From an uncultured bacterium (GTDB lineage Bacteria > SAR324 > NAC60-12): a DNA stretch of 64,000 bases. The position numbers and the translations under genes were made by a program. The stretch covers positions 11,867 to 75,866 of the forward strand of contig CBFIGY010000013.1 in assembly GCA_965662235.1 (NCBI GenBank). The letters are read 5' to 3'. This document shows, piece by piece, positions 1 to 64,000 of the stretch; positions within the stretch are counted from its first letter, which is position 1, and each line of letters opens with the position of its first letter. The notes beneath the pieces are model-generated. The model was not told the origin of the DNA. It was given only the letters and a program-made list of their open reading frames with translations, and ran no database searches.

Positions 1-340
1 GTTCGTCCAGAGGCGTTTCGGCCAGGCGTGGAAGCAGGTACGCGGCCCGGGAGACCGGGTTCCGGAGCGTCTCCACCGCCCGGTTGAGCAACGACGAAGA
101 CACCTCGCTCTGGTGCTGTTCACGGCGTCCGGAGGCCGCATAGAAATCCGGATGCAGCTCCACCACAAGCTGCTGAAAGCGTTCCTCCAGCTCGTTGAGG
201 TCCAGTGCATAGGACACCGGCAGACCAACGGCCTCAAAGTAACTCAGCGTGTGGGGAGGGTGCTGCAGGGTGTTGCAGGTGAAGCAGAACAGCCGAGACT
301 GCAGGGCTGCTTCACACTGCTCACAAGAGAAGGAACTCAA
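1..340 (-). CDS. hscB: Fe-S cluster co-chaperone HscB, 5' portion only (gene runs off window start); probable TTG start near 340
   Basis: Minus-strand translation of 1-340 gives SSFSCEQCEAALQSRLFCFTCNTLQ...SYFEAVGLPVSYALDLNELEERFQQLVVELHPDFYAASGRREQ. This is a J-domain-like HPD-type motif (HPDF) preceded by two CxxC pairs. It lies immediately downstream of iscU in the iscRSU order. No ATG is present; TTG sits at about 338-340. Confidence 0.55.
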   Translation of the reverse strand, partial: MSSFSCEQCEAALQSRLFCFTCNTLQHPPHTLSYFEAVGLPVSYALDLNELEERFQQLVVELHPDFYAASGRREQHQSEVSSSLLNRAVETLRNPVSRAAYLLPRLAETPLDE

Positions 341-344
341 GGGC

Positions 345-719
345 TCAGGCTCGAGACTTGTAGTCCTTGATCGCCGCCTTGATGGCGTCCTCGGCCAGGA
401 CCGAGCAGTGGATCTTGACCGGAGGCAGGGACAGTTCCTCAACGATCTCGGTGTTCTTGATGGCCATTGCTTCATCAAGGGTCCGGCCCTTGACCCACTC
501 GGTGGCCAAAGAGGAGGAAGCAATCGCGGAGCCGCATCCGAAGGTCTTGAACTTGGCGTCCACAATGCGGTCGTCTTCCACCTTGATCTGCAGCTTCATG
601 ACGTCTCCGCACTCCGGAGCGCCCACGAGTCCGGTGCCCACGCCTTCTTCTTCCTTACCGAAGCTTCCGACGTTCCGGGGGTCTTGGTAGTGGTCAACCA
701 CTTTTTCACTGTAAGCCAT
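345..719 (-). CDS. iscU: Fe-S cluster assembly scaffold IscU
   Basis: MAYSEKVVDHYQDPRNVGSF...GAPECGDVMKLQIKVED...FKTFGCGSAIASSS...HCSVLAEDAIKAAIKDYK. Near-identical in pattern to the E. coli IscU N-terminus, with the conserved Cys triad. Confidence 0.92.
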   Translation of the reverse strand: MAYSEKVVDHYQDPRNVGSFGKEEEGVGTGLVGAPECGDVMKLQIKVEDDRIVDAKFKTFGCGSAIASSSLATEWVKGRTLDEAMAIKNTEIVEELSLPPVKIHCSVLAEDAIKAAIKDYKSRA

Positions 720-743
720 TGAGTCTCCTGTATCAAAAAGGGA

Positions 744-1958
744 TTAGTGAGAGGTCCACTGGACCGTCGTGAGGTCAATGCCGTCTTGCACCATTTCATA
801 AAGCGGAGACATCTCTCGCAGGCGCTTGACGGCCTTGGTGACCTCAGCTGCTGCATAATCCACCTCCTCCAGAGTCGTGAAGCGACCCACGCCGAAGCGG
901 ATGGAGGAGTGGGCTAGGTCGTCTCCAACGCCCAGCGCGTGCAGCACATAAGAAGGTTCCAGGCTGGCGGAGGTGCAGGCGGATCCGGAGGAGACCGCAA
1001 TGTCTCCAATGCCCATCATCAGGCTTTCGCCCTCCACGTACCCGAAGCTCAGGTTCAGGTTGTTCGGAAGCCGCTCCGTGGGGTGCCCGTTGAGGAAGAC
1101 GTAATCCAGCTCAGCGGTCAGCTTGCTGTAAAGGCGCTGGCGGAGGCTGATCTGCCGCTCAGTTTCCGAAGCCATTTCCTCAGCACACAGCTCAGCGGCC
1201 TTGGCCATGCCCACCACACCGGTCACATTGAGGGTTCCGGAACGGAGGCCCCGCTCGTGGCCACCGCCAAACATCACCGGGGCCAGACGAGCCCGGGGAC
1301 GCTTCCGTCGGACGTACAGCGCCCCAACGCCCTTAGGTCCATACATCTTGTGACCACTCAGGGAGAGGAGGTCGATGTTCATCTCATCCACATTGATCGG
1401 AATCTTGGCGTAGGCCTGAGTGGCATCGGTGTGGAAAAGCACCCCGTGCTTGCGCGTGATGCGTCCAATCTCAGCCAGCGGATGCAGGGTGCCAATCTCG
1501 TTGTTTCCTGCCATCAGCGAAACCAGCACCGTGTCCGGACGGATGGAGCGTTCCAGCTGCTCCAGGTCAATGCAACCGTCCTTGTCCACGTCCAAGAAGG
1601 TCACGTCCCACCCCTGCTGCTCCAGCGCATGAAAGGGGTCAATGACCGCCTTGTGCTCAATGGGACTGGTGATCAGGTGCTTGCCCTTGCTCTTGTGAAA
1701 CTCGGCAGCGCCCAGAATGGCAATGTTGTTGGACTCCGTGGCTCCGCTGGTGAAGATGATCTCCTTGCCGGTGGCATGGATGACGCTTCCCAGCAGCTCA
1801 CGCGCGTCTTCCACAGCCTTCTCCGCCGTCCAGCCAAAGGAATGGTTCCGGCTGGCAGCATTGCCGTAGATTTCCGTGAAGTACGGGAGCATGGCCTCCA
1901 CCACCCGAGGATCCGTGGGGGTGGTGGCATTGTAATCAAGATAAATTGGCAGTTTCAT
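744..1958 (-). CDS. iscS: cysteine desulfurase IscS (start placed at [14 protein letters not shown], internal to the longer ORF)
   Basis: [19 protein letters not shown] matches the IscS N-terminus. PLP-lysine motif [20 protein letters not shown] and active-site loop [21 protein letters not shown] are present. The CAT at 1956-1958 was verified on the plus strand. Confidence 0.92.
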
Positions 1959-2385
1959 ACGGCTCTTTGGTACCTGAGGGAAGCACCGCTTCCTCAATGA
2001 TCGACGCAAGGGTGGTGTCTTCCATGAACGCTTGGATGCGCTGATGAAGCACCGTCAAGGGACCGCGGGTGGGACAATTTTGAGCCACCTGACAACGGTC
2101 CTCCTCATGAATGCATTCTACAAGTTGAAACTCCCCGTCCATGGCCCGCACCACCTCTGCCAGCGTAATGTCAACCGCCGGACGCGCTAGGACGTAACCG
2201 CCCCGTTGCCCCCGGATCGACTCGGCCACCCCGGCCCCCACGAGCTGCTTGAGGATGTTTGCCGCCATCGGCTGAGGCAGATGGTAGTGCGTGGCCACTT
2301 CCTGAGCACTCACGGGGACCTGAGACTCTCCAAGATGACTGAGCAGAATGATGGCGTAGTCGGTCTTTTTGGAAAGCTTCAACAT
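1936..2385 (-). CDS. iscR: Rrf2-family transcriptional regulator IscR
   Basis: [18 protein letters not shown]...[24 protein letters not shown]...[19 protein letters not shown]. Rrf2 winged helix plus Cys cluster. Sits upstream of iscS-iscU and overlaps the iscS start by 23 nt. Confidence 0.8.
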
Positions 2386-2423
2386 TGTCGGATTCCCTGA
2401 TGAATTTTAACCTGAAATCAAAT

Positions 2424-2442
2424 TAGCACTGGTTCGGTGCTA
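2424..2442. promoter_or_regulatory. perfect 6-bp-arm palindrome TAGCAC-N7-GTGCTA about 40-55 bp upstream of iscR; candidate IscR (Rrf2) operator
   Basis: attagcactggttcggtgctattt read directly from sequence. Location relative to iscR matches the autoregulated isc promoter architecture. Confidence 0.3.
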
Positions 2443-2586
2443 TTTCAAACAGAAATCCGCAGAAGGGGGAGAAATTCCTGAAGGGGACATGGAAGGAGGA
2501 CAAACGCCCAAGAGCCGTTTTCCGGGGCAGGACGCCCCTCCCTTGGAGATCGGGAAGGGGGGTTGGGTCAAGGCGAACCCGTTTGG

Positions 2587-2832
2587 TCAGGGACGCTCGG
2601 TGACCTCGAGGGCGGTGTTGACCATCAGGGCCGACTGCCCATCTCGGTTGAGCACCTCGATCTCCAGGGAGTCCGGAGCAATCTTGAAGTAGCGGGAAAT
2701 GACCTCGTACAGGTCACGCTTCATGGCGCCCTGATCGGCATCTGAAAGCTGGATCCGGTCCTTGCTGAGCACAAGCTGCAGCCGGTTTTTCGCTGCGCTG
2801 GCGCTCGGTTTCTTGCGCAATAGGCTAAACAT
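2587..2832 (-). CDS. minE: cell division topological specificity factor MinE
   Basis: MFSLLRKKPSASAAKNRLQLVLSKDR...DLYEVISRYFKI. Typical MinE N-terminal anti-MinCD helix. Located downstream of minD. Confidence 0.85.
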   Translation of the reverse strand: MFSLLRKKPSASAAKNRLQLVLSKDRIQLSDADQGAMKRDLYEVISRYFKIAPDSLEIEVLNRDGQSALMVNTALEVTERP

Positions 2833-2843
2833 GGGGGGCTCCT

Positions 2844-3623
2844 TTACCTTCCGAAGAGTTTGGCCAACAGTCCGCGTTTTTCCTCAAAGCTGGGAATCGC
2901 CAGGTCTTCTCCCATCAGGCGACGGGAGATGCGGTGGTAGGCTTGGCCAGCGGGAGAGTGCTCATTGAGCACGGCCGGAATGCCCTGGTTGCCGGAAACC
3001 ACGATTTCTGAATCTTCTGGAACCACGCCCAGCAGGTGAACGGAGAGGATGTCCACCACGTCTTCCTGACTCATCATCTCACCGGCCTCCACCATGCGGA
3101 CGGAGAGACGGTTGACCACTAGGTCCGTGTTGACGTCATGGTGCTGAAGGAGGCCGATGATGCGGTCGGCATCACGGACCGCAGAGACCTCTGGCGTGGT
3201 CACCACCAGTGCCCGGTCGGCTCCTGAGATCGCATTCCGGAAGCCCTGCTCAATGCCGGCCGGACAGTCGATCATGACAAAATCAAACTCCTGCTTGAGC
3301 TCCTGGTTGAGCTTTTCCATCTCTTCTGGAGAGACGGCGTTCTTGTCATCCACCTGTGAGGTCGCCAGGAGGAACAGGTTCGGGTTCCGCTTGTCCCGGA
3401 TCAGGGCCTGACGGGCCGAGCACCGTCCCTTGACCACATCCACAAGGTTGTAGACGATTCGGTTCTCCAACCCCATGATCAGGTCTAGGTTCCGTAAGCC
3501 GATGTCGGCATCGACCGCCACCACCTTCTTCCCAGCGTTGGCCAAAGCGGTGCTCAGGTTGGCCGTGGTTGTGGTTTTCCCCACCCCCCCTTTTCCGGAG
3601 GTGACGACAATGGCTTCACTCAT
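2844..3623 (-). CDS. minD: septum site-determining ATPase MinD
   Basis: MSEAIVVTSGKGGVGKTTTTANL deviant Walker A. Full-length ParA/MinD-type ATPase of about 259 aa with C-terminal amphipathic KLFGR. Confidence 0.95.
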   Translation of the reverse strand: MSEAIVVTSGKGGVGKTTTTANLSTALANAGKKVVAVDADIGLRNLDLIMGLENRIVYNLVDVVKGRCSARQALIRDKRNPNLFLLATSQVDDKNAVSPEEMEKLNQELKQEFDFVMIDCPAGIEQGFRNAISGADRALVVTTPEVSAVRDADRIIGLLQHHDVNTDLVVNRLSVRMVEAGEMMSQEDVVDILSVHLLGVVPEDSEIVVSGNQGIPAVLNEHSPAGQAYHRISRRLMGEDLAIPSFEEKRGLLAKLFGR

Positions 3624-3670
3624 GGAGTCCTCAATCGCTCAAAAAGTTGGCAGCGCGGCGCGCTACAGGG

Positions 3671-4546
3671 TCACAGTTTCAGGGTGCCTAGGGTGATCAG
3701 GGGCAGGCCGCTGCGGCCCATCCCCCGCTTCTTGTTTTCGTGACGGCGGGCTCCTTGGATCAACGCCTGCAGCTCCGACATTTCATAGGGCGGGCTTTCA
3801 ATGACAATCTGACCGTTTTCCACAAAGGCCTTTTCTGGCCCGAGGAGGTACGGGGAGGCTTCTTCGGCAGGAGGACGGGCATACAGGCCCCCGATGCGCA
3901 GCTGCGTCGGGGCCAGCCGCAGGGCAAACACCACCGCACTCAGGTCCCCGGAAGCACCGGCGTGCACCACCCCCCGGACGGCGCCCAGCACCATCACGTT
4001 GCCCTCAGAGACAATCTCGGCGCCCGCGTTCAGGTCTCCGAACAGCACCACCGACTCCTGGGTGTGCACCTTCTGTCCGGACCGCAGGGTCTGGGCGACA
4101 ATCAGTCCTGCTTCAGTCTGCAGTCCAGCCAGGGGGTCCTCTTCCTCCACCACCGGCACCTCCACTTCCACCACCTCCGCAGGCACCTCCAGGGTGGGGA
4201 GGGAGAGCTGAGCCTGAAGCGGCAGGGGTGGGGGTTCCGGGACCGCAGGAGGGGCAGTGGGCTCCGGAGGAAGGAGCTGCAGATCTCCTTCTTTCAGAAT
4301 GGACTGAAGGCTGTCAAACTCTTCCGAGGTGACCGGGCGTCCGGGACGGAGGCGGATGGGGGAGCCTTTGAAGAACCGGTGGATCGAGTGCTCCTGCACC
4401 AAGCGGCGTAGATCCTGCTGGACCCGGGCAAAGGGGACCGAATCGTCCAGCACCAGGCCCAAGGAGCCGCCATATCCCTTGATTTCCACCGAGCGTTCGG
4501 CCTCAGCCCAACCCATTTTCCATCCATTGAGTACTGTGGTTGCCAC
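3671..4546 (-). CDS. minC: septum formation inhibitor MinC
   Basis: C-terminal beta-helix domain GNVMVLGAVRGVVHAGASGD, Pro-rich interdomain linker, and position directly upstream of minD-minE. Confidence 0.75.
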   Translation of the reverse strand: MATTVLNGWKMGWAEAERSVEIKGYGGSLGLVLDDSVPFARVQQDLRRLVQEHSIHRFFKGSPIRLRPGRPVTSEEFDSLQSILKEGDLQLLPPEPTAPPAVPEPPPLPLQAQLSLPTLEVPAEVVEVEVPVVEEEDPLAGLQTEAGLIVAQTLRSGQKVHTQESVVLFGDLNAGAEIVSEGNVMVLGAVRGVVHAGASGDLSAVVFALRLAPTQLRIGGLYARPPAEEASPYLLGPEKAFVENGQIVIESPPYEMSELQALIQGARRHENKKRGMGRSGLPLITLGTLKL

Positions 4547-4639
4547 AAAGACCTCCTATATCTAGCACATGCTTGAAAAGACACAACTCTTTCACCTAGA
4601 CTTTCTCGACGCTGCGTCCGGACGGGACGCTGGAGGCGC

Positions 4640-5077
4640 ATGAGTTCTCTGGAGCTGGGACCGTGGGGACTGGTGGTGCTGGCTGGCGTGGCCCTGCTGG
4701 GACTCCTGGGCGCCCTGACGCTCGCCGTCCGGCACCGAGCGGTCCGGGCCAAAACCCGGTTTTCCCGCTGCGACCGGGTGGTCCGGGCGCCAGAGGCGGT
4801 GCTGTGGGGACGTCCGGTGGCCGACTGGGCCCTGGGGTTTTATGCCACTGCTCTGCTCAGTGTCGGGTTGGGGCTCTATCAGGACGCCCGCTGGCTGTGG
4901 CTTCTGGACGGGGCTGTTATTGTGGGGGTGGGAGCAACATGTTACTATGCGTTCGTTCTCTTGTTCCGACTCCGAGTGATGTGCCTCGGCTGCTTGAAAC
5001 TCTACTTCATCAACCTGTTGATGGCAGCCCTCCTGGTGGATTATCACTGGAATACGCTGATTCTTTTCTTCTCATAG
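4640..5077 (+). CDS. vitamin K epoxide reductase (VKOR)-family membrane protein
   Basis: 4-TM protein. SRCDRVVRAPEAVLWGRPVADWALGFY resembles the VKOR loop C..C..V..S....G.P.A..G...Y. CLGCLKLYFINLL matches the VKOR active-site CxxC-x3-Y-x-x-N. Confidence 0.55.
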   Translation: MSSLELGPWGLVVLAGVALLGLLGALTLAVRHRAVRAKTRFSRCDRVVRAPEAVLWGRPVADWALGFYATALLSVGLGLYQDARWLWLLDGAVIVGVGATCYYAFVLLFRLRVMCLGCLKLYFINLLMAALLVDYHWNTLILFFS

Positions 5078-5096
5078 ACTTCTTTCCAACGAGGCC

Positions 5097-7319
5097 ATGA
5101 TGGATGCATCCTTAAAGAGCTTGCTGACGCAGTCTGTCCAGCGGGACGTTTCCGATGAGATCTTTCCCTTCAGCACCTACCTGGAGTTGCTTCACCAAGA
5201 ACCGTGGGCGGCCCGGAACACCTTCCAGATGCTGCATGACATGATCCTGAGCAGTGGGGTCGAGCACGCCCTCATTTCCGGGAAGCCCATCAAGCACCAC
5301 TACCGGTTCTTTGAGAATGCAGAGATGATCGGCCCCTTTGTGGTGTTTGGGCAGCAGAAGGCCAAGGAAAACCTGATTGAAAAGATCAACAATGCCAGCC
5401 GCGGACTTGAGGCCTCCAAGCGCCTCTGGGTCCTGCTCGGTCCTCCGGGCGCTGCCAAGTCCCGCTCAATGGACGGCCTCAAGAACGCCCTCAAGGAGTA
5501 CTCCCTGAGCCCACAGGGCAAGACCTACACCCTGCTCCTGCCCACCGTCGATGAGCGTCTCAAGGACCGGGCTCTGTTTGAGGAAAACGGCGTCTGGTAC
5601 CTCCAGTCCCCCGTCTTTGAACGTCCGCTGCAGGTGATTCCAGAGTCGGCCCGCAAGGCCTTTGCGGCCCAGCTGACCCAAGAGCTTGACCGGACGGCTG
5701 TGGAGGAGTGGCTGCACCAGCACCCCCACTACGACGATGAGTTTGCCATCCAGATTTCCGGACGCCTGTCCCCCTTCTCAGACTACGTGCTGCAGGACTT
5801 CATGCGGGCGAAGCGCATTGGCTTTGTGGAGATGCTGGACTACCTCAAGGTCAAGCGCATGGTCTATGATGCGCAGACCAAGACCGGCATCGGCTCCTAC
5901 ACGCCCCGGGATGAGAAGAGCCAGGAGGCCGGGTCCCTGGTTGGAAACATCGACTACAGCCTGCTCCCCCGCTTCGGCTCAGAAAGCCACCCCCTCGTCC
6001 ACGACTACAAGGGGGAACTGTGTGCCGGGGCCAACGGGTTTGTGGAGATCCATGAGATCCTCAAGCTCTCAGACAAGTTCCTCTATGAGATGCTGTTTGC
6101 CACCCAAGACCGCTTCTTCAAGCCAGAGGGGCAGCCGCCCATTCCGTTCAACGGGGTCATCATTGGGCACACCAACTTCCATGAGTTCAACATGTTCATG
6201 GAAAACTCCTCGTTTGAGGCCCTGCGGTCCCGGACGACCTTCATTGAGATGCCGCTCTCCGTGGACTACCGGCAGGAGCAGAAGATCTATGAGTTCACCT
6301 ACGCCAACGCGAGCCGGAACTGGAGCAAGTCCAAGAAGCACCTGGCCCACACGGCTCCGCACAGCCTGACGCTGCTGAGCCTTGTCTCGGCCATGTCCCG
6401 CCTCTACGAAAGCAAGCAGAATCCGAACCTGACGTTGCTGCAGAAGGCCCTCATCTATGCCGGACGGGCGGACAGCGGGGTGGACAACAACCTGGCCAAG
6501 ATGATCATTGACGAGTTCGAGTTCACCAAGCCCTCCGAGGGAACCTTTGGGCTCGACCCCCGCTTCATTCAGAACGTCTTTGAAAACACGGAGCACTTCC
6601 AGATCAACGAGTATGCAGCCAACATCAAACGGCTTCAGGAAGAGTCTGGTGACCACGCGATGCTCACCTCCATTGCTCTGGAGAACCCCTGTGTGACACC
6701 GCTGGACCTCTACGTCCGCATGCAGAACAGCATCAAGGACAGCTTTGCTTCTCAGAAGTCCCGGCTCAATCACTACGTTGAGAAGATCCTTCCTCAGGCC
6801 AAGAGTTGGATCTTCGGACAGATTGCCAGTGACGTTTACAGCGCGATTTTACGGGACGATTCGGTGATTGAGACGACGTGGAAGAAGTACACCGACCACG
6901 TCCGGGCCTTTGTGCTCAACGCCAAGGTCAAGCATGAGGTCACGCAGACGGATGTGCAGCCTGATGAGAAGTTCATGCAGGCCATTGAGCAGTACCTGGG
7001 GGTTCCGGACAAGGATGTGTTCCGGAAGGAGCTCAGTGACGCCATTGCCAGCGTCAGCTACGGGGTCATTCTGGCCGATGAGCCGAGCTACCAGAATGCA
7101 ATCAAGAAGTATGTCTTTGAAAACGAGTTCAAGTCTGGGGAGAACATGAAGCTCCTGGGCTGGATCAAGAGCGGCACCAGCACCGCCGTGGTCAACGACA
7201 AGGAGCAGGAGCGGCTCAACGACACCATCCGCTACCTGGTGGAGGTCCAGGGCTACTGTGGGAAGTGTGCCTTCCAGGCGCTCACCATCACGGCCAACGC
7301 CTCCAGCATCACGCTCTAG
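5097..7319 (+). CDS. prkA: PrkA-family serine protein kinase (YeaG-like AAA+ kinase)
   Basis: LWVLLGPPGAAKSRSMDGLKNAL (P-loop) and NGVIIGHTNFHEFNMFMENSSFEALRSRTTFIEMPLSVDYRQEQKIYEF are collinear with E. coli YeaG motifs. 740 aa. Confidence 0.85.
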   Translation: MMDASLKSLLTQSVQRDVSDEIFPFSTYLELLHQEPWAARNTFQMLHDMILSSGVEHALISGKPIKHHYRFFENAEMIGPFVVFGQQKAKENLIEKINNASRGLEASKRLWVLLGPPGAAKSRSMDGLKNALKEYSLSPQGKTYTLLLPTVDERLKDRALFEENGVWYLQSPVFERPLQVIPESARKAFAAQLTQELDRTAVEEWLHQHPHYDDEFAIQISGRLSPFSDYVLQDFMRAKRIGFVEMLDYLKVKRMVYDAQTKTGIGSYTPRDEKSQEAGSLVGNIDYSLLPRFGSESHPLVHDYKGELCAGANGFVEIHEILKLSDKFLYEMLFATQDRFFKPEGQPPIPFNGVIIGHTNFHEFNMFMENSSFEALRSRTTFIEMPLSVDYRQEQKIYEFTYANASRNWSKSKKHLAHTAPHSLTLLSLVSAMSRLYESKQNPNLTLLQKALIYAGRADSGVDNNLAKMIIDEFEFTKPSEGTFGLDPRFIQNVFENTEHFQINEYAANIKRLQEESGDHAMLTSIALENPCVTPLDLYVRMQNSIKDSFASQKSRLNHYVEKILPQAKSWIFGQIASDVYSAILRDDSVIETTWKKYTDHVRAFVLNAKVKHEVTQTDVQPDEKFMQAIEQYLGVPDKDVFRKELSDAIASVSYGVILADEPSYQNAIKKYVFENEFKSGENMKLLGWIKSGTSTAVVNDKEQERLNDTIRYLVEVQGYCGKCAFQALTITANASSITL

Positions 7320-7858
7320 CTTGCCATGCGAGGAGGGGCCGGATACCGCTGCAGGATCCGCCCCTTCAGCGTCTCAATCAGCTGCTCTGCAGACGCCGAC
7401 ACAGGCGTAGAAAGCTCCCGTCCATAGTCCACCGACTCCGCTTCCACCAAGAATACCTTCACGTGCTGCGGGAAGCGGTCTGGGTAAAGCTGCCTTCCGG
7501 TCACCAGGGCCTGATCCCAGCGGAAGTCGTGCGAGTTGAAGGCCACCTCCGAGTGAGTCGGCAGCTCTTCCTCCGTCAGTTCCAGCAGCGTTCCGGCCGG
7601 AGCGTCACTGGTGCACGCGTCAATCACCCACAACTCCTCACACCCCTGGGCCAGGAACATCAGGTCGATTCCGGACGTCCCGGCCTCAACCAGATGCACC
7701 TCCGGAGGGAGGGTGGGCAGCTGACGCTGGAGGGCTTCAATTACATGCACCCCCACCCCGTCGTCCTGACGGTTCAGGTTGCCGCAACCGATCACTCCCA
7801 ACGGAGTTGACCCCGAACGGAGGTCGCGTTTTTTCTTCTTGCTGGAACCTCTTTGCAT
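7316..7858 (-). CDS. hydrogenase maturation endopeptidase (HyaD/HybD family); start uncertain because of a basic N-terminal extension
   Basis: LGVIGCGNLNRQDDGVGVHVIEALQ...VHLVEAGTSGIDLMF...LWVIDAC is typical of the family. No hydrogenase structural genes are in the window. Confidence 0.7.
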   Translation of the reverse strand: MQRGSSKKKKRDLRSGSTPLGVIGCGNLNRQDDGVGVHVIEALQRQLPTLPPEVHLVEAGTSGIDLMFLAQGCEELWVIDACTSDAPAGTLLELTEEELPTHSEVAFNSHDFRWDQALVTGRQLYPDRFPQHVKVFLVEAESVDYGRELSTPVSASAEQLIETLKGRILQRYPAPPRMAS

Positions 7859-7924
7859 TGTGCGCTAAGCTCATTGAATTGATTCAAAATGTGACACTCT
7901 TCAAGCAGTCCTCCCCTATCCAGT

Positions 7925-9124
7925 ATGCCCACAAATCTACGGAAGTATACCCCTCAATTTTCCCTCAAATACGGCTGCAATCCCCACCAGCAGCAAGCCG
8001 CGTTGCACACCCTGGGGGGCCTGTCGCTCCCGTTTCGGGTCCTCAACGGACAGCCCGGCTACATCAACCTTCTGGACGCGCTCAACGCCTGGCAGCTGGT
8101 GCAGGAGCTGGATGCAGCCCTAGGGCTCCCAGCCGCTGCGTCCTTCAAGCACGTCAGCCCTGCAGGAGCCGCTGTCGGCGTTCCCCTGAGCCACGAGCTG
8201 GAGCTTGCCTACGGAGTGTCCAATCGACGCCTGAGCCCCCTGGCTCTGGCCTACGTCCGGGCCCGAGGAGCCGACCCGATGTCGTCCTTTGGGGACTTCA
8301 TTGCGCTGAGCCGGACGGTTGATACCGAGACCGCAGAAGTGCTGCGGACCACGGTTTCCGATGGCGTCATTGCGCCCGGATACGACGCTGAGGCCCTCCA
8401 TGTGCTGCAGCAGAAGAAGCAGGGCAACTACCTGGTGCTGCAGGTGGAGGAAACCTACTCGGCGCCAGAGCAGGAATTCCGCGAGGTCTTTGGCGTGGGC
8501 TTCGAGCAAACCCGCAACACGCATCCTCTGACCGCTGAAACCCTGCTGCACACCCGGGTCACGGACCAGCAGGAGCTGCCCGACGACGCCCAGCGCGACC
8601 TCGTCCTGGCCTCCATCACCCTCAAGTACACGCAGTCGAACTCGGTCGGATACGCCCTGGGCGGTCAGATGATCGGCATTGGCGCCGGACAGCAGAGCCG
8701 GATCGACTGCACCAAGCTGGCAGGACGCAAGGCGGACCTCTGGTTCCTGCGGCAGCATCCCAAGGTGCTGGAGCTACCGTTTGCCGATCACGTCAAAGGG
8801 GTGGCACGGACCAATGCCCGCATCGCCTACATTGAAGGAGACCTGACGCCTCCGGAGCAGGCACGGTGGGAACAGCTCTTCCTCCAGGTCCCGACGCCCC
8901 TGAGGGCGCCCACCAAGCGGAAGTGGCTGAGTGCCCAGACCGGTGTAAGCCTGGCCTCCGATGCCTTCTTCCCCTTCCGGGACAACCTAGATCAGGCCGC
9001 TCGGCATGGAGTGTCGTATGTGGTCCAACCGGGAGGGAGCAATCGAGATGAGGAAGTGATTGAGGCGGCAAATGAGTATGGCATGGTGATGGCGTTCTCC
9101 GGCATCCGCCTCTTCCACCACTAG
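7925..9124 (+). CDS. AICAR transformylase-domain protein (PurH C-terminal domain homologue lacking the IMP cyclohydrolase/MGS domain)
   Basis: KYGCNPHQQ (PurH YGENPHQ motif) and SDAFFPFRDNLD (PurH C-terminal SDAFFPF motif). 399 aa. Confidence 0.7.
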   Translation: MPTNLRKYTPQFSLKYGCNPHQQQAALHTLGGLSLPFRVLNGQPGYINLLDALNAWQLVQELDAALGLPAAASFKHVSPAGAAVGVPLSHELELAYGVSNRRLSPLALAYVRARGADPMSSFGDFIALSRTVDTETAEVLRTTVSDGVIAPGYDAEALHVLQQKKQGNYLVLQVEETYSAPEQEFREVFGVGFEQTRNTHPLTAETLLHTRVTDQQELPDDAQRDLVLASITLKYTQSNSVGYALGGQMIGIGAGQQSRIDCTKLAGRKADLWFLRQHPKVLELPFADHVKGVARTNARIAYIEGDLTPPEQARWEQLFLQVPTPLRAPTKRKWLSAQTGVSLASDAFFPFRDNLDQAARHGVSYVVQPGGSNRDEEVIEAANEYGMVMAFSGIRLFHH

Positions 9125-9170
9125 CCCCTGAGGAACGCAGGTCGAGCCCCCCGCCTGCGCCCCATCAGCA

Positions 9171-10223
9171 TCAGAAGACCGACTGTCCTGTCGAGTCCGG
9201 ACGGGCGATGGCGTCAATGGCCATCTGCATCGTGATGCTTCCCACCACACTTCCCTTCTTGTCCAGAACCGGCACCGGAACATGGCCACTCTTGGCCAGC
9301 TTCGGCAGAGCGTCTTCCAGAGAGGATGTCACGGAAAGCCCGGAAGTGGCTTCTGGTTTGTTGTCGGGGTCCATCACGGCACGGACCAGCAGCACGCGAG
9401 CCCGGTTGATGTCCCGGACGAAGTCGGTGATGTAGTCATCGGCAGGTTTGAGGACGATCTGCTGCACCGTTCCCTGCTGAATCACCTCTCCGTCCCGGAG
9501 GATCGCAATCTTGTCTCCCAGACGCAGGGCCTCATCGAGGTCGTGGGTGATGAAGACAATGGTCTTGTGCAACTCCTCCTGCAGGCCCAACAGAATGCTC
9601 TGCATCTCAGAGCGGATCAGCGGATCCAGAGCGCTGAAGGCCTCGTCCATCAGCAGGATGTCGGCGTCGGTGGTCAACGCCCGGGCCAGGCCCACGCGCT
9701 GCTGCATGCCTCCAGAAAGCTTCGGAGGAAACTGGTCCTCAAAGCCAGACAGGCCCACGCGATCAATCCACTTTTCCGCCCGTCGCTTCCCTTCCTCCTT
9801 GGAGATGCCCTGGATGTCCAGGCCGTACATGACGTTCTCCAGAATGGTCCGGTGCGGCAGCAGAGCAAACTTCTGGAAGACCATGGACGCCCGGTGGCGT
9901 CGGAACTCCCGCAGCTGCTGCTTGCTCATGGAAAGCACCTCTTCGCCTCCGACGGTGATGCTTCCGGAGGTGGGCTCAATGAGGCGGTTGATGTGCCGGA
10001 TCAGGGTGGATTTACCGGAGCCGGACAGGCCCATCACCACCTGGAGGCTGTTGGCCGGCATTTCCAGATTGATGTTGTTCAGGCCGAGCACATGGTTGTG
10101 CTGGTCCAAAAGCTCCTGCTTCCCAATCCCGTCCTTGACCAGAGGCATCACCGACTGAGGGTCGGGGCCAAAGATCTTGTAGAGGTTTTCAATGTTGATG
10201 AGGATTTCGGGGGCCTCAGACAT
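9171..10223 (-). CDS. proV: glycine betaine/proline ABC transporter ATP-binding protein ProV, with C-terminal CBS pair (start at MSEAPEIL, GGGAGG RBS)
   Basis: GLSGSGKST Walker A, LSGGMQQRVGLARAL signature, and tandem CBS-like C-terminus. CAT verified at 10221-10223. Confidence 0.85.
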   Translation of the reverse strand: MSEAPEILINIENLYKIFGPDPQSVMPLVKDGIGKQELLDQHNHVLGLNNINLEMPANSLQVVMGLSGSGKSTLIRHINRLIEPTSGSITVGGEEVLSMSKQQLREFRRHRASMVFQKFALLPHRTILENVMYGLDIQGISKEEGKRRAEKWIDRVGLSGFEDQFPPKLSGGMQQRVGLARALTTDADILLMDEAFSALDPLIRSEMQSILLGLQEELHKTIVFITHDLDEALRLGDKIAILRDGEVIQQGTVQQIVLKPADDYITDFVRDINRARVLLVRAVMDPDNKPEATSGLSVTSSLEDALPKLAKSGHVPVPVLDKKGSVVGSITMQMAIDAIARPDSTGQSVF

Positions 10224-11112
10224 TCGGACCTCCCGCACGGTGCCGCTGCAGGCGTCGTCCGTACTCTTGAGAAACCCGGTCGAAGATGATGGCGAGGGCG
10301 ACAATGGCAATTCCGTTGAACAGCCCGAGCGCCAGGTACTGGTTCGAGATGGCCTTCAGCACGGGCTGTCCCAGTCCTCGAACGCCGATCATCGACGCAA
10401 TCACCACCATGGCCAGGGACATCATGATGGTCTGGTTGATGCCGGCAAAGATGTTCGGAAGCGCCAGCGGAATCTGCACCCCGGTCAGGCGCTGCCACGA
10501 GCTGGCTCCAAAGGCGTCTGCGGCCTCCAGCACCTGCTTGTCCACCAGGCGAATCCCTAGGTTGGTGAGGCGTACAATGGGGGGCAGGGCATAGATCACC
10601 ACGGCCAGCATGCCAGGCACCTTGCCAATGCCGAGCAGCATCACCACCGGAATCAGGTAAACGAAGCTGGGGATGGTCTGCATCACGTCCAGAACCGGTG
10701 TGATGAACGTCTGTGCCCGGTTCGAGCGCGCCATCATCACCCCAATGGGCATCCCCACGACAATGCAGATGAGGGTACACACCGTGATCATGCTCACAGT
10801 GCTCATGGTGTCCTCCCACATGTCCAGGTAACCAATCGCCAGCAGCGCCAGCACGGTTCCAATGGTAATGCGGACACTCCGGCTTCCCAACCAGGCCAGC
10901 CCGGCAGCCACCATCAGGATCAACGGCCAGGGCGCATGGGTGAGCAGGTTTTCCAACCAGATGAGGAATTGAAGGAGGGGGTCAAAGAAGTTCTCGAGGG
11001 CCTCCCCGTAGTGTCGGGAAAAACTCCGGAAGCCCTCGTCAACAACCTTTTTCAGCTGCAACAGGTCCCGGCGTCCCATGGTGGGAAAGCTGAGTAAAAA
11101 GTCAGAGTCCAA
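10216..11112 (-). CDS. proW: glycine betaine/proline ABC transporter permease ProW
   Basis: Multi-TM permease with ProW-like N-terminus. Sits in the proV-proW-proX order. Confidence 0.85.
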   Translation of the reverse strand: MDSDFLLSFPTMGRRDLLQLKKVVDEGFRSFSRHYGEALENFFDPLLQFLIWLENLLTHAPWPLILMVAAGLAWLGSRSVRITIGTVLALLAIGYLDMWEDTMSTVSMITVCTLICIVVGMPIGVMMARSNRAQTFITPVLDVMQTIPSFVYLIPVVMLLGIGKVPGMLAVVIYALPPIVRLTNLGIRLVDKQVLEAADAFGASSWQRLTGVQIPLALPNIFAGINQTIMMSLAMVVIASMIGVRGLGQPVLKAISNQYLALGLFNGIAIVALAIIFDRVSQEYGRRLQRHRAGGPNV

Positions 11113-11201
11113 GTCATTCTCCGTAAGAGGGTTACCTCAGAAGGGCGGTTGAAGGAGAGCCCGCAGGCTCTCCGGTTCACCAATTCTTCAGGAGATTTGG
11201 A

Positions 11202-12242
11202 TCAAAGGGCTCGCTTGACCTTTGCAGCCACGTCGGCCGACACCCAGGAGCTCCACATGGCTTCTTGAGTGGCCAGGAACTCATAGGCGGCATCTTCACC
11301 CGTGGCCTGGTTGGCGTCCATCCACTTCAGCATGCCTCCGAGTTCATCCAACGGAATCTTGCGGGCCTTGATGTACCCCAGCGCGTCAGAGTCGCTTTCC
11401 ATGAAGCGCTTGGTGACCACGGTGTTGACTTCAGACTTCGTCCAGGAGGACGGCTTGGGGTCCATGCACTCGTCTTCGCTCAGGGCGATGCAGTTGTTCC
11501 AGTTGTCTGCGTCGTACGGGGCGTTGAAGTCCACCGGCACCATCGGGTACTTTCCGAGGATCACGGTCGGGGCCCAGTAGTAACCGAGCCACGGCTCCTT
11601 GCGCTCATACGCCTTGGCAATCGATCCGTCCAGACCCGCACCGGAACCGGTGTCCACCAGGCGCCAGCCCTTGTCTTCCATGTCGAAGGCACGGAAGAGG
11701 TTGTTGGTGGCCAACTGACAGCCCCAGCCGGAGGGGCAGGTGTGCAGGGCGCCCTTGCTCGGATCTTCCGGGTGCGGGAAGAGGTCCGGACGCTTCATGA
11801 TGTCCTGCAGGGTCTTCAGCTCGGGGTGGGCTTCGGCAAAGTACTTCGGAATCCACCAGCCCTCACCGGCGCCCACGATCGGAGTCGCGTTCACCACCAT
11901 CAGGCGTCCCTCGCTCTCTGCCTTCTTGAGCGGGTTGCGGACGGCGTTCGCCCACAGCTCCGGAGCAATGTCCGGCTCCCCCTTCTCATCCATGGACGCA
12001 AACGACGTCATGGTCGCGCCAGCAATCAGCTCCACGTCACAGTTGTAGCCTTCCTCAAGAATGATCTTGTCCAGGTTGGCCATGAACTCGGCGGAGGCCC
12101 AGTTCATCTCTGCAATGGTCACCTTGCCACAGGCAGCAAATGCCGAAGGAGCCCAAAAGAGAATCAGCGCGAGGACCATTGGAAAAATGAATCTTTTGTT
12201 AAATCGATTCATTGAGTTCGGGGTGTTCGGAAAATCCGTCAT
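11202..12242 (-). CDS. proX: glycine betaine-binding periplasmic protein ProX (signal peptide)
   Basis: Signal peptide FIFPMVLALILFWAPSAFAACGKVTIAEMNWASAEF. ProX-type substrate-binding fold. Last gene of the proVWX string. Confidence 0.8.
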   Translation of the reverse strand: MTDFPNTPNSMNRFNKRFIFPMVLALILFWAPSAFAACGKVTIAEMNWASAEFMANLDKIILEEGYNCDVELIAGATMTSFASMDEKGEPDIAPELWANAVRNPLKKAESEGRLMVVNATPIVGAGEGWWIPKYFAEAHPELKTLQDIMKRPDLFPHPEDPSKGALHTCPSGWGCQLATNNLFRAFDMEDKGWRLVDTGSGAGLDGSIAKAYERKEPWLGYYWAPTVILGKYPMVPVDFNAPYDADNWNNCIALSEDECMDPKPSSWTKSEVNTVVTKRFMESDSDALGYIKARKIPLDELGGMLKWMDANQATGEDAAYEFLATQEAMWSSWVSADVAAKVKRAL

Positions 12243-12747
12243 TTCAATCCTTTAGTGAAGTTAGCGATGCGACCCCACTCCGTGGTGGCGTCTGGGGACC
12301 AGATGCGAAGAAAGAGGCATAGCGGGAGGGTCCCCTTGCGTTCAAGGCCTTGGGCCTAAAGACCGTCCTGGGTACTGAGCAAATCAAGGAGGTTTCGGGT
12401 ATGCGTGCGAGCATTGGCAACTCACGGAACATCCGCCTCCTTTTCGACACAAGCACGTGCCCCCGGGGGGCTTGCGGACGTGGGTTCTATGCCCTAGAGG
12501 GTATGTAATCTACAGAGCCCCTTGCCTTTTGTCAAATAAGTCACCGATAACGCTGAACTGCAAATTCCTGATTTTGGTTAATTATCCTCAAAAACCATTG
12601 TGACTTCGGTAAGATAGCCCGACTGGGGGGCGCTTGTGTTCGCCCAGAGATTTGATTAGACTGCAAGCGTTTTGATGCGAGCGAGTGAGCTTTTTTGAGG
12701 TCAGTCGCAGCGGTCCTGGTTCTCAACCCTTTAGTCAGAAAGTGGTC

Positions 12748-13392
12748 ATGCGGGTGACCCTGAAAGCGGCGGCCACTCTGGATGGCAAGATTGCCACCGC
12801 CACTGGAGAATCGAAGTGGATCACCGGCCCGGAGGCCCGTCAGTGGGGGCACCATCTGCGGGCAGAGCACGACGCCATTTTGGTGGGCATTGGCACCGTG
12901 TTGGCGGATGATCCGGCGCTGACCACCCGGGGCGTCCCAGGCGGGCGTTCCCCGGCCCGTGTGGTGCTCGACTCGCAGGGTCGCCTACCGGCTCACGCCC
13001 AGGTGCTGGCTCCGGATGGCCTCCCGGTTTGGGTCTTCACTGGCGCCGCTGCACCGCCTTCCCCTTCTCCCCTCCGTCCCCGCCTGCACTGGTGTGCGGC
13101 TCCCACAGCCCGTCCGGAAATCCCGTGGGTGCTTGAGCAGCTGGCCGATGCGGGAATCACCAGCGTTTTGGTCGAAGGCGGTGCCCAGGTTCATGCCGCC
13201 TTCCTAGCCGCCCAACGGGTCCATGAATTAAAACTTTTCCTTGCACCCAAAGTGATTGGGGGGCAAAATGCCTTGTCCTGGTGTGCCGACTGGGGGGTAG
13301 GGGCCCTCGCTGAGACGGAACGCTGGGAAATTAAAGGATCTCGCCTGCTGGGAAAGGACCTTCTGATAGAAGCTTCATATTTGATTTCTTAA
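12748..13392 (+). CDS. RibD C-terminal domain (dihydrofolate-reductase-like) reductase family protein; start at MRVTLKAAATLDGKIA
   Basis: MRVTLKAAATLDGKIATATGESKWITGPEARQ...DAILVGIGTVLADDP...VLVEGGAQVHAAFLAA. Characteristic of the RibD/RibG reductase domain. Confidence 0.65.
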   Translation: MRVTLKAAATLDGKIATATGESKWITGPEARQWGHHLRAEHDAILVGIGTVLADDPALTTRGVPGGRSPARVVLDSQGRLPAHAQVLAPDGLPVWVFTGAAAPPSPSPLRPRLHWCAAPTARPEIPWVLEQLADAGITSVLVEGGAQVHAAFLAAQRVHELKLFLAPKVIGGQNALSWCADWGVGALAETERWEIKGSRLLGKDLLIEASYLIS

Positions 13393-13574
13393 ATAGGTTG
13401 GTAGTTTTGCGAACTGATGGACCGGTTGAGGCCCCGTATCCTGTTCCTCGGCTTTGACCTGAAGCGGTTCTCATTTTTGTCCCTCTCTTCTTTTCCCTTC
13501 TGCAGGTACATTCGAAGTCATTCCGATAAATAACTGATTTCTGAATAAAAAGATCTTTTCCTGAAAAAAGCCCC

Positions 13575-16217
13575 GTGTTCCAAGCGTTGGTTGCGTTTCG
13601 TCCTTCCATTCAGCAGCAACTTTTTTTTCTTGTCGTTGTGGTCAGCGGCGTCCTCTGCTTTGCGATCGGAGGATTGGTGCACTTCCGGACCATTCAGTAC
13701 CTCGAAACGGTGCAGACGGAAGACATGGCTCGGCTTCGCTCCCTTGTGGCTCAGGACATTGGTCGATTCTTTGAACAGCACCACCACCCGAACCTTCAGG
13801 TGGGCCTGCCCACTCCCGCCTCACTGACGAAAGCAGGCAACCCGCAGAACCGTCTGCTGCTTCCGGAAACCAACCCCACTGACCCACTGAAACAGTGGGA
13901 AGCGTTCAACGAGTTTGAGACCACGCTGCTGCTCAACCAGCCCGAGGTCGCCCAGGCCCTCAAGCTGGCGCAGCGCGGAGAAAGTCTGCTCATCAAGACC
14001 AGTGTTCCCTCGCAGCCCTTGACCTTCTACCTTCATGTCTTCCGGGACGTTGGCCGCCAGAGCAACCACCTTGGTCTCTACGCCTTCTATCCCTCCGACC
14101 TGACTCGCATCCTCCAAGAGCACCTCAACTTTGAACGTCAGGACAACGGGCTGGTGTTCTGGCTCCGGGACGCTCAGGGGCATCCGCTGGCCTATGCCGC
14201 CGACCCTGGAGAGTTTCATGAATCGACCCCGACGCTTCCGCCCCTTTCGACCTCGGTGAACCTGTTGATTGGGGAGACCCCGATTCAGGTTCCGGGCAGC
14301 ACCTGGACCCTGACCACTGTCCGGGACCGCTCCGAGATCCTAGAACAGGCCTGGGAAATGGTGGCTCCGCTCTGGGGACTGCTCGTTTTTGTCTTCCTCG
14401 TCTTTGCCAGCGGAGGTTTCTTCCTTTCCCGAAAGATTGGCGTCAGCGTCAAAAAGGTGGTGGCCCAGGCAGAACGCCTGTCTGCGGGACGTTACCTCAC
14501 CCCTCAGGATCAGCCCCTGACGCGCCAGAATGAACTCGACGCCATCTGTCAGGCCCTGCTGCAGATCTCCGAGGGGTTGCAGGTGATGGAACACGAAGCC
14601 ACCCGCTTCATTGACGGCGAGGCCACCCGGATTGTCCAACCGCGTTCCTGCGAGGACAGCATGGCCTCCACCTTCAACCGCATGATTGAGGTCATTCACC
14701 AACGAGAAGCCCGGCTGAAGGAACAGGGGGAGCTGAACGAAACCATCCTCAACTCCCTCACCGAGGCCATCTTCATTGTCCGCCCCGATGGACAGATTCA
14801 ACGCGCCAACCCCGTGGGCGCCTCCTGGCTCGAGGGGGCTCCCCACGACGGACCGCAAAACCTGATGAACCTCTTTGCCGATGAACAGGCGCTGCATGAT
14901 CAGGTTCTCAAGCAGGTGCAGCATCAGCTGGAACTCCTTCAGGCGCAACCGGACGCGTTTCAGCAGACTCTGGAGGCCATCCCCCTCCCCATTGTCGGCA
15001 TCGCCCCAGACAGTTCCATTCAGTTGACAAACAGCCGCTTCCTCCAGGCGACCGGCTACCCCGATGGCCTGCAGCAGCAGCCCTTTAGCACCCTTCTGCC
15101 CCCGGCGCTGCAAGGCAAGCATGATCAGTTTGTCCAAGAGTTCTTTGAGTCCCACCAGACGCGTTCCATGGGGCAGGGCATTCGCTTCCCCATCGTTACC
15201 GCCGGTGGCGTCACCCGGCACTTCGAGGTCGCCCTCATCTCGCTGCATAGCCATCGCCCCCTTGCCTTGGCGTTCCTCGCGGACCCTGCCACGCAGGAAC
15301 GTTGGGAGATCTTCCGACTCGTTTTCTTCTCCAGCCTCTTTGAGAAAACCGAGAGCCAGCGCATCCACCGGCTGCAGAAATCCAGCGGAGAAGTCCTTCC
15401 GGTCCTCATCTCCTCTGCGCTTCTCAACGATTCCTCCGGAACCATCACCGGTGCGGTTGTGGCCATGCGGGACCTGACGAGCTTCCAAAAGGTTCAGCGT
15501 CAGCTTCAGCAGTCAGCCAAACTGGCCTCGCTTGGTGAAATGGCCACCGGAGTGGCGCATGAGATCAACCAGCCCCTGACCTTCATCAATGGCGTCCTCT
15601 TCGACCTGGTGGAAGACCTCAGCGAAGGCGTGACGCTGGATCCGGAACCGACGCTGCTGGACCTCAAGGAGAGTCAACGTCAGGTGCAGCGCATCACCCA
15701 GATCATTCAGCACATGCGTCTGTTTGGACGGCACCACTCCGATGCCCGCCACGCCGTCACCCTGAGCGACATTGTCAACAACGCGCTCCTGCTGCTGGGC
15801 AAGAGCCTCCGGAACGCCAACATTGAAGTGGAGGTTGTGCTGCCTGAGGAGGAGGTGCTGGTGCAGGCCAACCCGATCCAGATGGAGCAGGTCCTCATCA
15901 ACCTCCTGCAGAACGTTGTGGACGCCATGACGGAGCTGACCACGCCACGCGAGCAGAAGGTCCGGATTGAGCTCAAGCGGGTGCGCAACAGTGGGGTGCT
16001 GACCCTTGAAGACAACGGCCCCGGCATTCCGGAAGACGTTCAGGAACGCATCTTCGACCCCTTCTTCACCACCAAGGGCCCCAGCAAGGGAACCGGACTG
16101 GGCCTTTCCATCTCCCTCGGCATCATTGAGGCGCACGGTGGGAACCTCCAGTGTCGTTCTCAGGAAGGCACCGGGACCACTTTTGAAATCACCCTTCCCC
16201 TGGGTTTTGAGTCATGA
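13575..16217 (+). CDS. membrane sensor histidine kinase with periplasmic domain, HAMP, PAS repeats, HisKA and HATPase (GTG start)
   Basis: Two TM segments flank a periplasmic region of about 230 aa. H-box [12 protein letters not shown] and G-box LEDNGPGIP...GTGLGLSIS are present. Confidence 0.85.
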
Positions 16218-17938
16218 CGTCTTCCCCTCCCAAGGTGCTGATCATTGATGATGAGCCACTGGTGCGCCGTACCATTGAGCGCGCCCTCCGGAACCTTGAG
16301 GTGCAGCTGCACGCCGCAGAGGATGGGGAGGCCGGGCTTGAGCAGATTCAGACGCTGGCGCCGGATGTGGTGGTTCTGGACCTACGCATGCCCGTCATGG
16401 ACGGTCTGCAGGTGCTGAAGCAGCTGGAGCTCCGCGCCGACTCTCCTCTCAATGTCATTGTCCTCACCGGACATGGCGATGACGATGAGCTCCGGGAGTG
16501 CTACGCCCTGGGCGCCCGGGCCTTCCTCAAGAAGCCCTTCAATCCCATTGAGATGCGGGCGCTGGTGCAGCAAAGCCTCGCCGTCCTGCACGCCCAGCAG
16601 GCCCTGCTGGAGGTCAATCAGCAGCTGGAGCAACGGGTGCTGGAACGGACCCGCGACCTGAACCAGCTCAATGACGCCTTTCGGCGCTTTGTCCCTCGGC
16701 AGTACCTGGAACGGGCCGAGGCGTCTGAGATGGAGGTCTTCCGGCCTGGGCACTTCCATGTGGAGCCGATGACGGTGCTGTTCCTCGACCTCCGGGACTT
16801 CACCAATCTGACGGAACCCCTCACGCCACTGGAGACGTTGGAGTTCCTCAACCGCTTCTTCGGCCTCCTGGTTCCTGTGATTGAGGCACACGATGGTTTT
16901 GTGGACAAGTTCATGGGCGATGGCCTGATGGCCCTGTTCGACCGGGAGGAAGGAGCCGCACATGCCGTGCAGGCAGCGTTGCAGATGCATGAGCAGCTGC
17001 AGCTCCACAATGCCGAGCGTGAGAGCCTGCAGCAGCGTCCGCTGCGGTTTGGAGTGGGCATTCACACCGGACTTGTGGTGGTGGGCACCATTGGATCCGA
17101 GTCCCGCCTCGACTCCACGGCCATCGGCGACACCATCAACTCTGCATCCCGCCTGGAGCAGCTGACCAAGCAGTACGGCAGCTGGCTGCTCATCACCGAA
17201 ACCACCCGCAAGGGGTTGGATCCACAGCACTTCCAGACCCGGATGGTGGACTGCATCCGCTTCCGGGGCAAACGCAACCCGCTCCGCATCTACGAGGTCT
17301 TTGACCACCTCAGCCGACCCGCACAGGACCTCCGGCACCAGCAGGCTCCGCTCTTCAACGAGGGCATGGCGCTCTATCAGCAAGGACAGTTTGAGCAGGC
17401 CCTAGAGGCCTTTGAACGTTGCCTGGCCGTGGATCCGGAGGACACGATTGTGGTGGAGTACCTCCGCCGCTGCCACACCTTCCTCAAGTACCCTCCGGAG
17501 CACTGGGAAGGGATCATGGACGCCAGCGACGAGCTGCTGCAACGGGCCCGACGCCGCACCGCCCCCCGGCTTCCCTTCATGATCCCAGCCTCTGTGCAGC
17601 GGAGCCCTCAACACGTCGTCTCCGCCCAAACCCTCGACCTCTCCCGCTACGGTCTGCGGCTTGCGTTGGAGGAAGCGGCCGGCATCGGCGAGATCCTCAT
17701 GGTCCGGATTGACCCCGATCACCTGCAGATGGAGCTGGGGCTGGGTCGTCCCTTTGAGATGCTCTCACAGGTGGCCTGGACCCGAGAGGCCCCCAGTGAG
17801 GCTCCAACGCTGCCCTGGCAGATTGGAGTGGAGTTTGTCACCCTCGATCCGGAGCAGGAGATCTGGCTCAACCGCGTCCTCATCAACCTCTCCGAAAACG
17901 CGCCTCCTTCCCCCTCTTCCGGAGTGGCTCATGCCTAA
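16214..17938 (+). CDS. response-regulator receiver + class III adenylate/guanylate cyclase + TPR-like segment + C-terminal PilZ-like domain
   Basis: REC motifs: VLIIDDEP, VVVLDLRMP, LTGHGD, LKKPF. CHD motifs: LFLDLRDFT...FVDKFMGDGLMALF...IGDTINSASRLE. C-terminus: RRRTAPRLPF (RxxxR) ... DLSRYGLRL (DxSxxG). The ATGA overlaps the upstream HK stop. Confidence 0.75.
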   Translation: MTSSPPKVLIIDDEPLVRRTIERALRNLEVQLHAAEDGEAGLEQIQTLAPDVVVLDLRMPVMDGLQVLKQLELRADSPLNVIVLTGHGDDDELRECYALGARAFLKKPFNPIEMRALVQQSLAVLHAQQALLEVNQQLEQRVLERTRDLNQLNDAFRRFVPRQYLERAEASEMEVFRPGHFHVEPMTVLFLDLRDFTNLTEPLTPLETLEFLNRFFGLLVPVIEAHDGFVDKFMGDGLMALFDREEGAAHAVQAALQMHEQLQLHNAERESLQQRPLRFGVGIHTGLVVVGTIGSESRLDSTAIGDTINSASRLEQLTKQYGSWLLITETTRKGLDPQHFQTRMVDCIRFRGKRNPLRIYEVFDHLSRPAQDLRHQQAPLFNEGMALYQQGQFEQALEAFERCLAVDPEDTIVVEYLRRCHTFLKYPPEHWEGIMDASDELLQRARRRTAPRLPFMIPASVQRSPQHVVSAQTLDLSRYGLRLALEEAAGIGEILMVRIDPDHLQMELGLGRPFEMLSQVAWTREAPSEAPTLPWQIGVEFVTLDPEQEIWLNRVLINLSENAPPSPSSGVAHA

Positions 17939-19067
17939 GAATCGCATCCTTCTTGTCGATGATGAGCGCATTGTGCGCGACACGGTCCGCCGAGCCCTGC
18001 GTCATGAGACGGTAGACGTGGCAGAAGCCGAAAACGGTCAAGAGGCCGCCACCCTCATTGAAAGCTGGAAGCCTGAGGTCATCTTCCTCGACCTGCGCAT
18101 GCCGGTGCTGGATGGCCTGGGGCTGCTTCGGCAACTGCACCTCACCTCTGACTCCCCCTTTCAGGTGATTGTCCTCACCGGACACGGAGACGATGACGAG
18201 CTCAAGGCGTGTTACGACCTAGGCGTCCGGGCCTTTCTCCGCAAGCCCTTCAACCGGATTGAGATCCGGTCCCTCATGCACCAGAGCCTCGCCTTCCTGA
18301 AGTCCCAGCGCCAGCTGCAGCTGGCCCTCTCGCTGCGTTCCGAGCAGTTGGAGCAAGCCGAGGCCGAGCTCTTTCAGGCCTCCAAGCTGACCCTCTTGGG
18401 GGAGTTTACAGCAAGCATGGTGGAAGACATCAGTCAGCCGCTGGGCCTCATCAGCCTCGCAGTGGAGAGCGGACGTCGGGCGCTGGAGCAGCAGAACTGG
18501 GACCGGATGGAACGGGTGATCGGACGTCTGGAGCAGGGAACCCAAAGCACGGTCGACCTCCTCAACCGCATGCGCGCCTTTGGTCAGCAGAAGCTGGAGT
18601 CCCCCTACCCCCTCCGGCTCAATGACGTCCTCAGGCAGGCCCTAGAATCCATGCAGCAGCCCCTGGAAGAGGCCCAGATTGAGCTCCACCTGGACCTGCA
18701 GCGTGACCTTCCCGAGGTGCATGCCGTGTCCGGACAGCTGGTGCAGGTCTTCACCCACCTGCTGCTCAATGCCAAGGAGGCACTCAGTCAAAAGCCAGCA
18801 ACCGCTCCCCGGACCCTCCACCTGAAGACCTGGAGCACCCCCACCGACATCAGGGCTTCTGTCCGAGACAACGGGGGCGGCATTCCGGAAGACCTCCTCC
18901 CTCACCTGTTTGAAACCCTCTACACCACCCCGGACAAGCAGGTTGGTGCCGGACTTGGACTCTCCATCAGCAAACGCTTGCTCGGACTTTATGAGGCTGA
19001 TATCATAATTAACAATTATCCCAATGAGGGAGCTGAATTTCTCCTCACGTTCCCTCTCAAATCCTGA
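17931..19067 (+). CDS. hybrid response regulator-histidine kinase (N-terminal REC, then HisKA/HATPase)
   Basis: MPKNRILLVDDERIV...IFLDLRMP...LTGHGDD...LRKPF, then coiled-coil and HATPase RDNGGGIPEDLLPHLFE...GAGLGLSIS. ATG at 17931 verified. Confidence 0.8.
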   Translation: MPKNRILLVDDERIVRDTVRRALRHETVDVAEAENGQEAATLIESWKPEVIFLDLRMPVLDGLGLLRQLHLTSDSPFQVIVLTGHGDDDELKACYDLGVRAFLRKPFNRIEIRSLMHQSLAFLKSQRQLQLALSLRSEQLEQAEAELFQASKLTLLGEFTASMVEDISQPLGLISLAVESGRRALEQQNWDRMERVIGRLEQGTQSTVDLLNRMRAFGQQKLESPYPLRLNDVLRQALESMQQPLEEAQIELHLDLQRDLPEVHAVSGQLVQVFTHLLLNAKEALSQKPATAPRTLHLKTWSTPTDIRASVRDNGGGIPEDLLPHLFETLYTTPDKQVGAGLGLSISKRLLGLYEADIIINNYPNEGAEFLLTFPLKS

Positions 19068-19122
19068 ATCTCCCGTCCCCAGCTCCTTCTGGAAGGAACC
19101 CCCACTTGTGGATGCACTTGTC

Positions 19123-19884
19123 ATGAAAAAGCCTAATTTATTGCTGGTGGATGATGATACCAACATGCTGGCCTCGCTTCAGGACCTCCTCGAAGACGAC
19201 TACACCGTCTTCATGGCCCACAATGGAGAGGCGGCGCTGGAGCTCCTTCGGACCTCTGGGATGGATTTTCCGGTGGTGGTTTCGGATCAGAGCATGCCCC
19301 GTCTGCAGGGGCACGAGCTGTTCCGCATCATTCACCGCGAGTTCCCTGACACCCTGGGGATTCTGTTTACGGGTTTTCCTGAGGTGGAGAGTCTGATTCA
19401 GGCGGTCAATGAGGGGCACATCTACGGATGCCTGCGCAAGGACTTCCAGTCGCAGGACCTGGTGCAGCTGGTCAACCGGGCCTACCAGTGGCAAGAGAGC
19501 CTCCGGGGCCTCAAGGCCCAGGCGGGACTGGGTGTCACCGATCAGCTCGAGCAGGAGCTGCAGCGGGCCTGGCGGTATGGCTTGGAGTATGTGGGGGTGT
19601 TGATCGACTGGTCGGGACCCGCAGCTCCGGAACGCCTGAAGCAGCGGTTGCGCAAAAGCGATGTGGTGGGAAACCTCAATCACTCCCGGAGCCTGGTTCT
19701 GCTGACGCACACGCCACTGGACAAGGCCAAGCCGGCGCTGGACCGCCTTCTGACCACCTGCCCCGAATGCCAACTGGGCATCCTCAAGCCCAGTTCGGAG
19801 CAAGAGCCTTCGGTTGAAGCCTACCTGCTCACCCTGAGCACTGAGCCGTTGCAAACGGTCACCACAGCCCTGACTGGAGCTTAG
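19123..19884 (+). CDS. response regulator: receiver domain plus uncharacterized C-terminal domain of about 120 aa
   Basis: REC motifs: LLLVDDDTNM, VVVSDQSMP, LFTGF, CLRKDF. The C-terminal region RAWRYGLEYVGVLIDW is not recognised. Confidence 0.65.
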   Translation: MKKPNLLLVDDDTNMLASLQDLLEDDYTVFMAHNGEAALELLRTSGMDFPVVVSDQSMPRLQGHELFRIIHREFPDTLGILFTGFPEVESLIQAVNEGHIYGCLRKDFQSQDLVQLVNRAYQWQESLRGLKAQAGLGVTDQLEQELQRAWRYGLEYVGVLIDWSGPAAPERLKQRLRKSDVVGNLNHSRSLVLLTHTPLDKAKPALDRLLTTCPECQLGILKPSSEQEPSVEAYLLTLSTEPLQTVTTALTGA

Positions 19885-20240
19885 AGGTCCTCCAGGATCT
19901 GCATCAGGTCCGGGACCTTGAACGGTTTGTCCAGAAACCGCCACACGTCCAGCTCCTTGAAGAGGTGCTTGAAGCTCACCCCCTTCACATCGGCCCCACC
20001 AGACATGACAATGACCCGAAAGGTCATGCCCTGCCCTCGGACCACCCGCAGCAGTTCCTCTCCATCCATCTCTGGCATGATGTAATCCGTGATCATCAGG
20101 TCCGGATGCCCTGCCTCCAGGGCGATCAAGGCTTCCTTGCCGTTGGTCACGCCCCGCACCTCATGGTCCAGGGTTTCTAGGATGTCGATGAGAACGTCTC
20201 GGAAGACGGCGCTGTCCTCTACTACCAGTATTTTAGCCAT
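19881..20240 (-). CDS. single-domain CheY-like response regulator (last gene of the long minus-strand string)
   Basis: MAKILVVEDSAVFRDVL...LMITDYIMPEMDG...VIVMSGGAD...LDKPF. Confidence 0.8.
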   Translation of the reverse strand: MAKILVVEDSAVFRDVLIDILETLDHEVRGVTNGKEALIALEAGHPDLMITDYIMPEMDGEELLRVVRGQGMTFRVIVMSGGADVKGVSFKHLFKELDVWRFLDKPFKVPDLMQILEDL

Positions 20241-21867
20241 GCAGGGTCTCAGGTGGATCGACGGGTTGTTTGGGAAGTTGAATGCAGAAGCAGGCCCCCG
20301 GCCCCTGGTTCTCCACCGTGAGGCGTCCGCCTAGGTGCTGCTCCACAATCATCCGGGACATGTGCAGGCCAAGGCCAGTGCCCTGGCGGTCTCGTTTGGT
20401 GCTGAAGTACGGTTCAAAGATACGCTCCCTCAGGTCCTCCGGAATGCCTCCTCCGGAGTCACAGACCGTCAGCAGGAGGAGGGCCTCCTGATCCTGCAGG
20501 GTAAAGGTGAGGGTACGTTTGTCGTCTGGGATATTCTGCATCGCGTCCACCGCATTGCTGATGAGGTTCAGCAGCACCTGCAGCAGTTCGCTGGGAAGGG
20601 ACTCAATGAGTGGTGCTTCCTCAAATAGCACAGACACCTCCACCTGAAACCGCTGGAGCCGCTGTTCCATTAGGCTCAGGGCCTGGTTGCAGACCGCGAC
20701 GAGGTCTGTTGGCTGCGGCTGCTGCTCCGCCTGCAGCATCTTCCGGAAGTCCTCAATTGTCTGGGAGAGGTACTCCGTTTGAGCCTGAATCTTATCCAGT
20801 CCTTCCGCCATGCCTTCATCGGTGAGCTTCTTCAGCTGCCGTTTGAGGATCATGCCCTGCGCTAGGGTGCTGATGACGGCCAGGGGCTGACGCCACTGAT
20901 GGGCCACCATGCCGAGCACTTCTCCCATGGTCGCCAAACGTGTGGCCTGCCGGAGTTGCCGCTGCGACTCCACCAGCGCCTCATTGGACTGCTTCAGTTC
21001 GGTGTTTGATTCCTCTAGGTCGCTTTCTGCCTGCGCCCGTTCCTCCATCAGGTGCACCATGGTCTGCTGGTACACCTGCACCGCCTCCACCAGCTGCATC
21101 ACCTCAAAGGTCGTGATCTGCTTCGGATCAAAGGTCATGGGTCGCAGGTAGTGGGTTCCGTTGAGGTTCCGCCACCGCAGGCTGTGGTCCGTGATCTTAT
21201 CGGCAAGCCCCACCAGCGGACGACTGAGGCGTCGAGAGAGGTAACTCACCAGCGCCAGGGAGAAGATCAGCGACACCCCCAGCATGATCATGAGGTTGCG
21301 CATCTCTCGCTGCAGAATCTCTTGCTCAAAGTCATCATTGAACAGCACCATCAACCGTCCCAGCGGAGCACCTCGGTTGTTGAGCAGCACCGAAATCTCC
21401 AGCAGCCGCTCACCTGCCTGAAGCTCCTGGCCCTTGAGCTTCAGGCGTTCCTGCAGCTCAATCGTTTTGCTGAAGAACCCCTGTGCCCGGTACCCCTGCA
21501 GAGGAACAGAACCGCTCTGCAGCAGCCCCACTACCTTGCGACGGGGAAGGTGGTTTTCCTGAAAAAACGACGGATCGGATGCATCCAGAATAGTGCCCTC
21601 CTGATCCAGCACATACGCCAATTCCACCTGCGGCAACGCGCTCATCTCCCCGAGGGTGATGTTCAGCAACGCCCAGTTTCGCGACAGCACCGAGTCCGTG
21701 CAGTCCCGGACAAAGGTCATCACCAACCACTGGTTCAGCTCCAACTGCTGCCGCTGCTGGGCCTGAGCGGCATACCAGAGCTGGTAGGCAAACAGAAGGG
21801 CGGCTGTCAACGACAGCAGGCCTCCAAACCAAAGAAACAGCTGTGCCTGAATCCGGAGTCGCTTCAT
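20233..21867 (-). CDS. membrane sensor histidine kinase (periplasmic domain of about 170 aa, HisKA, HATPase)
   Basis: Two TM segments. H-box GMVAHQWRQPLAVIS. HATPase motif CDSGGGIPEDLRERIFEPYFSTK...GTGLGLHMS. Confidence 0.85.
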   Translation of the reverse strand: MKRLRIQAQLFLWFGGLLSLTAALLFAYQLWYAAQAQQRQQLELNQWLVMTFVRDCTDSVLSRNWALLNITLGEMSALPQVELAYVLDQEGTILDASDPSFFQENHLPRRKVVGLLQSGSVPLQGYRAQGFFSKTIELQERLKLKGQELQAGERLLEISVLLNNRGAPLGRLMVLFNDDFEQEILQREMRNLMIMLGVSLIFSLALVSYLSRRLSRPLVGLADKITDHSLRWRNLNGTHYLRPMTFDPKQITTFEVMQLVEAVQVYQQTMVHLMEERAQAESDLEESNTELKQSNEALVESQRQLRQATRLATMGEVLGMVAHQWRQPLAVISTLAQGMILKRQLKKLTDEGMAEGLDKIQAQTEYLSQTIEDFRKMLQAEQQPQPTDLVAVCNQALSLMEQRLQRFQVEVSVLFEEAPLIESLPSELLQVLLNLISNAVDAMQNIPDDKRTLTFTLQDQEALLLLTVCDSGGGIPEDLRERIFEPYFSTKRDRQGTGLGLHMSRMIVEQHLGGRLTVENQGPGACFCIQLPKQPVDPPETLHG

Positions 21868-21871
21868 GCGT

Positions 21872-22795
21872 TTACTTCACCCGGATGCTCTCAAGGTGGA
21901 AGAAGGCCTCCAGTTTATTCGGAAACAGAGCGGCCGTCGCCGTCGCTGGTTGCACAGGGAGGACAACAAACCCGCCTCCAAACGTCTCCGGAATGGGGTT
22001 GCCTTCAAGGGAGTAGGCCACCAGGACCTGACTCAGATCGGTTTCTGGAGGAAGCAACAGGGAGCTTCCCAGGGTGGAGTGCAGCTCCAGGCTCTGATTG
22101 GCGGGCCGATGGGGAACCAGATGGTGGAGCGCGACCACGCCCACATCGGTGCTTTCATTGGGAACCATCACCCCCTTGCGCACCCCCCGGGGGATGGGCA
22201 GGACACGAGCCAGCTTGGCTTGAGGCGCCCGCATCAAGCGCTCACGGCTCCACTCTTCCACAGCGTCTCCCTGCTGAACCTGAACGGCCGGCACCAGGTC
22301 CAGGTGTCCAAAGAGAACCCTCTCGACGTACCAGGTGTAAAGCCCAATGTCTCGATTCTGCTCACTGACCACCTTCAGCGGTCCCCCCCGACGCGGAGAG
22401 ATGGGCTTACCGTTCTGCTCAAACGCGAGCAGGGCGCCCGCCTGGATCAGGTCTTCTAGGGGCTCATGGGTGCTGTAACCGTCATTGGCCAGCATGGTCA
22501 CGTCACCCTCAAATTCAGTCAGGCCGAGCAATTCCGGGAGCTTGGCAATGGGGATGCCGCCAAACTGCTGGGGGCCATCTTTGGCAAAAATGGGATCGGT
22601 GATCTCAATGGTCGTGAGGTACGGACGCAGGTCCGCTTCCTCAACCACCACCTCCTGAACCTCTAGGTTGGCGTTGCGGGCATAAAGACGCAGCTCAAAG
22701 TGGACGGCCTGCGCTGGCGTGGCCATCAGGGCCAGGCCGAACAGGCTCAGCAGCAGGAGGCTCCGGACAAAGCCGGATCGGTGTAACGGATGCAT
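21872..22795 (-). CDS. secreted protein with oxidoreductase-molybdopterin-binding-like fold but no obvious Mo-ligating Cys; tightly coupled upstream of the HK at 20233-21867
   Basis: Signal peptide. GIPIAKLPELLGL...VTMLANDGYSTHEPLEDL...ALLAFEQNGKPISPRRGGPLKVVSE is collinear with the YuiH/YedY/sulfite-oxidase Mo-domain. Only 4 nt separate its stop from the HK start. Confidence 0.5.
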   Translation of the reverse strand: MHPLHRSGFVRSLLLLSLFGLALMATPAQAVHFELRLYARNANLEVQEVVVEEADLRPYLTTIEITDPIFAKDGPQQFGGIPIAKLPELLGLTEFEGDVTMLANDGYSTHEPLEDLIQAGALLAFEQNGKPISPRRGGPLKVVSEQNRDIGLYTWYVERVLFGHLDLVPAVQVQQGDAVEEWSRERLMRAPQAKLARVLPIPRGVRKGVMVPNESTDVGVVALHHLVPHRPANQSLELHSTLGSSLLLPPETDLSQVLVAYSLEGNPIPETFGGGFVVLPVQPATATAALFPNKLEAFFHLESIRVK

Positions 22796-22807
22796 GGGGT
22801 CCTTAAG

Positions 22808-24301
22808 TTAAGGGGAAACAACAGGAAAGATGATCTGTACCAAAGTGCCGTGGTTCTCCTTGCTCTGGAGATGAAAGACGCCATCTTGGTCGGCAATGAT
22901 GCTCCGGCAAATGGAAAGCCCGAGTCCGGTGCCCTTGCCGGCCTCTTTGGTGGTAAAGAAGGGGTCTTCAATCCGCTGAAGGAGCTTTTTCGGAATTCCG
23001 GGGCCTGTGTCTTCCACTTCTAGGTAAACCTGATCCTCGTTGCGGTACACCCGGAGGATGAGTTGTTTGGGGCCGTTGAAGTGCTGGAAGGCGTCTCGGG
23101 CGTTGCTGACCACCTCCACCAGCACATGCTGCACCTGCCCAGGAATGCAGCGGATGGTGCACGGCTCATCGGTGTACTCTTCGAGCAACTCAATGCCTCG
23201 TCCCACAAACTGCTGACGGTGCAGGTCTGAAGTGGCTCGGGCGAGGTTCCGGGGGTCTTCTTCCACAAAGTCGGTCTGATTGGAGACCTGAGCAAAGTGC
23301 CGCAGTTGCTGAATGACGACGGCAATCCGGTCCACGTGTTCGTCAATGCGTTCCAGCGAGCCCCGGACCTTCTCAGGGCGTTTTTCCAGCTGCCCCATGG
23401 CCCCACTGACCGAGAGCTTGATGATGCCGAGCGGGTTGTTGATTTCATGGGCCAGTCCGGTGGCAATGCTTCCCAGCGACGAGAGCTTGGTGCTCTGCAC
23501 CAGCTGACGCTGCAGGGCCACGCTGTCTCGCTGGTGCCGGACCAAGCGGGCGTGATTTTCCAGACGGGCCAGCATCTCTTCCCGGGAGAAGGGCTTGACG
23601 AGGTAGTCGTTGGCGCCGGCCTTGAGGGCCTCAATGACCACCGAGTACTCTCCTGCTGCCGTGAGGATGATCACCGGCAGTTCCGGACGGTCGAGGGGTC
23701 CTCGAATGGTCCGGCACAGCTCAATGCCGTCCATCTTCGGCATCACAAAGTCCGTCACCACTAGGTCCACCGGGTGCTGCTCAAGCAGGGCAATCGCCTC
23801 TTCCCCGTTGGCAGCATCCAGCACCCGGGCGCCGCGCTTGCGGAGGATGCGGGCCAGGATGGTTCGGATGGAACGGGAATCGTCCACCACCAGGATGTTG
23901 ATGTCCTCCAACGAGCTTTCATCTGCCAGCAGCTCCTCCAGGTACTCCTTGAGGCTTCCTGGGGCAAAGGGCTTGCGGATGAACTCCACGGCGCCAGCGT
24001 GGAAGGCCCGGGCGTTCAGGTTGGGCTCCTCTTTGCTGGAAATGACGATGATCGGAATGTGCGAACACTGCGGGTAGTAGCGGATGCGCTGGATGGTTGT
24101 GATGCCGTCAATCTCCGGCATCTCCACGTCCATGGTGATGGCGTCGGGCTCCAGCTCAATCGCCAGGCTCATGGCCTCGCGACCACTCTCAGCCTCATAA
24201 ATTTCCGCATTGGCCAGGCTCGAGAGTTCCTCGCGGATGATCTTCCGGGAGCTGGGGCTGTCATCAACAATCAAAATTTTCAGGGGGACCATCTTTCTCA
24301 T
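22808..24301 (-). CDS. hybrid histidine kinase with two N-terminal receiver domains (REC-REC-HisKA-HATPase)
   Basis: REC1: ILIVDDSPS...ITMDVEMPEIDG...KPF. REC2: ILVVDDSRS...VVTDFVMPKMDG...LVKPF. H-box GLAHEINNPLGII. HATPase EVEDTGPGIP...GTGLGLSI. Confidence 0.85.
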   Translation of the reverse strand: MRKMVPLKILIVDDSPSSRKIIREELSSLANAEIYEAESGREAMSLAIELEPDAITMDVEMPEIDGITTIQRIRYYPQCSHIPIIVISSKEEPNLNARAFHAGAVEFIRKPFAPGSLKEYLEELLADESSLEDINILVVDDSRSIRTILARILRKRGARVLDAANGEEAIALLEQHPVDLVVTDFVMPKMDGIELCRTIRGPLDRPELPVIILTAAGEYSVVIEALKAGANDYLVKPFSREEMLARLENHARLVRHQRDSVALQRQLVQSTKLSSLGSIATGLAHEINNPLGIIKLSVSGAMGQLEKRPEKVRGSLERIDEHVDRIAVVIQQLRHFAQVSNQTDFVEEDPRNLARATSDLHRQQFVGRGIELLEEYTDEPCTIRCIPGQVQHVLVEVVSNARDAFQHFNGPKQLILRVYRNEDQVYLEVEDTGPGIPKKLLQRIEDPFFTTKEAGKGTGLGLSICRSIIADQDGVFHLQSKENHGTLVQIIFPVVSP

Positions 24302-24355
24302 TTCTCCTACTCACTCAAGGAGCGGTTGTCGCCATCGTCACGCCTCGCACACCCC

Positions 24356-25594
24356 TCAGTCCCAGAGCGTTTGCTTGGCAAAAAAATCAAGAATCTGGTT
24401 GAGCAGGGTCTGCTCCTCCGGAGCAACGTAAAGGAACTCAATGCCGAACTCCCCCCGCCCTTCCACGGAACGGTTCCAGATGGTGGTGCCAATCACCTCC
24501 AGCGGAGCCAGATCGGGAATCACCGGACGTCCCTGGTCCCAGTACACCGTCATCCGCACCGTCACTCCCACCGGAAGCGACTGCTCCGACTTGACCCGTG
24601 CCCCGGAGCGGGACAGGTCCAGCAGCTCTCCTGTGGAAAGGACCGTTTGCTTCTGGGTGCTCCGGCGCTCCTCAAACGTCACCGGGACCAGGACGTTGTA
24701 GCGCTCGGCTCGGCTGGTCCGGGCATTGAAGAAACGCTCTTCTGCTTCACAGAGCACCTCCTCGGAGTGCATGCCCTCCGGAGGGTTCTCCCGGAAGTAG
24801 TTGCAGCGCTTGATGTAGTTGATCGTCACCGGATCTTCAGGAAAACGCTCCAGACACTCCCGAAACGGGTGCAGCGCCTCCTCAAAGAGCCACGCCTTGT
24901 ACAGGGCCATTCCCTGAAAGAGCAGCATCTGCGTCTCACGCTTCACGGCCTGCAGCGCCTCAGAGTCGGTGGCAAACACCTCATACACATTCACCAGCCG
25001 CTGCCGGCCCCGAACCCGGAGCGTGTCCACCTCCCGGACCGCCTGGGCCTGCGTCTTCAGGGCGGCATGCGTGTGATGAGAAATGAGGATCCGGGAGCCA
25101 AACGACTTGGTCAGGCTTTCCAGACGTGCAGCCAAGTTGACGGCATCTCCCACCACCGAAAGGTGCTTGCCGCGCAGGTTCCCCACCCAGCGGTGTCCGA
25201 CAATCACAGGACCGGTGTTGATGCCAATGCCCGCCCGGAACTGCCGAGCCCGAGGGCGGGCGTTGAACTCATCCAACCGTTGCTGCATGGCCACTGCCGC
25301 TTGGACGGCATGGTCAGCGCTGAACTTTCCCTCAAAGAGGGCCATGAGGGCGTCGCCCATGAACTTGTCCACGACACCATGATGCCGCTCGACCTCGAGG
25401 ACCAGGGCATCAAAGATCGCATTGAGCATGCGGAACCCCGTCTTCGGGGTGGTGGACTCGACATGCGTGGTGTAGCCACGGATGTCCAGAAACAGAATGG
25501 ACAGCTTCATCTCGCGCAGAGGAGCGTTGTCTTCGCTCAGGGCGTCGGTGCTGGCAATCCAATGGAGTCCTCGTTTCCTAGAAGAATTCGACAT
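24356..25594 (-). CDS. class III adenylate/guanylate cyclase + TPR-like segment + C-terminal PilZ-like domain (paralogue of 16214-17938 without REC); start uncertain
   Basis: CHD: LSILFLDIRGYT...VVDKFMGDALMALFEG...VGDAVNLAARLE. C-terminus: DLSRSGARV (DxSxxG), beta-rich GIEFLYVAPEEQ. Confidence 0.7.
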   Translation of the reverse strand: MSNSSRKRGLHWIASTDALSEDNAPLREMKLSILFLDIRGYTTHVESTTPKTGFRMLNAIFDALVLEVERHHGVVDKFMGDALMALFEGKFSADHAVQAAVAMQQRLDEFNARPRARQFRAGIGINTGPVIVGHRWVGNLRGKHLSVVGDAVNLAARLESLTKSFGSRILISHHTHAALKTQAQAVREVDTLRVRGRQRLVNVYEVFATDSEALQAVKRETQMLLFQGMALYKAWLFEEALHPFRECLERFPEDPVTINYIKRCNYFRENPPEGMHSEEVLCEAEERFFNARTSRAERYNVLVPVTFEERRSTQKQTVLSTGELLDLSRSGARVKSEQSLPVGVTVRMTVYWDQGRPVIPDLAPLEVIGTTIWNRSVEGRGEFGIEFLYVAPEEQTLLNQILDFFAKQTLWD

Positions 25595-27372
25595 CGTCTA
25601 ATAGGTCTTCCTCGCTCGCCTCCGCTGGTGCGGTCTCCGCTTGCTTCTCAGCCGGGTCCCAGCCCTCAAACAGTCGACTCAGGACCTCCTGAAAGGGTTC
25701 CTGCAGACAGGACTGATGAATGGTCCGTTCCACATCTCGGGAGTAGAGGTGTTCCAGCTCTGAGAGATCCAGGGGGGAGGGAACCTCGGTTTCCGGTTCC
25801 AGCGTGTGTTCCAGCTCGGCGTGGAGGAGTTCAATGAGTTGATACGTGAGGCGGACGCGGAGTTCCACCTGTTCCCCAAAGGAAAGATTTTCCAACAAGG
25901 TGAGGATTCCGCCAGCTAATTTCCACGTCTCCCGTGACACGGCCCCCGTCCGGGCCAGCATGGCCACGCTTGCCTCCCGGAATCCCTGCAGGCGCTCATT
26001 GAGCGATGCCCGGGTCCGGCCTACGGATTCGAGCTGCTGATCCAGAGACTGCTCCAGCGCTTCCTGGAAGCCAGCAATCAGCTCCAGCCCCTCCTGCAGG
26101 GTGGAGACTTCTCGAGACAGCAGGGTCTGTGCTTCCTCAGAACGGTGGATGACCTCATGGCTCAGTTTTTCCAGGTGCAGCGACTGCTCTCCGGCATCAT
26201 TCGGAAGCAGCATCGCGTTCACGGACATGCGGCGCAGGTCGTTTCCAATGTCCTCAATGGACTCCAGGTGCTCCCGGGTCAGGCGCAGCCGTGCATTGAC
26301 CTCCTCCATGGCCTCCAGCACACGCCGCGTCACCCCTTCACTGCGTCGGAGCGTCTGCAGCAGCGCCTGCAGGGCCAGGTCAAGCTGCCGGACGCCGGCA
26401 CTCAACGGACCTTCCAGCCCCAGGATTTCTCCGACTCGGGAAACCTGATTCTGCGCCCGCTCCGAAATGTCCCGGAACCGGGCGTCCACCTGCTGCTCCA
26501 CCTCATCGGTCTTGTGGAGCACATACGCCAACTGCCCCAGCTGAATTTCCAGACACTGCTTGGCCCAACGCCGGGACGCCACCGTCCCGTCTTCCAGGCG
26601 CGTTCCTGCGAGGAGGAGGGCCTGAGAAACGTGCTCCATCTGCTGACGGGTGATGTCATGGAACTGCACCGCCATCACCACCTGGTTGAGGTAGGGGACG
26701 ATTTCCTCTGAGTCCTTGCGGATCCAGCTGCAGGAGCTGACCACCTTGCGCATCAGGCTGCGCATCTCCCGGACCCCATCTTCCACCTGACGCTGCAGGG
26801 CCTCTGCTTCCAGAGGCATCAGTTCGCTCAGGCGGACCTGCCGCATGACGGTAAAGAACTCCTCCTGTGCCTGTTCCGCGCTCCAGGTCATGGAAAGCCG
26901 GGTGTCGGCCATGTGTCCGGCGAGGGTGGTGATGCCCTCAGACAGCTGAACAAAAGCCCGGGGGTGCGAATGCTGCTGCCCCTGCAGGTTCATGAGGACC
27001 CCGATGATGCGGACCGCGTGGGCAAGGCGCATGAGGAAGCCCCCCACCTGTTCCAGAGACTGGGTCCGTCCGGTCAGGTCGTGCAGACTGGGCAGGGTCC
27101 CGGTGAGCAGGGTGGTGCTGTCTCCCACCTCCCGTCCTCCTTCCCGGAACAGCGTCTCTACCTCATCAAGCTGCCACCCCTCGCCCGACTGAATCCGGGC
27201 TTCGACGTCGCCCACTTCAGCCGAGTTGTTCTTGAACTGGGTGGAGACGCCGTAGATCTGGTCTCCGAGCAAGAGGAAGTCCTGCTCCGTTTCCGCAGAG
27301 ATGCTCATCAGTCCCTCTGCAGCCTGGCGCAGGAGGGCGGTTCCGGAGGTCAAGTCAAAGGAGGCGGTCATG
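25578..27372 (-). CDS. coiled-coil protein, possibly a divergent soluble chemoreceptor-like protein (start placed at MTASFDL)
   Basis: Q/L/E-rich heptad-rich sequence. Segment RRMSVNAMLLPNDAGEQSLHLEKLSHEV weakly recalls the MCP tip [21 protein letters not shown]. Acidic C-terminus EEDLLDDVEFF. Confidence 0.4.
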
Positions 27373-27378
27373 GTCTCT

Positions 27379-27999
27379 TCAATCCCACAAATCGACATCC
27401 ACAGGACGCTGCGGACGTTGCTGTTTCTCTCGTTCACGCTGAACCTCCCGGATGAAGCTCCGGTCGCGCTCAACGACTTCAGACACTTCCGTACGCTGGA
27501 CCTTCCGGACGTACACGGAATAGTCCCGCGAGTCAAAGTAAATGACGCGGCCAAACACCCCCTCTAGGTCGGCCGCCACCACCGGAATGCGGTCCTCTTG
27601 AAGGAAGTTCACCACAAAGCGGGCGTTCCGGCCCCCAACGTCCAGCATGGGCGCCGCGTGTTGGTTGATCTGAAGCACCGCCGCGCCGCCAAAGACCTTG
27701 GCCTTGAGGTGCTTGCGCTGGGCGCCCAGTTTCATCATCCGGTTGATGAGCAGTTCCATGGCGTTGATGCCGTATCGTCCAGCATCACTCTTGAGCATGA
27801 GGTCCTGACTGCTGTACGACTGCGTGCTCAGCAGAAAGTGGTTCATGCCCACAATGTGATTGACCGGATCGTACAAACAGGCCGAGACACACGACCCCAG
27901 CAAGGTGATGAGCACCACGTCTTTTTCAGACGCATGATACTCACCCGGCTGTACGCGTATCTTCATGCGACTGTCGAACAGTTTCGGAGCTCTTGACAT
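27379..27999 (-). CDS. cheD: chemoreceptor glutamine deamidase CheD
   Basis: ITLLGSCVSACLYD (CheD catalytic Cys motif) ...VGMNHFLL...KVFGGAAVL. Confidence 0.8.
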   Translation of the reverse strand: MSRAPKLFDSRMKIRVQPGEYHASEKDVVLITLLGSCVSACLYDPVNHIVGMNHFLLSTQSYSSQDLMLKSDAGRYGINAMELLINRMMKLGAQRKHLKAKVFGGAAVLQINQHAAPMLDVGGRNARFVVNFLQEDRIPVVAADLEGVFGRVIYFDSRDYSVYVRKVQRTEVSEVVERDRSFIREVQREREKQQRPQRPVDVDLWD

Positions 28000-28020
28000 G
28001 TAAAAAAACCTTTCCGTATT

Positions 28021-29100
28021 TTAAGATCCGGAGTGTGCTTTCCGGAGCACGGCGACGGGAATTGAATCCAGTGGCAGCACCTGATGGGCGCCTCCCAGTT
28101 CAATGGCTTCTCGGGGCATCCCAAAGACCACACAGCTTTCCTCATCCTGGGCAAAGTTGTAGGCTCCGGCCTCAGCCATTTCCTTCATGCCCTTGGCGCC
28201 GTCATCGCCCATGCCGGTCAGGATGACCCCGAGGGCATTCTTGCCCGCGTACCGGGCGGCAGAGCGAAAGAGGACATCCACCGAGGGACGGTGTCGGGAG
28301 ACCAGGGGGCCCTCACGGACCTCCACAAAGTATCGGGCGCCGCTGCGTTTGATCAGCGTGTGGTGGTTGCCGGGGGCAATCAGGGCCTGCCCAGGCAGCA
28401 CACTATCGTTGTTCTGAGCCTCCTTCACCGTGATGCGGCAGAGGGAGTTCAGCCGTTCCGCAAAGGACCGGGTGAAGTGCTCTGGCATGTGCTGCACCAC
28501 CACAATGCCCGGACACTGCACCGGCATCTGTTCCAGAAACACCCGCAGGGCCTCGGTGCCTCCGGTGGAGGCTCCCACCACAACCACCTTTTCTGTGGTC
28601 TGCACCATGGCGTGGCTGCTCGCTGCCGGCAGCACAGCGTCTGCGGTCAGCTTCGGAGTCACCGTCATGGAGCCAGCTCCCGGAGGACGCCTCATGCGAG
28701 AAAGCTTTGCTGAAGCAGCCGCCCGGACCGCGTCTCCCATGAGGATGCGGGACTCTTCAAAGAAGTCTCGGACCCCAATCCGGGGCTTGAAGATCACCTC
28801 CACGGCACCATACTCCAGAGCCTTCAGCGCAGTCTCCGACCCCCTTTCCGCCAGGCTGGAGCAGATGATGACCGGAAGCGGGTGCTGGGTCATGATCTTC
28901 TTCAAGAACGTCAACCCATCCATGCGGGGCATCTCCACATCCAGAATGATCACATCCGGAACCTTGCTGCGCAGACGCTCGGCCGCCACAATGGGGTCCG
29001 GTGCCAGCACCGAGACCTTGATATCGGGGAGCGAATCCAACACCTCCTTCAACCCTTGACGCACCAGGGCGGAGTCATCAACGATCATCACATCAATCAT
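28021..29100 (-). CDS. cheB: protein-glutamate methylesterase/response regulator CheB
   Basis: REC: [13 protein letters not shown]...[12 protein letters not shown]. Methylesterase: [17 protein letters not shown]...[15 protein letters not shown]...GMGDDGAKG. Confidence 0.9.
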
Positions 29101-29116
29101 GACCTTCCTTCAACAC

Positions 29117-30583
29117 TCATAAGAGCCACACCCCTTTCGGGAGTTCCATCCGCAGCACCGTGCCGCGTCCAATGCGAGACGAGGCGCTCAGCTGCCCACC
29201 ATGTTCTTCTACAATGCCATAGGCGACTGCCAGTCCCATTCCGGCACTCCGTCCAACCTTGGTGCTGAAAAATGGTTCAAACACCCGTGGCAGGTGTTCT
29301 GACTCAATGCCACAGCCGGTGTCCTCCACCTCCAGCACCACCTGTTCTTCGGTCTCAAAGCTCCGGAGCCTCAGCTTCCGGGTCTCCTGCGCCTGCATCG
29401 CCTCTAGGGCGTTGAGGAGCAGCTGAAACACGGCCAGCTCCAGGGCGGCTGAGTCACAGATCACCTCCGGCTCGGGGTCAACCCACTCCTGCTCAATGGC
29501 AATGGCGTCCTCCTCAAAGCGAGCCCGGAGCAGCTCCAGGGCATGCTTAACGATGCTCTGCAGCCCCACCCGCTCCCGCTCCGTCCGGGGGTTGCGTCGG
29601 GAGAAGGCCTCCATGCTTTCCAGCAAGAACCGGATGTTCTCCAGTGCCGCCTGAACCGACTGCCCCTCGGATTCCTCAAGGCAGGGGGCTTCCTTCAACA
29701 CGTTGTTCAGGACCTGCAGCGAGTCGTCCAGCACCTCAGACAGCGACGACGAAAGGGTCCGCAAGGCGCTCATCAGCGACGAGAGCTGCTCCTGCTTCCG
29801 CTCCTGCAGCTGCTGACGCCTCAGATGGATGAGCCGGACCTCGTTCTTCAGACGGGCCTTCAGCTCTTCCCGGGAGAACGGTTTGGTGAGAAAATCCGAG
29901 GCGCCATTCCGCAGCGCCTCAATCATCGACTCCTGCTCATTGAGCGAGGTCAGGACCAGGATCGGCGCCTCCTGGTAGTGCTCATTTTCGCGGACCTGCT
30001 TGCAGAGTTCCAGGCCATCAACGTGCGGCATGAGGAGGTCCGTGAAGAGGATGTCCACCGGATGATGTCGCAGCAGCTGCAGGGCCTGCCGTCCGTCTTC
30101 GGCTGTCAGAACGCTGGCGCCATTGTGTTCCAGCAGCCGCTGCAGGAGGTTCCGCACCGATGGGGCATCATCCACGACCAGGCACCGGATGCTTTCCAGA
30201 AAGCGTTCCTGCTCCAGCAGCTCCCCGGCATAGGCCGCTAGGCTTCCTTCCAGAAAGGGCTTGAGGAACAGCTCCACCACTCCGGTTTCAAACGCCCGCT
30301 CTCGGATGGAATCCGACTCGGCAGAGGTGATGAGGATGACCGGGATGTGCGCGGTCTCCGGCTGCTGCCGAAGCTGCTGCACAAACGCCAGCCCGTCCAT
30401 GCCTTCAATCTCCAGATCGGTGGTGATCAGGTCCGGCACCCATTCCAGTGCCAGCGCCAGCGCTTCATCGGCAGAAGCCGCCTCCTCGACGGTCACTGCC
30501 TCCAGCGTCTCCAACTCCATCCGGATGAACACCCGGGCCGATGCGCTGTCATCGAGCACCAAAATGCGTCGAGGGGCTGTCAT
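29117..30583 (-). CDS. hybrid histidine kinase with two N-terminal receiver domains (REC-REC-HisKA-HATPase), paralogue of 22808-24301
   Basis: REC1: ILVLDDSASARVF...LITTDLEIEGMDG...LKPF. REC2: CLVVDDAPSVR...ILFTDLLMPHVDG...LTKPF. HATPase: VEDTGCGIESEHLPRVFEPFFSTK...GMGL. Confidence 0.85.
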   Translation of the reverse strand: MTAPRRILVLDDSASARVFIRMELETLEAVTVEEAASADEALALALEWVPDLITTDLEIEGMDGLAFVQQLRQQPETAHIPVILITSAESDSIRERAFETGVVELFLKPFLEGSLAAYAGELLEQERFLESIRCLVVDDAPSVRNLLQRLLEHNGASVLTAEDGRQALQLLRHHPVDILFTDLLMPHVDGLELCKQVRENEHYQEAPILVLTSLNEQESMIEALRNGASDFLTKPFSREELKARLKNEVRLIHLRRQQLQERKQEQLSSLMSALRTLSSSLSEVLDDSLQVLNNVLKEAPCLEESEGQSVQAALENIRFLLESMEAFSRRNPRTERERVGLQSIVKHALELLRARFEEDAIAIEQEWVDPEPEVICDSAALELAVFQLLLNALEAMQAQETRKLRLRSFETEEQVVLEVEDTGCGIESEHLPRVFEPFFSTKVGRSAGMGLAVAYGIVEEHGGQLSASSRIGRGTVLRMELPKGVWLL

Positions 30584-31419
30584 AACCGCTTGTAGGTCGC
30601 AGGCGCCACAATCCGCAACGGCAGATCAAACTCATGCAGGGTTTCCGAGTGCCCCACAAACAGGTACCCGCCACGCTTCAGGTGCGCACAGAGCCGCTGC
30701 AGCACCTGATACTGAGTTGGTTTGTCAAAGTAGATCATCACGTTCCGGTAAAACGTCACATCTGTGGAGTAGGGCATCCGGTACTGCTCATCCATGAAGT
30801 TGAGCGCAAAGAACTCCGCCCGCGACCGCAGCTGCGGGACCACCCGGACCTTTGGCAGGTCGCGGTTCTTGCTCCTCAGGAAGTACCGCTTGAGCAGAGG
30901 CAGCGGAATCCCGGTGGTTCGGTTTTCTGAATAAATGCCCTGGAGCGCCGTCTGTACGGACCCGCTGGAGACATCGGTGCCCAGAATGGAGTAGGGGTGC
31001 TTGGTCGGGACCGGGTGCTTGCGGAAGTACTCCTCCATTACCATTCCCAACGTGTACACCTCCTCTCCGGTGGAGCACCCGGCGCTCCAGATCCGCAGAG
31101 GGTACGTCCGTCCCGGAATGCGGACGAGTTCTGGAAGCACCACCTCGGCCAGGTACGTGAAGTGGTCGGGCTCCCGGAAGAAGTCCGTCTTGTGCGTGGT
31201 GACCAGGTCCACCATGAACGCCAGCTCTTCCACCGCTTCATCCTCAAAGAGGTGGTCGAGGTACTGTCCAAAGGAGGTCATGTGCAGCGCCCGGAGGCGT
31301 TTCTGGAGGCGGGTTTCCAGCATCACCCGCTTTGTCGCTGGCATCTTGACCCCCAGGTTCTCTTCAATCCAGGCGCCCAGGACCTTAAAATCAGCGGTTT
31401 GTAAGTGAATAAAACTCAT
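30580..31419 (-). CDS. cheR: chemotaxis protein methyltransferase CheR
   Basis: TTHKTDFFREPDHF...RIWSAGCSTGEEVYTLGMV...YLFVGHSE. Confidence 0.9.
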   Translation of the reverse strand: MSFIHLQTADFKVLGAWIEENLGVKMPATKRVMLETRLQKRLRALHMTSFGQYLDHLFEDEAVEELAFMVDLVTTHKTDFFREPDHFTYLAEVVLPELVRIPGRTYPLRIWSAGCSTGEEVYTLGMVMEEYFRKHPVPTKHPYSILGTDVSSGSVQTALQGIYSENRTTGIPLPLLKRYFLRSKNRDLPKVRVVPQLRSRAEFFALNFMDEQYRMPYSTDVTFYRNVMIYFDKPTQYQVLQRLCAHLKRGGYLFVGHSETLHEFDLPLRIVAPATYKRL

Positions 31420-31443
31420 GATGCGTCCAACAAAAAAACCGTG

Positions 31444-33984
31444 TCAGAGGGACTCCTGAGACGGCTGAGAAGGCTCAAACGAGCTCGGTAAGTCATCCAC
31501 CCACGCCTGCAACGCCTCCTGACTGGCCTGTGGGAGCTCAAGAAATCGGTTGACGTTACGGTCCTTGAGCATGTCCAAGGGGACGGTAAACTCGGTGATC
31601 AGACGATCATCGGTGTTGCGTTCCAGGGGGTTCAGCGTCTTGAGGTACCGGACCACTTCATGGTCCCCCATCAGGAACAGCTGAGGTAAGAACGTTTCAG
31701 GCTTCAGGCCAAAACGCTTCAAGGTGGCCGCCACCTGCGGACGGGAGGCACGACGGACCACATCGGCGTACTTGAGTCGGAAGTCGGGAGACTTGGAAGC
31801 AATCATCAGCAGGTCTCCCGGAACCGTCGAGCGCCACAGGGACACCTGGGGAAACACGGAACGGAGCGTGTAGATGAGGATCTTCAGGTTCCGGGGAGAC
31901 ATGTGGTAGGCCGGAAGCCACTGGGCCAGCATGCCGTTGGCCGACAGGCTCTGCTCCACCTGCTCGTACCATTCCAGCGAAAGCAGACTCGACTCTCCCT
32001 TGATCCAGGGATTCGAGGGCTGTGAGATGATCAGGTCAAACGGTTCCTTCTCACTGATGAGGAAGCTCCGGGCATCCCGAGCCACCACCGTGGAGCGGGC
32101 GTCATGAAGAACACCGTGGTTGTAGCGCTCAAAGAAGGAGGCTGCCCGGACCACAGCAGGCGAGATTTCCGCGGTGATCAGGGTTTCTGGATCGTGCAGC
32201 AACGCTGTGCCACTGGTGATGCCACTGCCCAGGCCCACCACAAACACGCGCTCCGGATTGGGGTGCAGGATCATCGGAAGCGAAGCCAACAGGGTCTGGG
32301 TGGGCATGTCGCCACTTCCCCCGGCACTCGCATCCACCTTGCCGTTGATCATCAGGCTCCGTTTGCCCTCGGCACTGTCCATGACCGCCACGGTTGCCAC
32401 TGGGCCCATCTCGTAGTAGACCATCTCAAACTTCCGCATCGCGGCTTCCCACACCAGCGACTGCTTCGCCTGCGACACATCCTCTCGCTCCAGGGCCATC
32501 AGGTTGTAGTTCCGGGAGGAGTCGTAGTACTGGTTGGCATAGAGGTAAACACCACTGCTCATCAACCGAGGCGACCACGGCTGATTCAGCAACAGGCTCA
32601 ACGCCGCCACAAAGGTCGTGGGAATCGCCCACCGGAGCCGAAGCCCCGGGGTCCACTCCGGGTGACTCATGAGGATCGCTAGGCCGATGGCAAAGCTGAT
32701 CACCGCTCCCAGCGTGACGGTGCCCTGCATGCCCATGCCGGGAACCAGGACCACTCCGGCGAGCGCGGCTCCGATCATGGCGCCCATTGTGTTGACGCCG
32801 AACACACGGCCCACGGCCTTGCTCGGAGAACGCGTGTTGGCCCCCAGTGCCGCACAGACCGTGGGGAACATCATTCCCATGGCAATCGTGGGGACCAGCA
32901 TCACCAGTGCGGCCAAAAGGAAACGCAGCACCTGCACGCCTCCCCAGGTGTCCAACAGCTCGCGGTGCAGCGACAGGTACAGGAACGGCAACCGCTCCAT
33001 GAGGATGTTTGCAACGAGCACCGATACGGCCAGCACCAGCTGCAGGAGCACATAGAGGGTCCGGGGCGAAAGACGTTGGTCCAGGTGCCGGTAGGCGTAG
33101 CTCCCAATGGCAATGCCCAGGAGAAACGTTGCCAAAATGGTGGTGAAGGCATACGACGTGGTTCCCAACAGCATGCTCAGGGTCCGGTTCCAGGCAACCT
33201 GGTACCCGAGCGCAACCGCGCCAGAGAGGCCGTAGCTCCAGAAGATGAGCCGAGCATTGAAGGAAAGACGGGGCAGCGGCTCCTCATGCAGCGGCAGGGT
33301 CGAATCGGCTCCCCCCTTGCGCTGGTGCAGCATCCAGAATCCCACCCCAATCAGGAGGTTGAGGGAGGCGGCAATCCAGGTGGTCCCAGAGTGTCCCAAA
33401 AACCGGAGCAGCAGGTACCCGGTCACCAGGGTTCCGGTGAGGGCCCCAAAGGTGTTGGCAGAGTACAGCCGCGCCGTGTTGACCGCCAGCAGACGCTCAG
33501 TCCGGGTCAGGTACCGGCTCATCAGCGGCAGCGTTCCTCCCATCAAGAACGTCGGTGGCGCCAGCAGCAGCACCCCAAAGAAGAAAGGCACCAGGGTCCG
33601 GGACTCGGCCAGGAGCGGAAACTGCTGATACAGCATCGCATGCAGCGCCTGGGCGCCCTCCACCAGAAAGGGGAAGAGGAGGGCGTAACCGCCAATCCCC
33701 CCTTCGAGGAAGGCATACGTTCGAGCCAGCTGAGTTTCCCCCCAGAGGTCCCCCTGCTTCCCAAACCACCAGCCCCCCCAAGCCAGCCCCCCCATGAAGC
33801 CCGTCAGGATCACCGTCACTGCGGTTGTGGACGACCCTAAAAAGTTGGTCAGGGTCCGGATCCAGATCACCTCATACGCGAGGCTGGCGGCCCCGGAACC
33901 AAAGAAGAACAGCGTCAGCCACTGCTCAAGCTTCAGGCCCAAGAGGGTCGCATTGAGGGGGGTGCGGGCGGGGGAGGGTGTCAT
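31444..33984 (-). CDS. fused polytopic membrane domain + spermidine synthase-like (aminopropyltransferase fold) protein
   Basis: About 12 predicted TM helices in the N-terminal 450 aa. C-terminal PABS-like fold: ERVFVVGLGSGITSGTAL...DLIISQPSNPWIKGESSLLSLEWYE. Confidence 0.75.
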   Translation of the reverse strand: MTPSPARTPLNATLLGLKLEQWLTLFFFGSGAASLAYEVIWIRTLTNFLGSSTTAVTVILTGFMGGLAWGGWWFGKQGDLWGETQLARTYAFLEGGIGGYALLFPFLVEGAQALHAMLYQQFPLLAESRTLVPFFFGVLLLAPPTFLMGGTLPLMSRYLTRTERLLAVNTARLYSANTFGALTGTLVTGYLLLRFLGHSGTTWIAASLNLLIGVGFWMLHQRKGGADSTLPLHEEPLPRLSFNARLIFWSYGLSGAVALGYQVAWNRTLSMLLGTTSYAFTTILATFLLGIAIGSYAYRHLDQRLSPRTLYVLLQLVLAVSVLVANILMERLPFLYLSLHRELLDTWGGVQVLRFLLAALVMLVPTIAMGMMFPTVCAALGANTRSPSKAVGRVFGVNTMGAMIGAALAGVVLVPGMGMQGTVTLGAVISFAIGLAILMSHPEWTPGLRLRWAIPTTFVAALSLLLNQPWSPRLMSSGVYLYANQYYDSSRNYNLMALEREDVSQAKQSLVWEAAMRKFEMVYYEMGPVATVAVMDSAEGKRSLMINGKVDASAGGSGDMPTQTLLASLPMILHPNPERVFVVGLGSGITSGTALLHDPETLITAEISPAVVRAASFFERYNHGVLHDARSTVVARDARSFLISEKEPFDLIISQPSNPWIKGESSLLSLEWYEQVEQSLSANGMLAQWLPAYHMSPRNLKILIYTLRSVFPQVSLWRSTVPGDLLMIASKSPDFRLKYADVVRRASRPQVAATLKRFGLKPETFLPQLFLMGDHEVVRYLKTLNPLERNTDDRLITEFTVPLDMLKDRNVNRFLELPQASQEALQAWVDDLPSSFEPSQPSQESL

Positions 33985-34071
33985 GAGAATGCTGTTTCGT
34001 CCGTTTCAGGGAAGGGGGAAAAGGAAAGAGGAGGGAAGCTCCCTCCCCCAGTCAAGGTGCTAGAGGAAGCC

Positions 34072-34581
34072 CTACTGATCTTCAGGCAGGGCGACTTCGC
34101 TGAGGTTCTGAGCCAGGCTCAGTTCATCCAGGGTGAAGATCTTTTCCAGATCCAGGATGGTGATGAAGCGCTCATCGCGCTTTCCCATCCCCCGGATGAA
34201 GTCGATGTGCAGCCGCGTTCCCAGCCGTGGAGGCGGGGTGATGTCCTCGGTGTCGAGGTCGATCACTTCCTGAACCGAGTCGGCCAGGGCTCCCAGCATG
34301 GTGCTTTCGCCGTCAATGGTGACTTCAATGACAATGACGCTGGTGTTGACCGTTTTTTCCACACGGCCGATGCCAAACTTCAGGCGCATGTCCACCACCG
34401 GCACCACGCTGCCCCGGAGGTTGATGATGCCCCGCATGAAGTCCGGCGTTTTCGGCACCTTGGTCACACTGTCAAACTGCAGAACCTCCCGGACGTTGCT
34501 GATGGAAAACGCATAGATTTCCTGGTCCAGCACAAAGGTCAGGTACTGATTGGAGATCGTCGACTGATCTTCTTCGCTCAT
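34072..34581 (-). CDS. cheW: chemotaxis coupling protein CheW
   Basis: YLTFVLDQEIYAFSISNVREVL...RGIINLRGSVVPVVDMRLKFG. Single CheW domain, 169 aa. Confidence 0.9.
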   Translation of the reverse strand: MSEEDQSTISNQYLTFVLDQEIYAFSISNVREVLQFDSVTKVPKTPDFMRGIINLRGSVVPVVDMRLKFGIGRVEKTVNTSVIVIEVTIDGESTMLGALADSVQEVIDLDTEDITPPPRLGTRLHIDFIRGMGKRDERFITILDLEKIFTLDELSLAQNLSEVALPEDQ

Positions 34582-34651
34582 ATCACTCCTTAATGTTCGT
34601 CAAACCGCAGAAACCGGGTGACCTCCCCCTCCGTAGAGGGGGAGGGGCGAC

Positions 34652-36784
34652 TCAGAACCGCTCGAAGTCCTCATCTGCAGAGTCGGCTCCGCCCATGTCG
34701 AGGTCCACTCCACCACTCTTCTGCGATCCGCTCTTCTTTGGAGGAGCAATCTGCTTCGGTTTGTCTCCACCCGACTTGGCGCCACCGCCCTGGCTCTTTG
34801 AGGACGGGTGATGCGGAAGGTGCGCAATCTTGGTGTGCGCTCCCTGTCGGTGGAGGCTATGCCGGGAGCTCTCCAACTTGAAGAACAGCATGGCCTGCTG
34901 CAGCTGCTCGGCCTGAGAGCTCATTTCCTCTGTAGTGGAGGCGAGTTCCTCAGAGGCCGCCGCGTTTTGCTGCACCACCTGGTCCAGCTGCTGGATGGCG
35001 GCATTGATCTGCTGGGATCCGGAGTTCTGCTCCCGGGACGCAGCACTGATTTCCTGGACCAGCTCGGCCGTCCGTTGGATATCAGGTACCAGTTGCTCCA
35101 GCATCTTTCCTGCCGTCTGTGCCACCTCAACGCTGCTGCTGGCCAGGGTGTTGATCTCAGCAGCAGCCGTTTGGCTCCGTTCCGCGAGCTTCCGGACCTC
35201 AGAGGCCACCACGGCAAAGCCCTTGCCATGCTCACCAGCCCGGGCAGCTTCAATGGCCGCGTTGAGGGCCAGCAGGTTGGTCTGCCGGGCGATCTCTTCA
35301 ATGATGGAGATCTTGTCAGCAATCTGGTTCATCGCTGTCACCGTGTTGACCACAGCGTCTCCTCCCTCACGGGCGTCATCCGCCGCCTTGCGGGCAATCT
35401 TCTCCGTCTGCACCGCGTTGTCGGTGTTCTGCTGAATGTTGGACCCCATTTCCTCCATGGAGGAGGAAACTTCCTCGACCGATGAAGCCTGTTCCGAAGC
35501 TCCCTGCGAGAGCTCCTGTGCCGTGGAGCTGACCTCCTGGGCTCCTGAAGCAACGTTGTCCGAGGCGTTCCGGACCGTCTCCACAATCTCACGGAGCCGC
35601 TCCGTCATCTGCTCAATGGACGCCAGGATGCCGGAGTTCCGTTTCCCTGCACGGCCCTGGTTGAAGTCCACATCCAGGTCTCCGCCAGCCACCTTGTCCA
35701 CCATGATCCCAATCTCAGCAGGTTCTCCTCCCACCTGTCGGACAATGGACAGAACCACCCAGAGGGCAATCCCCAGCCCCAGGATCAGGCTCACGACAAT
35801 GAGGATGAGCAGGTTGTTCCGGGTGTCTTCATAGAGGGCGTCACTGGAAAGCTTGATGGTCTCCAAGTCATCTTCGTTCTTCTGAACAATGTTGGCCATG
35901 ATGGCAATCGACTTGTCGTTCAGCTCCCGGCCTTGGCCAACTGAGAGGTTGAAGGCCTTGGTGTTTCCGTTCTCCCGGGTGATGGACTGCACCTCCTGAT
36001 TATGACTGAGGTAGTCCTGATAAAGGGGGCGGAATTCCCGGATGAGGGCCCGTCCCTGATTGGAGGAAACCTGCTCCAGCTCGTTGAGCCGCGACTCCAG
36101 TTCCTTCCGGATTTGCTCGGTCGCTTGGGCGTACTGATCCATGTCCTTGTCGGTGGTGGAGAGAATGACGTTCTTCTCCGCCCGTTGCAGCTCGACTAGG
36201 TTCTGGTTGATGCGAGCCCCCAGCTTGATGCGGTTGACGATCACCCGGAGGGTCTCCAGGTCCAGGGCTTCATCGGCCTGCCGGTCATTGAGGTCCACCA
36301 CCTGCGTCATCACCGCTGCCGCCTTGTCAAAGGCAGCGCGGGAGTCATTTTTGGAAAGCTCCTGTGCCCGGACGTTCGAGTTCAGACGTGAGAAGCTTCG
36401 GACCTCCTGATGGACCTTCATGTAGTCGTTGAAGGCGGTACCAAAGGAGTCCAGCTCTCGCTTTCCGGCTTCATCGGCCAGTTCCCGGAGTTCTCCGCGC
36501 CGCGAGTCCATATCCGCTCGGATGCCATCAATTTCCTTGGCATAGACATCCATGTCCTCCTGGGTCTTGGCCAGGATCATGTTCTTCTCCGCCCGGGAGA
36601 TGGCCACAATGCCCTGGTTGATCCGGGCCGCCAGTTTGATCTTGACGGCTGTGTTATCAGCCACAAAGTTCAGCTGATCATTGACCCCGCCGAGCCCATT
36701 GATTCCCATCCAGGAGCTGATCGCCATCAGGACCAGGATGATGATGAATCCACCGAAGAGCTGCGTCTTCATGTTGATTCGCAT
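34652..36784 (-). CDS. methyl-accepting chemotaxis protein (TM sensor, HAMP, signalling domain, long flexible C-terminal tether)
   Basis: [37 protein letters not shown] (canonical MCP tip). HAMP: [14 protein letters not shown]-terminal Lys/Gly/Ser-rich tether of about 50 aa ending DEDFERF. Confidence 0.9.
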
Positions 36785-36827
36785 AAGTACCTCATCAGAT
36801 GAAGTGTTGGAAAAGCATGGATGGGAA

Positions 36828-37118
36828 CTAGCCTCTCACCCAATTCAAGTAACCAAAGCCCCCCTCCTCAAGTGCCTCACCCAAGGCACCAGGCAGGGGT
36901 CGCTCCAGTTGCAGGTCAATGCCCTTGCTGCGGGCGAGCAAGTAAGCGGCATGGATCAGCTGCACGCCCGCAACATCGGCCCGCTCCATGGAACCCCATG
37001 CGATCCGGATCTCCTCCGGATTCTGCTGAAAGGCATTCAGGAGTGTTTGTTGATGACGTGCCACTGTGTGGATGGTCAGGTCCCCCTGCAGCGAGACCGT
37101 CTGCGGATTGGAACTCAT
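36828..37118 (-). CDS. STAS-domain protein (anti-sigma-factor-antagonist-like), translationally coupled to the cheA upstream
   Basis: 96-aa SpoIIAA-like pattern [12 protein letters not shown]...[23 protein letters not shown]. Its start overlaps the stop of the cheA at 37115 by 4 nt. Confidence 0.65.
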
Positions 37119-39322
37119 GACGCCTCCTGATTTTTGGAGCCCCCCGCCTTTTGCGTCAGCGTGAGGACGTCCAAGATGAGGGCGATGCCACCATCGCCCA
37201 AAATCGTTGCCCCGGAGATGCCGACCACGTTCTTGTACAGCGATCCGAGGTTCTTGATCACCGTCTGGTGCTCTCCCACCACGTAGTCGACAACAAAGCC
37301 AATGGGCGCCCCTTCGTCAATGATCACCACCTGCTGAATCGCAGGAGGGGTTCCGGAGACATCAAACATCTCACGGATGTAGAGGTAGGGGACGAGGTCG
37401 TCCCGAACCTGCATGACCTGACCACGGGTGCTGTTTTCAATCTCTGTGGTCCGGAGCTCCACCACCTCGTCCACAGAGGAGAGGGGGATGATGAAGCTCT
37501 CGTCGCCGACCCGTACCAGCATGCCTTCAATGATGGCCAGGGTCAGGGGGAGACGGAACGACAGCTTGGTGCCGGCGCCCATTGTGCTGGAAAGGCTCAC
37601 GTGTCCGCCGAGGGACTCGATGTTGCGCTTGACGACGTCCATGCCCACCCCTCTTCCGGAGAGGCTGCTGACGGACTTGGCGGTTGAGAAGCCCGGCATG
37701 AAGATCAGCTCATGCAGCTCCTGCTCAGTCAGCTCAACATCCGGACGGATGAGGCCCCGTTCAATGGCTTTTTTCTTGATGACCTCGGCGTCCAGCCCCC
37801 CACCGTCATCACTCACCTCAATGACCACCTTGGCCCCCACGTGTCGGGCGCTGAGGTGAATGTGCCCCTGCCGAGGCTTACCCTTCGCTTGGCGGGCTTC
37901 TGGATCCTCAATGCCGTGTCCCATGCTGTTGCGGATGATGTGGACCAGCGGATCATTGAGCTGCTCAATCACGGACTTGTCCAGCTCCGTGTCTTCTCCC
38001 TCCGTCGTCAGCCGAACCTCCTTCCCCAGCTCCGAGGAGAGGTCTCGGATGAGGCGCTTGAAGCGGCCAAACAGGGTTCCGATGGGGAGCATGCGGATGC
38101 CCATGGTCGTGTCCCGCAGATCAGCGGTGAGGCGCTCCACCTCTTCCGAGAGCAGCAGCAGCTCCGAATCGCTGCGGTGCTTGACGGTCTGGCTCAGACG
38201 GGCCTGCACGGTCACCAATTCTCCCACCAGGTCCACCAGCGTGTTGAGCTTCCAGAAGGGCACCCGGATGGTGGAGGTGTTGGCCTGCTCCCGGGTCCGC
38301 TCCTGCTCCCGTCGGTGCTCCTGCTCCCGGTTGCGGAAAAGCTGCTGCTCGTTGAGGGCCGAGACAATGTGTCCTTCATCCACCCCTTGCTCCAGCAGGA
38401 TCTCACCGATGCGGCGCTCATCGTCTTCCTCAATCTCCCGGATCTTCAGATCACAGTCGTCTTCCACAAACATGAAGACGTCCCGGACGGCATTGATGCC
38501 CCGGTCGGTCCGGAGGAGGATCTCCCAGTACACCCGGCACTCCTCGGGGTTGAACTGATCAAGGGGGAGGATCTTTTCGGTTTGGGCCACCACGTTGCCT
38601 TCGCCCAGCTCCAGCAGCTCCCGTAGGAGCAAAAGCGGGTTGGTGCCCCCCTTGAAGAGCTGAGGCTCCGGCTTGAAGCTGATGCGGTAGGTCTGGTTGG
38701 CCTTTTCTTCATCTGGACTTTCGGCGTCCAGGTGTGGCTGGGGCGCTTGCGGTAGGTCTTCAAAGAACCCGTAGCCCAGGTCTTCTTCGGCAGAGGCCGG
38801 TTCTGGTTCTGGGGCGGCCACCGGTTCTGGTGCAGCGGCAGATTCAGAGGCTTCCACAGGAGCCGGAGTCGCCACCGGCTCGGCCACAGGAGCTGGCTTC
38901 GGAGCCGCAGAGGCCGGGACGTCATCGTCAACGCCCTGAGCGAGAAAGTCCCGAAGGCGCTGAATCAAGCCACTCAGAGCCCCCGAGTCACTTTCCTGTC
39001 CCCCTTCCACTTCCTCCAGCATGCGGTTGAGGCGGTCATGAACCTCCAGCGTCAAGCCGATCAGGTTGTGCGTCACCCGGCGGGTGCCGACCCGGACCTG
39101 GTCGAAGATGGTTTCCATCTCATGAGTGAGCGAGGCGATCTTATCGAACCCGAACATGGAGCCCGACCCCTTGAGGGTGTGCATGACGCGGAAGGTCCGG
39201 TTGACCAGTTCCGGATTGTCCGGATCCTCCTCCAACTCCAGGAGCAGCTGCTCCAGCTCGTCGTTCAGCTCACGTGCTTCCTCGAGGAAGACGAGCCGTC
39301 CTCGTTCAAATGCCGAAGCCAT
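37115..39322 (-). CDS. cheA: chemotaxis histidine kinase CheA (P1 HPt, Pro/Ala linker, P3, P4 HATPase, P5 CheW)
   Basis: HPt: FRVMHTLKGSGSMFGF. HATPase: LVHIIRNSMGHGIE...SGRGVGMDVV. C-terminal CheW-like domain. The TAATG stop/start overlaps cheY. Confidence 0.9.
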   Translation of the reverse strand: MASAFERGRLVFLEEARELNDELEQLLLELEEDPDNPELVNRTFRVMHTLKGSGSMFGFDKIASLTHEMETIFDQVRVGTRRVTHNLIGLTLEVHDRLNRMLEEVEGGQESDSGALSGLIQRLRDFLAQGVDDDVPASAAPKPAPVAEPVATPAPVEASESAAAPEPVAAPEPEPASAEEDLGYGFFEDLPQAPQPHLDAESPDEEKANQTYRISFKPEPQLFKGGTNPLLLLRELLELGEGNVVAQTEKILPLDQFNPEECRVYWEILLRTDRGINAVRDVFMFVEDDCDLKIREIEEDDERRIGEILLEQGVDEGHIVSALNEQQLFRNREQEHRREQERTREQANTSTIRVPFWKLNTLVDLVGELVTVQARLSQTVKHRSDSELLLLSEEVERLTADLRDTTMGIRMLPIGTLFGRFKRLIRDLSSELGKEVRLTTEGEDTELDKSVIEQLNDPLVHIIRNSMGHGIEDPEARQAKGKPRQGHIHLSARHVGAKVVIEVSDDGGGLDAEVIKKKAIERGLIRPDVELTEQELHELIFMPGFSTAKSVSSLSGRGVGMDVVKRNIESLGGHVSLSSTMGAGTKLSFRLPLTLAIIEGMLVRVGDESFIIPLSSVDEVVELRTTEIENSTRGQVMQVRDDLVPYLYIREMFDVSGTPPAIQQVVIIDEGAPIGFVVDYVVGEHQTVIKNLGSLYKNVVGISGATILGDGGIALILDVLTLTQKAGGSKNQEAS

Positions 39323-39684
39323 TACCCAAGCACTTTCTTGGTCACCGCGATCAGACGCTGGGGATCAAAGGGTTTGATAATCCATCCGGTGGCGCCGACT
39401 TCCTTGGCCTCTTGCTTCTTGGTGGCTTCAGACTCCGTTGTCAGGACAATCACCGGCACAAACTTGTAGTCAGGGTGCTGCCGCACAGCCTGAATGACTC
39501 CAATGCCGTTGAGGTTGGGCATGTGCAGGTCCGTAATCACCATGTCAATCTGCCCACTCAGCCGGTTGACGGCATCCTGCCCGTCCTCTGCGGCCTCCAC
39601 GGTATAGCCGGCCTCTTCGAGAGTCAGGCGGACCATCTGCCGGACGCTGTTGGAGTCGTCAGCGATGAGGATACGTTTGCTCAT
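39322..39684 (-). CDS. cheY: chemotaxis response regulator CheY
   Basis: MSKRILIADDSNSVR...MVITDLHMPNLNG...VIVLTTES...IIKPF. Confidence 0.9.
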   Translation of the reverse strand: MSKRILIADDSNSVRQMVRLTLEEAGYTVEAAEDGQDAVNRLSGQIDMVITDLHMPNLNGIGVIQAVRQHPDYKFVPVIVLTTESEATKKQEAKEVGATGWIIKPFDPQRLIAVTKKVLG

Positions 39685-39737
39685 ATGCTGGTCTCAGTTA
39701 CTTGATGAAATGCCGCTGATGGACCCGACACGCGGGA

Positions 39738-40619
39738 TCAGCTGTGCCCCGACGGTGGAGTGAGGGCATGAATGAAAGAAGTGGAATCCAGCAGCACCAC
39801 CGCGGGCCTGTTGTCCTTCCGGTTGAAAAAAAGCCCCGGGGTGGGGTTCTGAAACAAGGCCGCCTGCGCCTCCGGAAGCGGTTCCCCGTCTTCCAACGCC
39901 AGCCACTCCAGTCCCAACGGGTGCCCCAGCACCTCCACCTCCTGACCCTCCTGCTGCAGGAGCAGGAGGCTAGGGGGATCGTGAGGACGGGTGGACGTCA
40001 CCCCAAGCACGTCGTGCAGCACAGGGGCCGAGGCGTCTGCAGGTGCAGCGGCCACACGACGCACACAGGCGGCTTCTAGGGCAACCGGAGGTTCTGTGGC
40101 CAGCCGCAGGGCCAGCACCTCCTGTTGCGGAGGACGGGCGTCTGCGTAGTGCGGCACCGTGCGTTGAATTTCCCGAGACTCGGTCTCAAGGGTGAAGAGT
40201 TGTTCCACATTGAGCAGCGGCACCGATTGTTCCCGGTAGCTCAGCATCCGTTGCACCAGCGCGCCCAGCTGCGGGGGAGGGGAGCCCGCCGGTTGCTCGT
40301 CGGGCTCTCCCACGCCAATGACCTGTTCCACCAGCAGCCCCCAGATGAGCCGGTCCTGCTCCACCACCACGACATTCCCATCCAGGTGCTCCTGGGTCAG
40401 TCCCAGCTTGCGCGAGGCCATCACAACCGGAAGCGCCTCGCCCCGGAGGTTCATGACCCCCAGCAGCTCCGGCGGCGCGTTGGGAACCGGTGTCCACGGA
40501 TTGAGGCGCTGCACCTCCAGCACCGATCGACGGGGCAGGGCCATCAGCTTGCCGGCGATGCGGAAGAAGAGCATCTTGCGGGCAGTGGTCTTCTCTTCCA
40601 GCAGGGTTGCACCCATCAC
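39738..40619 (-). CDS. tandem CheW-like domain protein (second domain divergent)
   Basis: N-terminal domain: MLFFRIAGKLMALPRRSVLEV...LLGVMNLRGEALPVV. C-terminal half repeats the pattern: PVLHDVLGVTSTR...VVLLDSTSF. Confidence 0.65.
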   Translation of the reverse strand: MMGATLLEEKTTARKMLFFRIAGKLMALPRRSVLEVQRLNPWTPVPNAPPELLGVMNLRGEALPVVMASRKLGLTQEHLDGNVVVVEQDRLIWGLLVEQVIGVGEPDEQPAGSPPPQLGALVQRMLSYREQSVPLLNVEQLFTLETESREIQRTVPHYADARPPQQEVLALRLATEPPVALEAACVRRVAAAPADASAPVLHDVLGVTSTRPHDPPSLLLLQQEGQEVEVLGHPLGLEWLALEDGEPLPEAQAALFQNPTPGLFFNRKDNRPAVVLLDSTSFIHALTPPSGHS

Positions 40620-42088
40620 GACACCTGATCGCGAAGTTGTGTGAGCTGCTGCTCCGTGCTCGACAGGCGTTCCGACTCAGAGCGCAGCGACTGCTGGACC
40701 TCGCTGAGGCGGTTGCGGTCCTGCCGGACGGACTCCAGGACGGAGTGGGCATCGGCAAGCACCAGTTCCAGGGTCTCGCGGCAGTAGTTGAGGTTTTCCA
40801 ACTGGTGCTGCTCCCGGTCAAGGAGGTGCTCCAGTTCCAAGCTCTGCCCCCGCAGTTCCAGACGGAAGTGCCGAAGCTGCTCCTGAACCTGACCAGCCAC
40901 CGACGACGCATTGCCCGCCAGCTGACGAGCCTCCTGGATGAGGTTGAGGACCGCCTGACGCTCCTCGTCATCCAACGTGTCGGCGCTCCCGCTATGAGCA
41001 GAAAGCAGTTCCGTCTGCACACACGCCTGTAGCCACTCCTCCAGCTCCCCCTCCATGCGCCACGCGTGCTGAATGAGCGCGCCCAGGTCATGCAACAGGG
41101 TCCGGAGGTGCTCATGAGACGCCTGAGCCGAGGTGGCCATGTGGCTGAGGACCACCAAGCTCTGGGTGAGGCGTTTGATCTCATCATCAAGGTGCTTGCG
41201 GGTCTGTTCTGTGACCGCTGACATCGACTGAAACTCCTGCTCCAGCTCCAGCCCCAGTCCACGGGCCCGGAGGATCAGGTCCCGTTGCCGTCCCAATTCC
41301 TGCTGCAGGAGGTGGGTGGTTTCGGTTTCCAGCTGCTCCGCGTTTTGACTTTCTGGCGCCACCAGTGTGAGCCGTTGTGCTTCCCGGAAACGGTCGAGGG
41401 GACGCAGGGCACAGGCTTCTGCCGCCAGTTCCGTGAAGTGCAGCACCTCCTGCTCCTGCCCCCGGAGCACCCGAGAGGCCCAGGACACTCCGTCTCGGAG
41501 CAACAGGACATCGGTCTTGATGCGGATCAGGCCTTCCGGGTGGTAGAGCGAGGCATGGTCCTCCACCTGACGCAACGTCGTGAAGCGCTCCCGCCAGCCG
41601 TTGAGCTGCGAGGCTCCCTGAGTGACCCACTCGGAAAGGGAAAGCAGCATCTGCTCACTCACAGCAGAGAGGGTGGAGGTGACCTCGGCAATGTGCCCTA
41701 GGTTCCGGACACGCTGCTTGCGAGACGTTTCCAGAGCGGCATTCATGGCCAGAAAGCGAACCTCCCCGTCCAGCCGGGACACGGAGGAGTGAAGGTGCTC
41801 CTGCACCTCCTGCCGGATGTCATCCAACGCCTGGGCGCTTTCTGCCACCTTGGTGTGCAGGGCACTGGAGACCTCCATGGCGGAGTGCAGGGCAGAGAGG
41901 TTCTGGGCCAGCTCCTGAGCAAGCCCCCGGAGGCTGTGGAAGCGGGCACCGGTCTCCAGCAGCTCCTGGCTGCTCTGCCGGACCTGCTCCCGAATCGCTT
42001 GGGAGGAGGCTTTGAACTCACGGAGGTCCGCAGTCAGGGTCGTAAGAGACGTCCCCAGCTGCTCGGCCTGCTGGAGGGACTGAGGCAT
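40616..42088 (-). CDS. coiled-coil protein with a degenerate MCP-signalling-tip-like segment (cytoplasmic chemoreceptor-like?)
   Basis: RFLAMNAALETSRKQRVRNLGHIAEVTS, compared with the MCP tip [27 protein letters not shown]. The rest is heptad/Q-L-E rich with no TM segment. Confidence 0.45.
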   Translation of the reverse strand: MPQSLQQAEQLGTSLTTLTADLREFKASSQAIREQVRQSSQELLETGARFHSLRGLAQELAQNLSALHSAMEVSSALHTKVAESAQALDDIRQEVQEHLHSSVSRLDGEVRFLAMNAALETSRKQRVRNLGHIAEVTSTLSAVSEQMLLSLSEWVTQGASQLNGWRERFTTLRQVEDHASLYHPEGLIRIKTDVLLLRDGVSWASRVLRGQEQEVLHFTELAAEACALRPLDRFREAQRLTLVAPESQNAEQLETETTHLLQQELGRQRDLILRARGLGLELEQEFQSMSAVTEQTRKHLDDEIKRLTQSLVVLSHMATSAQASHEHLRTLLHDLGALIQHAWRMEGELEEWLQACVQTELLSAHSGSADTLDDEERQAVLNLIQEARQLAGNASSVAGQVQEQLRHFRLELRGQSLELEHLLDREQHQLENLNYCRETLELVLADAHSVLESVRQDRNRLSEVQQSLRSESERLSSTEQQLTQLRDQVS

Positions 42089-42441
42089 TACGCTGCTCCA
42101 CTCGATTTGAAGTCCCAGATGGCCTGGTCTTCAGTTTCATGAATCTTGATGAACCGGGAGAACCCGCAAATGTCGAGGATCTCGTGCACCTGCTCTCCCA
42201 CCTGCACCAGCGCAAAGCCACGGCCCTGGGCCTTGAGCTGCTTGTAGCAGTCGGCCACCAGGCCAATGCCACTGGAGGTGATGTAGTTCAGCTCACTGCA
42301 GTCGAGGATCAGGCCGGTGCTCTCGGCATCCTCCAGGAAGGTGTTCAGCTCCTCCCGGGTTTCCCGGGAGGCTTCGAGCCCCAGCTGTTCCCCCAGGGTC
42401 ACAACGTGCACAGAGTCAACGGTTCGGTGTTTCAACGGCAT
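42088..42441 (-). CDS. STAS-domain anti-sigma-factor antagonist-like protein, immediately downstream of the second cheA
   Basis: VHVVTLGEQLGLEASRETREEL...LILDCSELNYITSSGIGLVADCY...ALVQVGEQVHEILDICGF (SpoIIAA-like, with the conserved Ser region). Confidence 0.75.
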   Translation of the reverse strand: MPLKHRTVDSVHVVTLGEQLGLEASRETREELNTFLEDAESTGLILDCSELNYITSSGIGLVADCYKQLKAQGRGFALVQVGEQVHEILDICGFSRFIKIHETEDQAIWDFKSSGAA

Positions 42442-42454
42442 CAGGCGGTCTCGG

Positions 42455-44614
42455 TTAAAGTAACAGGCTCAGGTCTTCACCCGTGAGGACCAGTAAGGGG
42501 GCTCCCGTGCCCATAACGATGCACCCTTCAAAGCCTCCCTCTGCCAGGAAGGGGTGCAGGAAGGGACGGATGACGCCCTGTGTGAACTTGAGGATCCGGT
42601 CAGCATGGAAGGCCACCTGCTGCCGACGGGAATCTTCGAGCACCAGGATCACCCCCGTCTGAGGCACCGGAGGCGCCGATCCCAGACCCAATCGGGCCTG
42701 CAGGTCCAGGTAGTGGCAGGTGATGCCCCGGTGCTTGAACACCCCCTGCTCTGGAACCGTGGGGTGCAGCGACAGGTCCACAATCTCCCGGATGACGTCG
42801 TAGCGGATGGCCACGGTTCGGCCGGCCAGTTCCACCACCAGCACCTTGCGGGACTGCAGTCCCAGCCGGAGGGGGCAGAACAGGGTGATCTCAGATCCCT
42901 TGCCCAGCTCAGAGGTAATGCGCACGTCACCACCATGGTGCCGGATGGTGCTGGCCACCACATCCATGCCAACTCCCCGTCCTGACACGTTGGTTACCTT
43001 CTCCGCCATGGAGAATCCAGGCGCCATCAGCAGCTCAAACGCCTCCTCATCGGTGTACTCCGTGTTGGGCTGCGCCAGTCCACGCTCCAGGGCCTTGCTC
43101 AGCACCCGCTGAACGTCAATGCCGTTTCCGTCATCAGAGACCGTGAGGCGCAGCATCTCCGGCTCCAGCCGAGCTGCCACCCGCAGGTTCCCCACTTCTG
43201 ACTTGCCCCGCTGCTTACGGACGTCCGGGGTTTCAATGCCATGGTCAAGGGAGTTCCGGATCAGGTGCACAAACGGGTCACCCAGCAGATCAATGACCGA
43301 GCGGTCCACCTCCAGGTGCTCCCCGCGGAGCTCCAGGGAAACCCGCTTCCCGAGGTCCCGCTCCAGCTGCCGAAGCATCCGGGGCAGGCGGTCAAACAGT
43401 TCACTCAGGCGAGAGGCCCGCAGCTGCTGCAACGACTCCTGCAGGCCACCAAACCGCTGCTGCACCCGCTGCACCGCGCCTCGCATCTCCATCGACATCC
43501 GAGGGTCCAGGCTCTGACGCGTCTCCTGTTCCAAGGCGTCCAGGTGGTTCAACTCCGTCACCACCTCTTCAGCATGGCGGGTGAACTCATTGAGGTCGTC
43601 CATGCTGATGCGCATCATCTCCCGACGCGTGGCCTGTGCCTCGTTGGTGGCCGCAGGAGCGCTCGGTGCTGCCGGGGTCCGAGCCGAGCCAATCCCGAGC
43701 ATCTCCAGAGCAAACTCGCTGGCGTCATGAGACCGGACGTTGCACTTGCGTTCCAGGCCCTCCACCCAAAACTGTTTCCAGAACTGCTCCACCATGTCCG
43801 GAACCAGACGGGCCAAGGCGCTGAGCGAATCCCAGTCCAGCACCGGCTCCGGAGCATCCGGGTAGAGCAGCTTGTCCATCTGGAGCACCAGCGGCTCGTA
43901 GCGTTCAATGCCATCCGGAGGCAGCCCGGCTCCTGCAGCAATCAGCTCCTCCAGTCCAATCAGCACCTCCCGGACTGCGGGGGTGATGTCCTCGCCCTCC
44001 GACGTAAGCACCGACTCCAGCAGCACGCTCCGGACGACCACATCCACCTCCAGGGACTGCTTCTTGGTGAAGTACGTTTCCAGCGTGTCTAGGGCATCCA
44101 GCACCTCCTGAGGCGGAGGCGCCGCGGCGCTGCGGGCCCGTCCCGACTCGGCCTGTTCCACCAGGTTCCGGAGGCGGTCGGCCAGGGGCTCCACCTTCTC
44201 CTCCGAAGGCTCTTCCTTGTTGAGGTTCTGGAGGAAGCGCTCAAAGCGGTCATCCAGCTTCATCTCCTGCTGCCGCATGCGCTCCAGCGCATCCTGAAGC
44301 AGGTCCACGCCCTCCAGCACCCGAGACTGTTCACTGTCCCGTAGCGCCCGGCTCTGGCCCTTGAGCTGCTGCAGGTAGCTTTCAAAGACGTGCGCAAAGG
44401 ACTGCAGGGCCATGAGGTCGAAGAAACCAGCGGTTCCCTTGACGGTGTGGACCCAGCGGAAGATCGCCGCCAGGGTCTCAATCGGCTGTTCCTCGAGTCG
44501 CTCCAGATCCTCCTGAATCAGCTCCAGACCATTGAGGGATTCCTCCACAAAGGCCTGAATGATCTCCGGATCAAAGAAGGATGCGCTGATGTCGGCAGAG
44601 ACGGTTTCGGTCAT
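42455..44614 (-). CDS. cheA: second chemotaxis histidine kinase CheA (start at MTETVSADIS; the upstream part of the ORF is Gly/Pro-rich and non-coding-looking)
   Basis: HPt: FRWVHTVKGTAGFFDL. HATPase: FVHLIRNSLDHGIE...SGRGVGMDVVASTIRHHGG. C-terminal CheW domain. Its start overlaps the stop of the upstream gene by 4 nt. Confidence 0.85.
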   Translation of the reverse strand: MTETVSADISASFFDPEIIQAFVEESLNGLELIQEDLERLEEQPIETLAAIFRWVHTVKGTAGFFDLMALQSFAHVFESYLQQLKGQSRALRDSEQSRVLEGVDLLQDALERMRQQEMKLDDRFERFLQNLNKEEPSEEKVEPLADRLRNLVEQAESGRARSAAAPPPQEVLDALDTLETYFTKKQSLEVDVVVRSVLLESVLTSEGEDITPAVREVLIGLEELIAAGAGLPPDGIERYEPLVLQMDKLLYPDAPEPVLDWDSLSALARLVPDMVEQFWKQFWVEGLERKCNVRSHDASEFALEMLGIGSARTPAAPSAPAATNEAQATRREMMRISMDDLNEFTRHAEEVVTELNHLDALEQETRQSLDPRMSMEMRGAVQRVQQRFGGLQESLQQLRASRLSELFDRLPRMLRQLERDLGKRVSLELRGEHLEVDRSVIDLLGDPFVHLIRNSLDHGIETPDVRKQRGKSEVGNLRVAARLEPEMLRLTVSDDGNGIDVQRVLSKALERGLAQPNTEYTDEEAFELLMAPGFSMAEKVTNVSGRGVGMDVVASTIRHHGGDVRITSELGKGSEITLFCPLRLGLQSRKVLVVELAGRTVAIRYDVIREIVDLSLHPTVPEQGVFKHRGITCHYLDLQARLGLGSAPPVPQTGVILVLEDSRRQQVAFHADRILKFTQGVIRPFLHPFLAEGGFEGCIVMGTGAPLLVLTGEDLSLLL

Positions 44615-45045
44615 GTGCTCCCCTTTTGCACCTCCCGAGCTAGTTGGAGCCAGTAGTTCCGGCGTCGGAGCATGGTCTGGATGGCCTGCCCAAAGGGCTC
44701 CCAGTCCAGTGGAAAGAAAAACAGGTAGTCCGCGCCCTGTCGGTTGCTCCGGGCCACCGCCTCCAGGTCCCGCTCCCGGGCCAGGAAGATGAGGCTGGTG
44801 GAAGGCGCCAGCTGCCGCGCCCGCTTCTTCCACTCGAAGCCATCGAAGCTGCTGCTGTTGATCTCAATGATCAGCAGGTGGCAGGGGTTGCGGCTGAGGA
44901 AGCTCATGAAGCCCTTGGGCGTGTGGTGGTAGATCACCTCAAAGTCCTGCTTGAAGAAGGACTTCAGCTCCTCATTGGTCTCGGTTTCGGCCAGGGTGGC
45001 CACCACAAACGAGGGTTGAGGGGCGTCACTCATGCGTCCTCCCAT
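44611..45045 (-). CDS. pseudo-receiver (degenerate REC-fold) protein
   Basis: Beta-alpha pattern of a receiver (FVVATLAE ... HLLIIEINSS ... SLIFLA ... DYLFFFPLDWEPF), but the acidic pocket, phospho-Asp and Lys are replaced. Confidence 0.5.
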   Translation of the reverse strand: MGGRMSDAPQPSFVVATLAETETNEELKSFFKQDFEVIYHHTPKGFMSFLSRNPCHLLIIEINSSSFDGFEWKKRARQLAPSTSLIFLARERDLEAVARSNRQGADYLFFFPLDWEPFGQAIQTMLRRRNYWLQLAREVQKGST

Positions 45046-45911
45046 CGCTTGGTCATGGTGATGCGGTTGCCGCTGTCGCTCCAGTCCACCGAACTCATGA
45101 TGCCCTTGATGAGCAGCAGCCCCCGCCCATGCGTCTGGGTCGGACTGGCGTTGACGTCACCGCGGTAGGCAGAGGGGTCAAATCCGGGGCCTTCATCTTC
45201 CAAGGAGACCCGAAGCATCTCAGCATCCATGTCCACCTGAATCCGGACCTGCCGGTCCTTGTAGTCAGGATCCTCTGAGCGGGTTCCCACCATGGCTTCA
45301 AACCGTTCCCACGACTGGTCCTTGAGGGAGGACGGGAGTTCCAGGTTCCCGTGGATGATGGAGTTCGTGAGCGACTCCTGCAGGCAGAGGTCAATGAGGT
45401 GCACCGGGACCTGGTTGCTTTCACAGAGGGGACGGTAGAGGGACCGGAGCGTCTGCACCGTGGCGGCAATCAGGTCCGGACGACTGGGCACCAGCAGGCG
45501 CAGCTTGAGGTTGCTGACGGCCAACAGCTCCGTCTGGCGGCTGCTTTCCTGCTGCCGCACCTGCAGGCGCTCCAACGCTGACTGGAGGACATGGAAGGCA
45601 AAGGGCTTGAGGATCAGGTCCACGGCGCCGAGCTTCAGGGCTTCCACAGAAGTCTGCACGTCACCGTGCCCGGTGATGAGCAGCGTCGGAGTGTTCATGC
45701 GCGACCGGACCATGCGTCGCAGCAGCTCCATGCCGTCCATGACGGGCATGCGGATGTCTGAAAGCACGGCGTCAAAAGGAGGCCCAGCTTTCAGCAGCGC
45801 CAGGGCTTCTTCGCCATTGCCTGCAGACGCCACTTCATAATCGGCATCCTCCAGCAACTCTACCAATGAGTCCCGCCATCCGGGCTCATCGTCCACCACC
45901 AGCAGTCTCAT
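45030..45911 (-). CDS. response-regulator receiver fused to an RsbW/RsbT-like GHKL serine kinase (anti-sigma-factor-type HATPase_c_2)
   Basis: REC: MRLLVVDDEPGWR...VLSDIRMPVMDG...LLITGHGD...LILKPF. C-terminus: LCLQESLTNSIIHGNLE...DEGPGFDP...GRGLLLIKGIMSSVDW. Confidence 0.7.
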   Translation of the reverse strand: MRLLVVDDEPGWRDSLVELLEDADYEVASAGNGEEALALLKAGPPFDAVLSDIRMPVMDGMELLRRMVRSRMNTPTLLITGHGDVQTSVEALKLGAVDLILKPFAFHVLQSALERLQVRQQESSRQTELLAVSNLKLRLLVPSRPDLIAATVQTLRSLYRPLCESNQVPVHLIDLCLQESLTNSIIHGNLELPSSLKDQSWERFEAMVGTRSEDPDYKDRQVRIQVDMDAEMLRVSLEDEGPGFDPSAYRGDVNASPTQTHGRGLLLIKGIMSSVDWSDSGNRITMTKRWEDA

Positions 45912-47110
45912 GAGACCCTCTCCTCCTGAGTCGCATGCACCTCAATGCCCATCAAGGTTGCATCGTCATCAAAGCGGTCCTTCCCCGCAAAGTTCAGCAC
46001 CGACTGCATGATCTTTTGAGTCATGTTTGAAAGGTTCTCCTCCCGGAGGCTAGAGAGGGTCTTGCGCAAACGGGGCTCCCCAAACAGCTCGGAGCTGCGG
46101 CTCTTGCCCCAGGCCGGATTGGTCTCCAGCAGCGCATCCGTGTAGATCAGCACCCGGTCCCCGGGACTCAGCTGCACCTTTCCCTCGCCATACTGCACGA
46201 GGTCACTGGGCAGCACCCCCAGCACCACTCCATCGGTGGAGAGGCTGGTGATCTCCTCGGTCCCCTGACGGATCAGGTACGCCGGAGGATGCCCCGCACA
46301 GGTGTAGGTCAATTCCTGCGACTGCTCATCAAAGATCATGTAAAAGAGGCTCGCGAAGCGTCCCGGAGGCATGTAGTCATTGAGGGTGTCGTTGATCCGG
46401 GAAATCGCTTCCTGTGTGGAACTAAGCCCGCCTCCCACCTGCCGGAAGGTGAGGCGCAGCATCATGGCAATCATCGAAGCCGACAAGCCGTGCCCGGTGA
46501 CATCCGCCACCACCATGCCAATGAGGTGATCGTTGAGGCGCAGAACGTCATAGAAGTCTCCACCCACCTCATCCATGGGAATGAACTCCGTCTGAATCTG
46601 CAGGCAGGTAGAAACATCTAGGCTATGTGGAAGCAGAAGCTCCTGAGCCACCCGGGCCTGTTCCAGGTCGTAGCGACTCTGCTTCTGCAACGAAATCAGG
46701 TGCTCATTGAGCATCTCCACCATCTCTAGGTGCCCGTTCATCCGCCGGTTTTCCTGCAGCAGGGAGTGGTGCTCCAAGAAGAGCGCAATCAGTTCATCAG
46801 CAAACTGCTCCGGATGCTCCTGCAGCAGCGAGGTCTGCAACAGCCCCGGCTGACTTCCCTCCGAGAGGGCACCAATCGCAACCGCCAGTGTTTCCGGGAA
46901 CTTTTGCTGAAAACGCTGCAGCTCCTCCGCGTTGGTTCCAATGATCAGCGTCGGAGAAGCCCCTCCTGGACGAAGTGCCCCCAGGGCCTGTTCCACCTCC
47001 TGATAGAGTTCAACCGTGAAGCACCGGCCCAGGTGACGCTCCAGCGTCGCCAGTTCGGGAGTGGAGCCAAGGAGGAGGATCAGGTTGGGTTTGATGGTCT
47101 GTGGACTCAT
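45908..47110 (-). CDS. PP2C-family serine phosphatase (SpoIIE/RsbU-like) with degenerate N-terminal receiver-like domain
   Basis: GGDFYDVLRLNDHLIGMVVADVTGHGLSASMIAMM...CAGHPPAYLIR...GDRVLIYTDALLE. The N-terminal 120 aa are REC-like (LILLLGSTPE...TLIIGTNA) without the conserved Asp. Confidence 0.8.
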   Translation of the reverse strand: MSPQTIKPNLILLLGSTPELATLERHLGRCFTVELYQEVEQALGALRPGGASPTLIIGTNAEELQRFQQKFPETLAVAIGALSEGSQPGLLQTSLLQEHPEQFADELIALFLEHHSLLQENRRMNGHLEMVEMLNEHLISLQKQSRYDLEQARVAQELLLPHSLDVSTCLQIQTEFIPMDEVGGDFYDVLRLNDHLIGMVVADVTGHGLSASMIAMMLRLTFRQVGGGLSSTQEAISRINDTLNDYMPPGRFASLFYMIFDEQSQELTYTCAGHPPAYLIRQGTEEITSLSTDGVVLGVLPSDLVQYGEGKVQLSPGDRVLIYTDALLETNPAWGKSRSSELFGEPRLRKTLSSLREENLSNMTQKIMQSVLNFAGKDRFDDDATLMGIEVHATQEERVS

Positions 47111-47113
47111 GAG

Positions 47114-47458
47114 TCAGCTGGCAATGCGGTCGAGGGCAACGTCAAGGGAGGGGGTGACCTGGAGGAAGCGGTCGATCTGCGTCAACGCGATCGTCTGCCG
47201 GACCACTTCATTGGGGCCACTGAGGAAGAAGGGAACCCGCTGGTTGAGGGAGAGTTTTGCCCCATACAGGATGATGCCAATGCCCGAGGAGTCGAGAAAG
47301 TCCAGGCTTTCCAGGTCCAGGACCAGGCCCGAAGGGGTCTCCTTCAGCAACGACTCCAGCTGCTGCTTGAGCTTGGACACATTGGAACTCTCCAAGGTTC
47401 CGGACAGGGTGACCACCTGGACGGATCCGTTCTTTGTAACATCAATCTGTAGGAACAC
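47114..47458 (-). CDS. STAS-domain anti-sigma-factor antagonist (first gene of the operon, directly upstream of the PP2C phosphatase)
   Basis: VQVVTLSGTLESSNVSKLKQQL...LVLDLESLDFLDSSGIGIILYGAKL (SpoIIAA-like with the phosphorylatable Ser region DSSGIG). Confidence 0.8.
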   Translation of the reverse strand: MFLQIDVTKNGSVQVVTLSGTLESSNVSKLKQQLESLLKETPSGLVLDLESLDFLDSSGIGIILYGAKLSLNQRVPFFLSGPNEVVRQTIALTQIDRFLQVTPSLDVALDRIAS

Positions 47459-47667
47459 GGCTGCTTCTTCTTTAATGATCGAAAAAGATGCAATTTATTT
47501 TTATTTTTTGATTTTTTCCCTGAATTTCAGGAAAGAGCGCTATCATACGTATCCAATTTATTATCTCAAGATGATATTTCTCAGGAAGGAGACGGAAGCG
47601 GACGGGTCAGGACCCTTGTGGTGGGGAAAGCATTGGGGGCTTTTTCAGGGGAGGCTGGCAACGGTGG
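47459..47667. promoter_or_regulatory. AT-rich intergenic promoter region for the STAS-PP2C-kinase-che string; contains perfect palindrome CCTGAA-T-TTCAGG at 47519-47531
   Basis: About 209 bp, much lower in GC than the surrounding sequence (ttttattttttgattttttccctgaatttcaggaaagag). It is the only sizeable gap in the 30-kb minus-strand gene string. Confidence 0.35.
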
Positions 47668-49518
47668 TTAGATTTCATAGTGCATCCCCTGAGCTTGCAG
47701 GGTCACCACAAAGCAGGCCCCTGACGGCATTGGCTCGCAGCGGAGCTCTCCTCCTTGCTCCCGCATCAGCCCGTGGGCAATCGCAAGCCCCATCCCCCGG
47801 CCCTTCCCCAGGGGCTTGGTGGTAAAAAAGGGCTCAAAGACCCGTTCCTTCAGAGCCTCCGGGACACCTGGCCCTGAATCCTGCACCCGGACCTCTAGCA
47901 TTTCTGACCCTGAAGACGCTTTTCGCACCTGGACCCTGAGGTCAATCTGCCGCCGAGGCTGCTGCCGCATGGCATCAATGGCATTGCTCAGAAGGTTCAC
48001 AAACACCTGCTCCATTTTACTGGGCACTCCCAAGGCCCACGGCAGGTCAGCAGGGCACTCTTTTTTCAGCTGAACCTGATGCGTCAGCAGCCGCGACCGC
48101 AGGACGTTCTCGGAGCGCTGCAGCACCTCCTTCAGGGAAAACACGGAGTTGCCCTGACCTTCTTGAAAGCGCCCAAACGTCCGGATGTCTTCAATGATCT
48201 GGGAGATGTGCTTGCACGCCTGCTGCGCTCGCTCTAGGCTCCGGACCAGACGACTCTTGCGGATGTCCGCCCGCTCCAGTTCCAGAAGAACCTGATCCAG
48301 CGTCAAGTAAACCTGGGCCAGGGGGCTGTTGATTTCATGGGCCATGGCCGTGGTGATTTCTCCAAGGGAGATCAGCCGAGCCTGCTTCTGGACCACTTGA
48401 CTGAGCTCCTGACTCCGGGTGCTCCAGGTGTTCAGGACACGCAGCCCCCACCCAACCAGCAGCATCAGCGCCAACCACGCCCCGGCCGCACTCCAGGCCA
48501 GTTGAGTCCGCAGCGTGGTGTTCTGTTGCTGAAAGGCCTCTGCGGAAAGAAAGGTCACAAAGAACCAAGGGGCCTCGGTGCGACGCTCCAGCTGCAGGAC
48601 GCCTGCTTGCTGCCGTGCGGTCCGGATGGGCGCATAAGGCGTGGAGCAAAACAACCCCTCTTCATTGGCGCCACACTGCGGTGTCGCGGAACGGACCGTC
48701 TCCCAGGTGAGCGGATGCTCCGCCTGCAGGCGATCCCCCCAGTCCCCGGCCTCCAGGAACCCCCACTGCTTCTCCGAGCCAAACCCAACAAAGAGGCGTC
48801 CCTGTGTATCCAGCAGCAGCTCCTGTGTTTCCTGAGAGGCACTCACCCGAGTCAAGCTGTTGAGCAGGCCGCTGCCCAGGTAGTTCATCACCACCATTCC
48901 TGCACGAACGCCAGCAGGATCAAACACAGGCGCCACCACCCGGATCACGGGCTTGTAGGGTTCTTCCACCACCCCATTCTCCTGGTTCAGGTCCAACTCT
49001 GAAAAGAGCACCGTCCCTCTCGGAAGCAGCTGCCCCTCCTGAAAGTACTCCCGCTGTGACTTGTCCTGCAGTTCCTCCGTGGGCACCACTCGGGGAGCCC
49101 CAGCGGAAAAGTTGACGCGGCTCACTTCCTGCCCGGTGTTGCTGAGCAACCGGATCTGATCGTACCCCTGTGACGCTTCTCCAAAGTACAGAAACTCTTC
49201 GGCAATCCGGGCACTTGCTCCTTCTTGATTGAGCAGACGCTCCGTGTTCACCCGGACGTGCCTGACTTCATCGAGCAGGCGCAGCATCCGTTCCTCCCAA
49301 ACCTCCTTGGCGGCAATGTGAAACTGCTGACGGTTCTGCCAGTTCTCCCTCTGGAGCTGCAGGATCGACTGGTCTTCGAGAAACCACACCAGCCCGGAGC
49401 CTGCTGTGATCAGCAACAGCAGCAGCCAACCACGGACCTGAAGCCAAGACGTCACGGCCTGGATGAGTGGCGTCACGCCCCTGTTCCTCTCGGTAACGGT
49501 TTCCAAACAGCTCGGCAA
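47668..49518 (-). CDS. membrane sensor histidine kinase with a large periplasmic (Cache-like) domain
   Basis: TM, then a periplasmic region of about 290 aa with YKPVIRVVAPVFDPAGVRAGMVVMNYLGSGL, then TM, H-box TTAMAHEINSPLAQV and HATPase VQDSGPGVPEALKERVFEPFFTTK...GRGMGLAI. Confidence 0.85.
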   Translation of the reverse strand: MPSCLETVTERNRGVTPLIQAVTSWLQVRGWLLLLLITAGSGLVWFLEDQSILQLQRENWQNRQQFHIAAKEVWEERMLRLLDEVRHVRVNTERLLNQEGASARIAEEFLYFGEASQGYDQIRLLSNTGQEVSRVNFSAGAPRVVPTEELQDKSQREYFQEGQLLPRGTVLFSELDLNQENGVVEEPYKPVIRVVAPVFDPAGVRAGMVVMNYLGSGLLNSLTRVSASQETQELLLDTQGRLFVGFGSEKQWGFLEAGDWGDRLQAEHPLTWETVRSATPQCGANEEGLFCSTPYAPIRTARQQAGVLQLERRTEAPWFFVTFLSAEAFQQQNTTLRTQLAWSAAGAWLALMLLVGWGLRVLNTWSTRSQELSQVVQKQARLISLGEITTAMAHEINSPLAQVYLTLDQVLLELERADIRKSRLVRSLERAQQACKHISQIIEDIRTFGRFQEGQGNSVFSLKEVLQRSENVLRSRLLTHQVQLKKECPADLPWALGVPSKMEQVFVNLLSNAIDAMRQQPRRQIDLRVQVRKASSGSEMLEVRVQDSGPGVPEALKERVFEPFFTTKPLGKGRGMGLAIAHGLMREQGGELRCEPMPSGACFVVTLQAQGMHYEI

Positions 49519-49567
49519 CCTCCCTGGCCCTTTCGAGGGGGAAGCAGCTGTCCTTTTGAAGGGGGAA

Positions 49568-49963
49568 TCAAGCGCGCGCCTGCAAGGCGGCCTGGAGGGT
49601 TTCTGTCAGCACATTGAAGCCGACCGGTTTACGGAGCAGGGCAAAGGCTCCCAGACTGAGGCAGTGTTGCTCAACGCGAGCATCTAAGTGCCCGGAGTGG
49701 ATGACAACCCGAGAGGCCTTCACGGTCTCGGGCGTAAGGGATTCCAGCACTTCAATCCCGGTGAGGACCGGCATGTTGATGTCCAACAGAACCAGCTGAG
49801 GAGGCTGCTGCTGACGGAGGCACTGCAACGCTTCTCCCCCATCCTGGGCCTCAATCACCTGATAGTCCTCTTCTAGGAGCATCACCATGGCTTCCCTGAG
49901 GTCGTGATTGTCTTCGGCGATCAGAAGCGTCGCCTTGGAATTCAGTGAGTCAGGATCGGTCAT
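49568..49963 (-). CDS. single-domain response regulator
   Basis: ATLLIAEDNHDLRE...LVLLDINMPVLTG...VVIHSGH...LRKPV. Confidence 0.8.
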   Translation of the reverse strand: MTDPDSLNSKATLLIAEDNHDLREAMVMLLEEDYQVIEAQDGGEALQCLRQQQPPQLVLLDINMPVLTGIEVLESLTPETVKASRVVIHSGHLDARVEQHCLSLGAFALLRKPVGFNVLTETLQAALQARA

Positions 49964-50573
49964 GAAAATGCGGTCACTTCAGCCGTCAACAGAGCTTCAC
50001 CGGAGGGGCCCTGTTTCTGGGATTGCGGCACTCAATCCAGCATCCCTCTCCGGATCCGTGCTCTTGCCTGTTTGACGTTGAGCCGTTTTGTCCAAAAAAC
50101 AGTCTTACAAAACGAATGTAAAGCTTACTTGAAAAGCGGAGTCAATCAAGAAAATCTTTTCAAAAAAAAAAAAAACCAAGCATAATCAAAGTGCTAAATC
50201 TGTAAAACCCATGAAACAGCTGTTCTTCACCCGGGTTGCCCCCTTGGAAGAGCGGCCAGTTTTCTGAAAACCGGAACTTGTTAATTTTCCTCAAAAAGAT
50301 TCTTTTCAGGAAAATTGAAGAATTTACTTTCCTGAGAGGGAGGGGGGCCGCCCCACCTGACTGGGCATGAGCCGTCAGAAGGTTCCGAAAAAGGAACTCC
50401 TTCCGCACGACTTTCTCGGAGGCGCCGCCAAAGTGGGGATTGATCTGGGGATTCCGATGCCCCAATTCGATTGTTTGTCGAGGCGTCTCCTGCTAGGATG
50501 GGGACTTTCCTGCTCAGAGCCCGCGATGCAGGACCCAATTGAACCTCATCACTATCATGTTTCAGGAGTCTGG

Positions 50574-51203
50574 ATGAAGAAACTCGGTATTCTGTTTGTA
50601 ACCCTGGCGACCAGCCTCTTGCTGGCAAGCGCGGTGCAGGCCGCAGGAGACCCCGCCAAAGGGAAAGCCCTTTATGGCGTCTGTGCCTCTTGCCATGGAG
50701 CCAATGGCGAAGGCAATCAGGCCTTGAATGCCCCGATGATTGCAGGGCAGCAGGAGTGGTACACGGCCCGGCAGTTGAACAACTACAAGGCGGGCGTTCG
50801 GGGCACCCACCCGGAGGATACCTATGGCGCGCAGATGCGTCCCATGTCCATGACCCTGGCCAATGAGCAGGCGGTCAATGACGTTGCGGCCTACATTGCG
50901 TCCCTGCCAGCCGCAGCGCCTCAGGTGACCCTGGGAGGAAACGCTGGAGCCGGAAAAGCCATGTATGGCGTTTGTGCCTCTTGCCATGGCGCCAACGGAG
51001 AGGGCAACCAAGCCCTGAATGCGCCCCGGATTGCGGGTCAGCACGACTGGTACACGGCTCGCCAGCTGAATCATTTCAAGAAGGGCATCCGTGGCACCAA
51101 CCCGAAGGACACCTACGGCATGCAGATGCGCCCCATGTCCATGACGCTGCCCGATGATGCAGCCGTCAACAACATGGCCGCCTACCTCGCTTCCCTGAAG
51201 TAA
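50574..51203 (+). CDS. dihaem cytochrome c4-type protein (periplasmic), start at MKKLGILFV with AGGAG RBS
   Basis: Signal peptide plus two repeats, each with GVCASCHGANGEGNQALNAP (CxxCH) and a downstream Met ligand region (MRPMSM). Confidence 0.85.
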   Translation: MKKLGILFVTLATSLLLASAVQAAGDPAKGKALYGVCASCHGANGEGNQALNAPMIAGQQEWYTARQLNNYKAGVRGTHPEDTYGAQMRPMSMTLANEQAVNDVAAYIASLPAAAPQVTLGGNAGAGKAMYGVCASCHGANGEGNQALNAPRIAGQHDWYTARQLNHFKKGIRGTNPKDTYGMQMRPMSMTLPDDAAVNNMAAYLASLK

Positions 51204-51210
51204 GCTCCTG

Positions 51211-51235
51211 GGCTCCCTGCGGGGAGCCTTTCCCT
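51211..51235 (+). terminator. candidate intrinsic terminator after the cytochrome c4 gene
   Basis: GGCTCCC-tgcg-GGGAGCC hairpin followed by TTTCCC, located 8 nt after the stop codon. Confidence 0.35.
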
Positions 51236-51369
51236 TCCCCCAGCCCGCTTCCGGCGACAAAATCCTTGTCATTCTTGCCGGATTTCTTTAGGTTTTCCTG
51301 CATCCGCGACCCCCCTTTTGGGTCTTCCCTTGGAAGGTCTCGCCACCCTCCCATCCCAGACGTGGTCTC

Positions 51370-52449
51370 TTGTTGAACCTGCAATTTTCCCTTGAAAAGC
51401 GAGCCAACCCCACCCTCACTGGACGGGCGGTGGTCCTCAGCTTGGCGCTGTTGCTCTCTCTGGCAATGGGGGGACTCTTCTTGTGGGCTGTGTCCATTCC
51501 GCCCCTGGAGGCCTACGGACTGGTCTGGCAGGAGGTGTTTGTCTCTCCGTACGGGCAGCAGGACCTGATGGTCAAGCTGACGCCGTTGCTGCTGACCGGA
51601 GTCGCCGTGGCCGTGGCCGCACAGATGAAGCAGTGGAACATTGGGGCCGAGGGACAGTTTCACATGGGCACCTTTGCTGTCACCTGGGTAGCGCTCAACG
51701 TGTCCGGACTTCCTCAAGGCGTGATGCTGGTGCTGATGGGACTGGCCGCTTGCGTGGGAGGAGGACTCTGGGGCGCGCTTCCGGGATGGCTCAAGGCTCG
51801 CTTGGGGGTGAATGAGATCATCACCTCCTTGCTGCTGAACTACGTGGCTGCAGCGTGGATCGACTACCTGCTCTTTGGAGAGTGGAAGGACCCCGGAAGC
51901 AACAACTTCCCCATCACCCCCACCTTTGACGCCAGCGCCCGGCTTCCATTGCTCGGACAAACGAGCGTGCATGCGGGGCTGCTGATGGCCCTGGTGGTGA
52001 TGCTGCTGGTGGCTTGGGTGATGCAGAAGACCCGGCTCGGATTTCAGATTCGCTTGGCGGGTGACAACCTAGACGCGGCACGCTACTCCGGGATCTCCAC
52101 CCAGCGCCTGGTGCTGTTCGTCTTCACCGTCAGCGGCGCCATTGCCGGGCTTGCCGGATTTGGCGAGGTGGCCGGCATTCACTACCGGCTGCAGCAGGAC
52201 ATTTCCATCGGCTACGGCTACACCGGAATCATTGTCGCCTGGCTGGCCCGCAACCACCCCCTTGGGGTGCTTCCCAGCGCGCTGTTCCTGGCCAGCATCT
52301 TTGTCAGCGCCGAGGTTCTGCAAATCGACTACGGACTCCCCATCTCCATGGTTTACCTCTACCAGGGGGTGATCCTCTTCACCGTCCTGGGGTCTGAGAT
52401 CTTCACCGAGTACCGCCTGCGGATCAGGCGCCTCTCCTCCTCTGTCTAG
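51370..52449 (+). CDS. ABC transporter permease, BMP/simple-sugar/nucleoside (YufP-like) family
   Basis: Polytopic. NIGAEGQFHMG motif typical of this permease family. Confidence 0.75.
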   Translation: MLNLQFSLEKRANPTLTGRAVVLSLALLLSLAMGGLFLWAVSIPPLEAYGLVWQEVFVSPYGQQDLMVKLTPLLLTGVAVAVAAQMKQWNIGAEGQFHMGTFAVTWVALNVSGLPQGVMLVLMGLAACVGGGLWGALPGWLKARLGVNEIITSLLLNYVAAAWIDYLLFGEWKDPGSNNFPITPTFDASARLPLLGQTSVHAGLLMALVVMLLVAWVMQKTRLGFQIRLAGDNLDAARYSGISTQRLVLFVFTVSGAIAGLAGFGEVAGIHYRLQQDISIGYGYTGIIVAWLARNHPLGVLPSALFLASIFVSAEVLQIDYGLPISMVYLYQGVILFTVLGSEIFTEYRLRIRRLSSSV

Positions 52450-52457
52450 CGGATCGC

Positions 52458-53387
52458 ATGGAGTTCTTCACCCAACTGCTGATTGCCACCATTGAGATGG
52501 GCACCCCGTTGCTCTTTGCTGCCCTGGGAGGGGTGCTGAGCGAGCGGTCGGGGGTCATCAATCTGGGCATGGAGGGACTGATGCTGGTGGGCGCCCTGCT
52601 GGCCTTTGTCGTGAAGCTGCACACCGGATCCTTTGCGCTCGCCCTGGCCGCTGCGGCAGGAGTCGCCGGACTCGTGACCATGGTCCATGGCTTCGTTTGC
52701 TTGGTGCTCCGGGCCAACCAGATTGCCTCTGGACTGGCGTTGACGCTCTTTGGCACCGGACTGAGCAGCATCTTTGGGAACACGCTGGTGGGCAAGACCT
52801 TTGAGGCGCTCCCGCATTGGACGATCCCGGGACTGAGTGCACTTCCGGTGATTGGCCCAGCCTTCTTCGACCGTGATCCACTGGTCTATGCCTCCTACCT
52901 GCTGGTCGCCGCGCTTTCCTTCCTCTTCTACCGGACCCGTATGGGCCTGACCATCCGTTCCATGGGCGAGGCACCAGAGGTCTGTGACTCCCTGGGACTG
53001 TCTGTGATCGGCTGGCGGTTTGCGTGTGTGGTCGTGGGGGGCATGATGGCTGGCATCGGCGGGGCGTACTTTTCGCTGGTCCTCAACCCCTTTTGGGTGG
53101 ACAACATCACTGCCGGACGAGGCTGGATCGCCGTGGCCCTGGTCATCTTTGCCTTCTGGGATCCTGTCCGGGCTGTCTTTGGGGCCTACTTGTTTGGGCT
53201 GGCCATTGCGCTGGAGCTCCGGTTTCAGCTCCTTGGGGTCACGCTTTCACCGTACCTGTTGAAAATGCTCCCGTACGCCCTCACCATTTTTGTCCTCACG
53301 CTGGTGACGCTCCGCAACAATCGCCTCGGCATTCAGGTGATGCCGGCAGCGCTGGGGCGTGTCTTCTTCCGGGGTGAAAAGCACTGA
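52458..53387 (+). CDS. ABC transporter permease, BMP family (YufQ-like)
   Basis: INLGMEGLMLVGAL motif. Adjacent to the first permease. Confidence 0.75.
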   Translation: MEFFTQLLIATIEMGTPLLFAALGGVLSERSGVINLGMEGLMLVGALLAFVVKLHTGSFALALAAAAGVAGLVTMVHGFVCLVLRANQIASGLALTLFGTGLSSIFGNTLVGKTFEALPHWTIPGLSALPVIGPAFFDRDPLVYASYLLVAALSFLFYRTRMGLTIRSMGEAPEVCDSLGLSVIGWRFACVVVGGMMAGIGGAYFSLVLNPFWVDNITAGRGWIAVALVIFAFWDPVRAVFGAYLFGLAIALELRFQLLGVTLSPYLLKMLPYALTIFVLTLVTLRNNRLGIQVMPAALGRVFFRGEKH

Positions 53388-53391
53388 CCCG

Positions 53392-54258
53392 TCAGCGGGC
53401 CTGAGCGGTCTCGGGTCCTGATGCCGGAAGCAGTTGCTCCAGCTCCACCGCATACTCTTCCAGCTTGACCGCCGCGTGCTGCCGCTGCTCCGGTTTCAGG
53501 AGGGCGTCAATGGCCAGCACCCGCTGCTCATACCGTCCCCCCTTCCAGTTGTTTGGCACCGGATTCGTCCACCCAGCCTGCCACTCCCGGAGCCAGGCTT
53601 CCGCCTCTGCTACTGAGGGGCGTCCTTCCAAAAGACGAAGGAAGGAATCCTGCGTCTGCTTGCGACGTTCCATACGGATCAGGGTTTGGTCTTCAGGCGC
53701 CGAGGTCTGGTCGTACACGTCTCCAAAAGCCTCCCGTTGCGCGGTGCTCACGTCTCCAAACCAATCCTCTAGGGTGGTCAGGGTTTCTTCGCGACGCTCC
53801 TCGCGGCGGTCCTCTCGGGGCTCCTTCAGGCGGTCCTCCCACTCCTCGTTGTCCTCCGCAATCCGTTCCTTGAGGTAGTCGATCTGCTCCGGCTCCAACC
53901 GAGCCAGCAGCGCGGCAGCATCTGGACGCAGACGGTCAAAGAGCCGATCCCGACCCGCCTCCACGTCCGCCAGCCCCGTCCGCCACTCAGCAGAGGTCAG
54001 GCCGTCCTGACCGTCTTCCTGCACACGCCGCAGGAACGCAACGTACTGGGGAAGTTCCGTGCTCCGGTGCCACTCAAGGTGCTGAGCCAGTTGCTCGTTG
54101 AGCCAGTCTTCCTGCTCATCCGTGAGGTTGAAGTAATCGTCCACCTCCCAGCGGATGAGGCGGTCTAGGTTGTTGTAGCCCATGCCAATGAAGGTGCACC
54201 CGCTGAGGCTCAGGGCCCCGATTCCAAGCAGCAGGACTTTCCATTGCTTCTGCGCCAT
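53392..54258 (-). CDS. acidic lipoprotein of unknown function (start at MAQKQWKVLLLGIGALSLSGC)
   Basis: Lipobox LSGC after a hydrophobic h-region. The remainder is rich in E/R/D/W repeats (EEWEDRLKEPREDRREERREE). Confidence 0.5.
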   Translation of the reverse strand: MAQKQWKVLLLGIGALSLSGCTFIGMGYNNLDRLIRWEVDDYFNLTDEQEDWLNEQLAQHLEWHRSTELPQYVAFLRRVQEDGQDGLTSAEWRTGLADVEAGRDRLFDRLRPDAAALLARLEPEQIDYLKERIAEDNEEWEDRLKEPREDRREERREETLTTLEDWFGDVSTAQREAFGDVYDQTSAPEDQTLIRMERRKQTQDSFLRLLEGRPSVAEAEAWLREWQAGWTNPVPNNWKGGRYEQRVLAIDALLKPEQRQHAAVKLEEYAVELEQLLPASGPETAQAR

Positions 54259-54462
54259 AATTCCTTTTTTTGAGACTGTTTGGAAAAATTTCCTCCAGCC
54301 TACCGCATCACCGACACAGCACAAGTAACCATGCGTATCGGTCTTTTTCCAAAACCGATGCAACATTGCTTGAATGTTTTCCATCCTTCTCCTACTTTCT
54401 TGAGACCTATTGATCCCAAATTGTCTCACACCTGCCATCCATTTGTTACCGGGGACCCCTTC

Positions 54463-55704
54463 ATGCCGTTGACCGATTCACCGGAGTTCATCGCCCAGAC
54501 CAAGCACGCCTTCCGGAAGCAGGGCGACCTCGCCGCCGCCTTTGCCTCGCTGACCGAATTCCTTGAGGCGGAAGTGGCCGAAATCGTTGCGGAGCAGGCA
54601 GCAGGACAGTCGCCGATTCCGGAGCTTTCCTACACCGAGCTGGCTCAGGGAACCGTCTCAGACGCCCAGCGGGCGCAGGTTCAGAAGCGTGGCTGCGTCA
54701 TCATCCGGGGGGTGTTCGATGCGGCAGAAACCGAGGCCTGGAACGAGCAGCTGGTGGACTACATCGAGCAGAACCACTACTACGAGCGTGCGCAGGAGAA
54801 GGCCGGAATTGACCAGTACTTCAGCCAGCTCAAGGCAGACCGACCCCAGGTGTTTGGCCTCTACTGGTCCAAGCCGCAGATGTGGGCCCGGCAGGCGGAA
54901 AGCATGGCGCAGACGAAGCGTTGGCTCAACGGGCTCTGGCAGGTCGAAGGACCCCAGGGCCCCGTCTTCGATCCGAACCGTGAGTGCACCTACGCCGACC
55001 GCATCCGACGCCGGGAGCCCGGTGACAACACCCTCGGCCTCTCTCCCCACGTGGACAGCGGCTCCATTGAACGCTGGCTCGACCCTGGTTTTCAGCAGGT
55101 CTATGCCTCCCTCTTCTCAGGAGACTGGCAGGCGTACGATCCGTTCAACGCCGCCCACCGTCTGGACACAGAAGAAGTGCCCTCTCCCGCTGTCTGTCAC
55201 ATGTTCCGGACCTTTCAGGGCTGGACGGCCCTGACGCCTCAGGGTCCGGGAGACGGGACCCTGCAGCTGGTGCCCTCGCTGATGGCCATTCCGTGGATGC
55301 TGCTCCGGGCCCTGCAAACGGATGTTCCCGAAGGCGACCTCTGTGGCGCTCAGGCCGGACGGGCCCTGCGGGTTTCAGAAGAGTACCACGCTCTGGTCCT
55401 CAAGGGGCTGGTCCCCATCCCTCGCGTGTTTCCCGGCGACACCGTTTGGTGGCACCCGGACGTGGTCCATGCGGTGGAAGACGAGCACCAGGGTTCCGGA
55501 TACAGCAACGTCATGTACATTGGCGCCTCTCCCCATTGTCCCAAAAACGTCGCCTTTCAGGAGCGGCAGAAGCCTGCGTTCCTGGAGGGAAAATCCTGTC
55601 CGGACTTTGCGCCGGAGGACTATGAAGTCGCGTTCACTGGACGCGCCACGCTGGACGACCTGAGTGACCTCGGGCGGCAGCAAATGGGATTTGTTCCCTG
55701 GTAA
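54463..55704 (+). CDS. conserved hypothetical protein of about 413 aa (possibly DUF1479/YbiU-like; not confirmed)
   Basis: High GC3, no TM segment. Start at MPLTDSPEF (ATG 54463 verified). Confidence 0.45.
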   Translation: MPLTDSPEFIAQTKHAFRKQGDLAAAFASLTEFLEAEVAEIVAEQAAGQSPIPELSYTELAQGTVSDAQRAQVQKRGCVIIRGVFDAAETEAWNEQLVDYIEQNHYYERAQEKAGIDQYFSQLKADRPQVFGLYWSKPQMWARQAESMAQTKRWLNGLWQVEGPQGPVFDPNRECTYADRIRRREPGDNTLGLSPHVDSGSIERWLDPGFQQVYASLFSGDWQAYDPFNAAHRLDTEEVPSPAVCHMFRTFQGWTALTPQGPGDGTLQLVPSLMAIPWMLLRALQTDVPEGDLCGAQAGRALRVSEEYHALVLKGLVPIPRVFPGDTVWWHPDVVHAVEDEHQGSGYSNVMYIGASPHCPKNVAFQERQKPAFLEGKSCPDFAPEDYEVAFTGRATLDDLSDLGRQQMGFVPW

Positions 55705-55735
55705 ATTTTCCCCTCTTTCCTTTTTGGAGTGAAGC

Positions 55736-56182
55736 ATGAGCCGATTGGTCTACATCCTCAATGGTCCCAACCTCAACCTGTTGGGCAAGCGGCAACCGGA
55801 AATCTATGGGCACGAGACCCTTGCTGACGTGGAGGCTCAGTGTCAGGCGGAGGCCCAGCCACTGGGACTGGAGGTTCAGCTCCGGCAGACCAATGCGGAG
55901 TTTCAGCTCATCGACTGGATCCATGAGGCCCGGGAAACCGCTGGGGGCATCATCATCAATCCGGCCGCCCTCTCTCACACCTCGGTTGCGGTGCTCGACG
56001 CCCTCAACACCTTCGAGGGCCCTGTGCTGGAGGTCCACATCTCCAACATTCACAAGCGCGAGGCCTTCCGGCACCACTCCTTCGTTTCCTCCCGCGCAGA
56101 GGGCGTCATTGCCGGCTTTGGCATCGAAGGTTACGTCCTCGCGGTCCGCCGCATGGGCACCCTGCTCCAAGGAGCTTCCTGA
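55736..56182 (+). CDS. aroQ: type II 3-dehydroquinate dehydratase
   Basis: [18 protein letters not shown]...[19 protein letters not shown]...[18 protein letters not shown]. Confidence 0.9.
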
Positions 56183-56189
56183 GGCGCCC

Positions 56190-56855
56190 TTGAACTCTCC
56201 CACTCCTCCCCGCCGGAAACGGGATCCCGAACGGGTACGCGCCAACATTCTGGAAGTCGCCTCACGCGAAATTGCCGCTCACGGACTGAACGGGGTCCGG
56301 ATTGACGAAATTGCGGCCAAGACGCAGACCTCGAAGCGGATGATTTATTACTACTTTGGGGACAAGGAAGGGCTGTATCAGCAGGTGCTGGAGGAGGCTT
56401 ACCGGACGGTCCGGGAGCAGGAGCAGGCGCTCCAGCTGCCCCACCTCCCGGCCGTGGAGGCCCTGAAACGGTTGGTGATGTTTACCTTTGACCACCACCG
56501 GAACTTCCCAGAATTCATCCGCTTGGTGATGGTGGAGAACATTCATGAGGGACGGCACCTCAGCCGCTCTTCGGTCATCCACCGCCTCAATCAGAACGCC
56601 ATTCGGCACCTCAGTGCCGTTTACCAGCGGGGCCTCTGTGAGCAGGTCTTTCGGGAGGGCCTCACACCGCTGGAGCTGCACTGGGAGATCAGTGCCCTGT
56701 GCTTCTTTTACGTTTCCAACCAGACCACCTTCTCCACCATCTTTGGCAACCGTTTCTGGACTCCGGACGGGATGCTCCGGCACCGGCGGCAGGTTCTGGA
56801 AATGGTCCTGCGCTTTACCCTGCGTCCGGAGTGCCTGGACCAGCACCTCGCTTAA
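56190..56855 (+). CDS. TetR-family transcriptional regulator (probable TTG start; the longer ORF 55761-56855 is a frame artefact over aroQ)
   Basis: RVRANILEVASREIAAHGLNGVRIDEIAAKTQTSKRMIYYYFGDKEGLY (TetR HTH). AGGAG lies 14 nt upstream of the TTG. Confidence 0.7.
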   Translation: MNSPTPPRRKRDPERVRANILEVASREIAAHGLNGVRIDEIAAKTQTSKRMIYYYFGDKEGLYQQVLEEAYRTVREQEQALQLPHLPAVEALKRLVMFTFDHHRNFPEFIRLVMVENIHEGRHLSRSSVIHRLNQNAIRHLSAVYQRGLCEQVFREGLTPLELHWEISALCFFYVSNQTTFSTIFGNRFWTPDGMLRHRRQVLEMVLRFTLRPECLDQHLA

Positions 56856-58164
56856 CCGCCTCTGGCGCCGGCTTCAGCAACCACGGCAGGCACCGGTCGG
56901 CAGCGCCCTGCTGTGATTCAATCAGAGCCTGTGCCTGTGCGCCCTGCGTCTGAGCAACGTCCGGATGCTGCAGCCAGCCCTTCAGCACCGCGGCAAACGC
57001 CTCTGGGGTTTCCACTGAGTGAGCCACTCCGGCCTCCACCATGCGCCGGGCCTCCAGCGCGTTGTCAAACCGAGGGCCAAACACCACCGGCAGACCACGT
57101 GCCGCAGGCTCCATGGTGTTGTGAACTCCGGTGGTGAACGCTCCTCCCACGTAAGCGGCATGGGCGTGGTGGTAGATTCCGGCCAGCACCCCCACCGCAT
57201 CCACCAGCAGCACCCGCGTCTCCGGCGTCAACGCCTCACGCTGGCTCCAGCGCAGGACGGGTCCCTGAGAGGAAAGGCGAGCTTCCAGCTCCTGAAGGTG
57301 TGGCTCATGCGGCTCATGCGGCACCAGAATCGCCAACAGCTCCGGATGCGACGCCAGGGCCTGTTCCAGTCCCGGAAGGAAGCAAGCTTCATCGGCCGGC
57401 CAGGTGCTTCCAGCGACCCAGACAAAACGCTGCTGCAGCCACGCCGGGAGCTCCGGAGGCGTCAGGCGGTCCCGACGCTCTAGGACGCTGTCGCAGCGGG
57501 TGTCACCCATGACCGTCAGGGGCTGTGCGGCAGGCCAGCTTCGGCGGATGCGGGCGGCGTCTTCTTCTGAGACAGCATGGAGGCTGTTGAAGCAGCGGTA
57601 GAGGGTTCGGTAGAGGCTCCGGCCCAGCGGGTGGGCTTCCCGGAAGGAACCGGCGTGGACGATGGCAGAGATGAGGTGCAGCGGCACCGATGCACGGGCG
57701 ACCTCCCAGATCAGTCCGGGCCAGAGGTCGTAGCTGACAAACACCACCTGCTGAGGCCGGATGAGGCGCAACAGGCGCTGGGCGTTGGCCAAGGTGTCTT
57801 CTGGCAAAAACGACGTGAAGCACAGGGTCTGGGACCCGGCTTCCCGCTCCAGCCAACGGTCTGCATTGATGGAGCTGTACGTCAGCCCACACTGCCACCC
57901 CTGCGCCTGAAGGCGTTCCATCACCGGGAGGGCCTGCAGGTACTCCCCGGCACTGGCCACATGAAACCACGCCAGTGGCTGGTCCGGGTTCCGGTTCTGC
58001 AGTTGCTCCTCAAGCCGGTCCCACAGCCCCTGAAGGCCTTCCAGCCGAAGTCGCAGGTTCTCCCGTGTTCGGGCCTGACGACGGACCACGATCAGCAGCA
58101 GTTGCAGCAACAGGGGGTAGATGCCTTGCCAGAGGCGGGTTTCCAGGGCAGACCAAACGGACAC
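56815..58164 (-). CDS. waaA: 3-deoxy-D-manno-octulosonic acid (Kdo) transferase WaaA
   Basis: LAWFHVASAGEYLQALPVMERL (GT30 N-terminal motif) and the overall 449-aa GT-B layout. Confidence 0.8.
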   Translation of the reverse strand: MSVWSALETRLWQGIYPLLLQLLLIVVRRQARTRENLRLRLEGLQGLWDRLEEQLQNRNPDQPLAWFHVASAGEYLQALPVMERLQAQGWQCGLTYSSINADRWLEREAGSQTLCFTSFLPEDTLANAQRLLRLIRPQQVVFVSYDLWPGLIWEVARASVPLHLISAIVHAGSFREAHPLGRSLYRTLYRCFNSLHAVSEEDAARIRRSWPAAQPLTVMGDTRCDSVLERRDRLTPPELPAWLQQRFVWVAGSTWPADEACFLPGLEQALASHPELLAILVPHEPHEPHLQELEARLSSQGPVLRWSQREALTPETRVLLVDAVGVLAGIYHHAHAAYVGGAFTTGVHNTMEPAARGLPVVFGPRFDNALEARRMVEAGVAHSVETPEAFAAVLKGWLQHPDVAQTQGAQAQALIESQQGAADRCLPWLLKPAPEAVKRGAGPGTPDAG

Positions 58165-58167
58165 GGC

Positions 58168-59508
58168 TTAGCGGGACGAGGGGGCGTTTTGGAAGGAGCT
58201 TGGGAGGATGTTGAACGGGAGCAGGCGGATGACGATGGGCAGCAGCACGGTGCCTCCGGGGAGGGCAAACAGCGCGAGTGCCGGAACCGCCTTGAGGACA
58301 TCCTGGATCTGCTCCGAAACGCGCTTCCACTCCTCCTCCGTCAGCGGCGTCACGGTGGCCTTCATCAGCAGGTCATACAGTTCCTTGGTCTCCTGCACCT
58401 CCTGGATGATGCGGTTGAGGTTGAGCTTGATGAGCTTGATGATGTTTTCCTCCACATACTCCTGCATCTGCCGGACGGCGGGGTTGTTGTGCAGGAAGGC
58501 AAAGCGGTGCCCATGCTGCTCAAAGAAGCGGGCCACTGAGGCATAAAGCAGCTCTCGCTCCGCAGGAGTCATGCCCACCTTTTCAGCAACAGCGGCAATC
58601 AGCGAACGTTCCTCCCAGGCCTCATTGTTGTCAATGAGGGAGAGCAGGATCATCTGCTCCACCAGGTACCGCCGGAGGATGGGGGAGTGAAAATGAAACG
58701 TGACGTGCTCCAGCCGGTAAGGCTCCCGGAGGGACCGTTGCAGCTCCTCTAGGTCCGCAGCCGGCAACCCGGACTGCCCGAGGTAGTTGTTGACCACCTG
58801 ACGTTCGGTGTCGCTAATGACGTGATCAGCCCAGATGACGGCAATCAGCGCCTGCAGCAGCCCTTTGCGGAAGCGCAAGTCCTCTTCCAGGATCGGGGCC
58901 AGCGGGGCCTCCGGATCCTGCCGCAAGGCCCGGGACCAGCGGAGGAAGGTGTGCAGGTTGAGGAAGACAAAGGCGTTCTGCCGTGGATCTGAAGAGTAGC
59001 CCGCCACTGCGACTCGGTTCAGCAGCACCTTCTCCAGCCGAAACAGGCTTTCCTGAAACACCTCGGAGGTGGCCAGCAGCTCCGGCAGAGACAGTTCCTC
59101 CGGAAACCGGTAGTAACTCTGCGGCAAAAAGAACCGGAGCAGGCGCAGCGTCACCTGCTTCACTTGCTCTCCCGGCTCCGGACGCGTCAGCTGCGTCCGC
59201 TCTTCCTCCGCCAGGGTCAGGCCGAACAGGGTTTCCAGAAACAGCAGCAGCGGCCCCCCTTGTGGATACGGAAAGGCCAGTGCCTCGCAGCGCGCCCACA
59301 GCTCTTCTGAAACCACAGGGCACCCCAGGAGCATGCCGGTGCGGTGCAGCTGCTCATACGCCTCCAGCTCCAGTTCCTCCTCGGTCGGAGGCGGGGGCGG
59401 GGGATAGAAGACCGGGCGGACGCTGGGGAACGGATGATCGTGGCGGAAGTGAAGGTAGCGTGCCAGCCACCCCGGAGTGCGTGGCATCAGTTTCTGCATG
59501 GATTGCAC
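58168..59508 (-). CDS. protein with TerB-like middle region and C-terminal LETM1-like ribosome-binding-domain segment
   Basis: The C-terminal LPGGTVLLPIVIRLLPFNILPSSFQ parallels the LETM1 motif ([33 protein letters not shown]). Pro-rich N-terminus. Confidence 0.45.
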   Translation of the reverse strand: MQSMQKLMPRTPGWLARYLHFRHDHPFPSVRPVFYPPPPPPTEEELELEAYEQLHRTGMLLGCPVVSEELWARCEALAFPYPQGGPLLLFLETLFGLTLAEEERTQLTRPEPGEQVKQVTLRLLRFFLPQSYYRFPEELSLPELLATSEVFQESLFRLEKVLLNRVAVAGYSSDPRQNAFVFLNLHTFLRWSRALRQDPEAPLAPILEEDLRFRKGLLQALIAVIWADHVISDTERQVVNNYLGQSGLPAADLEELQRSLREPYRLEHVTFHFHSPILRRYLVEQMILLSLIDNNEAWEERSLIAAVAEKVGMTPAERELLYASVARFFEQHGHRFAFLHNNPAVRQMQEYVEENIIKLIKLNLNRIIQEVQETKELYDLLMKATVTPLTEEEWKRVSEQIQDVLKAVPALALFALPGGTVLLPIVIRLLPFNILPSSFQNAPSSR

Positions 59509-59641
59509 GGGCCCTAGTTGATGGAATGTCGTTTGCTTGGCAAACTGTACCCAAAATGCGGCAGAGAGTCAGCATATTTTTCATCCTCCTCTGGCTGCCG
59601 CCCGTTTTTGCCTTCAGGCGCTGTTTCTTCCACTAGGCTTC

Positions 59642-61009
59642 ATGAAAAAATTCCTGCTCCTCGCCTCCTTGGGTCTCCTTGGTACCATGCTGGCCCTGGC
59701 CGCCACCCACACCTTTCTGGACCAGGCCATGAAGTACCGGGACCAGGCGGTTCACAACTTTGTGACCTACTTGGTGAAGGGGGAGCGGTACCCGATGATG
59801 CATGCCATCTACGAGCTGCGCTTCACGGTGCTCAAGCAGGAGCTGGGCATCAGCGCCCGGGCCGACACCCGCGAATGCGCCCTGCGCCGGACCTACAGCA
59901 GGGAGGTTCCAGCAGACAAGCTGGACTTCTGCAGCCGCTACGACACCGTGGTGGACTTTGCCCGGGAGAACGTGATGACGCCTCACCTGTTTGAGGCCGC
60001 CTACCTGGTGACCGAAGCCACCCTGATGGGCGAGTTGGAGAAGCAAAAGGCCCGCAAGGAGATGCGTGTTTGGATCAAGCAGAAGCTCAACTGCCTGAAC
60101 GACCCATTCCGGTGCGGACGTGATGAGCGGGCGCTGCTGGAACGCCTCAACGGCTTTGCTCCTGAAAACACCCGCCTCTTCATCACCCTCCTTGCCAACC
60201 TGGAGCGCAAGCTGTTTCCGGAGGAGCAGCAGCTCTCCGATGCCTTTCAGGAACCCATTGAAACCCGCTGCATGGTAGTGCCAGCCGGCTTCCGGGACTC
60301 CATTCAGAGCGGCATGGCCTTCATTCCAGGAGGAGCATTTCTGATGGGAGGAGGAGACGAAGCCATGCGGGAGGTCAAGGTGGATGGGTTCTGGATCGAC
60401 CGGTGCGAGGTGACCAATTACGACTACGTCCGCATGGCCGCTCAGGATCCTTTTCTGCGCAAGAGCACCTTCCCCCGGAAGTTCCATGACGGAGGGTACC
60501 TGAACCACTGGACGGATGACCTGCAGCCTCCGTTTGGCGAGGAGCTGCGTCCGGTGGTGAACGTGTCGTGGTATGCCGCCCGTTACTACTGCAACGCGGT
60601 GGGCAAGCGTCTGCCCTCAGAAGCCGAATGGGAAAAAGCCGCCCGCGGAGGCGATGAACAGCTGTACTCCTTTGGCGCCGATCCAGCTTTCCTCAAGGAC
60701 TATGCGTGGTACCGTCCCAACGCCCTGGGGAGTCCCCGACAGATCGCCGAGCTGCTGCCCAACGGCTTTCAGCTCTATGACGTGCACGGCAACGCACAGG
60801 AGTGGGTGTATGACTGGTTTGCCCCACGTCGGGTCCTGAGCACCGAAAATCCGCAGGGGCCGTCGATTGGGAAGTACCGGGTGATCAAGGGGGGTAGCTG
60901 GAACGATGACGCCCGCCACCTAGAGGTCGGCCGCCGCCGGGACGCATTGCCCATGATGACCACTCGGACCACCGGGTTCCGCTGCGCCTCCGATCTCCCT
61001 CCGGAGTAA
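59642..61009 (+). CDS. secreted protein with C-terminal formylglycine-generating-enzyme (FGE/SUMF1) sulfatase-modifying domain
   Basis: Signal peptide MKKFLLLASLGLLGTMLALA. C-terminus: GFWIDRCEVTNYDYVRM...VVNVSWYAARYYCNAVGKRLPSEAEWEKAARGG...HGNAQEWVYDWF...KGGSWND...GFRCA. Confidence 0.8.
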   Translation: MKKFLLLASLGLLGTMLALAATHTFLDQAMKYRDQAVHNFVTYLVKGERYPMMHAIYELRFTVLKQELGISARADTRECALRRTYSREVPADKLDFCSRYDTVVDFARENVMTPHLFEAAYLVTEATLMGELEKQKARKEMRVWIKQKLNCLNDPFRCGRDERALLERLNGFAPENTRLFITLLANLERKLFPEEQQLSDAFQEPIETRCMVVPAGFRDSIQSGMAFIPGGAFLMGGGDEAMREVKVDGFWIDRCEVTNYDYVRMAAQDPFLRKSTFPRKFHDGGYLNHWTDDLQPPFGEELRPVVNVSWYAARYYCNAVGKRLPSEAEWEKAARGGDEQLYSFGADPAFLKDYAWYRPNALGSPRQIAELLPNGFQLYDVHGNAQEWVYDWFAPRRVLSTENPQGPSIGKYRVIKGGSWNDDARHLEVGRRRDALPMMTTRTTGFRCASDLPPE

Positions 61010-61014
61010 GCCGT

Positions 61015-61257
61015 TTAGCTGACGCCCTTGACCGCTTTGAGGGCCTGCACGGCCTTGTGGAGCCGGAACTTTTCGGTCCAGCCAAACTCCTGATACTCCG
61101 GCTTCTCCACGTGGTAGCCGAAGACACCGCTGCCGATCCACAGCGCTACCCCGCTTTGGTGACGAGCCCAGTACTCATCCATCCGCCACTCCTGGGGCTT
61201 GTTGTTCATGCTGTTGATGATGACATCGAGGTTGTTCTTACGTGCCATGAGAGCCAA
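61015..61257 (-). CDS. small hypothetical protein of about 77-80 aa
   Basis: High GC3 codon usage consistent with real coding. W/Y-rich. No recognised motif. Confidence 0.35.
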   Translation of the reverse strand: MALMARKNNLDVIINSMNNKPQEWRMDEYWARHQSGVALWIGSGVFGYHVEKPEYQEFGWTEKFRLHKAVQALKAVKGVS

Positions 61258-61663
61258 ACGTCAAGGGGCCTCCGTCCTGCTGTCAGGAGGGAGGAGGGCG
61301 CTTAGAGGAACCTTCCTCGTGTTGATGATGGGAGTGATGGGGTGCCAGGCGCCCATCCTAGTGCAGGAGCGCCTGCCCCGGTATCCGGAGTGCTGGGAGG
61401 AGTACCACGCTGCAGCCATCGACGACTGTGAACGGGCCCATGACGCGCGTCAGCGGGTGGAGATTCGGAGTGCCATGCAGCGGAGCTGGCGCATCCAGGA
61501 GCGGATCTACAACGCCAAAGACGCCTGCGAGCGGAACCCAAGCCTGGTGCGTCCGGACAGCTGCTACGTCTCGCTGCAGCCCAGCCGCCTGCCCAAGCCC
61601 CCCTTTCACCTCAAGGGCTCCGGCCCCTTCATTCCCAAGCCCAAGGAGAAGAATCAGCCGTAG
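61247..61663 (+). CDS. Cys-rich putative lipoprotein (start uncertain, between 61199 and 61325)
   Basis: LVLMMGVMGCQAP lipobox-like. Six Cys residues. Lys/Pro-rich C-terminus. High GC3. Confidence 0.35.
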   Translation: MRAKRQGASVLLSGGRRALRGTFLVLMMGVMGCQAPILVQERLPRYPECWEEYHAAAIDDCERAHDARQRVEIRSAMQRSWRIQERIYNAKDACERNPSLVRPDSCYVSLQPSRLPKPPFHLKGSGPFIPKPKEKNQP

Positions 61664-61953
61664 CCACCATCTTCAATGAAGACCTCCACCTGCCCCTCGC
61701 AAAGGTCCTCGCGCTGGAAGATCTTGAAGGCTTCACGCTGGATCATGATCTTGTCCTCCATGTCCAGCTTCCCGTCTCCGGTTACGTCCTGAAAGACGTG
61801 GATGTGGTCCATGAGGCCATCGTGTTCTCGGTCGATGGCCACCGCGATGCCGCGGCCCTGCGGATCGAGAAAAGAGATCATGTCCACCTTGCCATCATCG
61901 TTGAGGTCCAGTAAGTTGGCGTAGATGTAAACACCACGTTCTTCAGTTGCCAT
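61654..61953 (-). CDS. small EF-hand-like calcium-binding protein
   Basis: Two DxDxDG loops: DLNDDGKVD and DVTGDGKLD. Confidence 0.45.
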   Translation of the reverse strand: MATEERGVYIYANLLDLNDDGKVDMISFLDPQGRGIAVAIDREHDGLMDHIHVFQDVTGDGKLDMEDKIMIQREAFKIFQREDLCEGQVEVFIEDGGYG

Positions 61954-62113
61954 CGTTCTTCATCAGTCGTCCCTCGACGAGGGAGGTTGTGGGGATACGA
62001 GCGAAATGAACGTTACCTTAATTTTCCCGCAGGGGAAACACAATGCAAAACCGCGGACAGGAGGAGGCACGGGCACCGGTGGCTTCTTGGGGTCCCGGAG
62101 AGGAGAAGGCATC

Positions 62114-62548
62114 ATGCCAATTTGGCAGCATTGGAGCATCTGGGCCATCCTAGCGGCGGTCTTTGCCGCCCTCACGGCGCTCTTTACCAAGCTGGGGGTG
62201 GAGGGAGTGGATTCGGACTTTGCCACCTTGGTCCGGACCTTCATGGTGGCGGGGGTGCTGGTGGTGCTGGTGAGTGGGTTGGGCAAGTGGCAAAACCCCT
62301 TGACCCTGTCGGGAAAAACCTGGCTGTTTCTGGGACTCTCGGCGCTGGCCACGGGCGCCTCCTGGCTCTGTTACTTCCGGGCGATGCAGCTGGGACCGGT
62401 GTCCAAGGTGGCCCCGGTGGACAAGTTCAGCCTGGTGCTGGCGACCCTCTTTGCTGTCGCCTTCCTTGGGGAGCGTCCGGAGCCACGGGAGTGGTTCGGG
62501 ATCGCCCTGGTCGCCACAGGTGTGCTGGTCCTTGCCTTTCGTTCCTGA
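62114..62548 (+). CDS. EamA/DMT-superfamily small membrane transporter (start at MPIWQHW; AGGAGA RBS)
   Basis: Four to five TM helices. GERPEPREWFGIALVATGVLVL is an EamA-type C-terminal helix. Confidence 0.6.
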   Translation: MPIWQHWSIWAILAAVFAALTALFTKLGVEGVDSDFATLVRTFMVAGVLVVLVSGLGKWQNPLTLSGKTWLFLGLSALATGASWLCYFRAMQLGPVSKVAPVDKFSLVLATLFAVAFLGERPEPREWFGIALVATGVLVLAFRS

Positions 62549-62700
62549 GTCCCTCCCCTGCTTCCCGGCTTTGGTCTTTTTCTTGCTTTGACGAGGAAGG
62601 ACCTGTCCTCCTCTGGAACCGGGACCACAGGTTCCTCCATCGCAACAACGCTCCTTAGAAGCGGCACGACCACTTCCGCACGACTCACTCTTAGACGTTA

Positions 62701-63960
62701 ATGTACCGACTGACCCGTTGCTTGCTGCTCGTTTTTTCCGCGCTCCTCCTCGTGTCTGCTTCTGCCTCGGCGCAAGCCAACCTGAACCTGAACGACCCCT
62801 TCGCCTTTGAGCGAGAGCTCGTCAGTGGCTTCAGTGAAGACGGACGGATCAAGGTCCTCCTCCTGACCCTGCTTCCGACGGGGATGACGGAGACCGCCGC
62901 AGAGGAGATTTCCAAGGCCCTGCAGCTCAACCTCTTCAACACGAACCACTTCACCGTGGTGGGTCCGGGAGAGTGGAACGCCCAGATCCAGGAGCGTGAC
63001 CCGACCCTGGCCGACTGTCACGACGTCTCCTGCGGCGTCCGGGTGGGCAAGCTCTTCAATGCCGACAAGGTCCTCATTGGCAACATTCAGAGCAGCACCA
63101 TTCTGGACGGCAACGGCAACGAGATTGCCGGCATGGACCTGACCATCCGCATGGTTGATGTGGTCACCAACATTTCGGACTTTGAGGATGAGATCCAGTT
63201 CAACGATGCGCAGATGCACGAAGCGCTCTTCCGGCTGGCCACCCGTATTTCGGAAAACACCCTGCTGCGGGGTTACGTCATTTCGGTCCGTCAGAACGGA
63301 CTCACCCTGGACCTGGGACGGGCGCATGGCCTGAAGTCCGGGAACCAGATTGTCATCTTCCGCCCCATCTCCACCAACGCGTCCCTAGAAGGACAACCGC
63401 TGGAACTTTCCAATGAGAGCATTGCCATTGCGGAACTGATCCGGGTCAATGACATGTCCTCAGATGCAGTCCTCAAGCAGCAGTTCTCTCCGATCAACTC
63501 CGGTGACCAGATCAAGACCTTTGTGAACGTCAACAAGCGGGTGACTCTCATTTCAGAGACACGTCGTGAACTGGACACCCGGAAGCGTTTGCAGCCCAAA
63601 ACACGGCCCCTTGAGCTTACTCCTGAGGTGGTGGTCAGTGACAATGGGAAGGAAGAGTGGGCCCGCCGCTTCATCAGTGCTCGGAACCAACAGGAACGCT
63701 GGATGTTCATCACCGCTGGAGCAGGTGCCCTGACGCTGGTGCTACTTGCAGACGGATCCTCCTCGCTTGGCGGCGACCTGGGCACCTACCTGCCCTGGCT
63801 CAGCGGAGGCGTGGCGCTTTATGCGGGTTACAACTTCCAGCAGTCTCAACGCCTTCTTGATGAGTTGACCGTGGAAGGCCGGACCCGCGGATTCCTCAGT
63901 CACCTCAACCTCCAGGTCACCCCAAACGGGCCGCAGCTTCAGTTCAGCTACGATTTCTGA
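62701..63960 (+). CDS. secreted protein of unknown function (signal peptide; CsgG/LpoB-like N-terminal fold possible)
   Basis: MYRLTRCLLLVFSALLLVSASASAQA signal. C-terminal hydrophobic stretch ITAGAGALTLVLLA. Confidence 0.5.
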   Translation: MYRLTRCLLLVFSALLLVSASASAQANLNLNDPFAFERELVSGFSEDGRIKVLLLTLLPTGMTETAAEEISKALQLNLFNTNHFTVVGPGEWNAQIQERDPTLADCHDVSCGVRVGKLFNADKVLIGNIQSSTILDGNGNEIAGMDLTIRMVDVVTNISDFEDEIQFNDAQMHEALFRLATRISENTLLRGYVISVRQNGLTLDLGRAHGLKSGNQIVIFRPISTNASLEGQPLELSNESIAIAELIRVNDMSSDAVLKQQFSPINSGDQIKTFVNVNKRVTLISETRRELDTRKRLQPKTRPLELTPEVVVSDNGKEEWARRFISARNQQERWMFITAGAGALTLVLLADGSSSLGGDLGTYLPWLSGGVALYAGYNFQQSQRLLDELTVEGRTRGFLSHLNLQVTPNGPQLQFSYDF

Positions 63961-64000
63961 TCCCCCTCCAGCGGGCCCTGCCCGCTCCCCAAAAGCCTTT

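Follow-up and report, generated by a model that had tools for sequence, protein, structure and literature searches.

The window, a stretch of 64 kb, contains a gene that encodes a receiver domain (REC), a class III nucleotidyl cyclase, a TPR stalk and a PilZ domain in a single polypeptide (the target), located second in an operon with genes for a sensor histidine kinase and two other receiver proteins (Table 1). All claims of the initial annotation that are open to computation were borne out. The open reading frame is as it stated, from an ATG at 16214 to a TAA at 17936-17938, and contains every peptide that had been quoted from it. The reported overlap with the upstream kinase gene is real (kinase TGA at 16215-16217, within ATGA), and the two genes are translationally coupled. 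The kinase, in which an outer domain of about 220 residues lies between two N-terminal hydrophobic segments and is followed by HAMP, two PAS, HisKA and HATPase_c domains, is probably the cognate kinase of the target. The downstream gene begins at an ATG (17931) that creates an eight-nucleotide overlap with the end of the target gene, and its receiver and that of the target are close paralogs with 57% identity over 123 residues. The fourth orf as listed overlaps the preceding gene, and its ortholog in a syntenic locus (L081) was called shorter, at 251 residues; its product gave a weak GGDEF-like lead. The syntenic locus, represented by another assembly and a Logan contig, keeps the whole cluster including the target and its paralog, with proteins that are 83-88% identical. 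The identical 574-residue protein was also found on three independent contigs in NCBI and ENA.

Table 1. Coordinates of the target gene, its encoded domains and motifs, and related genes of the window
Feature	Position	Strand	Details
Upstream sensor histidine kinase	13575..16217	+	880 aa; Pfam domains; kept in syntenic locus L081
REC - S-helix/CTE - class III cyclase - TPR - PilZ gene (target)	16214..17938	+	574 aa; ortholog P0002 83% identical, in syntenic locus
Receiver domain, residues 8-118	16235..16567	+	Pfam Response_reg 100.5 bits (cut-off 30.2)
Long signalling helix and pre-cyclase element	16568..16759	+	AF2 secondary structure; 8-sequence alignment
Class III (IIIb-type) nucleotidyl cyclase catalytic domain, residues 183-355	16760..17278	+	Pfam Guanylate_cyc 70.2 bits (cut-off 21.9)
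Three-helix TPR-like stalk, residues 368-425	17315..17488	+	Pfam TPR_1/TPR_2 ~34 bits (cut-offs 27-28), motif 380-410; modelled helices
PilZ domain, residues 441-561	17534..17896	+	Linker helix, six-stranded beta-barrel, C-terminal helix; Pfam 447-556
RxxxR motif, R448-T-A-P-R452	17555..17569	+	After R446 and R447; end of TPR-to-barrel linker
[D/N]hSxxG motif, D475-L-S-R-Y-G480	17636..17653	+	On barrel
REC-HisKA-HATPase_c protein, downstream	17931..19067	+	378 aa; Pfam
Operon gene 4: REC and ~130-aa C-terminal domain	19024..19884	+	Pfam: Response_reg only
Paralog: REC-less cyclase-TPR-PilZ	24356..25594	-	412 aa; Pfam Guanylate_cyc 73.5, PilZ 37.4 bits

The receiver is canonical, as described initially: it matches the Pfam profile and possesses D12, D13, T85, K107 and the phospho-acceptor D56 (codon 16379-16381). 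In the AF2 model, an unbroken helix (residues 111-157, containing RVLERTRDL) runs on from receiver helix 5 and joins the receiver to the cyclase. It is followed by a short conserved pre-cyclase element, FRRFVPRQYLER, in which F159, V160, P161 and L165 are invariant in an alignment of eight sequences and residues 162-170 are modelled as a helix. We take these two segments to be an S-helix and a cyclase transducer element.

The catalytic domain matches the Guanylate_cyc profile above its curated cut-off, is modelled with pLDDT above 90, and has a complete set of cyclase residues: the metal-binding aspartate pair (D192 and D236), base-specifying K232 and T302, transition-state N309 and R313, and phosphate-binding R298. 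D192, D236, T302, N309 and R313 do not vary across 38 homologs; among members that bear a PilZ domain, D192, K232, N309 and R313 are present in 20 of 20 and D236 in 19 of 20, the metal aspartate having been lost in P0230. The closest solved catalytic domain is PDB 2W01 (E 3e-27, 180 residues aligned), the guanylyl cyclase Cya2, in which all metal-binding and transition-state residues match; both metal aspartates, the asparagine and the arginine are likewise matched in the alignment to 6FHT, the engineered adenylyl variant of this Cya2-type cyclase domain. However, 2W01 has different regulatory domains and has glutamate and glycine at the base-specifying positions occupied by K232 and T302 in the target. 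The choice between adenylyl and guanylyl cyclase, left to these positions by the initial annotation, falls on adenylyl: lysine and threonine are the base-specifying residues of ATP-using enzymes, and the target has every residue of the class IIIb adenylyl cyclase set.

C-terminal to the cyclase, the helical segment that had been called TPR-like is confirmed by Pfam, with the refinement that there is just one TPR motif within its three helices. The stalk ends at a conserved junction, YLRRCHTFLKYPPEHWEG, and leads into a domain that scores as PilZ (46.0 bits, E 7e-12, cut-off 22.5). An AF2 model of the TPR-PilZ module (pLDDT 86.5) consists of the six strands and C-terminal helix, whereas the full-length model places the PilZ domain at low confidence (pLDDT 40-75 for residues 440-574). 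When the module was compared to the PDB with Foldseek, all 48 of the top 48 matches were PilZ domains, most of them solved with c-di-GMP bound, including BcsA, YcgR, MapZ, Alg44, VCA0042, MotI, MrkH and PlzA (TM 0.65-0.78 against isolated PilZ chains). Both c-di-GMP signatures noticed at the outset, RTAPR and DLSRYG, have the canonical form. Among family members, R452 is conserved in 21 of 21 and R448 in 15 of 21; D/N475 and G480 are found in all 21, and S477 in all except P0210. Because these residues of the second motif and R452 are maintained while PilZ domains of the family are only 21-35% identical, the pattern fits selection on ligand contact. The motifs of the target are not a chance match, since they are conserved at that level of identity and lie about 28 residues apart on the predicted barrel.

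The target is not a singleton: about 24 related cyclase-PilZ sequences were found in databases of billions, and all named family members are from SAR324 MAGs. One of them is the REC-less paralog 6.4 kb from the target gene. It matches target residues 186-556 collinearly (36% identity, BLASTP E 6e-72), retains DxSxxG, and has an ortholog in the syntenic locus. The N-terminal sensors of the family are REC, REC-PAS-PAS, GAF, cNMP-binding or none; the conserved evolutionary unit is cyclase-TPR-PilZ, with REC as one of several interchangeable sensors, as would be expected of a regulatory output cassette. In a simple neighbor-joining bootstrap, the target pair had no stable position inside the PilZ-bearing clade.

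Close known counterparts of the target include receiver-regulated cyanobacterial cyclases such as CyaC. The PilZ-less REC-cyclase-TPR regulators that resemble the target (e.g., P0004-P0016 of about 451 residues, including P0014 of Magnetococcus sp. MYC-9, and L003 of Ca. Magnetaquicoccus) are 32-37% identical to it over about 75% of the protein, and have in common with it the receiver, signalling helix, F.RFVP..FL element, class IIIb cyclase, TPR tail and presumed activation by His-Asp phosphotransfer. They end directly after the PP.DW.G junction that closes the stalk; therefore, they have one input and the target has two.

The nearest models for the second input are known PilZ proteins. In BcsA, binding of c-di-GMP frees an autoinhibitory interaction and turns the enzyme on, and in YcgR, PlzD and MotI the ligand at the linker drives domain closure. 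Among solved structures, BcsA (PDB 4HG6, 4P00, 5EJ1) matches the TPR-PilZ module best, with about 18% identity in the aligned region. Like the target, it has a canonical PilZ domain C-terminal to its catalytic domain with an RxxxR-bearing linker between them, but it is a membrane glycosyltransferase that lacks a receiver and a TPR stalk, not a soluble dimeric nucleotide cyclase; its release of autoinhibition serves as the template for the proposed mechanism. YcgR, PlzD (VCA0042) and MotI (PDB 5Y6F, 2RDE, 5VX6) share with the target the PilZ barrel, both motifs, and the location of RxxxR on an inter-domain linker, whereas their N-terminal partner is a PilZN barrel and their output is motor-protein binding rather than catalysis; their linker-driven closure provides the proposed route of the signal to the stalk and cyclase.

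The interpretation preferred here, at somewhat better than even probability, is that the target works as a soluble adenylyl cyclase with two inputs, combining His-Asp phosphorylation with c-di-GMP. The upstream membrane kinase would phosphorylate D56, and probably also the receiver encoded by the next gene, which is 57% identical to that of the target, resulting in a branched pathway. Active sites of class III cyclases lie across the homodimer interface, and phosphorylation of D56 would alter how the helical linker packs and thereby how the two cyclase domains of the dimer are aligned. With c-di-GMP bound between the DxSxxG loop of the barrel and the RxxxR arginines in the linker from TPR to barrel, the linker would stiffen and the barrel would swing with respect to the stalk and cyclase, in the manner of YcgR/PlzD domain closure or release of BcsA autoinhibition, so that cAMP output would depend on both phosphorylation and the level of c-di-GMP. 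We infer this gating of the cyclase by c-di-GMP; by analogy with BcsA there is a slight preference for activation through relief of autoinhibition, inhibition being nearly as plausible.

Many PilZ proteins act through c-di-GMP-dependent binding to partners. The PilZ domain might therefore bind c-di-GMP yet serve for docking or localisation, tethering the cyclase to a partner or site such as a chemosensory array with no allosteric change of rate. The closest structural matches include the partner-binding systems MapZ-CheR1 and YcgR, the TPR motif adjoining PilZ is a typical protein-interaction element, and the paralog is located inside a convergent Che-like operon with CheR, CheB, CheD, CheA, CheW and an MCP. 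However, the target gene itself belongs to a two-component operon, no conserved candidate partner was found in the neighbourhoods of distant members, and in every member PilZ is covalently joined to the cyclase through the conserved junction, which favours intramolecular control as in BcsA; docking without allostery is accordingly rather unlikely.

Alternatively, the PilZ-like domain may no longer bind a ligand and may be only a structural or autoinhibitory tail of an adenylyl cyclase controlled by phosphorylation. Consistent with such a loss, the first arginine of RxxxR is missing from all five REC-less members of 412 residues, including the paralog in the window, and no GGDEF, EAL or HD-GYP gene was found within the 64 kb, c-di-GMP synthesis by the source organism being assumed. 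In the target, though, both canonical motifs are accompanied by the preceding pair of arginines and a hydrophobic residue after the aspartate, and in at least 15 members the motif residues stand out as the best-conserved sites in a domain that otherwise evolves quickly, making a non-binding PilZ domain distinctly improbable.

A product other than cAMP, either cGMP or the cCMP/cUMP of Pycsar antiphage systems, is very unlikely. Besides the guanylyl cyclase identity of 2W01, whose glutamate and glycine are replaced by lysine and threonine in the target, this possibility is prompted by PADLOC PycC profiles, which match the target at 65-91 bits (maximum 90.8). Since ordinary cyclases linked to PAS, GAF, 7TMR, hemerythrin or REC score 57-96 bits with the same profile, the match is one that signalling cyclases give in general. 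PycC and the target have the class III cyclase fold in common, but the specificity residues differ: CTP use by EaPycC is determined by R142 and Q144, four and two residues before the second metal aspartate (PMC11224242), where the target has K232 and M234. Nor does the target have a defence context, and no cNMP-binding TIR or transmembrane effector was found in the adjoining genes.

The reading of the fusion as an artefact of assembly or gene calling, or as a nonfunctional, decaying gene, raised by its source in an apparently metagenome-assembled contig and by an exact lookup that returned no record of the gene, is effectively refuted by the protein's identity on three contigs, the fully syntenic 83% ortholog, the unbroken frame that retains every functional residue, the occurrence of the same junction in about 24 sequences, and residue conservation in the family.

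The cyclase-PilZ design is rare and uncharacterised: the initial annotation knew of no characterised example, and a literature search likewise turned up no paper on a fusion of PilZ with a class III cyclase. Bd1971 of Bdellovibrio (PMC6717892) similarly makes a direct link between the cAMP and c-di-GMP systems within one polypeptide, but with unrelated domains (cNMP-binding and EAL phosphodiesterase) and in the opposite direction, sensing cAMP and degrading c-di-GMP, whereas the target would sense c-di-GMP and make cAMP. If the dual-input interpretation of the target is true, a cyclase with two built-in switches may directly link two second-messenger systems.

The open reading frame called by the initial annotation at this locus is real and encodes 574 residues; all peptides quoted there are found in the translation, with the signature residues at the expected places. 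The protein (hereafter the REC-cyclase-PilZ protein) exceeds the curated Pfam-A thresholds for all four of its domain types, including those for PF00211 and PF07238, the two profiles that had been proposed for checking its identity. Its receiver is canonical as claimed, with the acidic pocket (D12/D13), the phosphoacceptor D56, T85 and K107 all present, and in the AlphaFold model and the alignment one unbroken helix (residues 111-157) joins the receiver to a conserved FRRFVP..YL element preceding the cyclase. The segment described as TPR-like does form three helices (residues 368-425) in the models, but only one TPR motif scores. A TPR repeat domain is a tandem array of at least three helix-turn-helix repeats of 34 residues, and the term TPR-like helical stalk suits the segment better than TPR array. 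The preferred reading of the protein, to which we give an even chance, is that c-di-GMP binds the PilZ domain and directly switches an adenylyl cyclase, with phosphorylation of the receiver as a second condition, and that this logic function is reported as cAMP.

Features of the REC-cyclase-PilZ protein and of its surroundings (nucleotide positions in the window; residues of the protein or, for the last two rows, of the modelled TPR-PilZ module)
Feature	Position	Strand	Residues	Score or content
Upstream membrane kinase	13575-16217	+		880 aa; two hydrophobic segments, HAMP, two PAS, HisKA, HATPase
REC-cyclase-PilZ protein	16214-17938	+	1-574	
Response_reg (PF00072)	16235-16567	+	8-118	Pfam-A 100.5 bits
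Guanylate_cyc (PF00211)		+	183-355	Pfam-A 70.2 bits, cut-off 21.9
TPR motif		+	380-410	Pfam-A ~34 bits
PilZ (PF07238)		+	447-556	Pfam-A 46.0 bits, E 7e-12, cut-off 22.5; profile positions 2-100 of 102
Downstream REC-kinase	17931-19067	+		378 aa; REC-HisKA-HATPase
Receiver of downstream REC-kinase	17946-18314	+		
Fourth operon gene	19024-19884	+		REC and unassigned C-terminal domain
Che-like operon	19881-42088	-		
REC-less cyclase-TPR-PilZ paralog	24356-25594	-		412 aa
Orphan protein	25578-27554	-		658 aa; no Pfam match
Spermine-synthase-like protein	31444-33984	-		846 aa
Second CheA-like kinase	42455-44833	-		Hpt-HATPase-CheW
REC and RsbW-like serine-kinase domain protein	45030-45911	-		
SpoIIE/PP2C phosphatase	45908-47110	-		
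Six beta-strands			94-179	AF2 module model
C-terminal helix			182-198	AF2 module model

Both signatures by which the C-terminal domain had been called PilZ are in place: RxxxR is R448-TAP-R452, with R446 and R447 just before it, and DxSxxG is D475-L476-S477-R-Y-G480, 23 residues past R452. The latter motif has been refined to [D/N]hSxxG, where h is hydrophobic (10.1101/814665). A single-sequence phmmer search of the PilZ region against the PDB returned noise only, and the full-length AlphaFold model, made as a monomer, is weak in this region because only four of the 38 aligned sequences covered it. The model of the TPR-PilZ module, built on a 15-sequence alignment, has a pLDDT of 86.5 and consists of three TPR-like helices, a linker helix with RxxxR at its end, six beta-strands and one C-terminal helix, in agreement with the canonical PilZ topology of Galperin and Chou (10.1101/814665); RxxxR is thereby located on the linker between the stalk and the barrel. 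The best 48 Foldseek matches of the module model in the PDB are all PilZ domains, mostly solved with c-di-GMP bound, and include BcsA, YcgR, MapZ, Alg44, VCA0042/PlzD, MotI, MrkH and PlzA (TM-scores of 0.65-0.78, relative to isolated PilZ chains). With its profile score, both motifs, the barrel and the C-terminal helix, the domain can be retained as PilZ and is predicted to bind c-di-GMP. The close structural match to MapZ-CheR1, together with the CheR gene that adjoins the paralog, would suit a PilZ domain that acts as a c-di-GMP-dependent module for docking a partner, a role that we consider unlikely. For direct switching of the cyclase, phosphorylation of D56 would shift the helical linker and reposition the cyclase dimer, and c-di-GMP would clamp the RxxxR linker to the barrel, turning the PilZ domain relative to the stalk and the cyclase. 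The domain closure of YcgR/PlzD and the release of autoinhibition in BcsA are models for the proposed reorientation. Since phosphorylation would move the cyclase dimer and c-di-GMP would reorient the PilZ domain, cAMP output would be set by both inputs; activation is slightly favoured as the direction of the c-di-GMP effect.

A search of 5.8 billion clusters recovered the protein itself, its 83%-identical ortholog P0002, P0003 of SAR324 and the cNMP-binding-cyclase-PilZ protein P0019. The TPR-PilZ module, searched against 1.84 billion representatives, added P0138 (a 214-aa fragment with the PilZ part only), P0167, P0187, P0196, P0210, P0217, P0220, P0222, P0230 and P0248; in the Pfam architectures of this added set, cyclase-PilZ is preceded by REC, by REC-PAS-PAS, by GAF, by an unassigned N-terminus or by no further domain. 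Six more (P0276-P0281) were added by a search with the paralog, and one more locus, L085, came out of 241 million metagenome records scanned for a pattern. In the exhaustive module search a match was informative only if it formed one full-length stretch, and the family total of about 24 sequences is a lower bound because multi-TPR proteins swamped that search. Architecture counts from stored Pfam results also undercount the family, since precomputed Pfam missed the PilZ tails of P0282 (719 aa, RRRMTR...DASSNG) and P0288 (585 aa, KRSKR...NVSQSG), in which the motifs are at the family's usual positions. All members with an organism name are SAR324 MAGs. The NCBI labels of the family's proteins go no further than 'response regulator', 'PilZ domain-containing protein' or 'PAS domain S-box protein'.

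Several members and loci have features of their own. P0019 (664 aa, metagenome / SAR324) and P0288 have a cNMP-binding domain ahead of cyclase-TPR-PilZ and a shifted arginine motif (KRATR and KRSKR, respectively); to judge from their architecture, they could unite cAMP feedback and c-di-GMP sensing in one protein. P0230 (598 aa), with Gly for the second metal Asp, Thr for the receiver Lys and intact PilZ motifs, is probably a catalytically dead pseudo-cyclase. In SAR324 assembly GCA_015232315.1 (locus L083, 1002-2276 and 9809-10300), a cytochrome-b (Ni_hydr_CYTB)-PilZ fusion is found near a REC-cyclase-PilZ gene, with a YajQ-family gene immediately downstream; some YajQ-family members bind c-di-GMP. 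The 323-kb contig of this locus appears also to carry P0167.

R452, G480 and D/N475 are found in all 21 members compared, S477 in 20 and R448 in 15, at an identity of only 21-35% between their PilZ domains and that of the REC-cyclase-PilZ protein. Contact residues conserved at such low identity are the pattern that selection on ligand contact would produce, and beside it a PilZ domain that is merely a ligand-blind tail seems quite improbable. The first arginine of RxxxR is missing specifically in five REC-less 412-aa proteins, namely P0276-P0279 and the paralog within the window. The paralog aligns in collinear order to residues 186-556 of the REC-cyclase-PilZ protein (36% identity) and keeps DxSxxG as DLSRSG, with a degenerate RxxxR (ARTSRAER). 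Because this arginine is lost, c-di-GMP binding by the 412-aa proteins is doubtful; in the same subgroup R298 is replaced by G or H.

In a neighbour-joining tree built on the cyclase-TPR core, the proteins with PilZ cluster, and the sole true PilZ-less member inside the cluster is P0283. Strict monophyly of the PilZ set as defined by Pfam fails in this tree; of its three 'PilZ-less' intruders, P0282 and P0288 are in fact PilZ-bearing. The basal position of the target pair is not robust. The PilZ-less REC-cyclase-TPR relatives terminate exactly at a PP.DW.G junction. The simplest reading is that PilZ was acquired once and that the N-terminal sensors were exchanged later.

The solved structure nearest to the cyclase domain is 2W01 (E 3e-27), the guanylyl cyclase Cya2, and the next is its chimeric derivative 6FHT. 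The catalytic metal-binding Asp pair that the cyclase assignment presupposed is present, D192 and D236 being aligned with the pair of 2W01 and 6FHT; the transition-state residues N309 and R313 lie within GDTINSASRLE, matched in the same alignment by the motif GD.VN...R.E. Both aspartates, T302, N309 and R313 are invariant in the family alignment of 38 sequences, and the cyclase residues also include the phosphate-binding R298. Among 20 PilZ-bearing members, D192, K232, N309, R313 and T/S at position 302 are universal, and D236 is found in 19. The choice between adenylyl and guanylyl cyclase, which the initial annotation had left to the substrate-specifying residues, falls on the adenylyl type, with K232/T302 in place of the Glu/Gly of 2W01; 6FHT has Lys at the first of these columns. 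Lys with Thr/Ser is the class IIIb adenylyl-cyclase signature, guanylyl cyclases having Glu with Gly/Cys/Ser. Because the catalytic residues are invariant and the Lys232/Thr302 signature is present, the domain is predicted to be active and ATP-specific, and a product other than cAMP is very improbable.

The cyclase domain also matches the PADLOC profiles of the Pycsar cyclase PycC, at up to 90.8 bits. This match is generic, since the profile gives 57-96 bits for seven unrelated signalling cyclases whose sensors are PAS, GAF, 7TMR, hemerythrin or REC. In EaPycC the specificity for CTP is determined by R142 and Q144, which precede the second metal Asp by four and two residues (PMC11224242); K232 and M234 occupy these positions here. 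No Pycsar effector (TM or TIR with a fused cNMP-binding domain) was found beside the gene in the window, where its neighbours are only kinases and receivers. With a generic score, differing specificity residues and no adjoining effector gene, an antiphage function of the Pycsar kind was rejected.

The gene belongs to a translationally coupled operon on the plus strand. As previously noted, its ATG overlaps the TGA of the upstream kinase gene (ATGA), and its last 8 nt, stop included, are shared with the start of the next gene. The linkage to the presumed cognate kinase holds in that the overlap is kept at L081, the syntenic locus of the ortholog, phosphotransfer itself being predicted; such linkage is not kept around distant family members. 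The receiver is 57% identical to that of the downstream REC-kinase and 79% to that of P0002, versus 19-46% to the receivers of other family members. Given these identities, the adjacent receivers are local paralogs and probably have the upstream kinase in common, as if a receiver had been duplicated locally and one kinase now fed a branched phosphorelay. The only PDB match for the C-terminus (~130 aa) of the fourth gene product is the GGDEF protein 7E6G, at a non-significant E of 1; the alignment is collinear, with RKSD at the position of the I-site RxxD and NHSRS in place of GGEEF. This C-terminus could be a degenerate GGDEF-type c-di-GMP receptor, and a hidden GGDEF was not adopted on the strength of one such match. 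No gene with a GGDEF, EAL or HD-GYP domain was detected by Pfam in the 64-kb window. GC content stays at about 0.60 throughout the window, also around the locus; an origin as a foreign island, of which it gives no sign, was rejected. Gram-negative features of the window include Kdo transferase and MinC/MinD-type division genes.

Convergent with this operon is a long Che-like operon that encodes, in order, CheW-like, CheA, MCP and CheW proteins, the spermine-synthase-like protein, CheR, REC-REC-HATPase, CheB, CheD, the orphan, the cyclase-PilZ paralog, a REC-REC-kinase, a molybdopterin-oxidoreductase-like protein, a kinase and a single REC, two of the products being REC-REC-HATPase hybrids. The full arrangement, including both cyclase-PilZ paralogs, is kept in GCA_038150265.1. 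The operon resembles a chemosensory pathway whose output is something other than motility, possibly cAMP, with a logic akin to that of Wsp/WspR. Beside it, the second CheA-like kinase, the RsbW-like protein and the phosphatase have the gene content of a partner-switching-type module.

All parts of the REC-cyclase-PilZ protein are well-known signalling modules, among which domain shuffling is common. [quoted passage not shown] To our knowledge, the known links between them are all indirect or opposite in direction. A transcriptional link is the control of cyaA by c-di-GMP/FleQ in P. putida (PMC8125075), and the opposite direction is represented by cAMP-sensing c-di-GMP phosphodiesterases such as Bd1971 (PMC6717892). 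The statement of the initial annotation that no REC-cyclase-PilZ protein has been characterised is upheld: in full-text literature, with most subscription journals outside its coverage, no example was found, nor any account of a fusion between PilZ and a class III cyclase, and the word 'cyclase' is absent from the PilZ survey preprint (10.1101/814665).

The practical weight of the finding is limited by the rarity of the family, so far known from uncultured lineages only (SAR324 and unnamed MAGs). The cyclase-TPR-PilZ cassette could serve as a compact, engineerable two-input module, since it is found behind several different sensors. With a c-di-GMP receptor built in, a cyclase would link c-di-GMP to cAMP directly and fast, in a form easily testable in vitro with one soluble protein, and class III cyclases would join the short list of enzymes under the control of a fused PilZ domain. 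If the preferred reading is true, the protein would provide the first route by which c-di-GMP acts on cAMP synthesis directly and post-translationally, the paralog would be the output of a chemosensory-like pathway, and both would belong to a small family of PilZ-cyclases with an exchangeable N-terminal sensor (REC, PAS, GAF or cNMP-binding).

Follow-up and report, generated by a model that had tools for sequence, protein, structure and literature searches.

Within the 64-kb window, the whole stretch of DNA analysed here, an unbroken minus-strand chain of 26 genes (g01 to g26; Table 1) runs from 49963 down to 19881, covering 30,083 nt of which 98% is coding according to the ORF listing and junction table. 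An earlier note on this DNA had described the same run with 27 genes; its co-directional extent stands, and its gene count is corrected by the ORF listing. Overlaps or gaps of at most 87 nt are found at 24 of the 25 junctions, module borders included, and the sole sizeable gap is, as described before, one of 209 nt at 47459-47667. The junction table also confirms the four previously named 4-nt ATGA overlaps (45908/45911, 44611/44614, 40616/40619 and 37115/37118), adds a fifth at 30580/30583, and shows 1-nt overlaps at 42088 and 39322. The plus-strand operon does converge on the run and overlaps its last gene by 4 nt. The genes flanking the run are housekeeping genes.

Pfam recovers the domain roster first proposed for the run: a response regulator/histidine kinase pair, three STAS genes, a PP2C phosphatase, an RsbW-like kinase, two CheA genes, CheY, CheW, an MCP, CheR, CheB, CheD, a cyclase-PilZ, a spermidine-synthase fusion and an Oxidored_molyb-like protein. 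Signalling-type proteins are encoded by 25 of the 26 genes, a content that is clearly non-random. The co-directionality of 26 genes is by itself not extraordinary: if a co-directionality of approximately 0.7 per junction is taken, a value of our own choosing, a genome should contain roughly one run of this kind.

Some entries of the earlier note hold in part. The RsbW-like kinase g05 is confirmed (HATPase_c_2 60.4 bits, cut-off 27.4), and an N-terminal receiver had been missed (Response_reg E 2.2e-29). What was taken for a tandem CheW, g10, contains one detectable CheW domain, and its C-terminal 144 aa match nothing. Of two supposed REC-REC-HK hybrids, g23 stands, whereas its 36% identical paralogue g18 has neither a HisKA match in Pfam nor an H-box histidine in its sequence. 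Of two cryptic MCP-like proteins, g21 is solidly MCP-related and g09 weakly so: hhalign places FLAMNAALETSRK of g09 on the MCP tip (E 0.0048, probability 7%), and the AF2 model is all helix (pLDDT 58.7). g09 is possibly a decayed MCP hairpin. The pseudo-receiver gene g06 was missing from the earlier list.

Table 1. Genes and other features of the minus-strand run and the operon that converges on it
Feature	Positions	Strand	Evidence or remark
g01, single-domain response regulator	49568..49963	-	Pfam Response_reg, E 1.7e-21
g02, membrane histidine kinase, Cache-type periplasmic sensor	47668..49518	-	Pfam HK_sensor_dom_bact, HisKA, HATPase_c
Sigma-70-like promoter candidate TTGAGA-16-TATGAT, in the 209-nt gap upstream of g03	47542..47569	-	10/12 match
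g03, STAS, anti-sigma-antagonist type, DSSG phospho-serine motif	47114..47458	-	Pfam STAS, E 1.5e-18
g04, PP2C/SpoIIE-type serine phosphatase	45908..47110	-	Pfam SpoIIE, E 8.6e-44
g05, intact receiver and RsbW-like GHKL serine kinase/anti-sigma-type domain	45030..45911	-	Pfam; 4-nt overlap with g04
g06, 144-aa pseudo-receiver, conserved partner of CheA-1	44611..45045	-	weak Response_reg match
g07, CheA-1: Hpt, P3-like region, ATPase, CheW-like domain	42455..44614	-	Pfam
g08, STAS, TSSG motif	42088..42441	-	Pfam STAS, E 2.4e-19
g09, 490-aa all-helical orphan protein	40616..42088	-	matches only itself and its 88% orthologue
g10, CheW domain and 144-aa C-terminal extension	39738..40619	-	Pfam CheW at residues 16-143
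g11, CheY	39322..39684	-	Pfam
g12, CheA-2, complete CheA, core kinase	37115..39322	-	Pfam Hpt, H-kinase_dim, HATPase_c, CheW
g13, 96-aa STAS_2 protein	36828..37118	-	Pfam STAS_2, E 2e-12
g14, transmembrane MCP, double 4HB sensor, 34H signalling domain	34652..36784	-	Pfam
g15, CheW	34072..34581	-	Pfam CheW, E 1.9e-36
Stem-loop with T-rich tail, cheW (g15)/g16 interval	34027..34049	-	terminator-like, 10 pairs
g16, MFS-like membrane domain fused to spermidine-synthase-like domain	31444..33984	-	NCBIfam NF037959, 117 bits (cut-off 40)
g17, CheR	30580..31419	-	Pfam
g18, REC-REC-ATPase, paralogue of g23	29117..30583	-	Pfam: 2 Response_reg and HATPase_c
g19, CheB	28021..29100	-	Pfam
g20, CheD	27379..27999	-	Pfam
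g21, 597-aa soluble double-hairpin MCP-like protein	25578..27371	-	HMMER, Pfam, AF2
g22, class III nucleotidyl cyclase-PilZ fusion, candidate effector	24356..25594	-	Pfam
g23, REC-REC-HisKA-HATPase hybrid kinase	22808..24301	-	Pfam; both receivers intact
g24, secreted protein, partial Oxidored_molyb-like domain	21872..22795	-	Pfam, 40.5 bits (cut-off 24)
g25, membrane histidine kinase, insert specific to this lineage	20233..21867	-	Pfam HisKA, HATPase_c
g26, single-domain response regulator that closes the run	19881..20240	-	Pfam
Convergent operon: HAMP-PAS-HK, REC-cyclase-TPR-PilZ, REC-HK, REC-X	13575..19884	+	Pfam

The core gene order and its chemosensory class

A 13-gene order is retained at approximately 60% amino acid identity on the metagenomic ENA contig k127_27777 (L036). 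Judged by this synteny, the core comprises STAS g08, CheY g11, CheA-2 g12, STAS_2 g13, MCP g14, CheW g15, CheR g17, CheB g19, CheD g20, g21, cyclase-PilZ g22, g23 and REC g26. On L036 the g08 orthologue sits directly before cheY, CheY itself is 78% identical (98% in a closer, ~88% identical relative), and g23 (65% identical) is followed by a single REC gene that is 46% identical to g26. The cheD-g21-g22 part of the order is also retained in a third lineage (L041) and in L034, while the ~88% relative retains the whole 36-kb island with its convergent operon. The L036 order and the retained island bear out the earlier view that this is not a coincidental cluster. The partner-switch genes g03-g05 may be core as well, since the L036 comparison starts at the STAS gene and another 7.3 kb of that contig lie upstream.

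Features of the receptor and of CheR suggest an F8-like system. Relative to the 36H E. coli receptors Tar and Tap, g14 has two symmetric 7-residue deletions, which make it a 34H receptor, and it ends in the pentapeptide DFERF; the CheR beta-subdomain aligns with that of E. coli CheR with no gap or deletion. Links of 34H receptors and of the pentapeptide to F8 have been published (PMC11253619; PMC7184735). The class was called from these features and the gene list rather than from class HMMs, and because F7 and F8 of delta-proteobacteria fall into a single clade (PMC7184735), ‘F8-like’ may really mean F7/F8 clade.

The F8 reference systems (MiST / Wuichet-Zhulin) are S. oneidensis che2 (so_2317-so_2327), P. 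syringae pv. tomato cluster II and M. alcaliphilum MEALZ_2939-2942. They resemble the window in their two-TM receptor of the 34H type that ends in a pentapeptide, in combining CheA, CheW, CheY, CheR, CheD and CheB with a single STAS gene and one additional MCP-type gene, and in a function separate from the main motility system. Whether the locus matches a known named system, a question raised with its first description, can be answered in part: the gene list and order of the core fit the F8 layout of che2 (PMC9855816). Unlike F8 systems, the window adds a cyclase-PilZ, REC-REC-HK, second CheA module, PP2C, REC-RsbW-like kinase and MFS/SpdSyn fusion, and its extra MCP-like gene follows cheD, whereas that of F8 precedes cheY.

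The core protein g13, translationally coupled to cheA-2 by its ATGA overlap, is retained in L036, has no phosphorylatable serine (DVAG) and by analogy may be CheS-like. CheS of Sinorhizobium meliloti and Agrobacterium is a CheA-binding protein made up of one STAS domain (PMC12654446), and the likeness is drawn from domain and gene position; CheS lies upstream of cheY1 rather than downstream of cheA, and belongs to alpha-proteobacterial systems of another chemosensory class. In g22, the catalytic D, D, K, N and R are invariant and the PilZ domain retains DxSxxG; its RxxxR motif is degenerate (SRAER), which counts against the mechanism proposed below.

g21 represents a family of at least 663 representative sequence clusters (HMMER). 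Its AF2 model consists of two hairpins (pLDDT 84.5), the family profile matches a T. maritima MCP at E 8e-23, and MCPsignal is matched by 32 and CheZ by 5 of 41 members. Family genes adjoin CheA-2-type genes in 18 of 26 related loci. In joining two MCP-signalling-like hairpins within a single soluble polypeptide, the family resembles DosM (VC1403), the receptor with a double signalling domain from F9 cytoplasmic arrays of V. cholerae (PMC7534058). The g21 family, however, goes with the CheA-2 (F8-like) type rather than F9, has unequal arms over ~600 aa, and carries an invariant CheZ-like HDxxRQ motif (LQFHDITRQQxEHV in g21) and a DN[IVL]ELF C-terminus; the tip motifs of the window copy are degenerate.

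The core could be read as ordinary motility chemotaxis, with CheY g11 acting on a motor of flagella or pili whose genes lie elsewhere, and the signalling genes around the core as unrelated passengers. A full CheA/W/Y/R/B/D set with a transmembrane MCP is present, P. syringae F8 components modulate swimming (PMC11253619), and among the 27 loci found to be related to CheA-2, many are plain che clusters. We nonetheless consider this unlikely. No flagellar, mot or pil genes were found anywhere in the 64-kb window, cyclase-PilZ, REC-REC-HK and REC retain their place after cheD and g21 in L036, as the cyclase does in L041, and STAS genes bracket cheY-cheA. The outputs resemble kinases, a cyclase and STAS proteins, in agreement with the earlier claim that this is not a canonical flagellar chemotaxis locus.

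Modules outside the core

Six genes of the run (g09, g10, g16, g18, g24 and g25) are missing from the L036 core. The lineage additions comprise a second kinase module (pseudo-receiver g06, CheA-1 g07, coiled-coil g09 and the CheW-plus protein g10), a split partner-switching set (STAS g03, PP2C g04 and the REC-RsbW-like kinase g05), the MFS/spermidine-synthase fusion g16, the His-less REC-REC-ATPase g18, and the periplasmic protein and histidine kinase g24-g25.

CheA-1 belongs to a rare lineage, with only 5 full-length relatives among 5.8e9 proteins and 1 further locus in JGI metagenomes. Its alignment to the NCBIfam CheA model begins at residue 322, and it is 34% identical to CheA-2 across the C-terminal half. 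A g06-type gene lies immediately upstream of the CheA-1-like gene at three other loci (L001, L003 and L042), and in all four aligned g06 family members the acceptor Asp57 is replaced by Glu and Lys109 is lost. These CheA-1/pseudo-receiver relatives sit in ParA/Hsp70-like che clusters that contain neither STAS nor PP2C. Within the central block g03-g23, g10 has diverged the most (72% identity to the ~88% relative). The motifs of the partner-switch set are intact, including GDFYD, DVTGHG and DDDAT in g04, whose 190-aa N-terminal region has no Pfam match and whose closest NCBIfam models, RssB (Pseudomonas) and SiaA, both fall below cut-off.

Among the single inserts, g16 is absent from L036 and every other CheA-2-like locus compared, and g18 and g24 are likewise absent in L036. 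The Oxidored_molyb match of g24 is limited to residues 77-143; g24 is 65% identical in the ~88% relative and is probably the sensor partner of g25, for whose sensor half no match was found. The convergent operon has a cyclase 36% identical to g22, and an operon of similar composition occurs alone, with no che genes, at L039; by these comparisons it is paralogous to g22/g23 yet a separable module.

These inserts (g09, g16, g18, g24 and g25) and the duplicated operon would suit a signalling island gathered by chance or horizontal transfer, its parts functionally unrelated. Such an origin is highly improbable given that GC content is uniform between run and flanks (0.57-0.64), that the core order survives at ~60% identity, that g21-family genes are linked to the CheA-2 type in 18 loci, and that many junctions are translationally coupled. 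We favor, at a probability of roughly 60%, reading the run as a mosaic chemosensory supercluster, in which an F8-like core of the ‘alternative cellular function’ kind has received lineage additions, and not as one indivisible pathway.

Transcription units

The head of the run diverges from the rest. In the ~88% relative, g01 is only 47% identical, where core genes reach 72-98%, and g02 is 35% identical to the gene in the same position; all other genes are 65-98% identical. By this divergence, g01-g02 is a separate two-component unit that evolves independently. There is a promoter-like site by g01 (50206-50179), and the candidate promoter in the 209-nt gap keeps both hexamers in the relative (TTGAAA-16-TATGAT) in a spacer otherwise 72% identical. 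The stem-loop after cheW is a possible internal terminator or attenuator. It folds at -16.8 kcal/mol, with an unremarkable z-score of -0.43. In the relative this position is taken by another hairpin, of 12 bp (-22.8 kcal/mol, z -6.7), that has no T-run, so termination here is uncertain. We predict that there are probably at least three transcription units, g01-g02, g03-g15 and g16-g26, the last perhaps transcribed by read-through beyond the hairpin. ATGA overlaps and tight spacing across module borders (g05/g06/g07 and g08/g09/g10) speak for co-translation of the core and the added modules, and the latter are thus perhaps functionally integrated in this lineage.

The earlier note had gone further, proposing a super-operon serving a single integrated pathway, which here would mean one circuit of two CheA cores, partner switch, hybrid kinases and cyclase. 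The coding density and tight junctions favor this, as does the complete order in the ~88% relative, although that comparison is too close to prove selection. One 34.8-kb contig of a more distant lineage carries both the core and a CheA-1-like gene, but there the CheA-1-like gene is ~17 kb off, on the opposite strand and in a different che cluster. The CheA-1/pseudo-receiver pair, CheA-2 relatives and operons of the plus-strand type are each found separately elsewhere; this, the six genes missing from L036, the independent evolution of g01/g02, the conserved promoter-like site and the hairpin argue against a super-operon with a single integrated pathway. We therefore regard this proposal as unlikely and retain the mosaic reading.

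Proposed signalling routes and their precedents

From adjacency and analogy, we propose phosphotransfer routes for the supercluster. A periplasmic ligand would be sensed by g14, which with g21 and CheW would control CheA-2, and adaptation would proceed via CheB, CheD and a CheR that is tethered to the receptor by its DFERF tail. CheA-2~P could then phosphorylate CheY, CheB and the g23 receivers, with g23 in turn phosphorylating g26. A REC-REC-HK relay has precedent in Rhodospirillum centenum Che3 (ACF class), where CheA3 signals to REC1 of CheS3 and on to CheY3 (PMC3868531); there too a REC-REC-histidine kinase and a single-domain receiver form an output branch of a che cluster with a non-motility output. 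CheS3 differs in its PAS domain, HWE kinase and one functional receiver, whereas g23 has HisKA and two intact receivers, and CheA-2 is not a CheA-REC hybrid. The cyclase-PilZ g22 would link the output to cAMP and c-di-GMP.

In the second module, CheA-1~P would act on the g05 receiver and so set g05 serine kinase activity on STAS g03/g08, countered by PP2C g04, by analogy to HsbR/HsbA of P. aeruginosa and CrsR/CrsA of S. oneidensis che1, in which a receiver-controlled PP2C/RsbW-type kinase acts on a STAS protein. CrsR and HsbR, however, are single REC-PP2C-HATPase proteins, whereas the window has separate g04 and g05, and a rare CheA is the adjoining kinase in place of an Hpt protein. Neither RpoS, FlgM, a sigma factor nor any other target for the STAS proteins was found in the window, and the final partner-switch target would be encoded outside it. 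STAS and serine phosphatase genes with F7/F8-clade che clusters have been published (PMC7184735). Like the window, the ‘Stage 1’ F7 clusters described by Ortega et al. 2020 (PMC7184735) have a STAS anti-sigma antagonist before cheY-cheA and a further STAS gene and serine phosphatase within the cluster, but their receptor is a soluble Aer2-type 36H protein rather than a transmembrane 34H MCP.

The g21 protein family is the most original by-product of this analysis. The F8-like chemosensory type to which its window member is linked has been catalogued but little studied, and the F8-like system described here probably controls second messengers and protein switches, not swimming.

Architecture of the gene run

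From the ORF list and junction table, we observe 26 consecutive minus-strand genes (g01 to g26, numbered from position 49963 downwards) rather than the 27 counted in the earlier note. The co-directional run itself stands, spanning 30,083 nt of which 98% is coding. The tight junctions described previously are also present, with five ATGA-type 4-nt overlaps (45908/11, 44611/14, 40616/19, 37115/18 and 30580/83) and two overlaps of 1 nt, and the run does contain a single sizeable gap, of 209 nt, every other gap being at most 87 nt. A plus-strand operon converges head-on on the run, as had been noted, and overlaps it by 4 nt.

Pfam upholds almost all of the domain calls made previously. The gene g10 had been called a tandem CheW; it has one CheW domain and a 144-aa C-terminal tail without an assignment, and the tandem reading was rejected. 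Of the two proposed REC-REC-HK hybrids, g23 is as described, but g18 is a REC-REC-ATPase lacking both HisKA and an H-box histidine. Similarly, of two cryptic MCP-like coiled-coil proteins, g21 belongs to a family matched by MCP profiles, but the likeness of g09 to MCPs is limited to weak tip-motif similarity. An AF2 model of g09 from its single sequence is of low confidence and uninformative, and we find no PDB sequence match and no homologues past the 88% orthologue, leaving a weak case for an MCP-like protein. The RsbW-like kinase g05 bears an intact receiver by Pfam, and g06, a 144-aa gene absent from the earlier list, is a pseudo-receiver.

The genes scanned on one flank encode MinCD, PrkA, PurH, a betaine ABC transporter and RibD, and those on the other encode a cytochrome c, permeases for branched-chain amino acids and KdtA; genes for flagella, pili or sigma factors are absent from both sets. 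The locus is thus rightly set apart from a canonical flagellar chemotaxis locus, being without linked flagellar or mot genes and encoding several alternative outputs within the cluster. GC content is uniform, and an Rfam scan of the whole window finds neither a riboswitch nor any other RNA. Two flanking features, a PrkA-type AAA Ser kinase and a Gig2-like/TetR pair beside a DUF6279 protein, seem to have no connection with the signalling island.

In the closest genome, a MAG labelled Deltaproteobacteria bacterium (GCA_038150265.1), the entire island is retained on contig JAYOTF010000014.1, together with the convergent operon and the cytochrome c gene of the flank. Genes g03-g23 and g26 are 72-98% identical between the two, the HK gene g25 is 76% identical, and conservation within the block is lowest, at 65%, for g24, which encodes a secreted protein. 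The RR/HK pair g01/g02 shows 47% and 35% identity to its positional counterpart in the relative, and therefore lies outside the co-evolving block; the sensor g02 may either have been swapped out or have diverged very fast in situ. The 209-nt gap contains a promoter-like TTGAGA-16-TATGAT, and the relative has TTGAAA-16-TATGAT within an otherwise poorly conserved spacer. Between g15 (CheW) and g16 (MFS/SpdSyn), we observe a 10-bp hairpin with a T-rich tail (-16.8 kcal/mol), and at the same site the relative has a stronger hairpin of unrelated sequence (-22.8 kcal/mol) without a T-run. There are probably at least three transcription units, with the second boundary uncertain. The proposal of a single integrated super-operon is supported only in part: the order of a core is shared between lineages, but the modules are separable.

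Features discussed and their positions (window coordinates unless a fetched locus, L-number, is named)
Feature	Position	Strand	Remark
Co-directional run, g01-g26	19881-49963	-	
RR/HK pair g01/g02	47668-49963	-	
Same-position pair in close relative	L033 2181-4388		
Gap with promoter-like motif	47459-47667		
Hairpin, g15/g16 gap	34027-34049	-	
Hairpin at same site in relative	L034 1549-1577		
g18, REC-REC-ATPase	29117-30583	-	
g21, MCP-like	25578-27371	-	597 aa from ATG at 27371
g22, class III cyclase-PilZ	24356-25594	-	
g24, secreted protein	21872-22795	-	307 aa
Convergent operon	13575-19884	+	
Class III cyclase-PilZ of convergent operon	16214-17938	+	
REC-X protein, C-terminal 130 aa	19486-19881	+	
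PrkA-type AAA Ser kinase	5097-7319	+	
Gig2-like/TetR pair beside DUF6279 protein	54280-56855	+	
g21-family members	L008 7480-9486; L010 1987-3828; L014 7670-9499; L017 834-2615; L030 7491-9269		others also found
CheA-1 lineage clusters	L001 8651-14860; L002 7301-12154; L003 8561-14419; L042 1-2362		

A conserved F8-like core

The shared core is best seen in a distant metagenomic contig (L036; ENA ERZ930064, contig k127_27777), which encodes, in order, STAS, CheY, CheA, STAS_2, 4HB-MCP, CheW, CheR, CheB, CheD, a 599-aa protein without Pfam matches, cyclase-PilZ, REC-REC-HK and REC. These correspond to g08, g11-g15, g17, g19-g23 and g26 in unchanged order, and g09, g10, g16, g18, g24 and g25 are absent from the contig. 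The proteins are 54-78% identical to those of the window, with the exceptions of the g21 homologue (31%) and the final REC (46%). A third lineage (GCA_041294345.1) retains CheD, a g21-like protein (35%) and the cyclase-PilZ (42%).

Receptor class and gene content place this core near the F8 chemosensory systems. The cluster-encoded receptor g14 has two TM segments, and both it and its L036 orthologue carry two symmetric 7-residue deletions flanking the hairpin tip relative to the 36H receptors Tar and Tap of E. coli, and are therefore of the 34H class, which has been linked to F8 systems (PMC7184735, PMC9855816, PMC11253619). After a linker of ~70 aa, g14 ends in the pentapeptide DFERF and its orthologue in DFERY, and the CheR g17 aligns without a gap to the pentapeptide-dependent E. 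coli CheR across the beta-subdomain. This pairing resembles the F8 system of P. syringae, where a pentapeptide-bearing 34H receptor is linked to the CheR of its own cluster (PMC11253619). The locus also holds cheY, cheA, STAS, mcp, cheW, cheR, cheD, cheB and a second MCP-type gene. The F8 cluster che2 of S. oneidensis comprises two MCPs, CheY, CheA, an anti-sigma antagonist, CheW, CheR, CheD and CheB (PMC9855816), and its order departs from that of the window at one point, the placing of the second MCP-type gene. For the core kinase CheA-2 (g12), NCBIfam gives a generic CheA match only, and we refer to the core as F8-like on the basis of its receptor class and gene content. The core is, then, a member-like variant of a catalogued class.

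Ortega et al. group delta/epsilon F7 and all F8 systems into one clade, and describe an ancestral 'stage 1' F7 cluster of the layout STAS-cheY-cheA-...-cheB-mcpA-STAS-Ser phosphatase (PMC7184735); the presence of STAS and PP2C genes next to che clusters of this kind is therefore not new. The window shares with stage 1 a STAS gene before cheY-cheA (g08, separated from cheY by g09-g10 here and directly adjacent in L036) and a second STAS with a Ser phosphatase in the cluster; g03 (STAS) and g04 (PP2C) lie upstream of g08. However, the stage 1 receptor is soluble, Aer2-like and of PAS/36H type, and its cheA is followed by two cheW genes, whereas the window has a TM 4HB 34H MCP with one cheW after it. 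A REC-REC-HK and single REC within a che cluster (g23 and g26, adjacent in L036) likewise recall Che3 of R. centenum, but Che3, in which CheA transfers phosphate to REC1, has a CheA-REC hybrid and a PAS-HWE kinase, whereas CheA-2 lacks a receiver and g23 is of HisKA type without PAS.

The g21 family

The start chosen for g21 gives the same length, 597 aa, as the orthologue called in the relative has. No Pfam or NCBIfam model matches the protein above threshold, and neither database has one for its family, which is nevertheless large: HMMER finds at least 663 clusters at E 1e-3 or better among 1.84 billion representatives, nearly all ~600 aa long and aligned end to end. Its members are annotated as 'hypothetical' or 'MCP'. 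A 41-sequence alignment shows Q236, H238, D239, Q243, Y543 and R549 to be invariant, with D239 and Q243 also invariant in 18 further sequences, and the motif LQ[FY]HDI[TI][RK]Q and a C-terminal DN[IVL]ELF are kept throughout the family.

Several lines of evidence suggest that these proteins carry two MCP signalling hairpins in one chain. The family profile matches the T. maritima MCP 2ch7 at E 8e-23, with MCP structures matched through the C-terminal hairpin, and the N-terminal halves of relatives alone match MCPsignal (40.3 bits against a GA of 34.6). An AF2 model built with the 41-sequence alignment (pLDDT 84.5) shows a pair of long helical hairpins, whose tips lie close to residues 135 and 392. 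At both tips of g21 in the window, and in Bacteroidales, the MCP tip motifs have degenerated; they are canonical in the Desulfovibrio-type copy of L008. The same double architecture is found in DosM (PMC7534058); DosM belongs to an F9 cluster with triple CheW, whereas the g21 context is of the CheA-2/34H type in all loci. We thus read g21 as a double-signalling-domain, DosM-like receptor scaffold specific to this CheA type.

Genomic context ties the family closely to CheA-2. In a profile search of all fetched loci, members from CheA-2-like loci score 106-327 bits versus 25-72 bits for ordinary MCPs, and g21-family genes adjoin this CheA type in 18 of the loci. In 14 CheA-2-like loci, which come from Desulfovibrionales, Bacteroidota, Melioribacteraceae and Acidobacteria, a member directly precedes cheY-cheA; in the window's own group the family gene is found downstream of cheD.

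The invariant D239/Q243 pair raises the question of phosphatase activity. Among the 41 aligned members, MCPsignal is matched by 32 and CheZ by five (the latter at E 0.1 or better). Membership of g21 in Pfam CheZ was rejected, the N-terminal halves of relatives reaching at best 27.7 bits, under the 30.7 gathering cut-off. In an hhalign comparison with E. coli CheZ, D239 and Q243 fall exactly on D143 and Q147, a local similarity that is itself sub-threshold (E 0.15, probability 0.4%), and we treat the candidate CheZ-like site as a lead, not a finding. A fuller proposal, to which we give odds of roughly one in five, is that the g21 family would be an undescribed signature component of F8-like systems: a soluble, array-joining double-hairpin scaffold with a built-in CheZ-like DxxxQ CheY~P phosphatase, wired at this locus to the cyclase-PilZ and a partner switch through two CheA kinases. 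The class is otherwise without CheZ, CheC or CheX, and g21 would supply the CheY~P phosphatase.

Partner switch, additional modules and possible outputs

The upstream genes encode the elements of a partner switch comparable to RsbV/W/U, HsbR/HsbA and CrsR/CrsA. A phosphorylatable Ser is present in the STAS proteins g03 (DSSG) and g08 (TSSG), though not in g13 (DVAG). The phosphatase g04 matches SpoIIE (Pfam, E 8.6e-44) and g05 matches HATPase_c_2 (Pfam, 60.4 bits), with the PP2C metal-binding and GHKL N/G-box motifs intact on reading the sequences. CrsR and HsbR are single REC-PP2C-HATPase polypeptides, whereas here a PP2C (g04) and a REC-HATPase_c_2 protein (g05) are encoded apart, by genes with a 4-nt overlap. 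A scan of flanking genes shows no sigma or anti-sigma gene that might be the target of the switch, which could instead act on a product encoded elsewhere, on the cyclase or on a kinase.

The neighboring kinase CheA-1 (g07) is rare, with only five full-length relatives among 5.8 billion proteins searched and a single further short locus in a scan of JGI metagenomes with the CheA-1 alignment. We rejected the loss of its dimerisation domain: the NCBIfam CheA model aligns through that region, and the domain has therefore diverged instead. A homologue of the pseudo-receiver g06 lies directly upstream of the CheA-1-type gene in L001, L003 and L042, and gene order differs in L002. In the g06 family, the acceptor Asp57 is replaced by Glu and Lys109 is lost. 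Elsewhere, clusters of the CheA-1 lineage hold other che genes along with genes for a ParA-like ATPase and an Hsp70/MreB-like protein, and those of L001 and L002 also encode a HEAT-repeat protein and a second, ordinary CheA; they contain no STAS or PP2C genes. A literature search on ParA/Hsp70/HEAT che clusters yielded nothing specific, and a paper on Geobacter che clusters (PMC2577667) makes no mention of STAS, HEAT or Hsp70 components.

Among the other inserts, g16 belongs to NF037959, a fused MFS/spermidine-synthase family. g18 is a paralogue of g23 (36% identity) with SALRTLSSS where g23 has HEINNPLG and a weak match to HATPase_c_2 (24.6 bits), and would be either a pseudo-kinase or a kinase with a non-histidine substrate. 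In g24, only ~65 residues of the Oxidored_molyb domain are matched, and the protein may act as a periplasmic co-sensor of the g25 kinase, not as an enzyme. The convergent operon is paralogous to g22/g23, and an operon of similar composition occurs by itself in another genome. Its cyclase, a paralogue of g22, has canonical RxxxR and DxSxxG PilZ motifs together with REC and TPR, and the g22 lineage has S/H instead of the first Arg, such that its RxxxR motif is degenerate. The catalytic residues of g22 are intact and of the Lys/Ser-Thr type, which suggests ATP as its substrate. In the C-terminal 130 aa of the REC-X protein, a faint partial GGDEF match (E 0.071) may mark a decayed diguanylate cyclase.

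Taken together, we infer that the core is probably a non-motility chemosensory pathway. A periplasmic signal received by g14 would act with g21 and CheW to control CheA-2, with adaptation by CheR, CheB and CheD. Phosphate would then pass to CheY and the g23 receivers, and from g23 to g26, by analogy with the relay CheA3 -> CheS3 -> CheY3 in R. centenum (PMC3868531), with the cyclase-PilZ g22 as effector. g13 may bind CheA-2 in the manner of CheS (PMC12654446). CheA-1 would most plausibly act on the g05 receiver, setting STAS g03/g08 phosphorylation against the PP2C g04.

The associations of STAS, PP2C and REC-REC-HK genes have published precedents, and the locus leaves present views of chemosensory diversity standing. 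Its novelty lies in the way the modules are combined, in a conserved output set of cyclase-PilZ and REC-REC-HK, in the joining of the rare CheA-1/pseudo-receiver pair to a partner switch, and in the identification of the g21 family as characteristic of this CheA type. F8 systems have been catalogued and their arrays imaged, but their output is not established, and a 2026 survey calls those of Vibrionales experimentally unexplored. The locus offers a natural case in which two CheA kinases and a split partner switch are co-translated. Its conserved neighbors (a cyclase-PilZ, a REC-REC kinase and a lone receiver) provide a testable output hypothesis of a phosphorelay to second messengers, and the g21 family supplies both a gene by which to mark the class and a candidate for the phosphatase that it is missing.

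Follow-up and report, generated by a model that had tools for sequence, protein, structure and literature searches.

In Pseudomonas aeruginosa, cAMP made by the adenylyl cyclase CyaB is the output of the Pil-Chp system, which sets a precedent for the control of cAMP by a Che-like system. The N-terminus of CyaB is a membrane MASE2 domain, and the protein carries no PilZ domain; its gene lies outside the che operon, and control is exerted via PilG, FimL, and FimV. A second-messenger synthase that is encoded in a che-type operon is WspR (REC-GGDEF) of the Wsp system; its own receiver is phosphorylated, and its product is c-di-GMP. At the level of c-di-GMP receptors, the PilZ protein MapZ links this messenger to chemotaxis via CheR1. 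There is ample physiological evidence of cross-talk between c-di-GMP and cAMP, e.g. in Pseudomonas; an enzyme reading one messenger and writing the other was not described in the literature searched. The published list of PilZ fusions comprises REC, GGDEF, EAL, HD-GYP, MCPsignal, and CheC; "cyclase" does not appear anywhere in the preprint that gives this list (10.1101/814665).

The 64-kb window (the whole stretch of DNA that was analysed) encodes a protein in which a class III cyclase homology domain (CHD), a helical TPR-like linker, and a PilZ domain are combined (Table 1). Like CyaB, whose catalytic domain (3r5g) is among its best solved matches, it is predicted to be a class IIIb adenylyl cyclase. 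As for wspR, the gene is part of a che operon with conserved synteny, but the protein has no receiver of its own as a CheA target, and cAMP instead of c-di-GMP is its expected product. Its PilZ barrel and [D/N]hSxxG motif are shared with BcsA, PlzD/VCA0042, PP4397, and MapZ/PA4608, but it has RxxR where these proteins, all of them without a fused nucleotide cyclase, have RxxxR.

Table 1. Positions of the cyclase-PilZ gene, its domains and motifs, and relevant neighboring genes in the window
Feature	Position	Strand	Basis
Cyclase-PilZ gene, receiver-less, 412 aa	24356..25594	-	ORF list and translation, Pfam, AF2, dN/dS
Class III CHD, aa 27-206; Asp37, Asp81 (metal), Lys77, Ser146, Asn153, Arg157	24977..25516	-	Pfam, alignments, Foldseek
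Helical TPR-like linker, aa 207-291, four predicted helices	24722..24976	-	AF2 secondary structure; alignment to paralogue
Core TPR-like motif, aa 224-255	24830-24925	-	Within linker
PilZ domain, aa 292-412, six-strand barrel and C-terminal helix	24359..24721	-	Pfam PF07238, AF2, family profile
PilZ motif I region RTSRAER, aa 292-298	24701..24721	-	Alignments
PilZ motif II DLSRSG, aa 326-331, matches canonical [D/N]hSxxG	24602..24619	-	Alignments
Partner, 597 aa, all-helical degenerate soluble MCP-like protein with CheZ-type motif	25578..27371	-	Family profile, AF2, Pfam, alignment
CheZ-like signature AVQFHDITRQQMEH of partner, aa 234-247, fits A-x-x-F-x-D-x-x-x-Q	26631..26672	-	Family alignment
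Degenerate MCP hairpin-tip segment IEDIGNDLRRMSVNAMLLPNDAGE of partner, aa 372-395	26187..26258	-	Aligns with family consensus IExIGxxxxLIALNAxxKAAxTG
Acidic C-terminal peptide EEDLLDDVEFF of partner	25581..25613	-	Family alignment
REC-REC-HisKA-HATPase hybrid kinase, downstream	22808..24301	-	Pfam
cheD	27379-27999	-	Pfam
cheB	28021-29100	-	Pfam
REC-REC-HATPase	29117-30583	-	Pfam
cheR	30580-31419	-	Pfam
cheW	34072-34581	-	Pfam
MCP	34652-36784	-	Pfam
cheA	37115-39322	-	Pfam
cheY	39322-39684	-	Pfam
Paralogue REC-CHD-TPR-PilZ, 574 aa, canonical RRRTAPR and DLSRYG	16214..17938	+	Pfam, alignments

Domain architecture, catalytic site, and family of the cyclase-PilZ protein

The cyclase-PilZ gene starts with ATG and ends with a stop codon at 24356-24358. 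The receiver-less CHD, TPR-like, and PilZ layout given by the initial annotation was recovered by Pfam, alignment, and AF2. The protein matched Guanylate_cyc (PF00211; aa 30-200; E=2.1e-20; 73.5 bits versus a cutoff of 21.9) and PilZ (PF07238; aa 295-402; E=3.3e-9; 37.4 bits versus a cutoff of 22.5). Pfam returned no Response_reg match for it, and the N-terminus preceding the CHD comprises just 26 aa. The AF2 model of the whole protein had a pLDDT of 88.5 and a pTM of 0.86. The protein itself gave no TPR match in Pfam at E<=0.01, yet its linker, which forms helical hairpins in the AF2 model, aligns residue for residue with a segment of the paralogue that passes the Pfam TPR_1/TPR_2 thresholds. 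Therefore, "TPR-like" is an apt description. The gene is under purifying selection, with a dN/dS of 0.10 relative to an 88% ortholog (0.08 for the CHD, 0.07 for the linker, and 0.135 for the PilZ part).

Both metal-binding aspartates, D37 in FLDIRGYT and D81 in DKFMGD, are conserved in the family alignments, and the transition-state residues N153 and R157 (NxxxR) are invariant in 41 aligned sequences. The initial annotation had named substituted catalytic residues as the sign of an inactive cyclase; instead, the active site is intact at these four positions. Lys77 aligns with the corresponding Lys of OaPAC, while Ser146 sits where OaPAC and nearly all relatives have Thr, which is a conservative, though unusual, change. 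Around Lys77, OaPAC and the Lys-bearing Cya2-derived phytochrome fusion 6fht read xDKFxGD or xTKFxGD. Among solved structures, class IIIb adenylyl cyclases match best: OaPAC, bPAC, CyaC, and CyaB were the top matches in Foldseek searches, with E values down to 2.7e-15 and an rmsd of about 2.1 Å (for OaPAC, 4yus: E=2.7e-15, 2.1 Å, 192 columns). All six catalytic positions appear compatible with an active class IIIb adenylyl cyclase, and cAMP rather than cGMP is therefore the expected product. Judged from its sequence, the 412-aa protein is very probably an active adenylyl cyclase. That it should instead be a guanylyl cyclase, or a catalytically dead pseudo-cyclase, seems very improbable, even if the residue at position 146 is unusual and the closest sequence match in the PDB is the guanylyl cyclase Cya2. 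Cya2 carries Glu at the position equivalent to Lys77, whereas Lys is shared with 6fht and OaPAC; the two aspartates, Asn, and Arg are invariant within the receiver-less clade (see below), and the CHD has the low dN/dS given above. Of the product originally annotated as cAMP or cGMP, the first thus agrees with the alignment of Lys77 and Ser146 to the Lys and Thr of OaPAC, and the second is ruled out by Lys77.

The combination of cyclase, linker, and PilZ is rare. It was found in about 40 clusters among 1.84 billion representatives, most of them with an N-terminal receiver, and about 40 of 132,112 cyclase matches align across all three parts. Pfam detected PilZ in 40 and a receiver in 28 of the 41 aligned members. 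A description of this layout was not found in the literature searched, and a scan of JGI metagenomes yielded, among the matches listed, only CHD and TPR-like relatives (<=38% identity over residues 27-274); additional che-linked proteins were not among them. If the PilZ domain senses its usual ligand, such a cyclase would read c-di-GMP and write cAMP, and with about 40 clusters, the family is small enough for an experimental test on a few proteins.

The closest relatives are REC-CHD-TPR-PilZ cyclases, i.e. the paralogue in the window, P0006, P0007 from a SAR324 cluster bacterium, and about 35 more clusters, for which no experimental characterization was found in the literature searched. They have the same CHD, linker, and PilZ core, are homologous over the full length at 30-40% identity, and have the class IIIb catalytic residues in common with the che-embedded protein. 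Unlike the latter, they carry an N-terminal receiver (or PAS, GAF, STAS, or NIT), a coiled-coil FVPxQFL element, and a canonical RRRxxR, and the loci examined lie outside che operons. The two proteins in the window share only 35% identity and are widely separated in the family tree, which rules out the recent duplication that a phylogeny had been proposed to reveal. In the NJ tree, the receiver-less clade adjoins receiver-bearing proteins such as P0006, P0007, and P0127. The split between the two paralogues appears to be old, with loss of the receiver in the che-embedded protein.

The coiled-coil partner and the chemosensory gene cluster

Pfam analysis places the cyclase-PilZ gene inside the che gene string, between the MCP-like protein and the REC-REC hybrid kinase, as initially annotated. 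The tightly spaced genes from cheR to cheD (27379..31419; gaps of -4 to 24 nt) are located directly upstream of the pair formed by the MCP-like partner and the cyclase. The last 17 nt of the partner gene overlap the start of the cyclase-PilZ gene, which in turn is separated from the downstream kinase gene by 54 nt. The cluster also holds a STAS/RsbW-like/PP2C partner-switching set and several hybrid kinases.

No useful match was obtained when the partner was compared with the PDB by phmmer, and its AF2 model matches MCP structures weakly; the family profile was needed to reveal the relationship. This profile matches MCP cytoplasmic domains (2ch7, E=2.7e-24), and Pfam detects MCPsignal in 28 of 31 relatives, which justifies the earlier label "cryptic MCP-like". 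The partner shares the MCP-type coiled-coil hairpin with soluble MCPs (hairpin turn at aa 389-393 in the AF2 model), but in the cyclase-linked clade the tip has decayed below detection by Pfam MCPsignal. The protein may belong to the 40+24H class of MCPs. Beyond the original description, its sequence includes a phosphatase motif of the CheZ type as well as an acidic, CheZ-like C-terminus. The family consensus of the latter is D-x-G-D-N-V-E-L-F, with E595 and F597 invariant and D592 nearly so, and we take it to resemble the CheY-binding tail of CheZ and the pentapeptides of MCPs. Within the CheZ-like signature, Q236, H238, D239, R242, and Q243 do not vary among 31 members of the family. The signature shares A-x-x-F-x-D-x-x-x-Q with the CheZ motif, described as AXXFQ-DXXXQ (PMC7750401), while matches to Pfam CheZ are weak and below the cutoff (E=0.005 for the partner; E<=0.01 for 10 of 31 members).

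The receiver-less clade consists of five sequences from uncultured organisms (42-100% identity). The partner gene is located directly upstream of the cyclase-PilZ gene in all four other loci (L001, L003, L005, and L006), with an overlap of 14-20 nt or a gap of 8 nt. On long contigs, the pair comes after cheR-cheB-cheD and before the REC-REC kinase. The window, L001, and L003 have the full che context, and the downstream REC-REC kinase is kept in L001 and L003; L005 encodes a REC protein with a degenerate GGDEF domain at this position. Distant partner homologues usually precede cheY-cheA, and none of their 79 loci has a CHD or the same PilZ domain. This pairing is therefore clade-specific, and a general link of the wider partner family to cyclases is ruled out.

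Synteny down to 42% identity and overlapping or 8-nt-spaced genes support a functional tie of the cyclase to the che cluster and the partner, which we regard as likely. The cyclase could also be a passenger, i.e. an ordinary cytosolic enzyme that happens to be encoded in the che region without any functional link. Co-occurrence of PilZ-cyclases with this che class, for which a check had been proposed, was seen in the receiver-less clade (the window, L001, and L003), and the family members P0006, P0007, P0137, and P0152 are encoded outside che clusters. Nevertheless, a passenger gene is highly unlikely, given that the close pairing was kept from 100% to 42% identity, that the pair always follows cheD on long contigs, and that no terminator-like site was found flanking the cyclase-PilZ gene.

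The PilZ domain and its putative ligand

The AF2 model of the PilZ domain consists of strands at aa 299-310, 319-327, 331-336, 345-350, 365-377, and 380-389, followed by a helix at aa 392-409, with pLDDT values mostly above 85. Matches of the family PilZ profile to solved structures are weak (E values of 0.005-0.5), but they are exclusively PilZ domains (BcsA, PlzD, PP4397, and PA4608), with the motifs in register. Both the DLSRSG motif and the shifted RTSRAER motif are present as originally annotated. In RTSRAER, Arg residues occupy positions -6, -3, and 0, and Ser the canonical position -4, resulting in RxxR instead of RxxxR. Motif I, whose degeneration the initial annotation had named as a threat to binding, is thus non-canonical, while motif II is intact.

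In canonical PilZ proteins, mutating the first Arg of RxxxR abolishes binding. This residue is kept in 33 of 41 family members, but has been replaced by Ser in the present protein and by H or K in its orthologs, and is therefore absent from all five clade members. Divergence is also faster in the PilZ domain than in the CHD (83, 50, and 24% versus 92, 71, and 55% identity). The preprint by Galperin and Chou (10.1101/814665) notes that certain PilZ domains are devoid of the motifs and fail to bind c-di-GMP. These observations are compatible with a PilZ domain that has lost nucleotide binding and whose sole function is to dock proteins as an adaptor, like PilZ of Xanthomonas and Pseudomonas, tying an otherwise constitutive cyclase to the CheZ/MCP-like partner or a REC protein. 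Non-binding PilZ domains, however, usually drop both motifs, whereas D326, S328, G331, and the two motif I arginines R295 and R298 are invariant in the clade, even though identity in the PilZ region to the L005 ortholog is only 24%. We consider a pure adaptor rather unlikely, and the chances that the putative site has retained nucleotide binding about even. Regulation of the cyclase by c-di-GMP is plausible but uncertain on these motifs. Because of the non-canonical motif I of the che-embedded member, the paralogue is the cleaner first test of c-di-GMP control.

A motif search and Pfam analysis of the larger ORFs identified no GGDEF, EAL, cNMP-binding, or CRP-type gene in the window, and thus neither a local source or sink of c-di-GMP nor a cAMP receptor. 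In the REC-GGDEF gene beside the L005 ortholog, NKSTF replaces GGDEF. This neighbor is therefore no local source of c-di-GMP, and a cascade from Che via REC-GGDEF and c-di-GMP to the PilZ-cyclase is ruled out.

Possible role of the cyclase in the chemosensory pathway

The gene context points to cAMP as a possible output of the pathway. If a c-di-GMP-gated cyclase made cAMP as the main chemosensory output, comparable to WspR for Wsp, its location inside the che operon, the conserved synteny, the intact PilZ motif II with binding-site residues invariant in the clade, and the canonical RRxxxR of most family members would all be readily explained. On the other hand, the cyclase-PilZ protein has no receiver, so CheA lacks a direct route to phosphorylate it. 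Motif I is non-canonical, the partner-switching set and the hybrid kinases are other candidate outputs of the cluster, and Pfam revealed no cAMP receptor nearby. We consider such a c-di-GMP-gated main output unlikely. Our tentative preference is for a non-canonical Che pathway in which the cyclase would serve as an accessory or output module that produces cAMP and acts together with the coiled-coil partner.

For such a module, we suggest the following scenario. The protein would derive from the rare sensor-CHD-TPR-PilZ cyclase family, whose members mostly carry an N-terminal receiver, and would have lost both the receiver and the coiled-coil element connecting it to the CHD. In their place, it would have acquired a fixed and probably translationally coupled pairing with a coiled-coil protein of about 600 aa, presumably a degenerate soluble chemoreceptor that keeps the CheZ-type DxxxQ phosphatase motif and the acidic C-terminal tail. 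As a soluble class IIIb adenylyl cyclase, it would act as a homodimer and make cAMP, with the C-terminal TPR-like linker and PilZ barrel as its sole regulatory parts. The gene overlap suggests that cyclase and partner may form a physical complex. If the cyclase docks on the partner, cAMP synthesis could track the state of the Che pathway. The PilZ site, apparently under selection as RxxR...DLSRSG, would most likely use a variant register for binding c-di-GMP or a close relative of it, thereby setting the gain of the cyclase.

In its most specific form, a dedicated complex of cyclase and partner would let the chemosensory array or the CheY-P pool directly set cAMP synthesis without a receiver on the enzyme, with c-di-GMP gating this output through the variant RxxR PilZ site. 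We regard this full version as doubtful. If true, a single protein pair would physically join Che signaling, c-di-GMP, and cAMP. The che-embedded branch of the family thus poses a second question, namely how a chemosensory cluster controls a receiver-less enzyme, and the coiled-coil protein with a CheZ motif that is invariably paired with this enzyme is a concrete candidate for such control that can be put to the test.

Domain layout and predicted activity of the cyclase-PilZ protein

The ORF of the che-embedded cyclase-PilZ gene is real, and its product has 412 aa. A Pfam scan placed a class III cyclase homology domain (CHD) and a PilZ domain in it and found neither a receiver domain nor a TPR match in the CHD-PilZ linker itself. 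This linker aligns residue for residue with a segment of the REC-CHD-TPR-PilZ paralogue that passes TPR_1/TPR_2. A confident AlphaFold2 model with the 41 family sequences as input (pLDDT 88.5, pTM 0.86) shows aa 27-206 as the CHD and aa 212-291 as four helices; aa 299-409 form a six-strand barrel followed by a C-terminal helix. Scan, alignment, and model bear out the receiver-less CHD, TPR-like, and PilZ layout of the initial annotation, whose two PilZ motifs (RTSRAER, aa 292-298; DLSRSG, aa 326-331) were also correctly placed. An identical protein and the 62% ortholog both come from metagenome project PRJEB17505 and one 43% ortholog from a sponge metagenome; receiver-bearing relatives are annotated as SAR324 cluster bacterium. 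All sources are uncultured.

The metal aspartates D37 and D81, the substrate lysine K77, and the transition-state pair N153/R157 are all present and conserved family-wide; at these positions the catalytic substitutions considered by the initial annotation are absent. At the second position that defines the substrate, this protein and its two nearest orthologs have Ser (Ser146), and almost all other family members have Thr. Aligned pairwise with the adenylyl cyclase OaPAC, K77 and S146 match its Lys and Thr; in the guanylyl cyclase Cya2, the Lys position is occupied by Glu. The top fold and sequence matches were class IIIb adenylyl cyclases (OaPAC, bPAC, CyaC, and P. aeruginosa CyaB), and CHD dN/dS was 0.08 against the 88% ortholog. 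Based on these data, the protein is predicted with high probability to work as an adenylyl cyclase. A dead or GTP-using enzyme would be the unlikely alternative, and the Ser-for-Thr at 146 is the sole reservation. Of the products previously proposed, cAMP or cGMP, cAMP is the one to be expected, because K77 corresponds to the Lys of OaPAC and not to the Glu of Cya2.

Family, descent, and PilZ site

When 1.84 billion representatives were searched exhaustively with a profile, 132,112 cyclase matches were obtained, and only about 40 of them were covered from CHD through PilZ. Among 41 aligned members, Pfam detected Guanylate_cyc in 41/41, PilZ in 40/41, and an N-terminal receiver in 28/41; the remaining members carry PAS, GAF, STAS, NIT, or cNMP-binding modules, or nothing. 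Since many more proteins in the profile search share the CHD and TPR-like tail only, PilZ has been added to a CHD-TPR unit that is itself common. A JGI metagenome scan revealed no further close relatives among the matches listed, and no description of a cyclase-PilZ fusion was found in the literature searched. The fusion list of a PilZ survey preprint (10.1101/814665) comprises REC, GGDEF, EAL, HD-GYP, MCP, and CheC, and the word 'cyclase' is absent from that preprint.

The two cyclase-PilZ proteins of the window share 35% identity over their common core. In a neighbour-joining tree, the che-embedded protein and four relatives (P0002, P0003, P0004, P0005) form a single receiver-less clade beside receiver-bearing proteins; the REC-CHD-TPR-PilZ protein is distant and groups with its own 86% ortholog. 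A recent duplication, for which the initial annotation had suggested a CHD phylogeny, is ruled out by this identity and these positions: the split is old. A coiled-coil element, FVPxQFL, precedes the CHD in other family members and is missing from the che-embedded form. Because the receiver-less clade adjoins receiver-bearing proteins and the paralogue lies far off, we infer that the che-embedded form arose by loss of both the receiver and this element. Some organisms hold several family copies: P0006 and P0137 share assembly GCA_028281495.1 (L091, L007), which makes at least two paralogues. Another member, P0152 (L093), lies between upstream REC-HK and REC genes and a downstream HAMP-PP2C gene, an arrangement resembling the operon of the REC-bearing paralogue. 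These observations point to lineage-specific expansion. The REC-CHD-PilZ gene of P0007 is directly followed, with an overlap, by a DUF6279 gene (L009/L010, 11709-12617) in two SAR324 assemblies; the window has a DUF6279 gene about 30 kb off.

PilZ motif II is canonical and motif I is non-canonical. With the invariant Arg298 numbered 0, motif I has the family consensus R(-5)R(-4)R(-3)xxR(0), whose first three positions are T, S, and R in the window protein. Arg at -4 is kept in 33/41 family members and missing from all five proteins of the receiver-less clade (S, S, H, K, K), each of which keeps Arg at -3. The family PilZ-region profile matched solved PilZ domains only (BcsA, PlzD, PP4397, PA4608), weakly (E 0.005-0.5) yet with the motifs in register, and the motif numbering is therefore fixed. 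PilZ domains that lose the first Arg normally cease to bind. Because motif I is altered, the c-di-GMP link is weakened for the window member. A PilZ dN/dS of 0.135 and the invariance of R295, R298, D326, S328, and G331 in the receiver-less clade, despite 24% PilZ identity between the window and L005 proteins, argue that this non-canonical site is under selection and still in use. The chances that it retains the predicted binding of c-di-GMP or a close relative are roughly even.

The 597-aa partner and possible coupling to the Che pathway

At every locus of the receiver-less clade, an ortholog of the 597-aa protein is encoded directly upstream of the cyclase-PilZ gene, overlapping it by 14-20 nt or lying 8 nt apart. 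The pairing is kept at 88% (L001), 62% (L003), 43% (L005), and 42% (L006) identity. On long contigs, the pair stands after cheR-cheB-cheD and before a REC-REC kinase; the co-occurrence with che genes, which the initial annotation had proposed to check, is thereby seen in other loci. Downstream, L005 is an exception, with a gene for a receiver fused to a degenerate GGDEF domain (2600-3496); since the GGDEF signature reads NKSTF, its product is probably not a diguanylate cyclase.

The partner is predicted to be all-helical with long hairpins and, as a lone query, matched nothing convincingly. A profile of 31 relatives matched MCP cytoplasmic domains (2ch7, E=2.7e-24); Pfam found MCPsignal in 28/31 of them and, weakly, CheZ in 10/31. 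The family has two MCP-tip-like segments, a conserved YxxxxERxxH block (RYTMxSERxIH), a D-x-E-[FL]-F C-terminus (DNVELF), and an invariant QFHDITRQQ core (long form QFHDITRQQxEH, CheZ-type AxxFxDxxxQ). This core reads A-x-x-F-H-D-x-x-x-Q, like the CheZ signature AXXFQ-DXXXQ (PMC7750401). The cyclase-linked clade keeps the CheZ-type motif and the tail, and its MCP tip is decayed. Judged by sequence, the family looks like a soluble MCP/CheZ hybrid and deserves study in its own right; the earlier label 'cryptic MCP-like' was right about the MCP and missed the CheZ-type motif. Members of the wider family are encoded in the genomes of 329 species, chiefly of Desulfobacterota and magnetotactic Nitrospirota, usually immediately upstream of cheY-cheA, and a cyclase gene was present in 0/79 of its loci (L012-L090).

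Taken together, an apparently competent adenylyl cyclase and its partner form a fixed gene pair inside the che operon, and the receiver route to the cyclase has been lost. The cyclase would act in complex with the coiled-coil partner, this complex would couple cAMP synthesis to the Che pathway of the window, and the PilZ site would add a nucleotide input. This role for a che-embedded, receiver-less class III cyclase that carries PilZ as a regulatory tail is a fresh and testable idea, which we infer throughout. The interpretation offered by the initial annotation is borne out in part. Its full model, a c-di-GMP-gated cyclase as pathway output, shares the PilZ input and has against it a motif I without Arg at -4. 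PilZ could instead be purely an adaptor, a reading to be set beside the signs of a site in use. cAMP may be the main output of the pathway or one of several: the same cluster also features a partner-switching set along with several hybrid kinases, and no cAMP receptor was found among the window ORFs scanned. A further, unlikely alternative is a passenger gene; the pairing with the partner is kept throughout the clade.

The che gene string

The cyclase-PilZ gene lies within one long, tightly spaced minus-strand gene string. It overlaps the 597-aa gene by 17 nt and is separated from the next gene by 54 nt, and no terminator-like site flanks it.

Features of the window and of the cyclase-PilZ protein; the gene string runs from PP2C/SpoIIE (upstream end) to HK, REC (downstream end)
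Feature	Position	Strand	Remarks
DUF6279 gene	53392-54438	-	
PP2C/SpoIIE phosphatase	45908-47110	-	
REC-RsbW-like kinase	45030-45911	-	
CheA2 (second CheA)	42455-44833	-	
STAS	42088-42441	-	
Coiled-coil protein	40616-42088	-	490 aa
CheW-like protein; CheY, CheA1, MCP, CheW		-	
Terminator-like hairpin	34027-34049	-	between cheW and next gene
MFS/spermidine-synthase-like fusion	31444-33984	-	846 aa, NCBIfam MFS_SpdSyn
CheR, REC-REC-HATPase, CheB, CheD		-	
Partner	25578-27371	-	597 aa
Cyclase-PilZ	24356-25594	-	
Class III cyclase domain	aa 30-200		Pfam, E=2.1e-20, above curated cutoff
PilZ domain	aa 295-402		Pfam, E=3.3e-9, above curated cutoff
REC-REC-HK		-	
Protein with partial molybdopterin-oxidoreductase domain	21872-22795	-	307 aa
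HK, REC		-	
REC-CHD-TPR-PilZ paralogue	16214-17938	+	

The hairpin is strong (GGGGGAGGGAGCTTCCCTCCTCT, then a T-rich tail) and may divide the string into two transcription units or serve as an attenuator. The MFS/spermidine-synthase-like gene is conserved in L001, and L050 and L055, two unrelated loci, have similar genes inside their che clusters. Also conserved in L001 is the 307-aa molybdopterin-oxidoreductase-domain gene, whose product may be a sensory subunit. The 490-aa coiled-coil protein has no Pfam family and contains a second degenerate MCP-tip-like segment (EVRFLAMNAALETSRKQ). The partner-switching set of STAS, REC-RsbW-like kinase, and PP2C/SpoIIE flanks the second CheA (42088-47110, minus strand), suggesting gene regulation as an output of the same supercluster.
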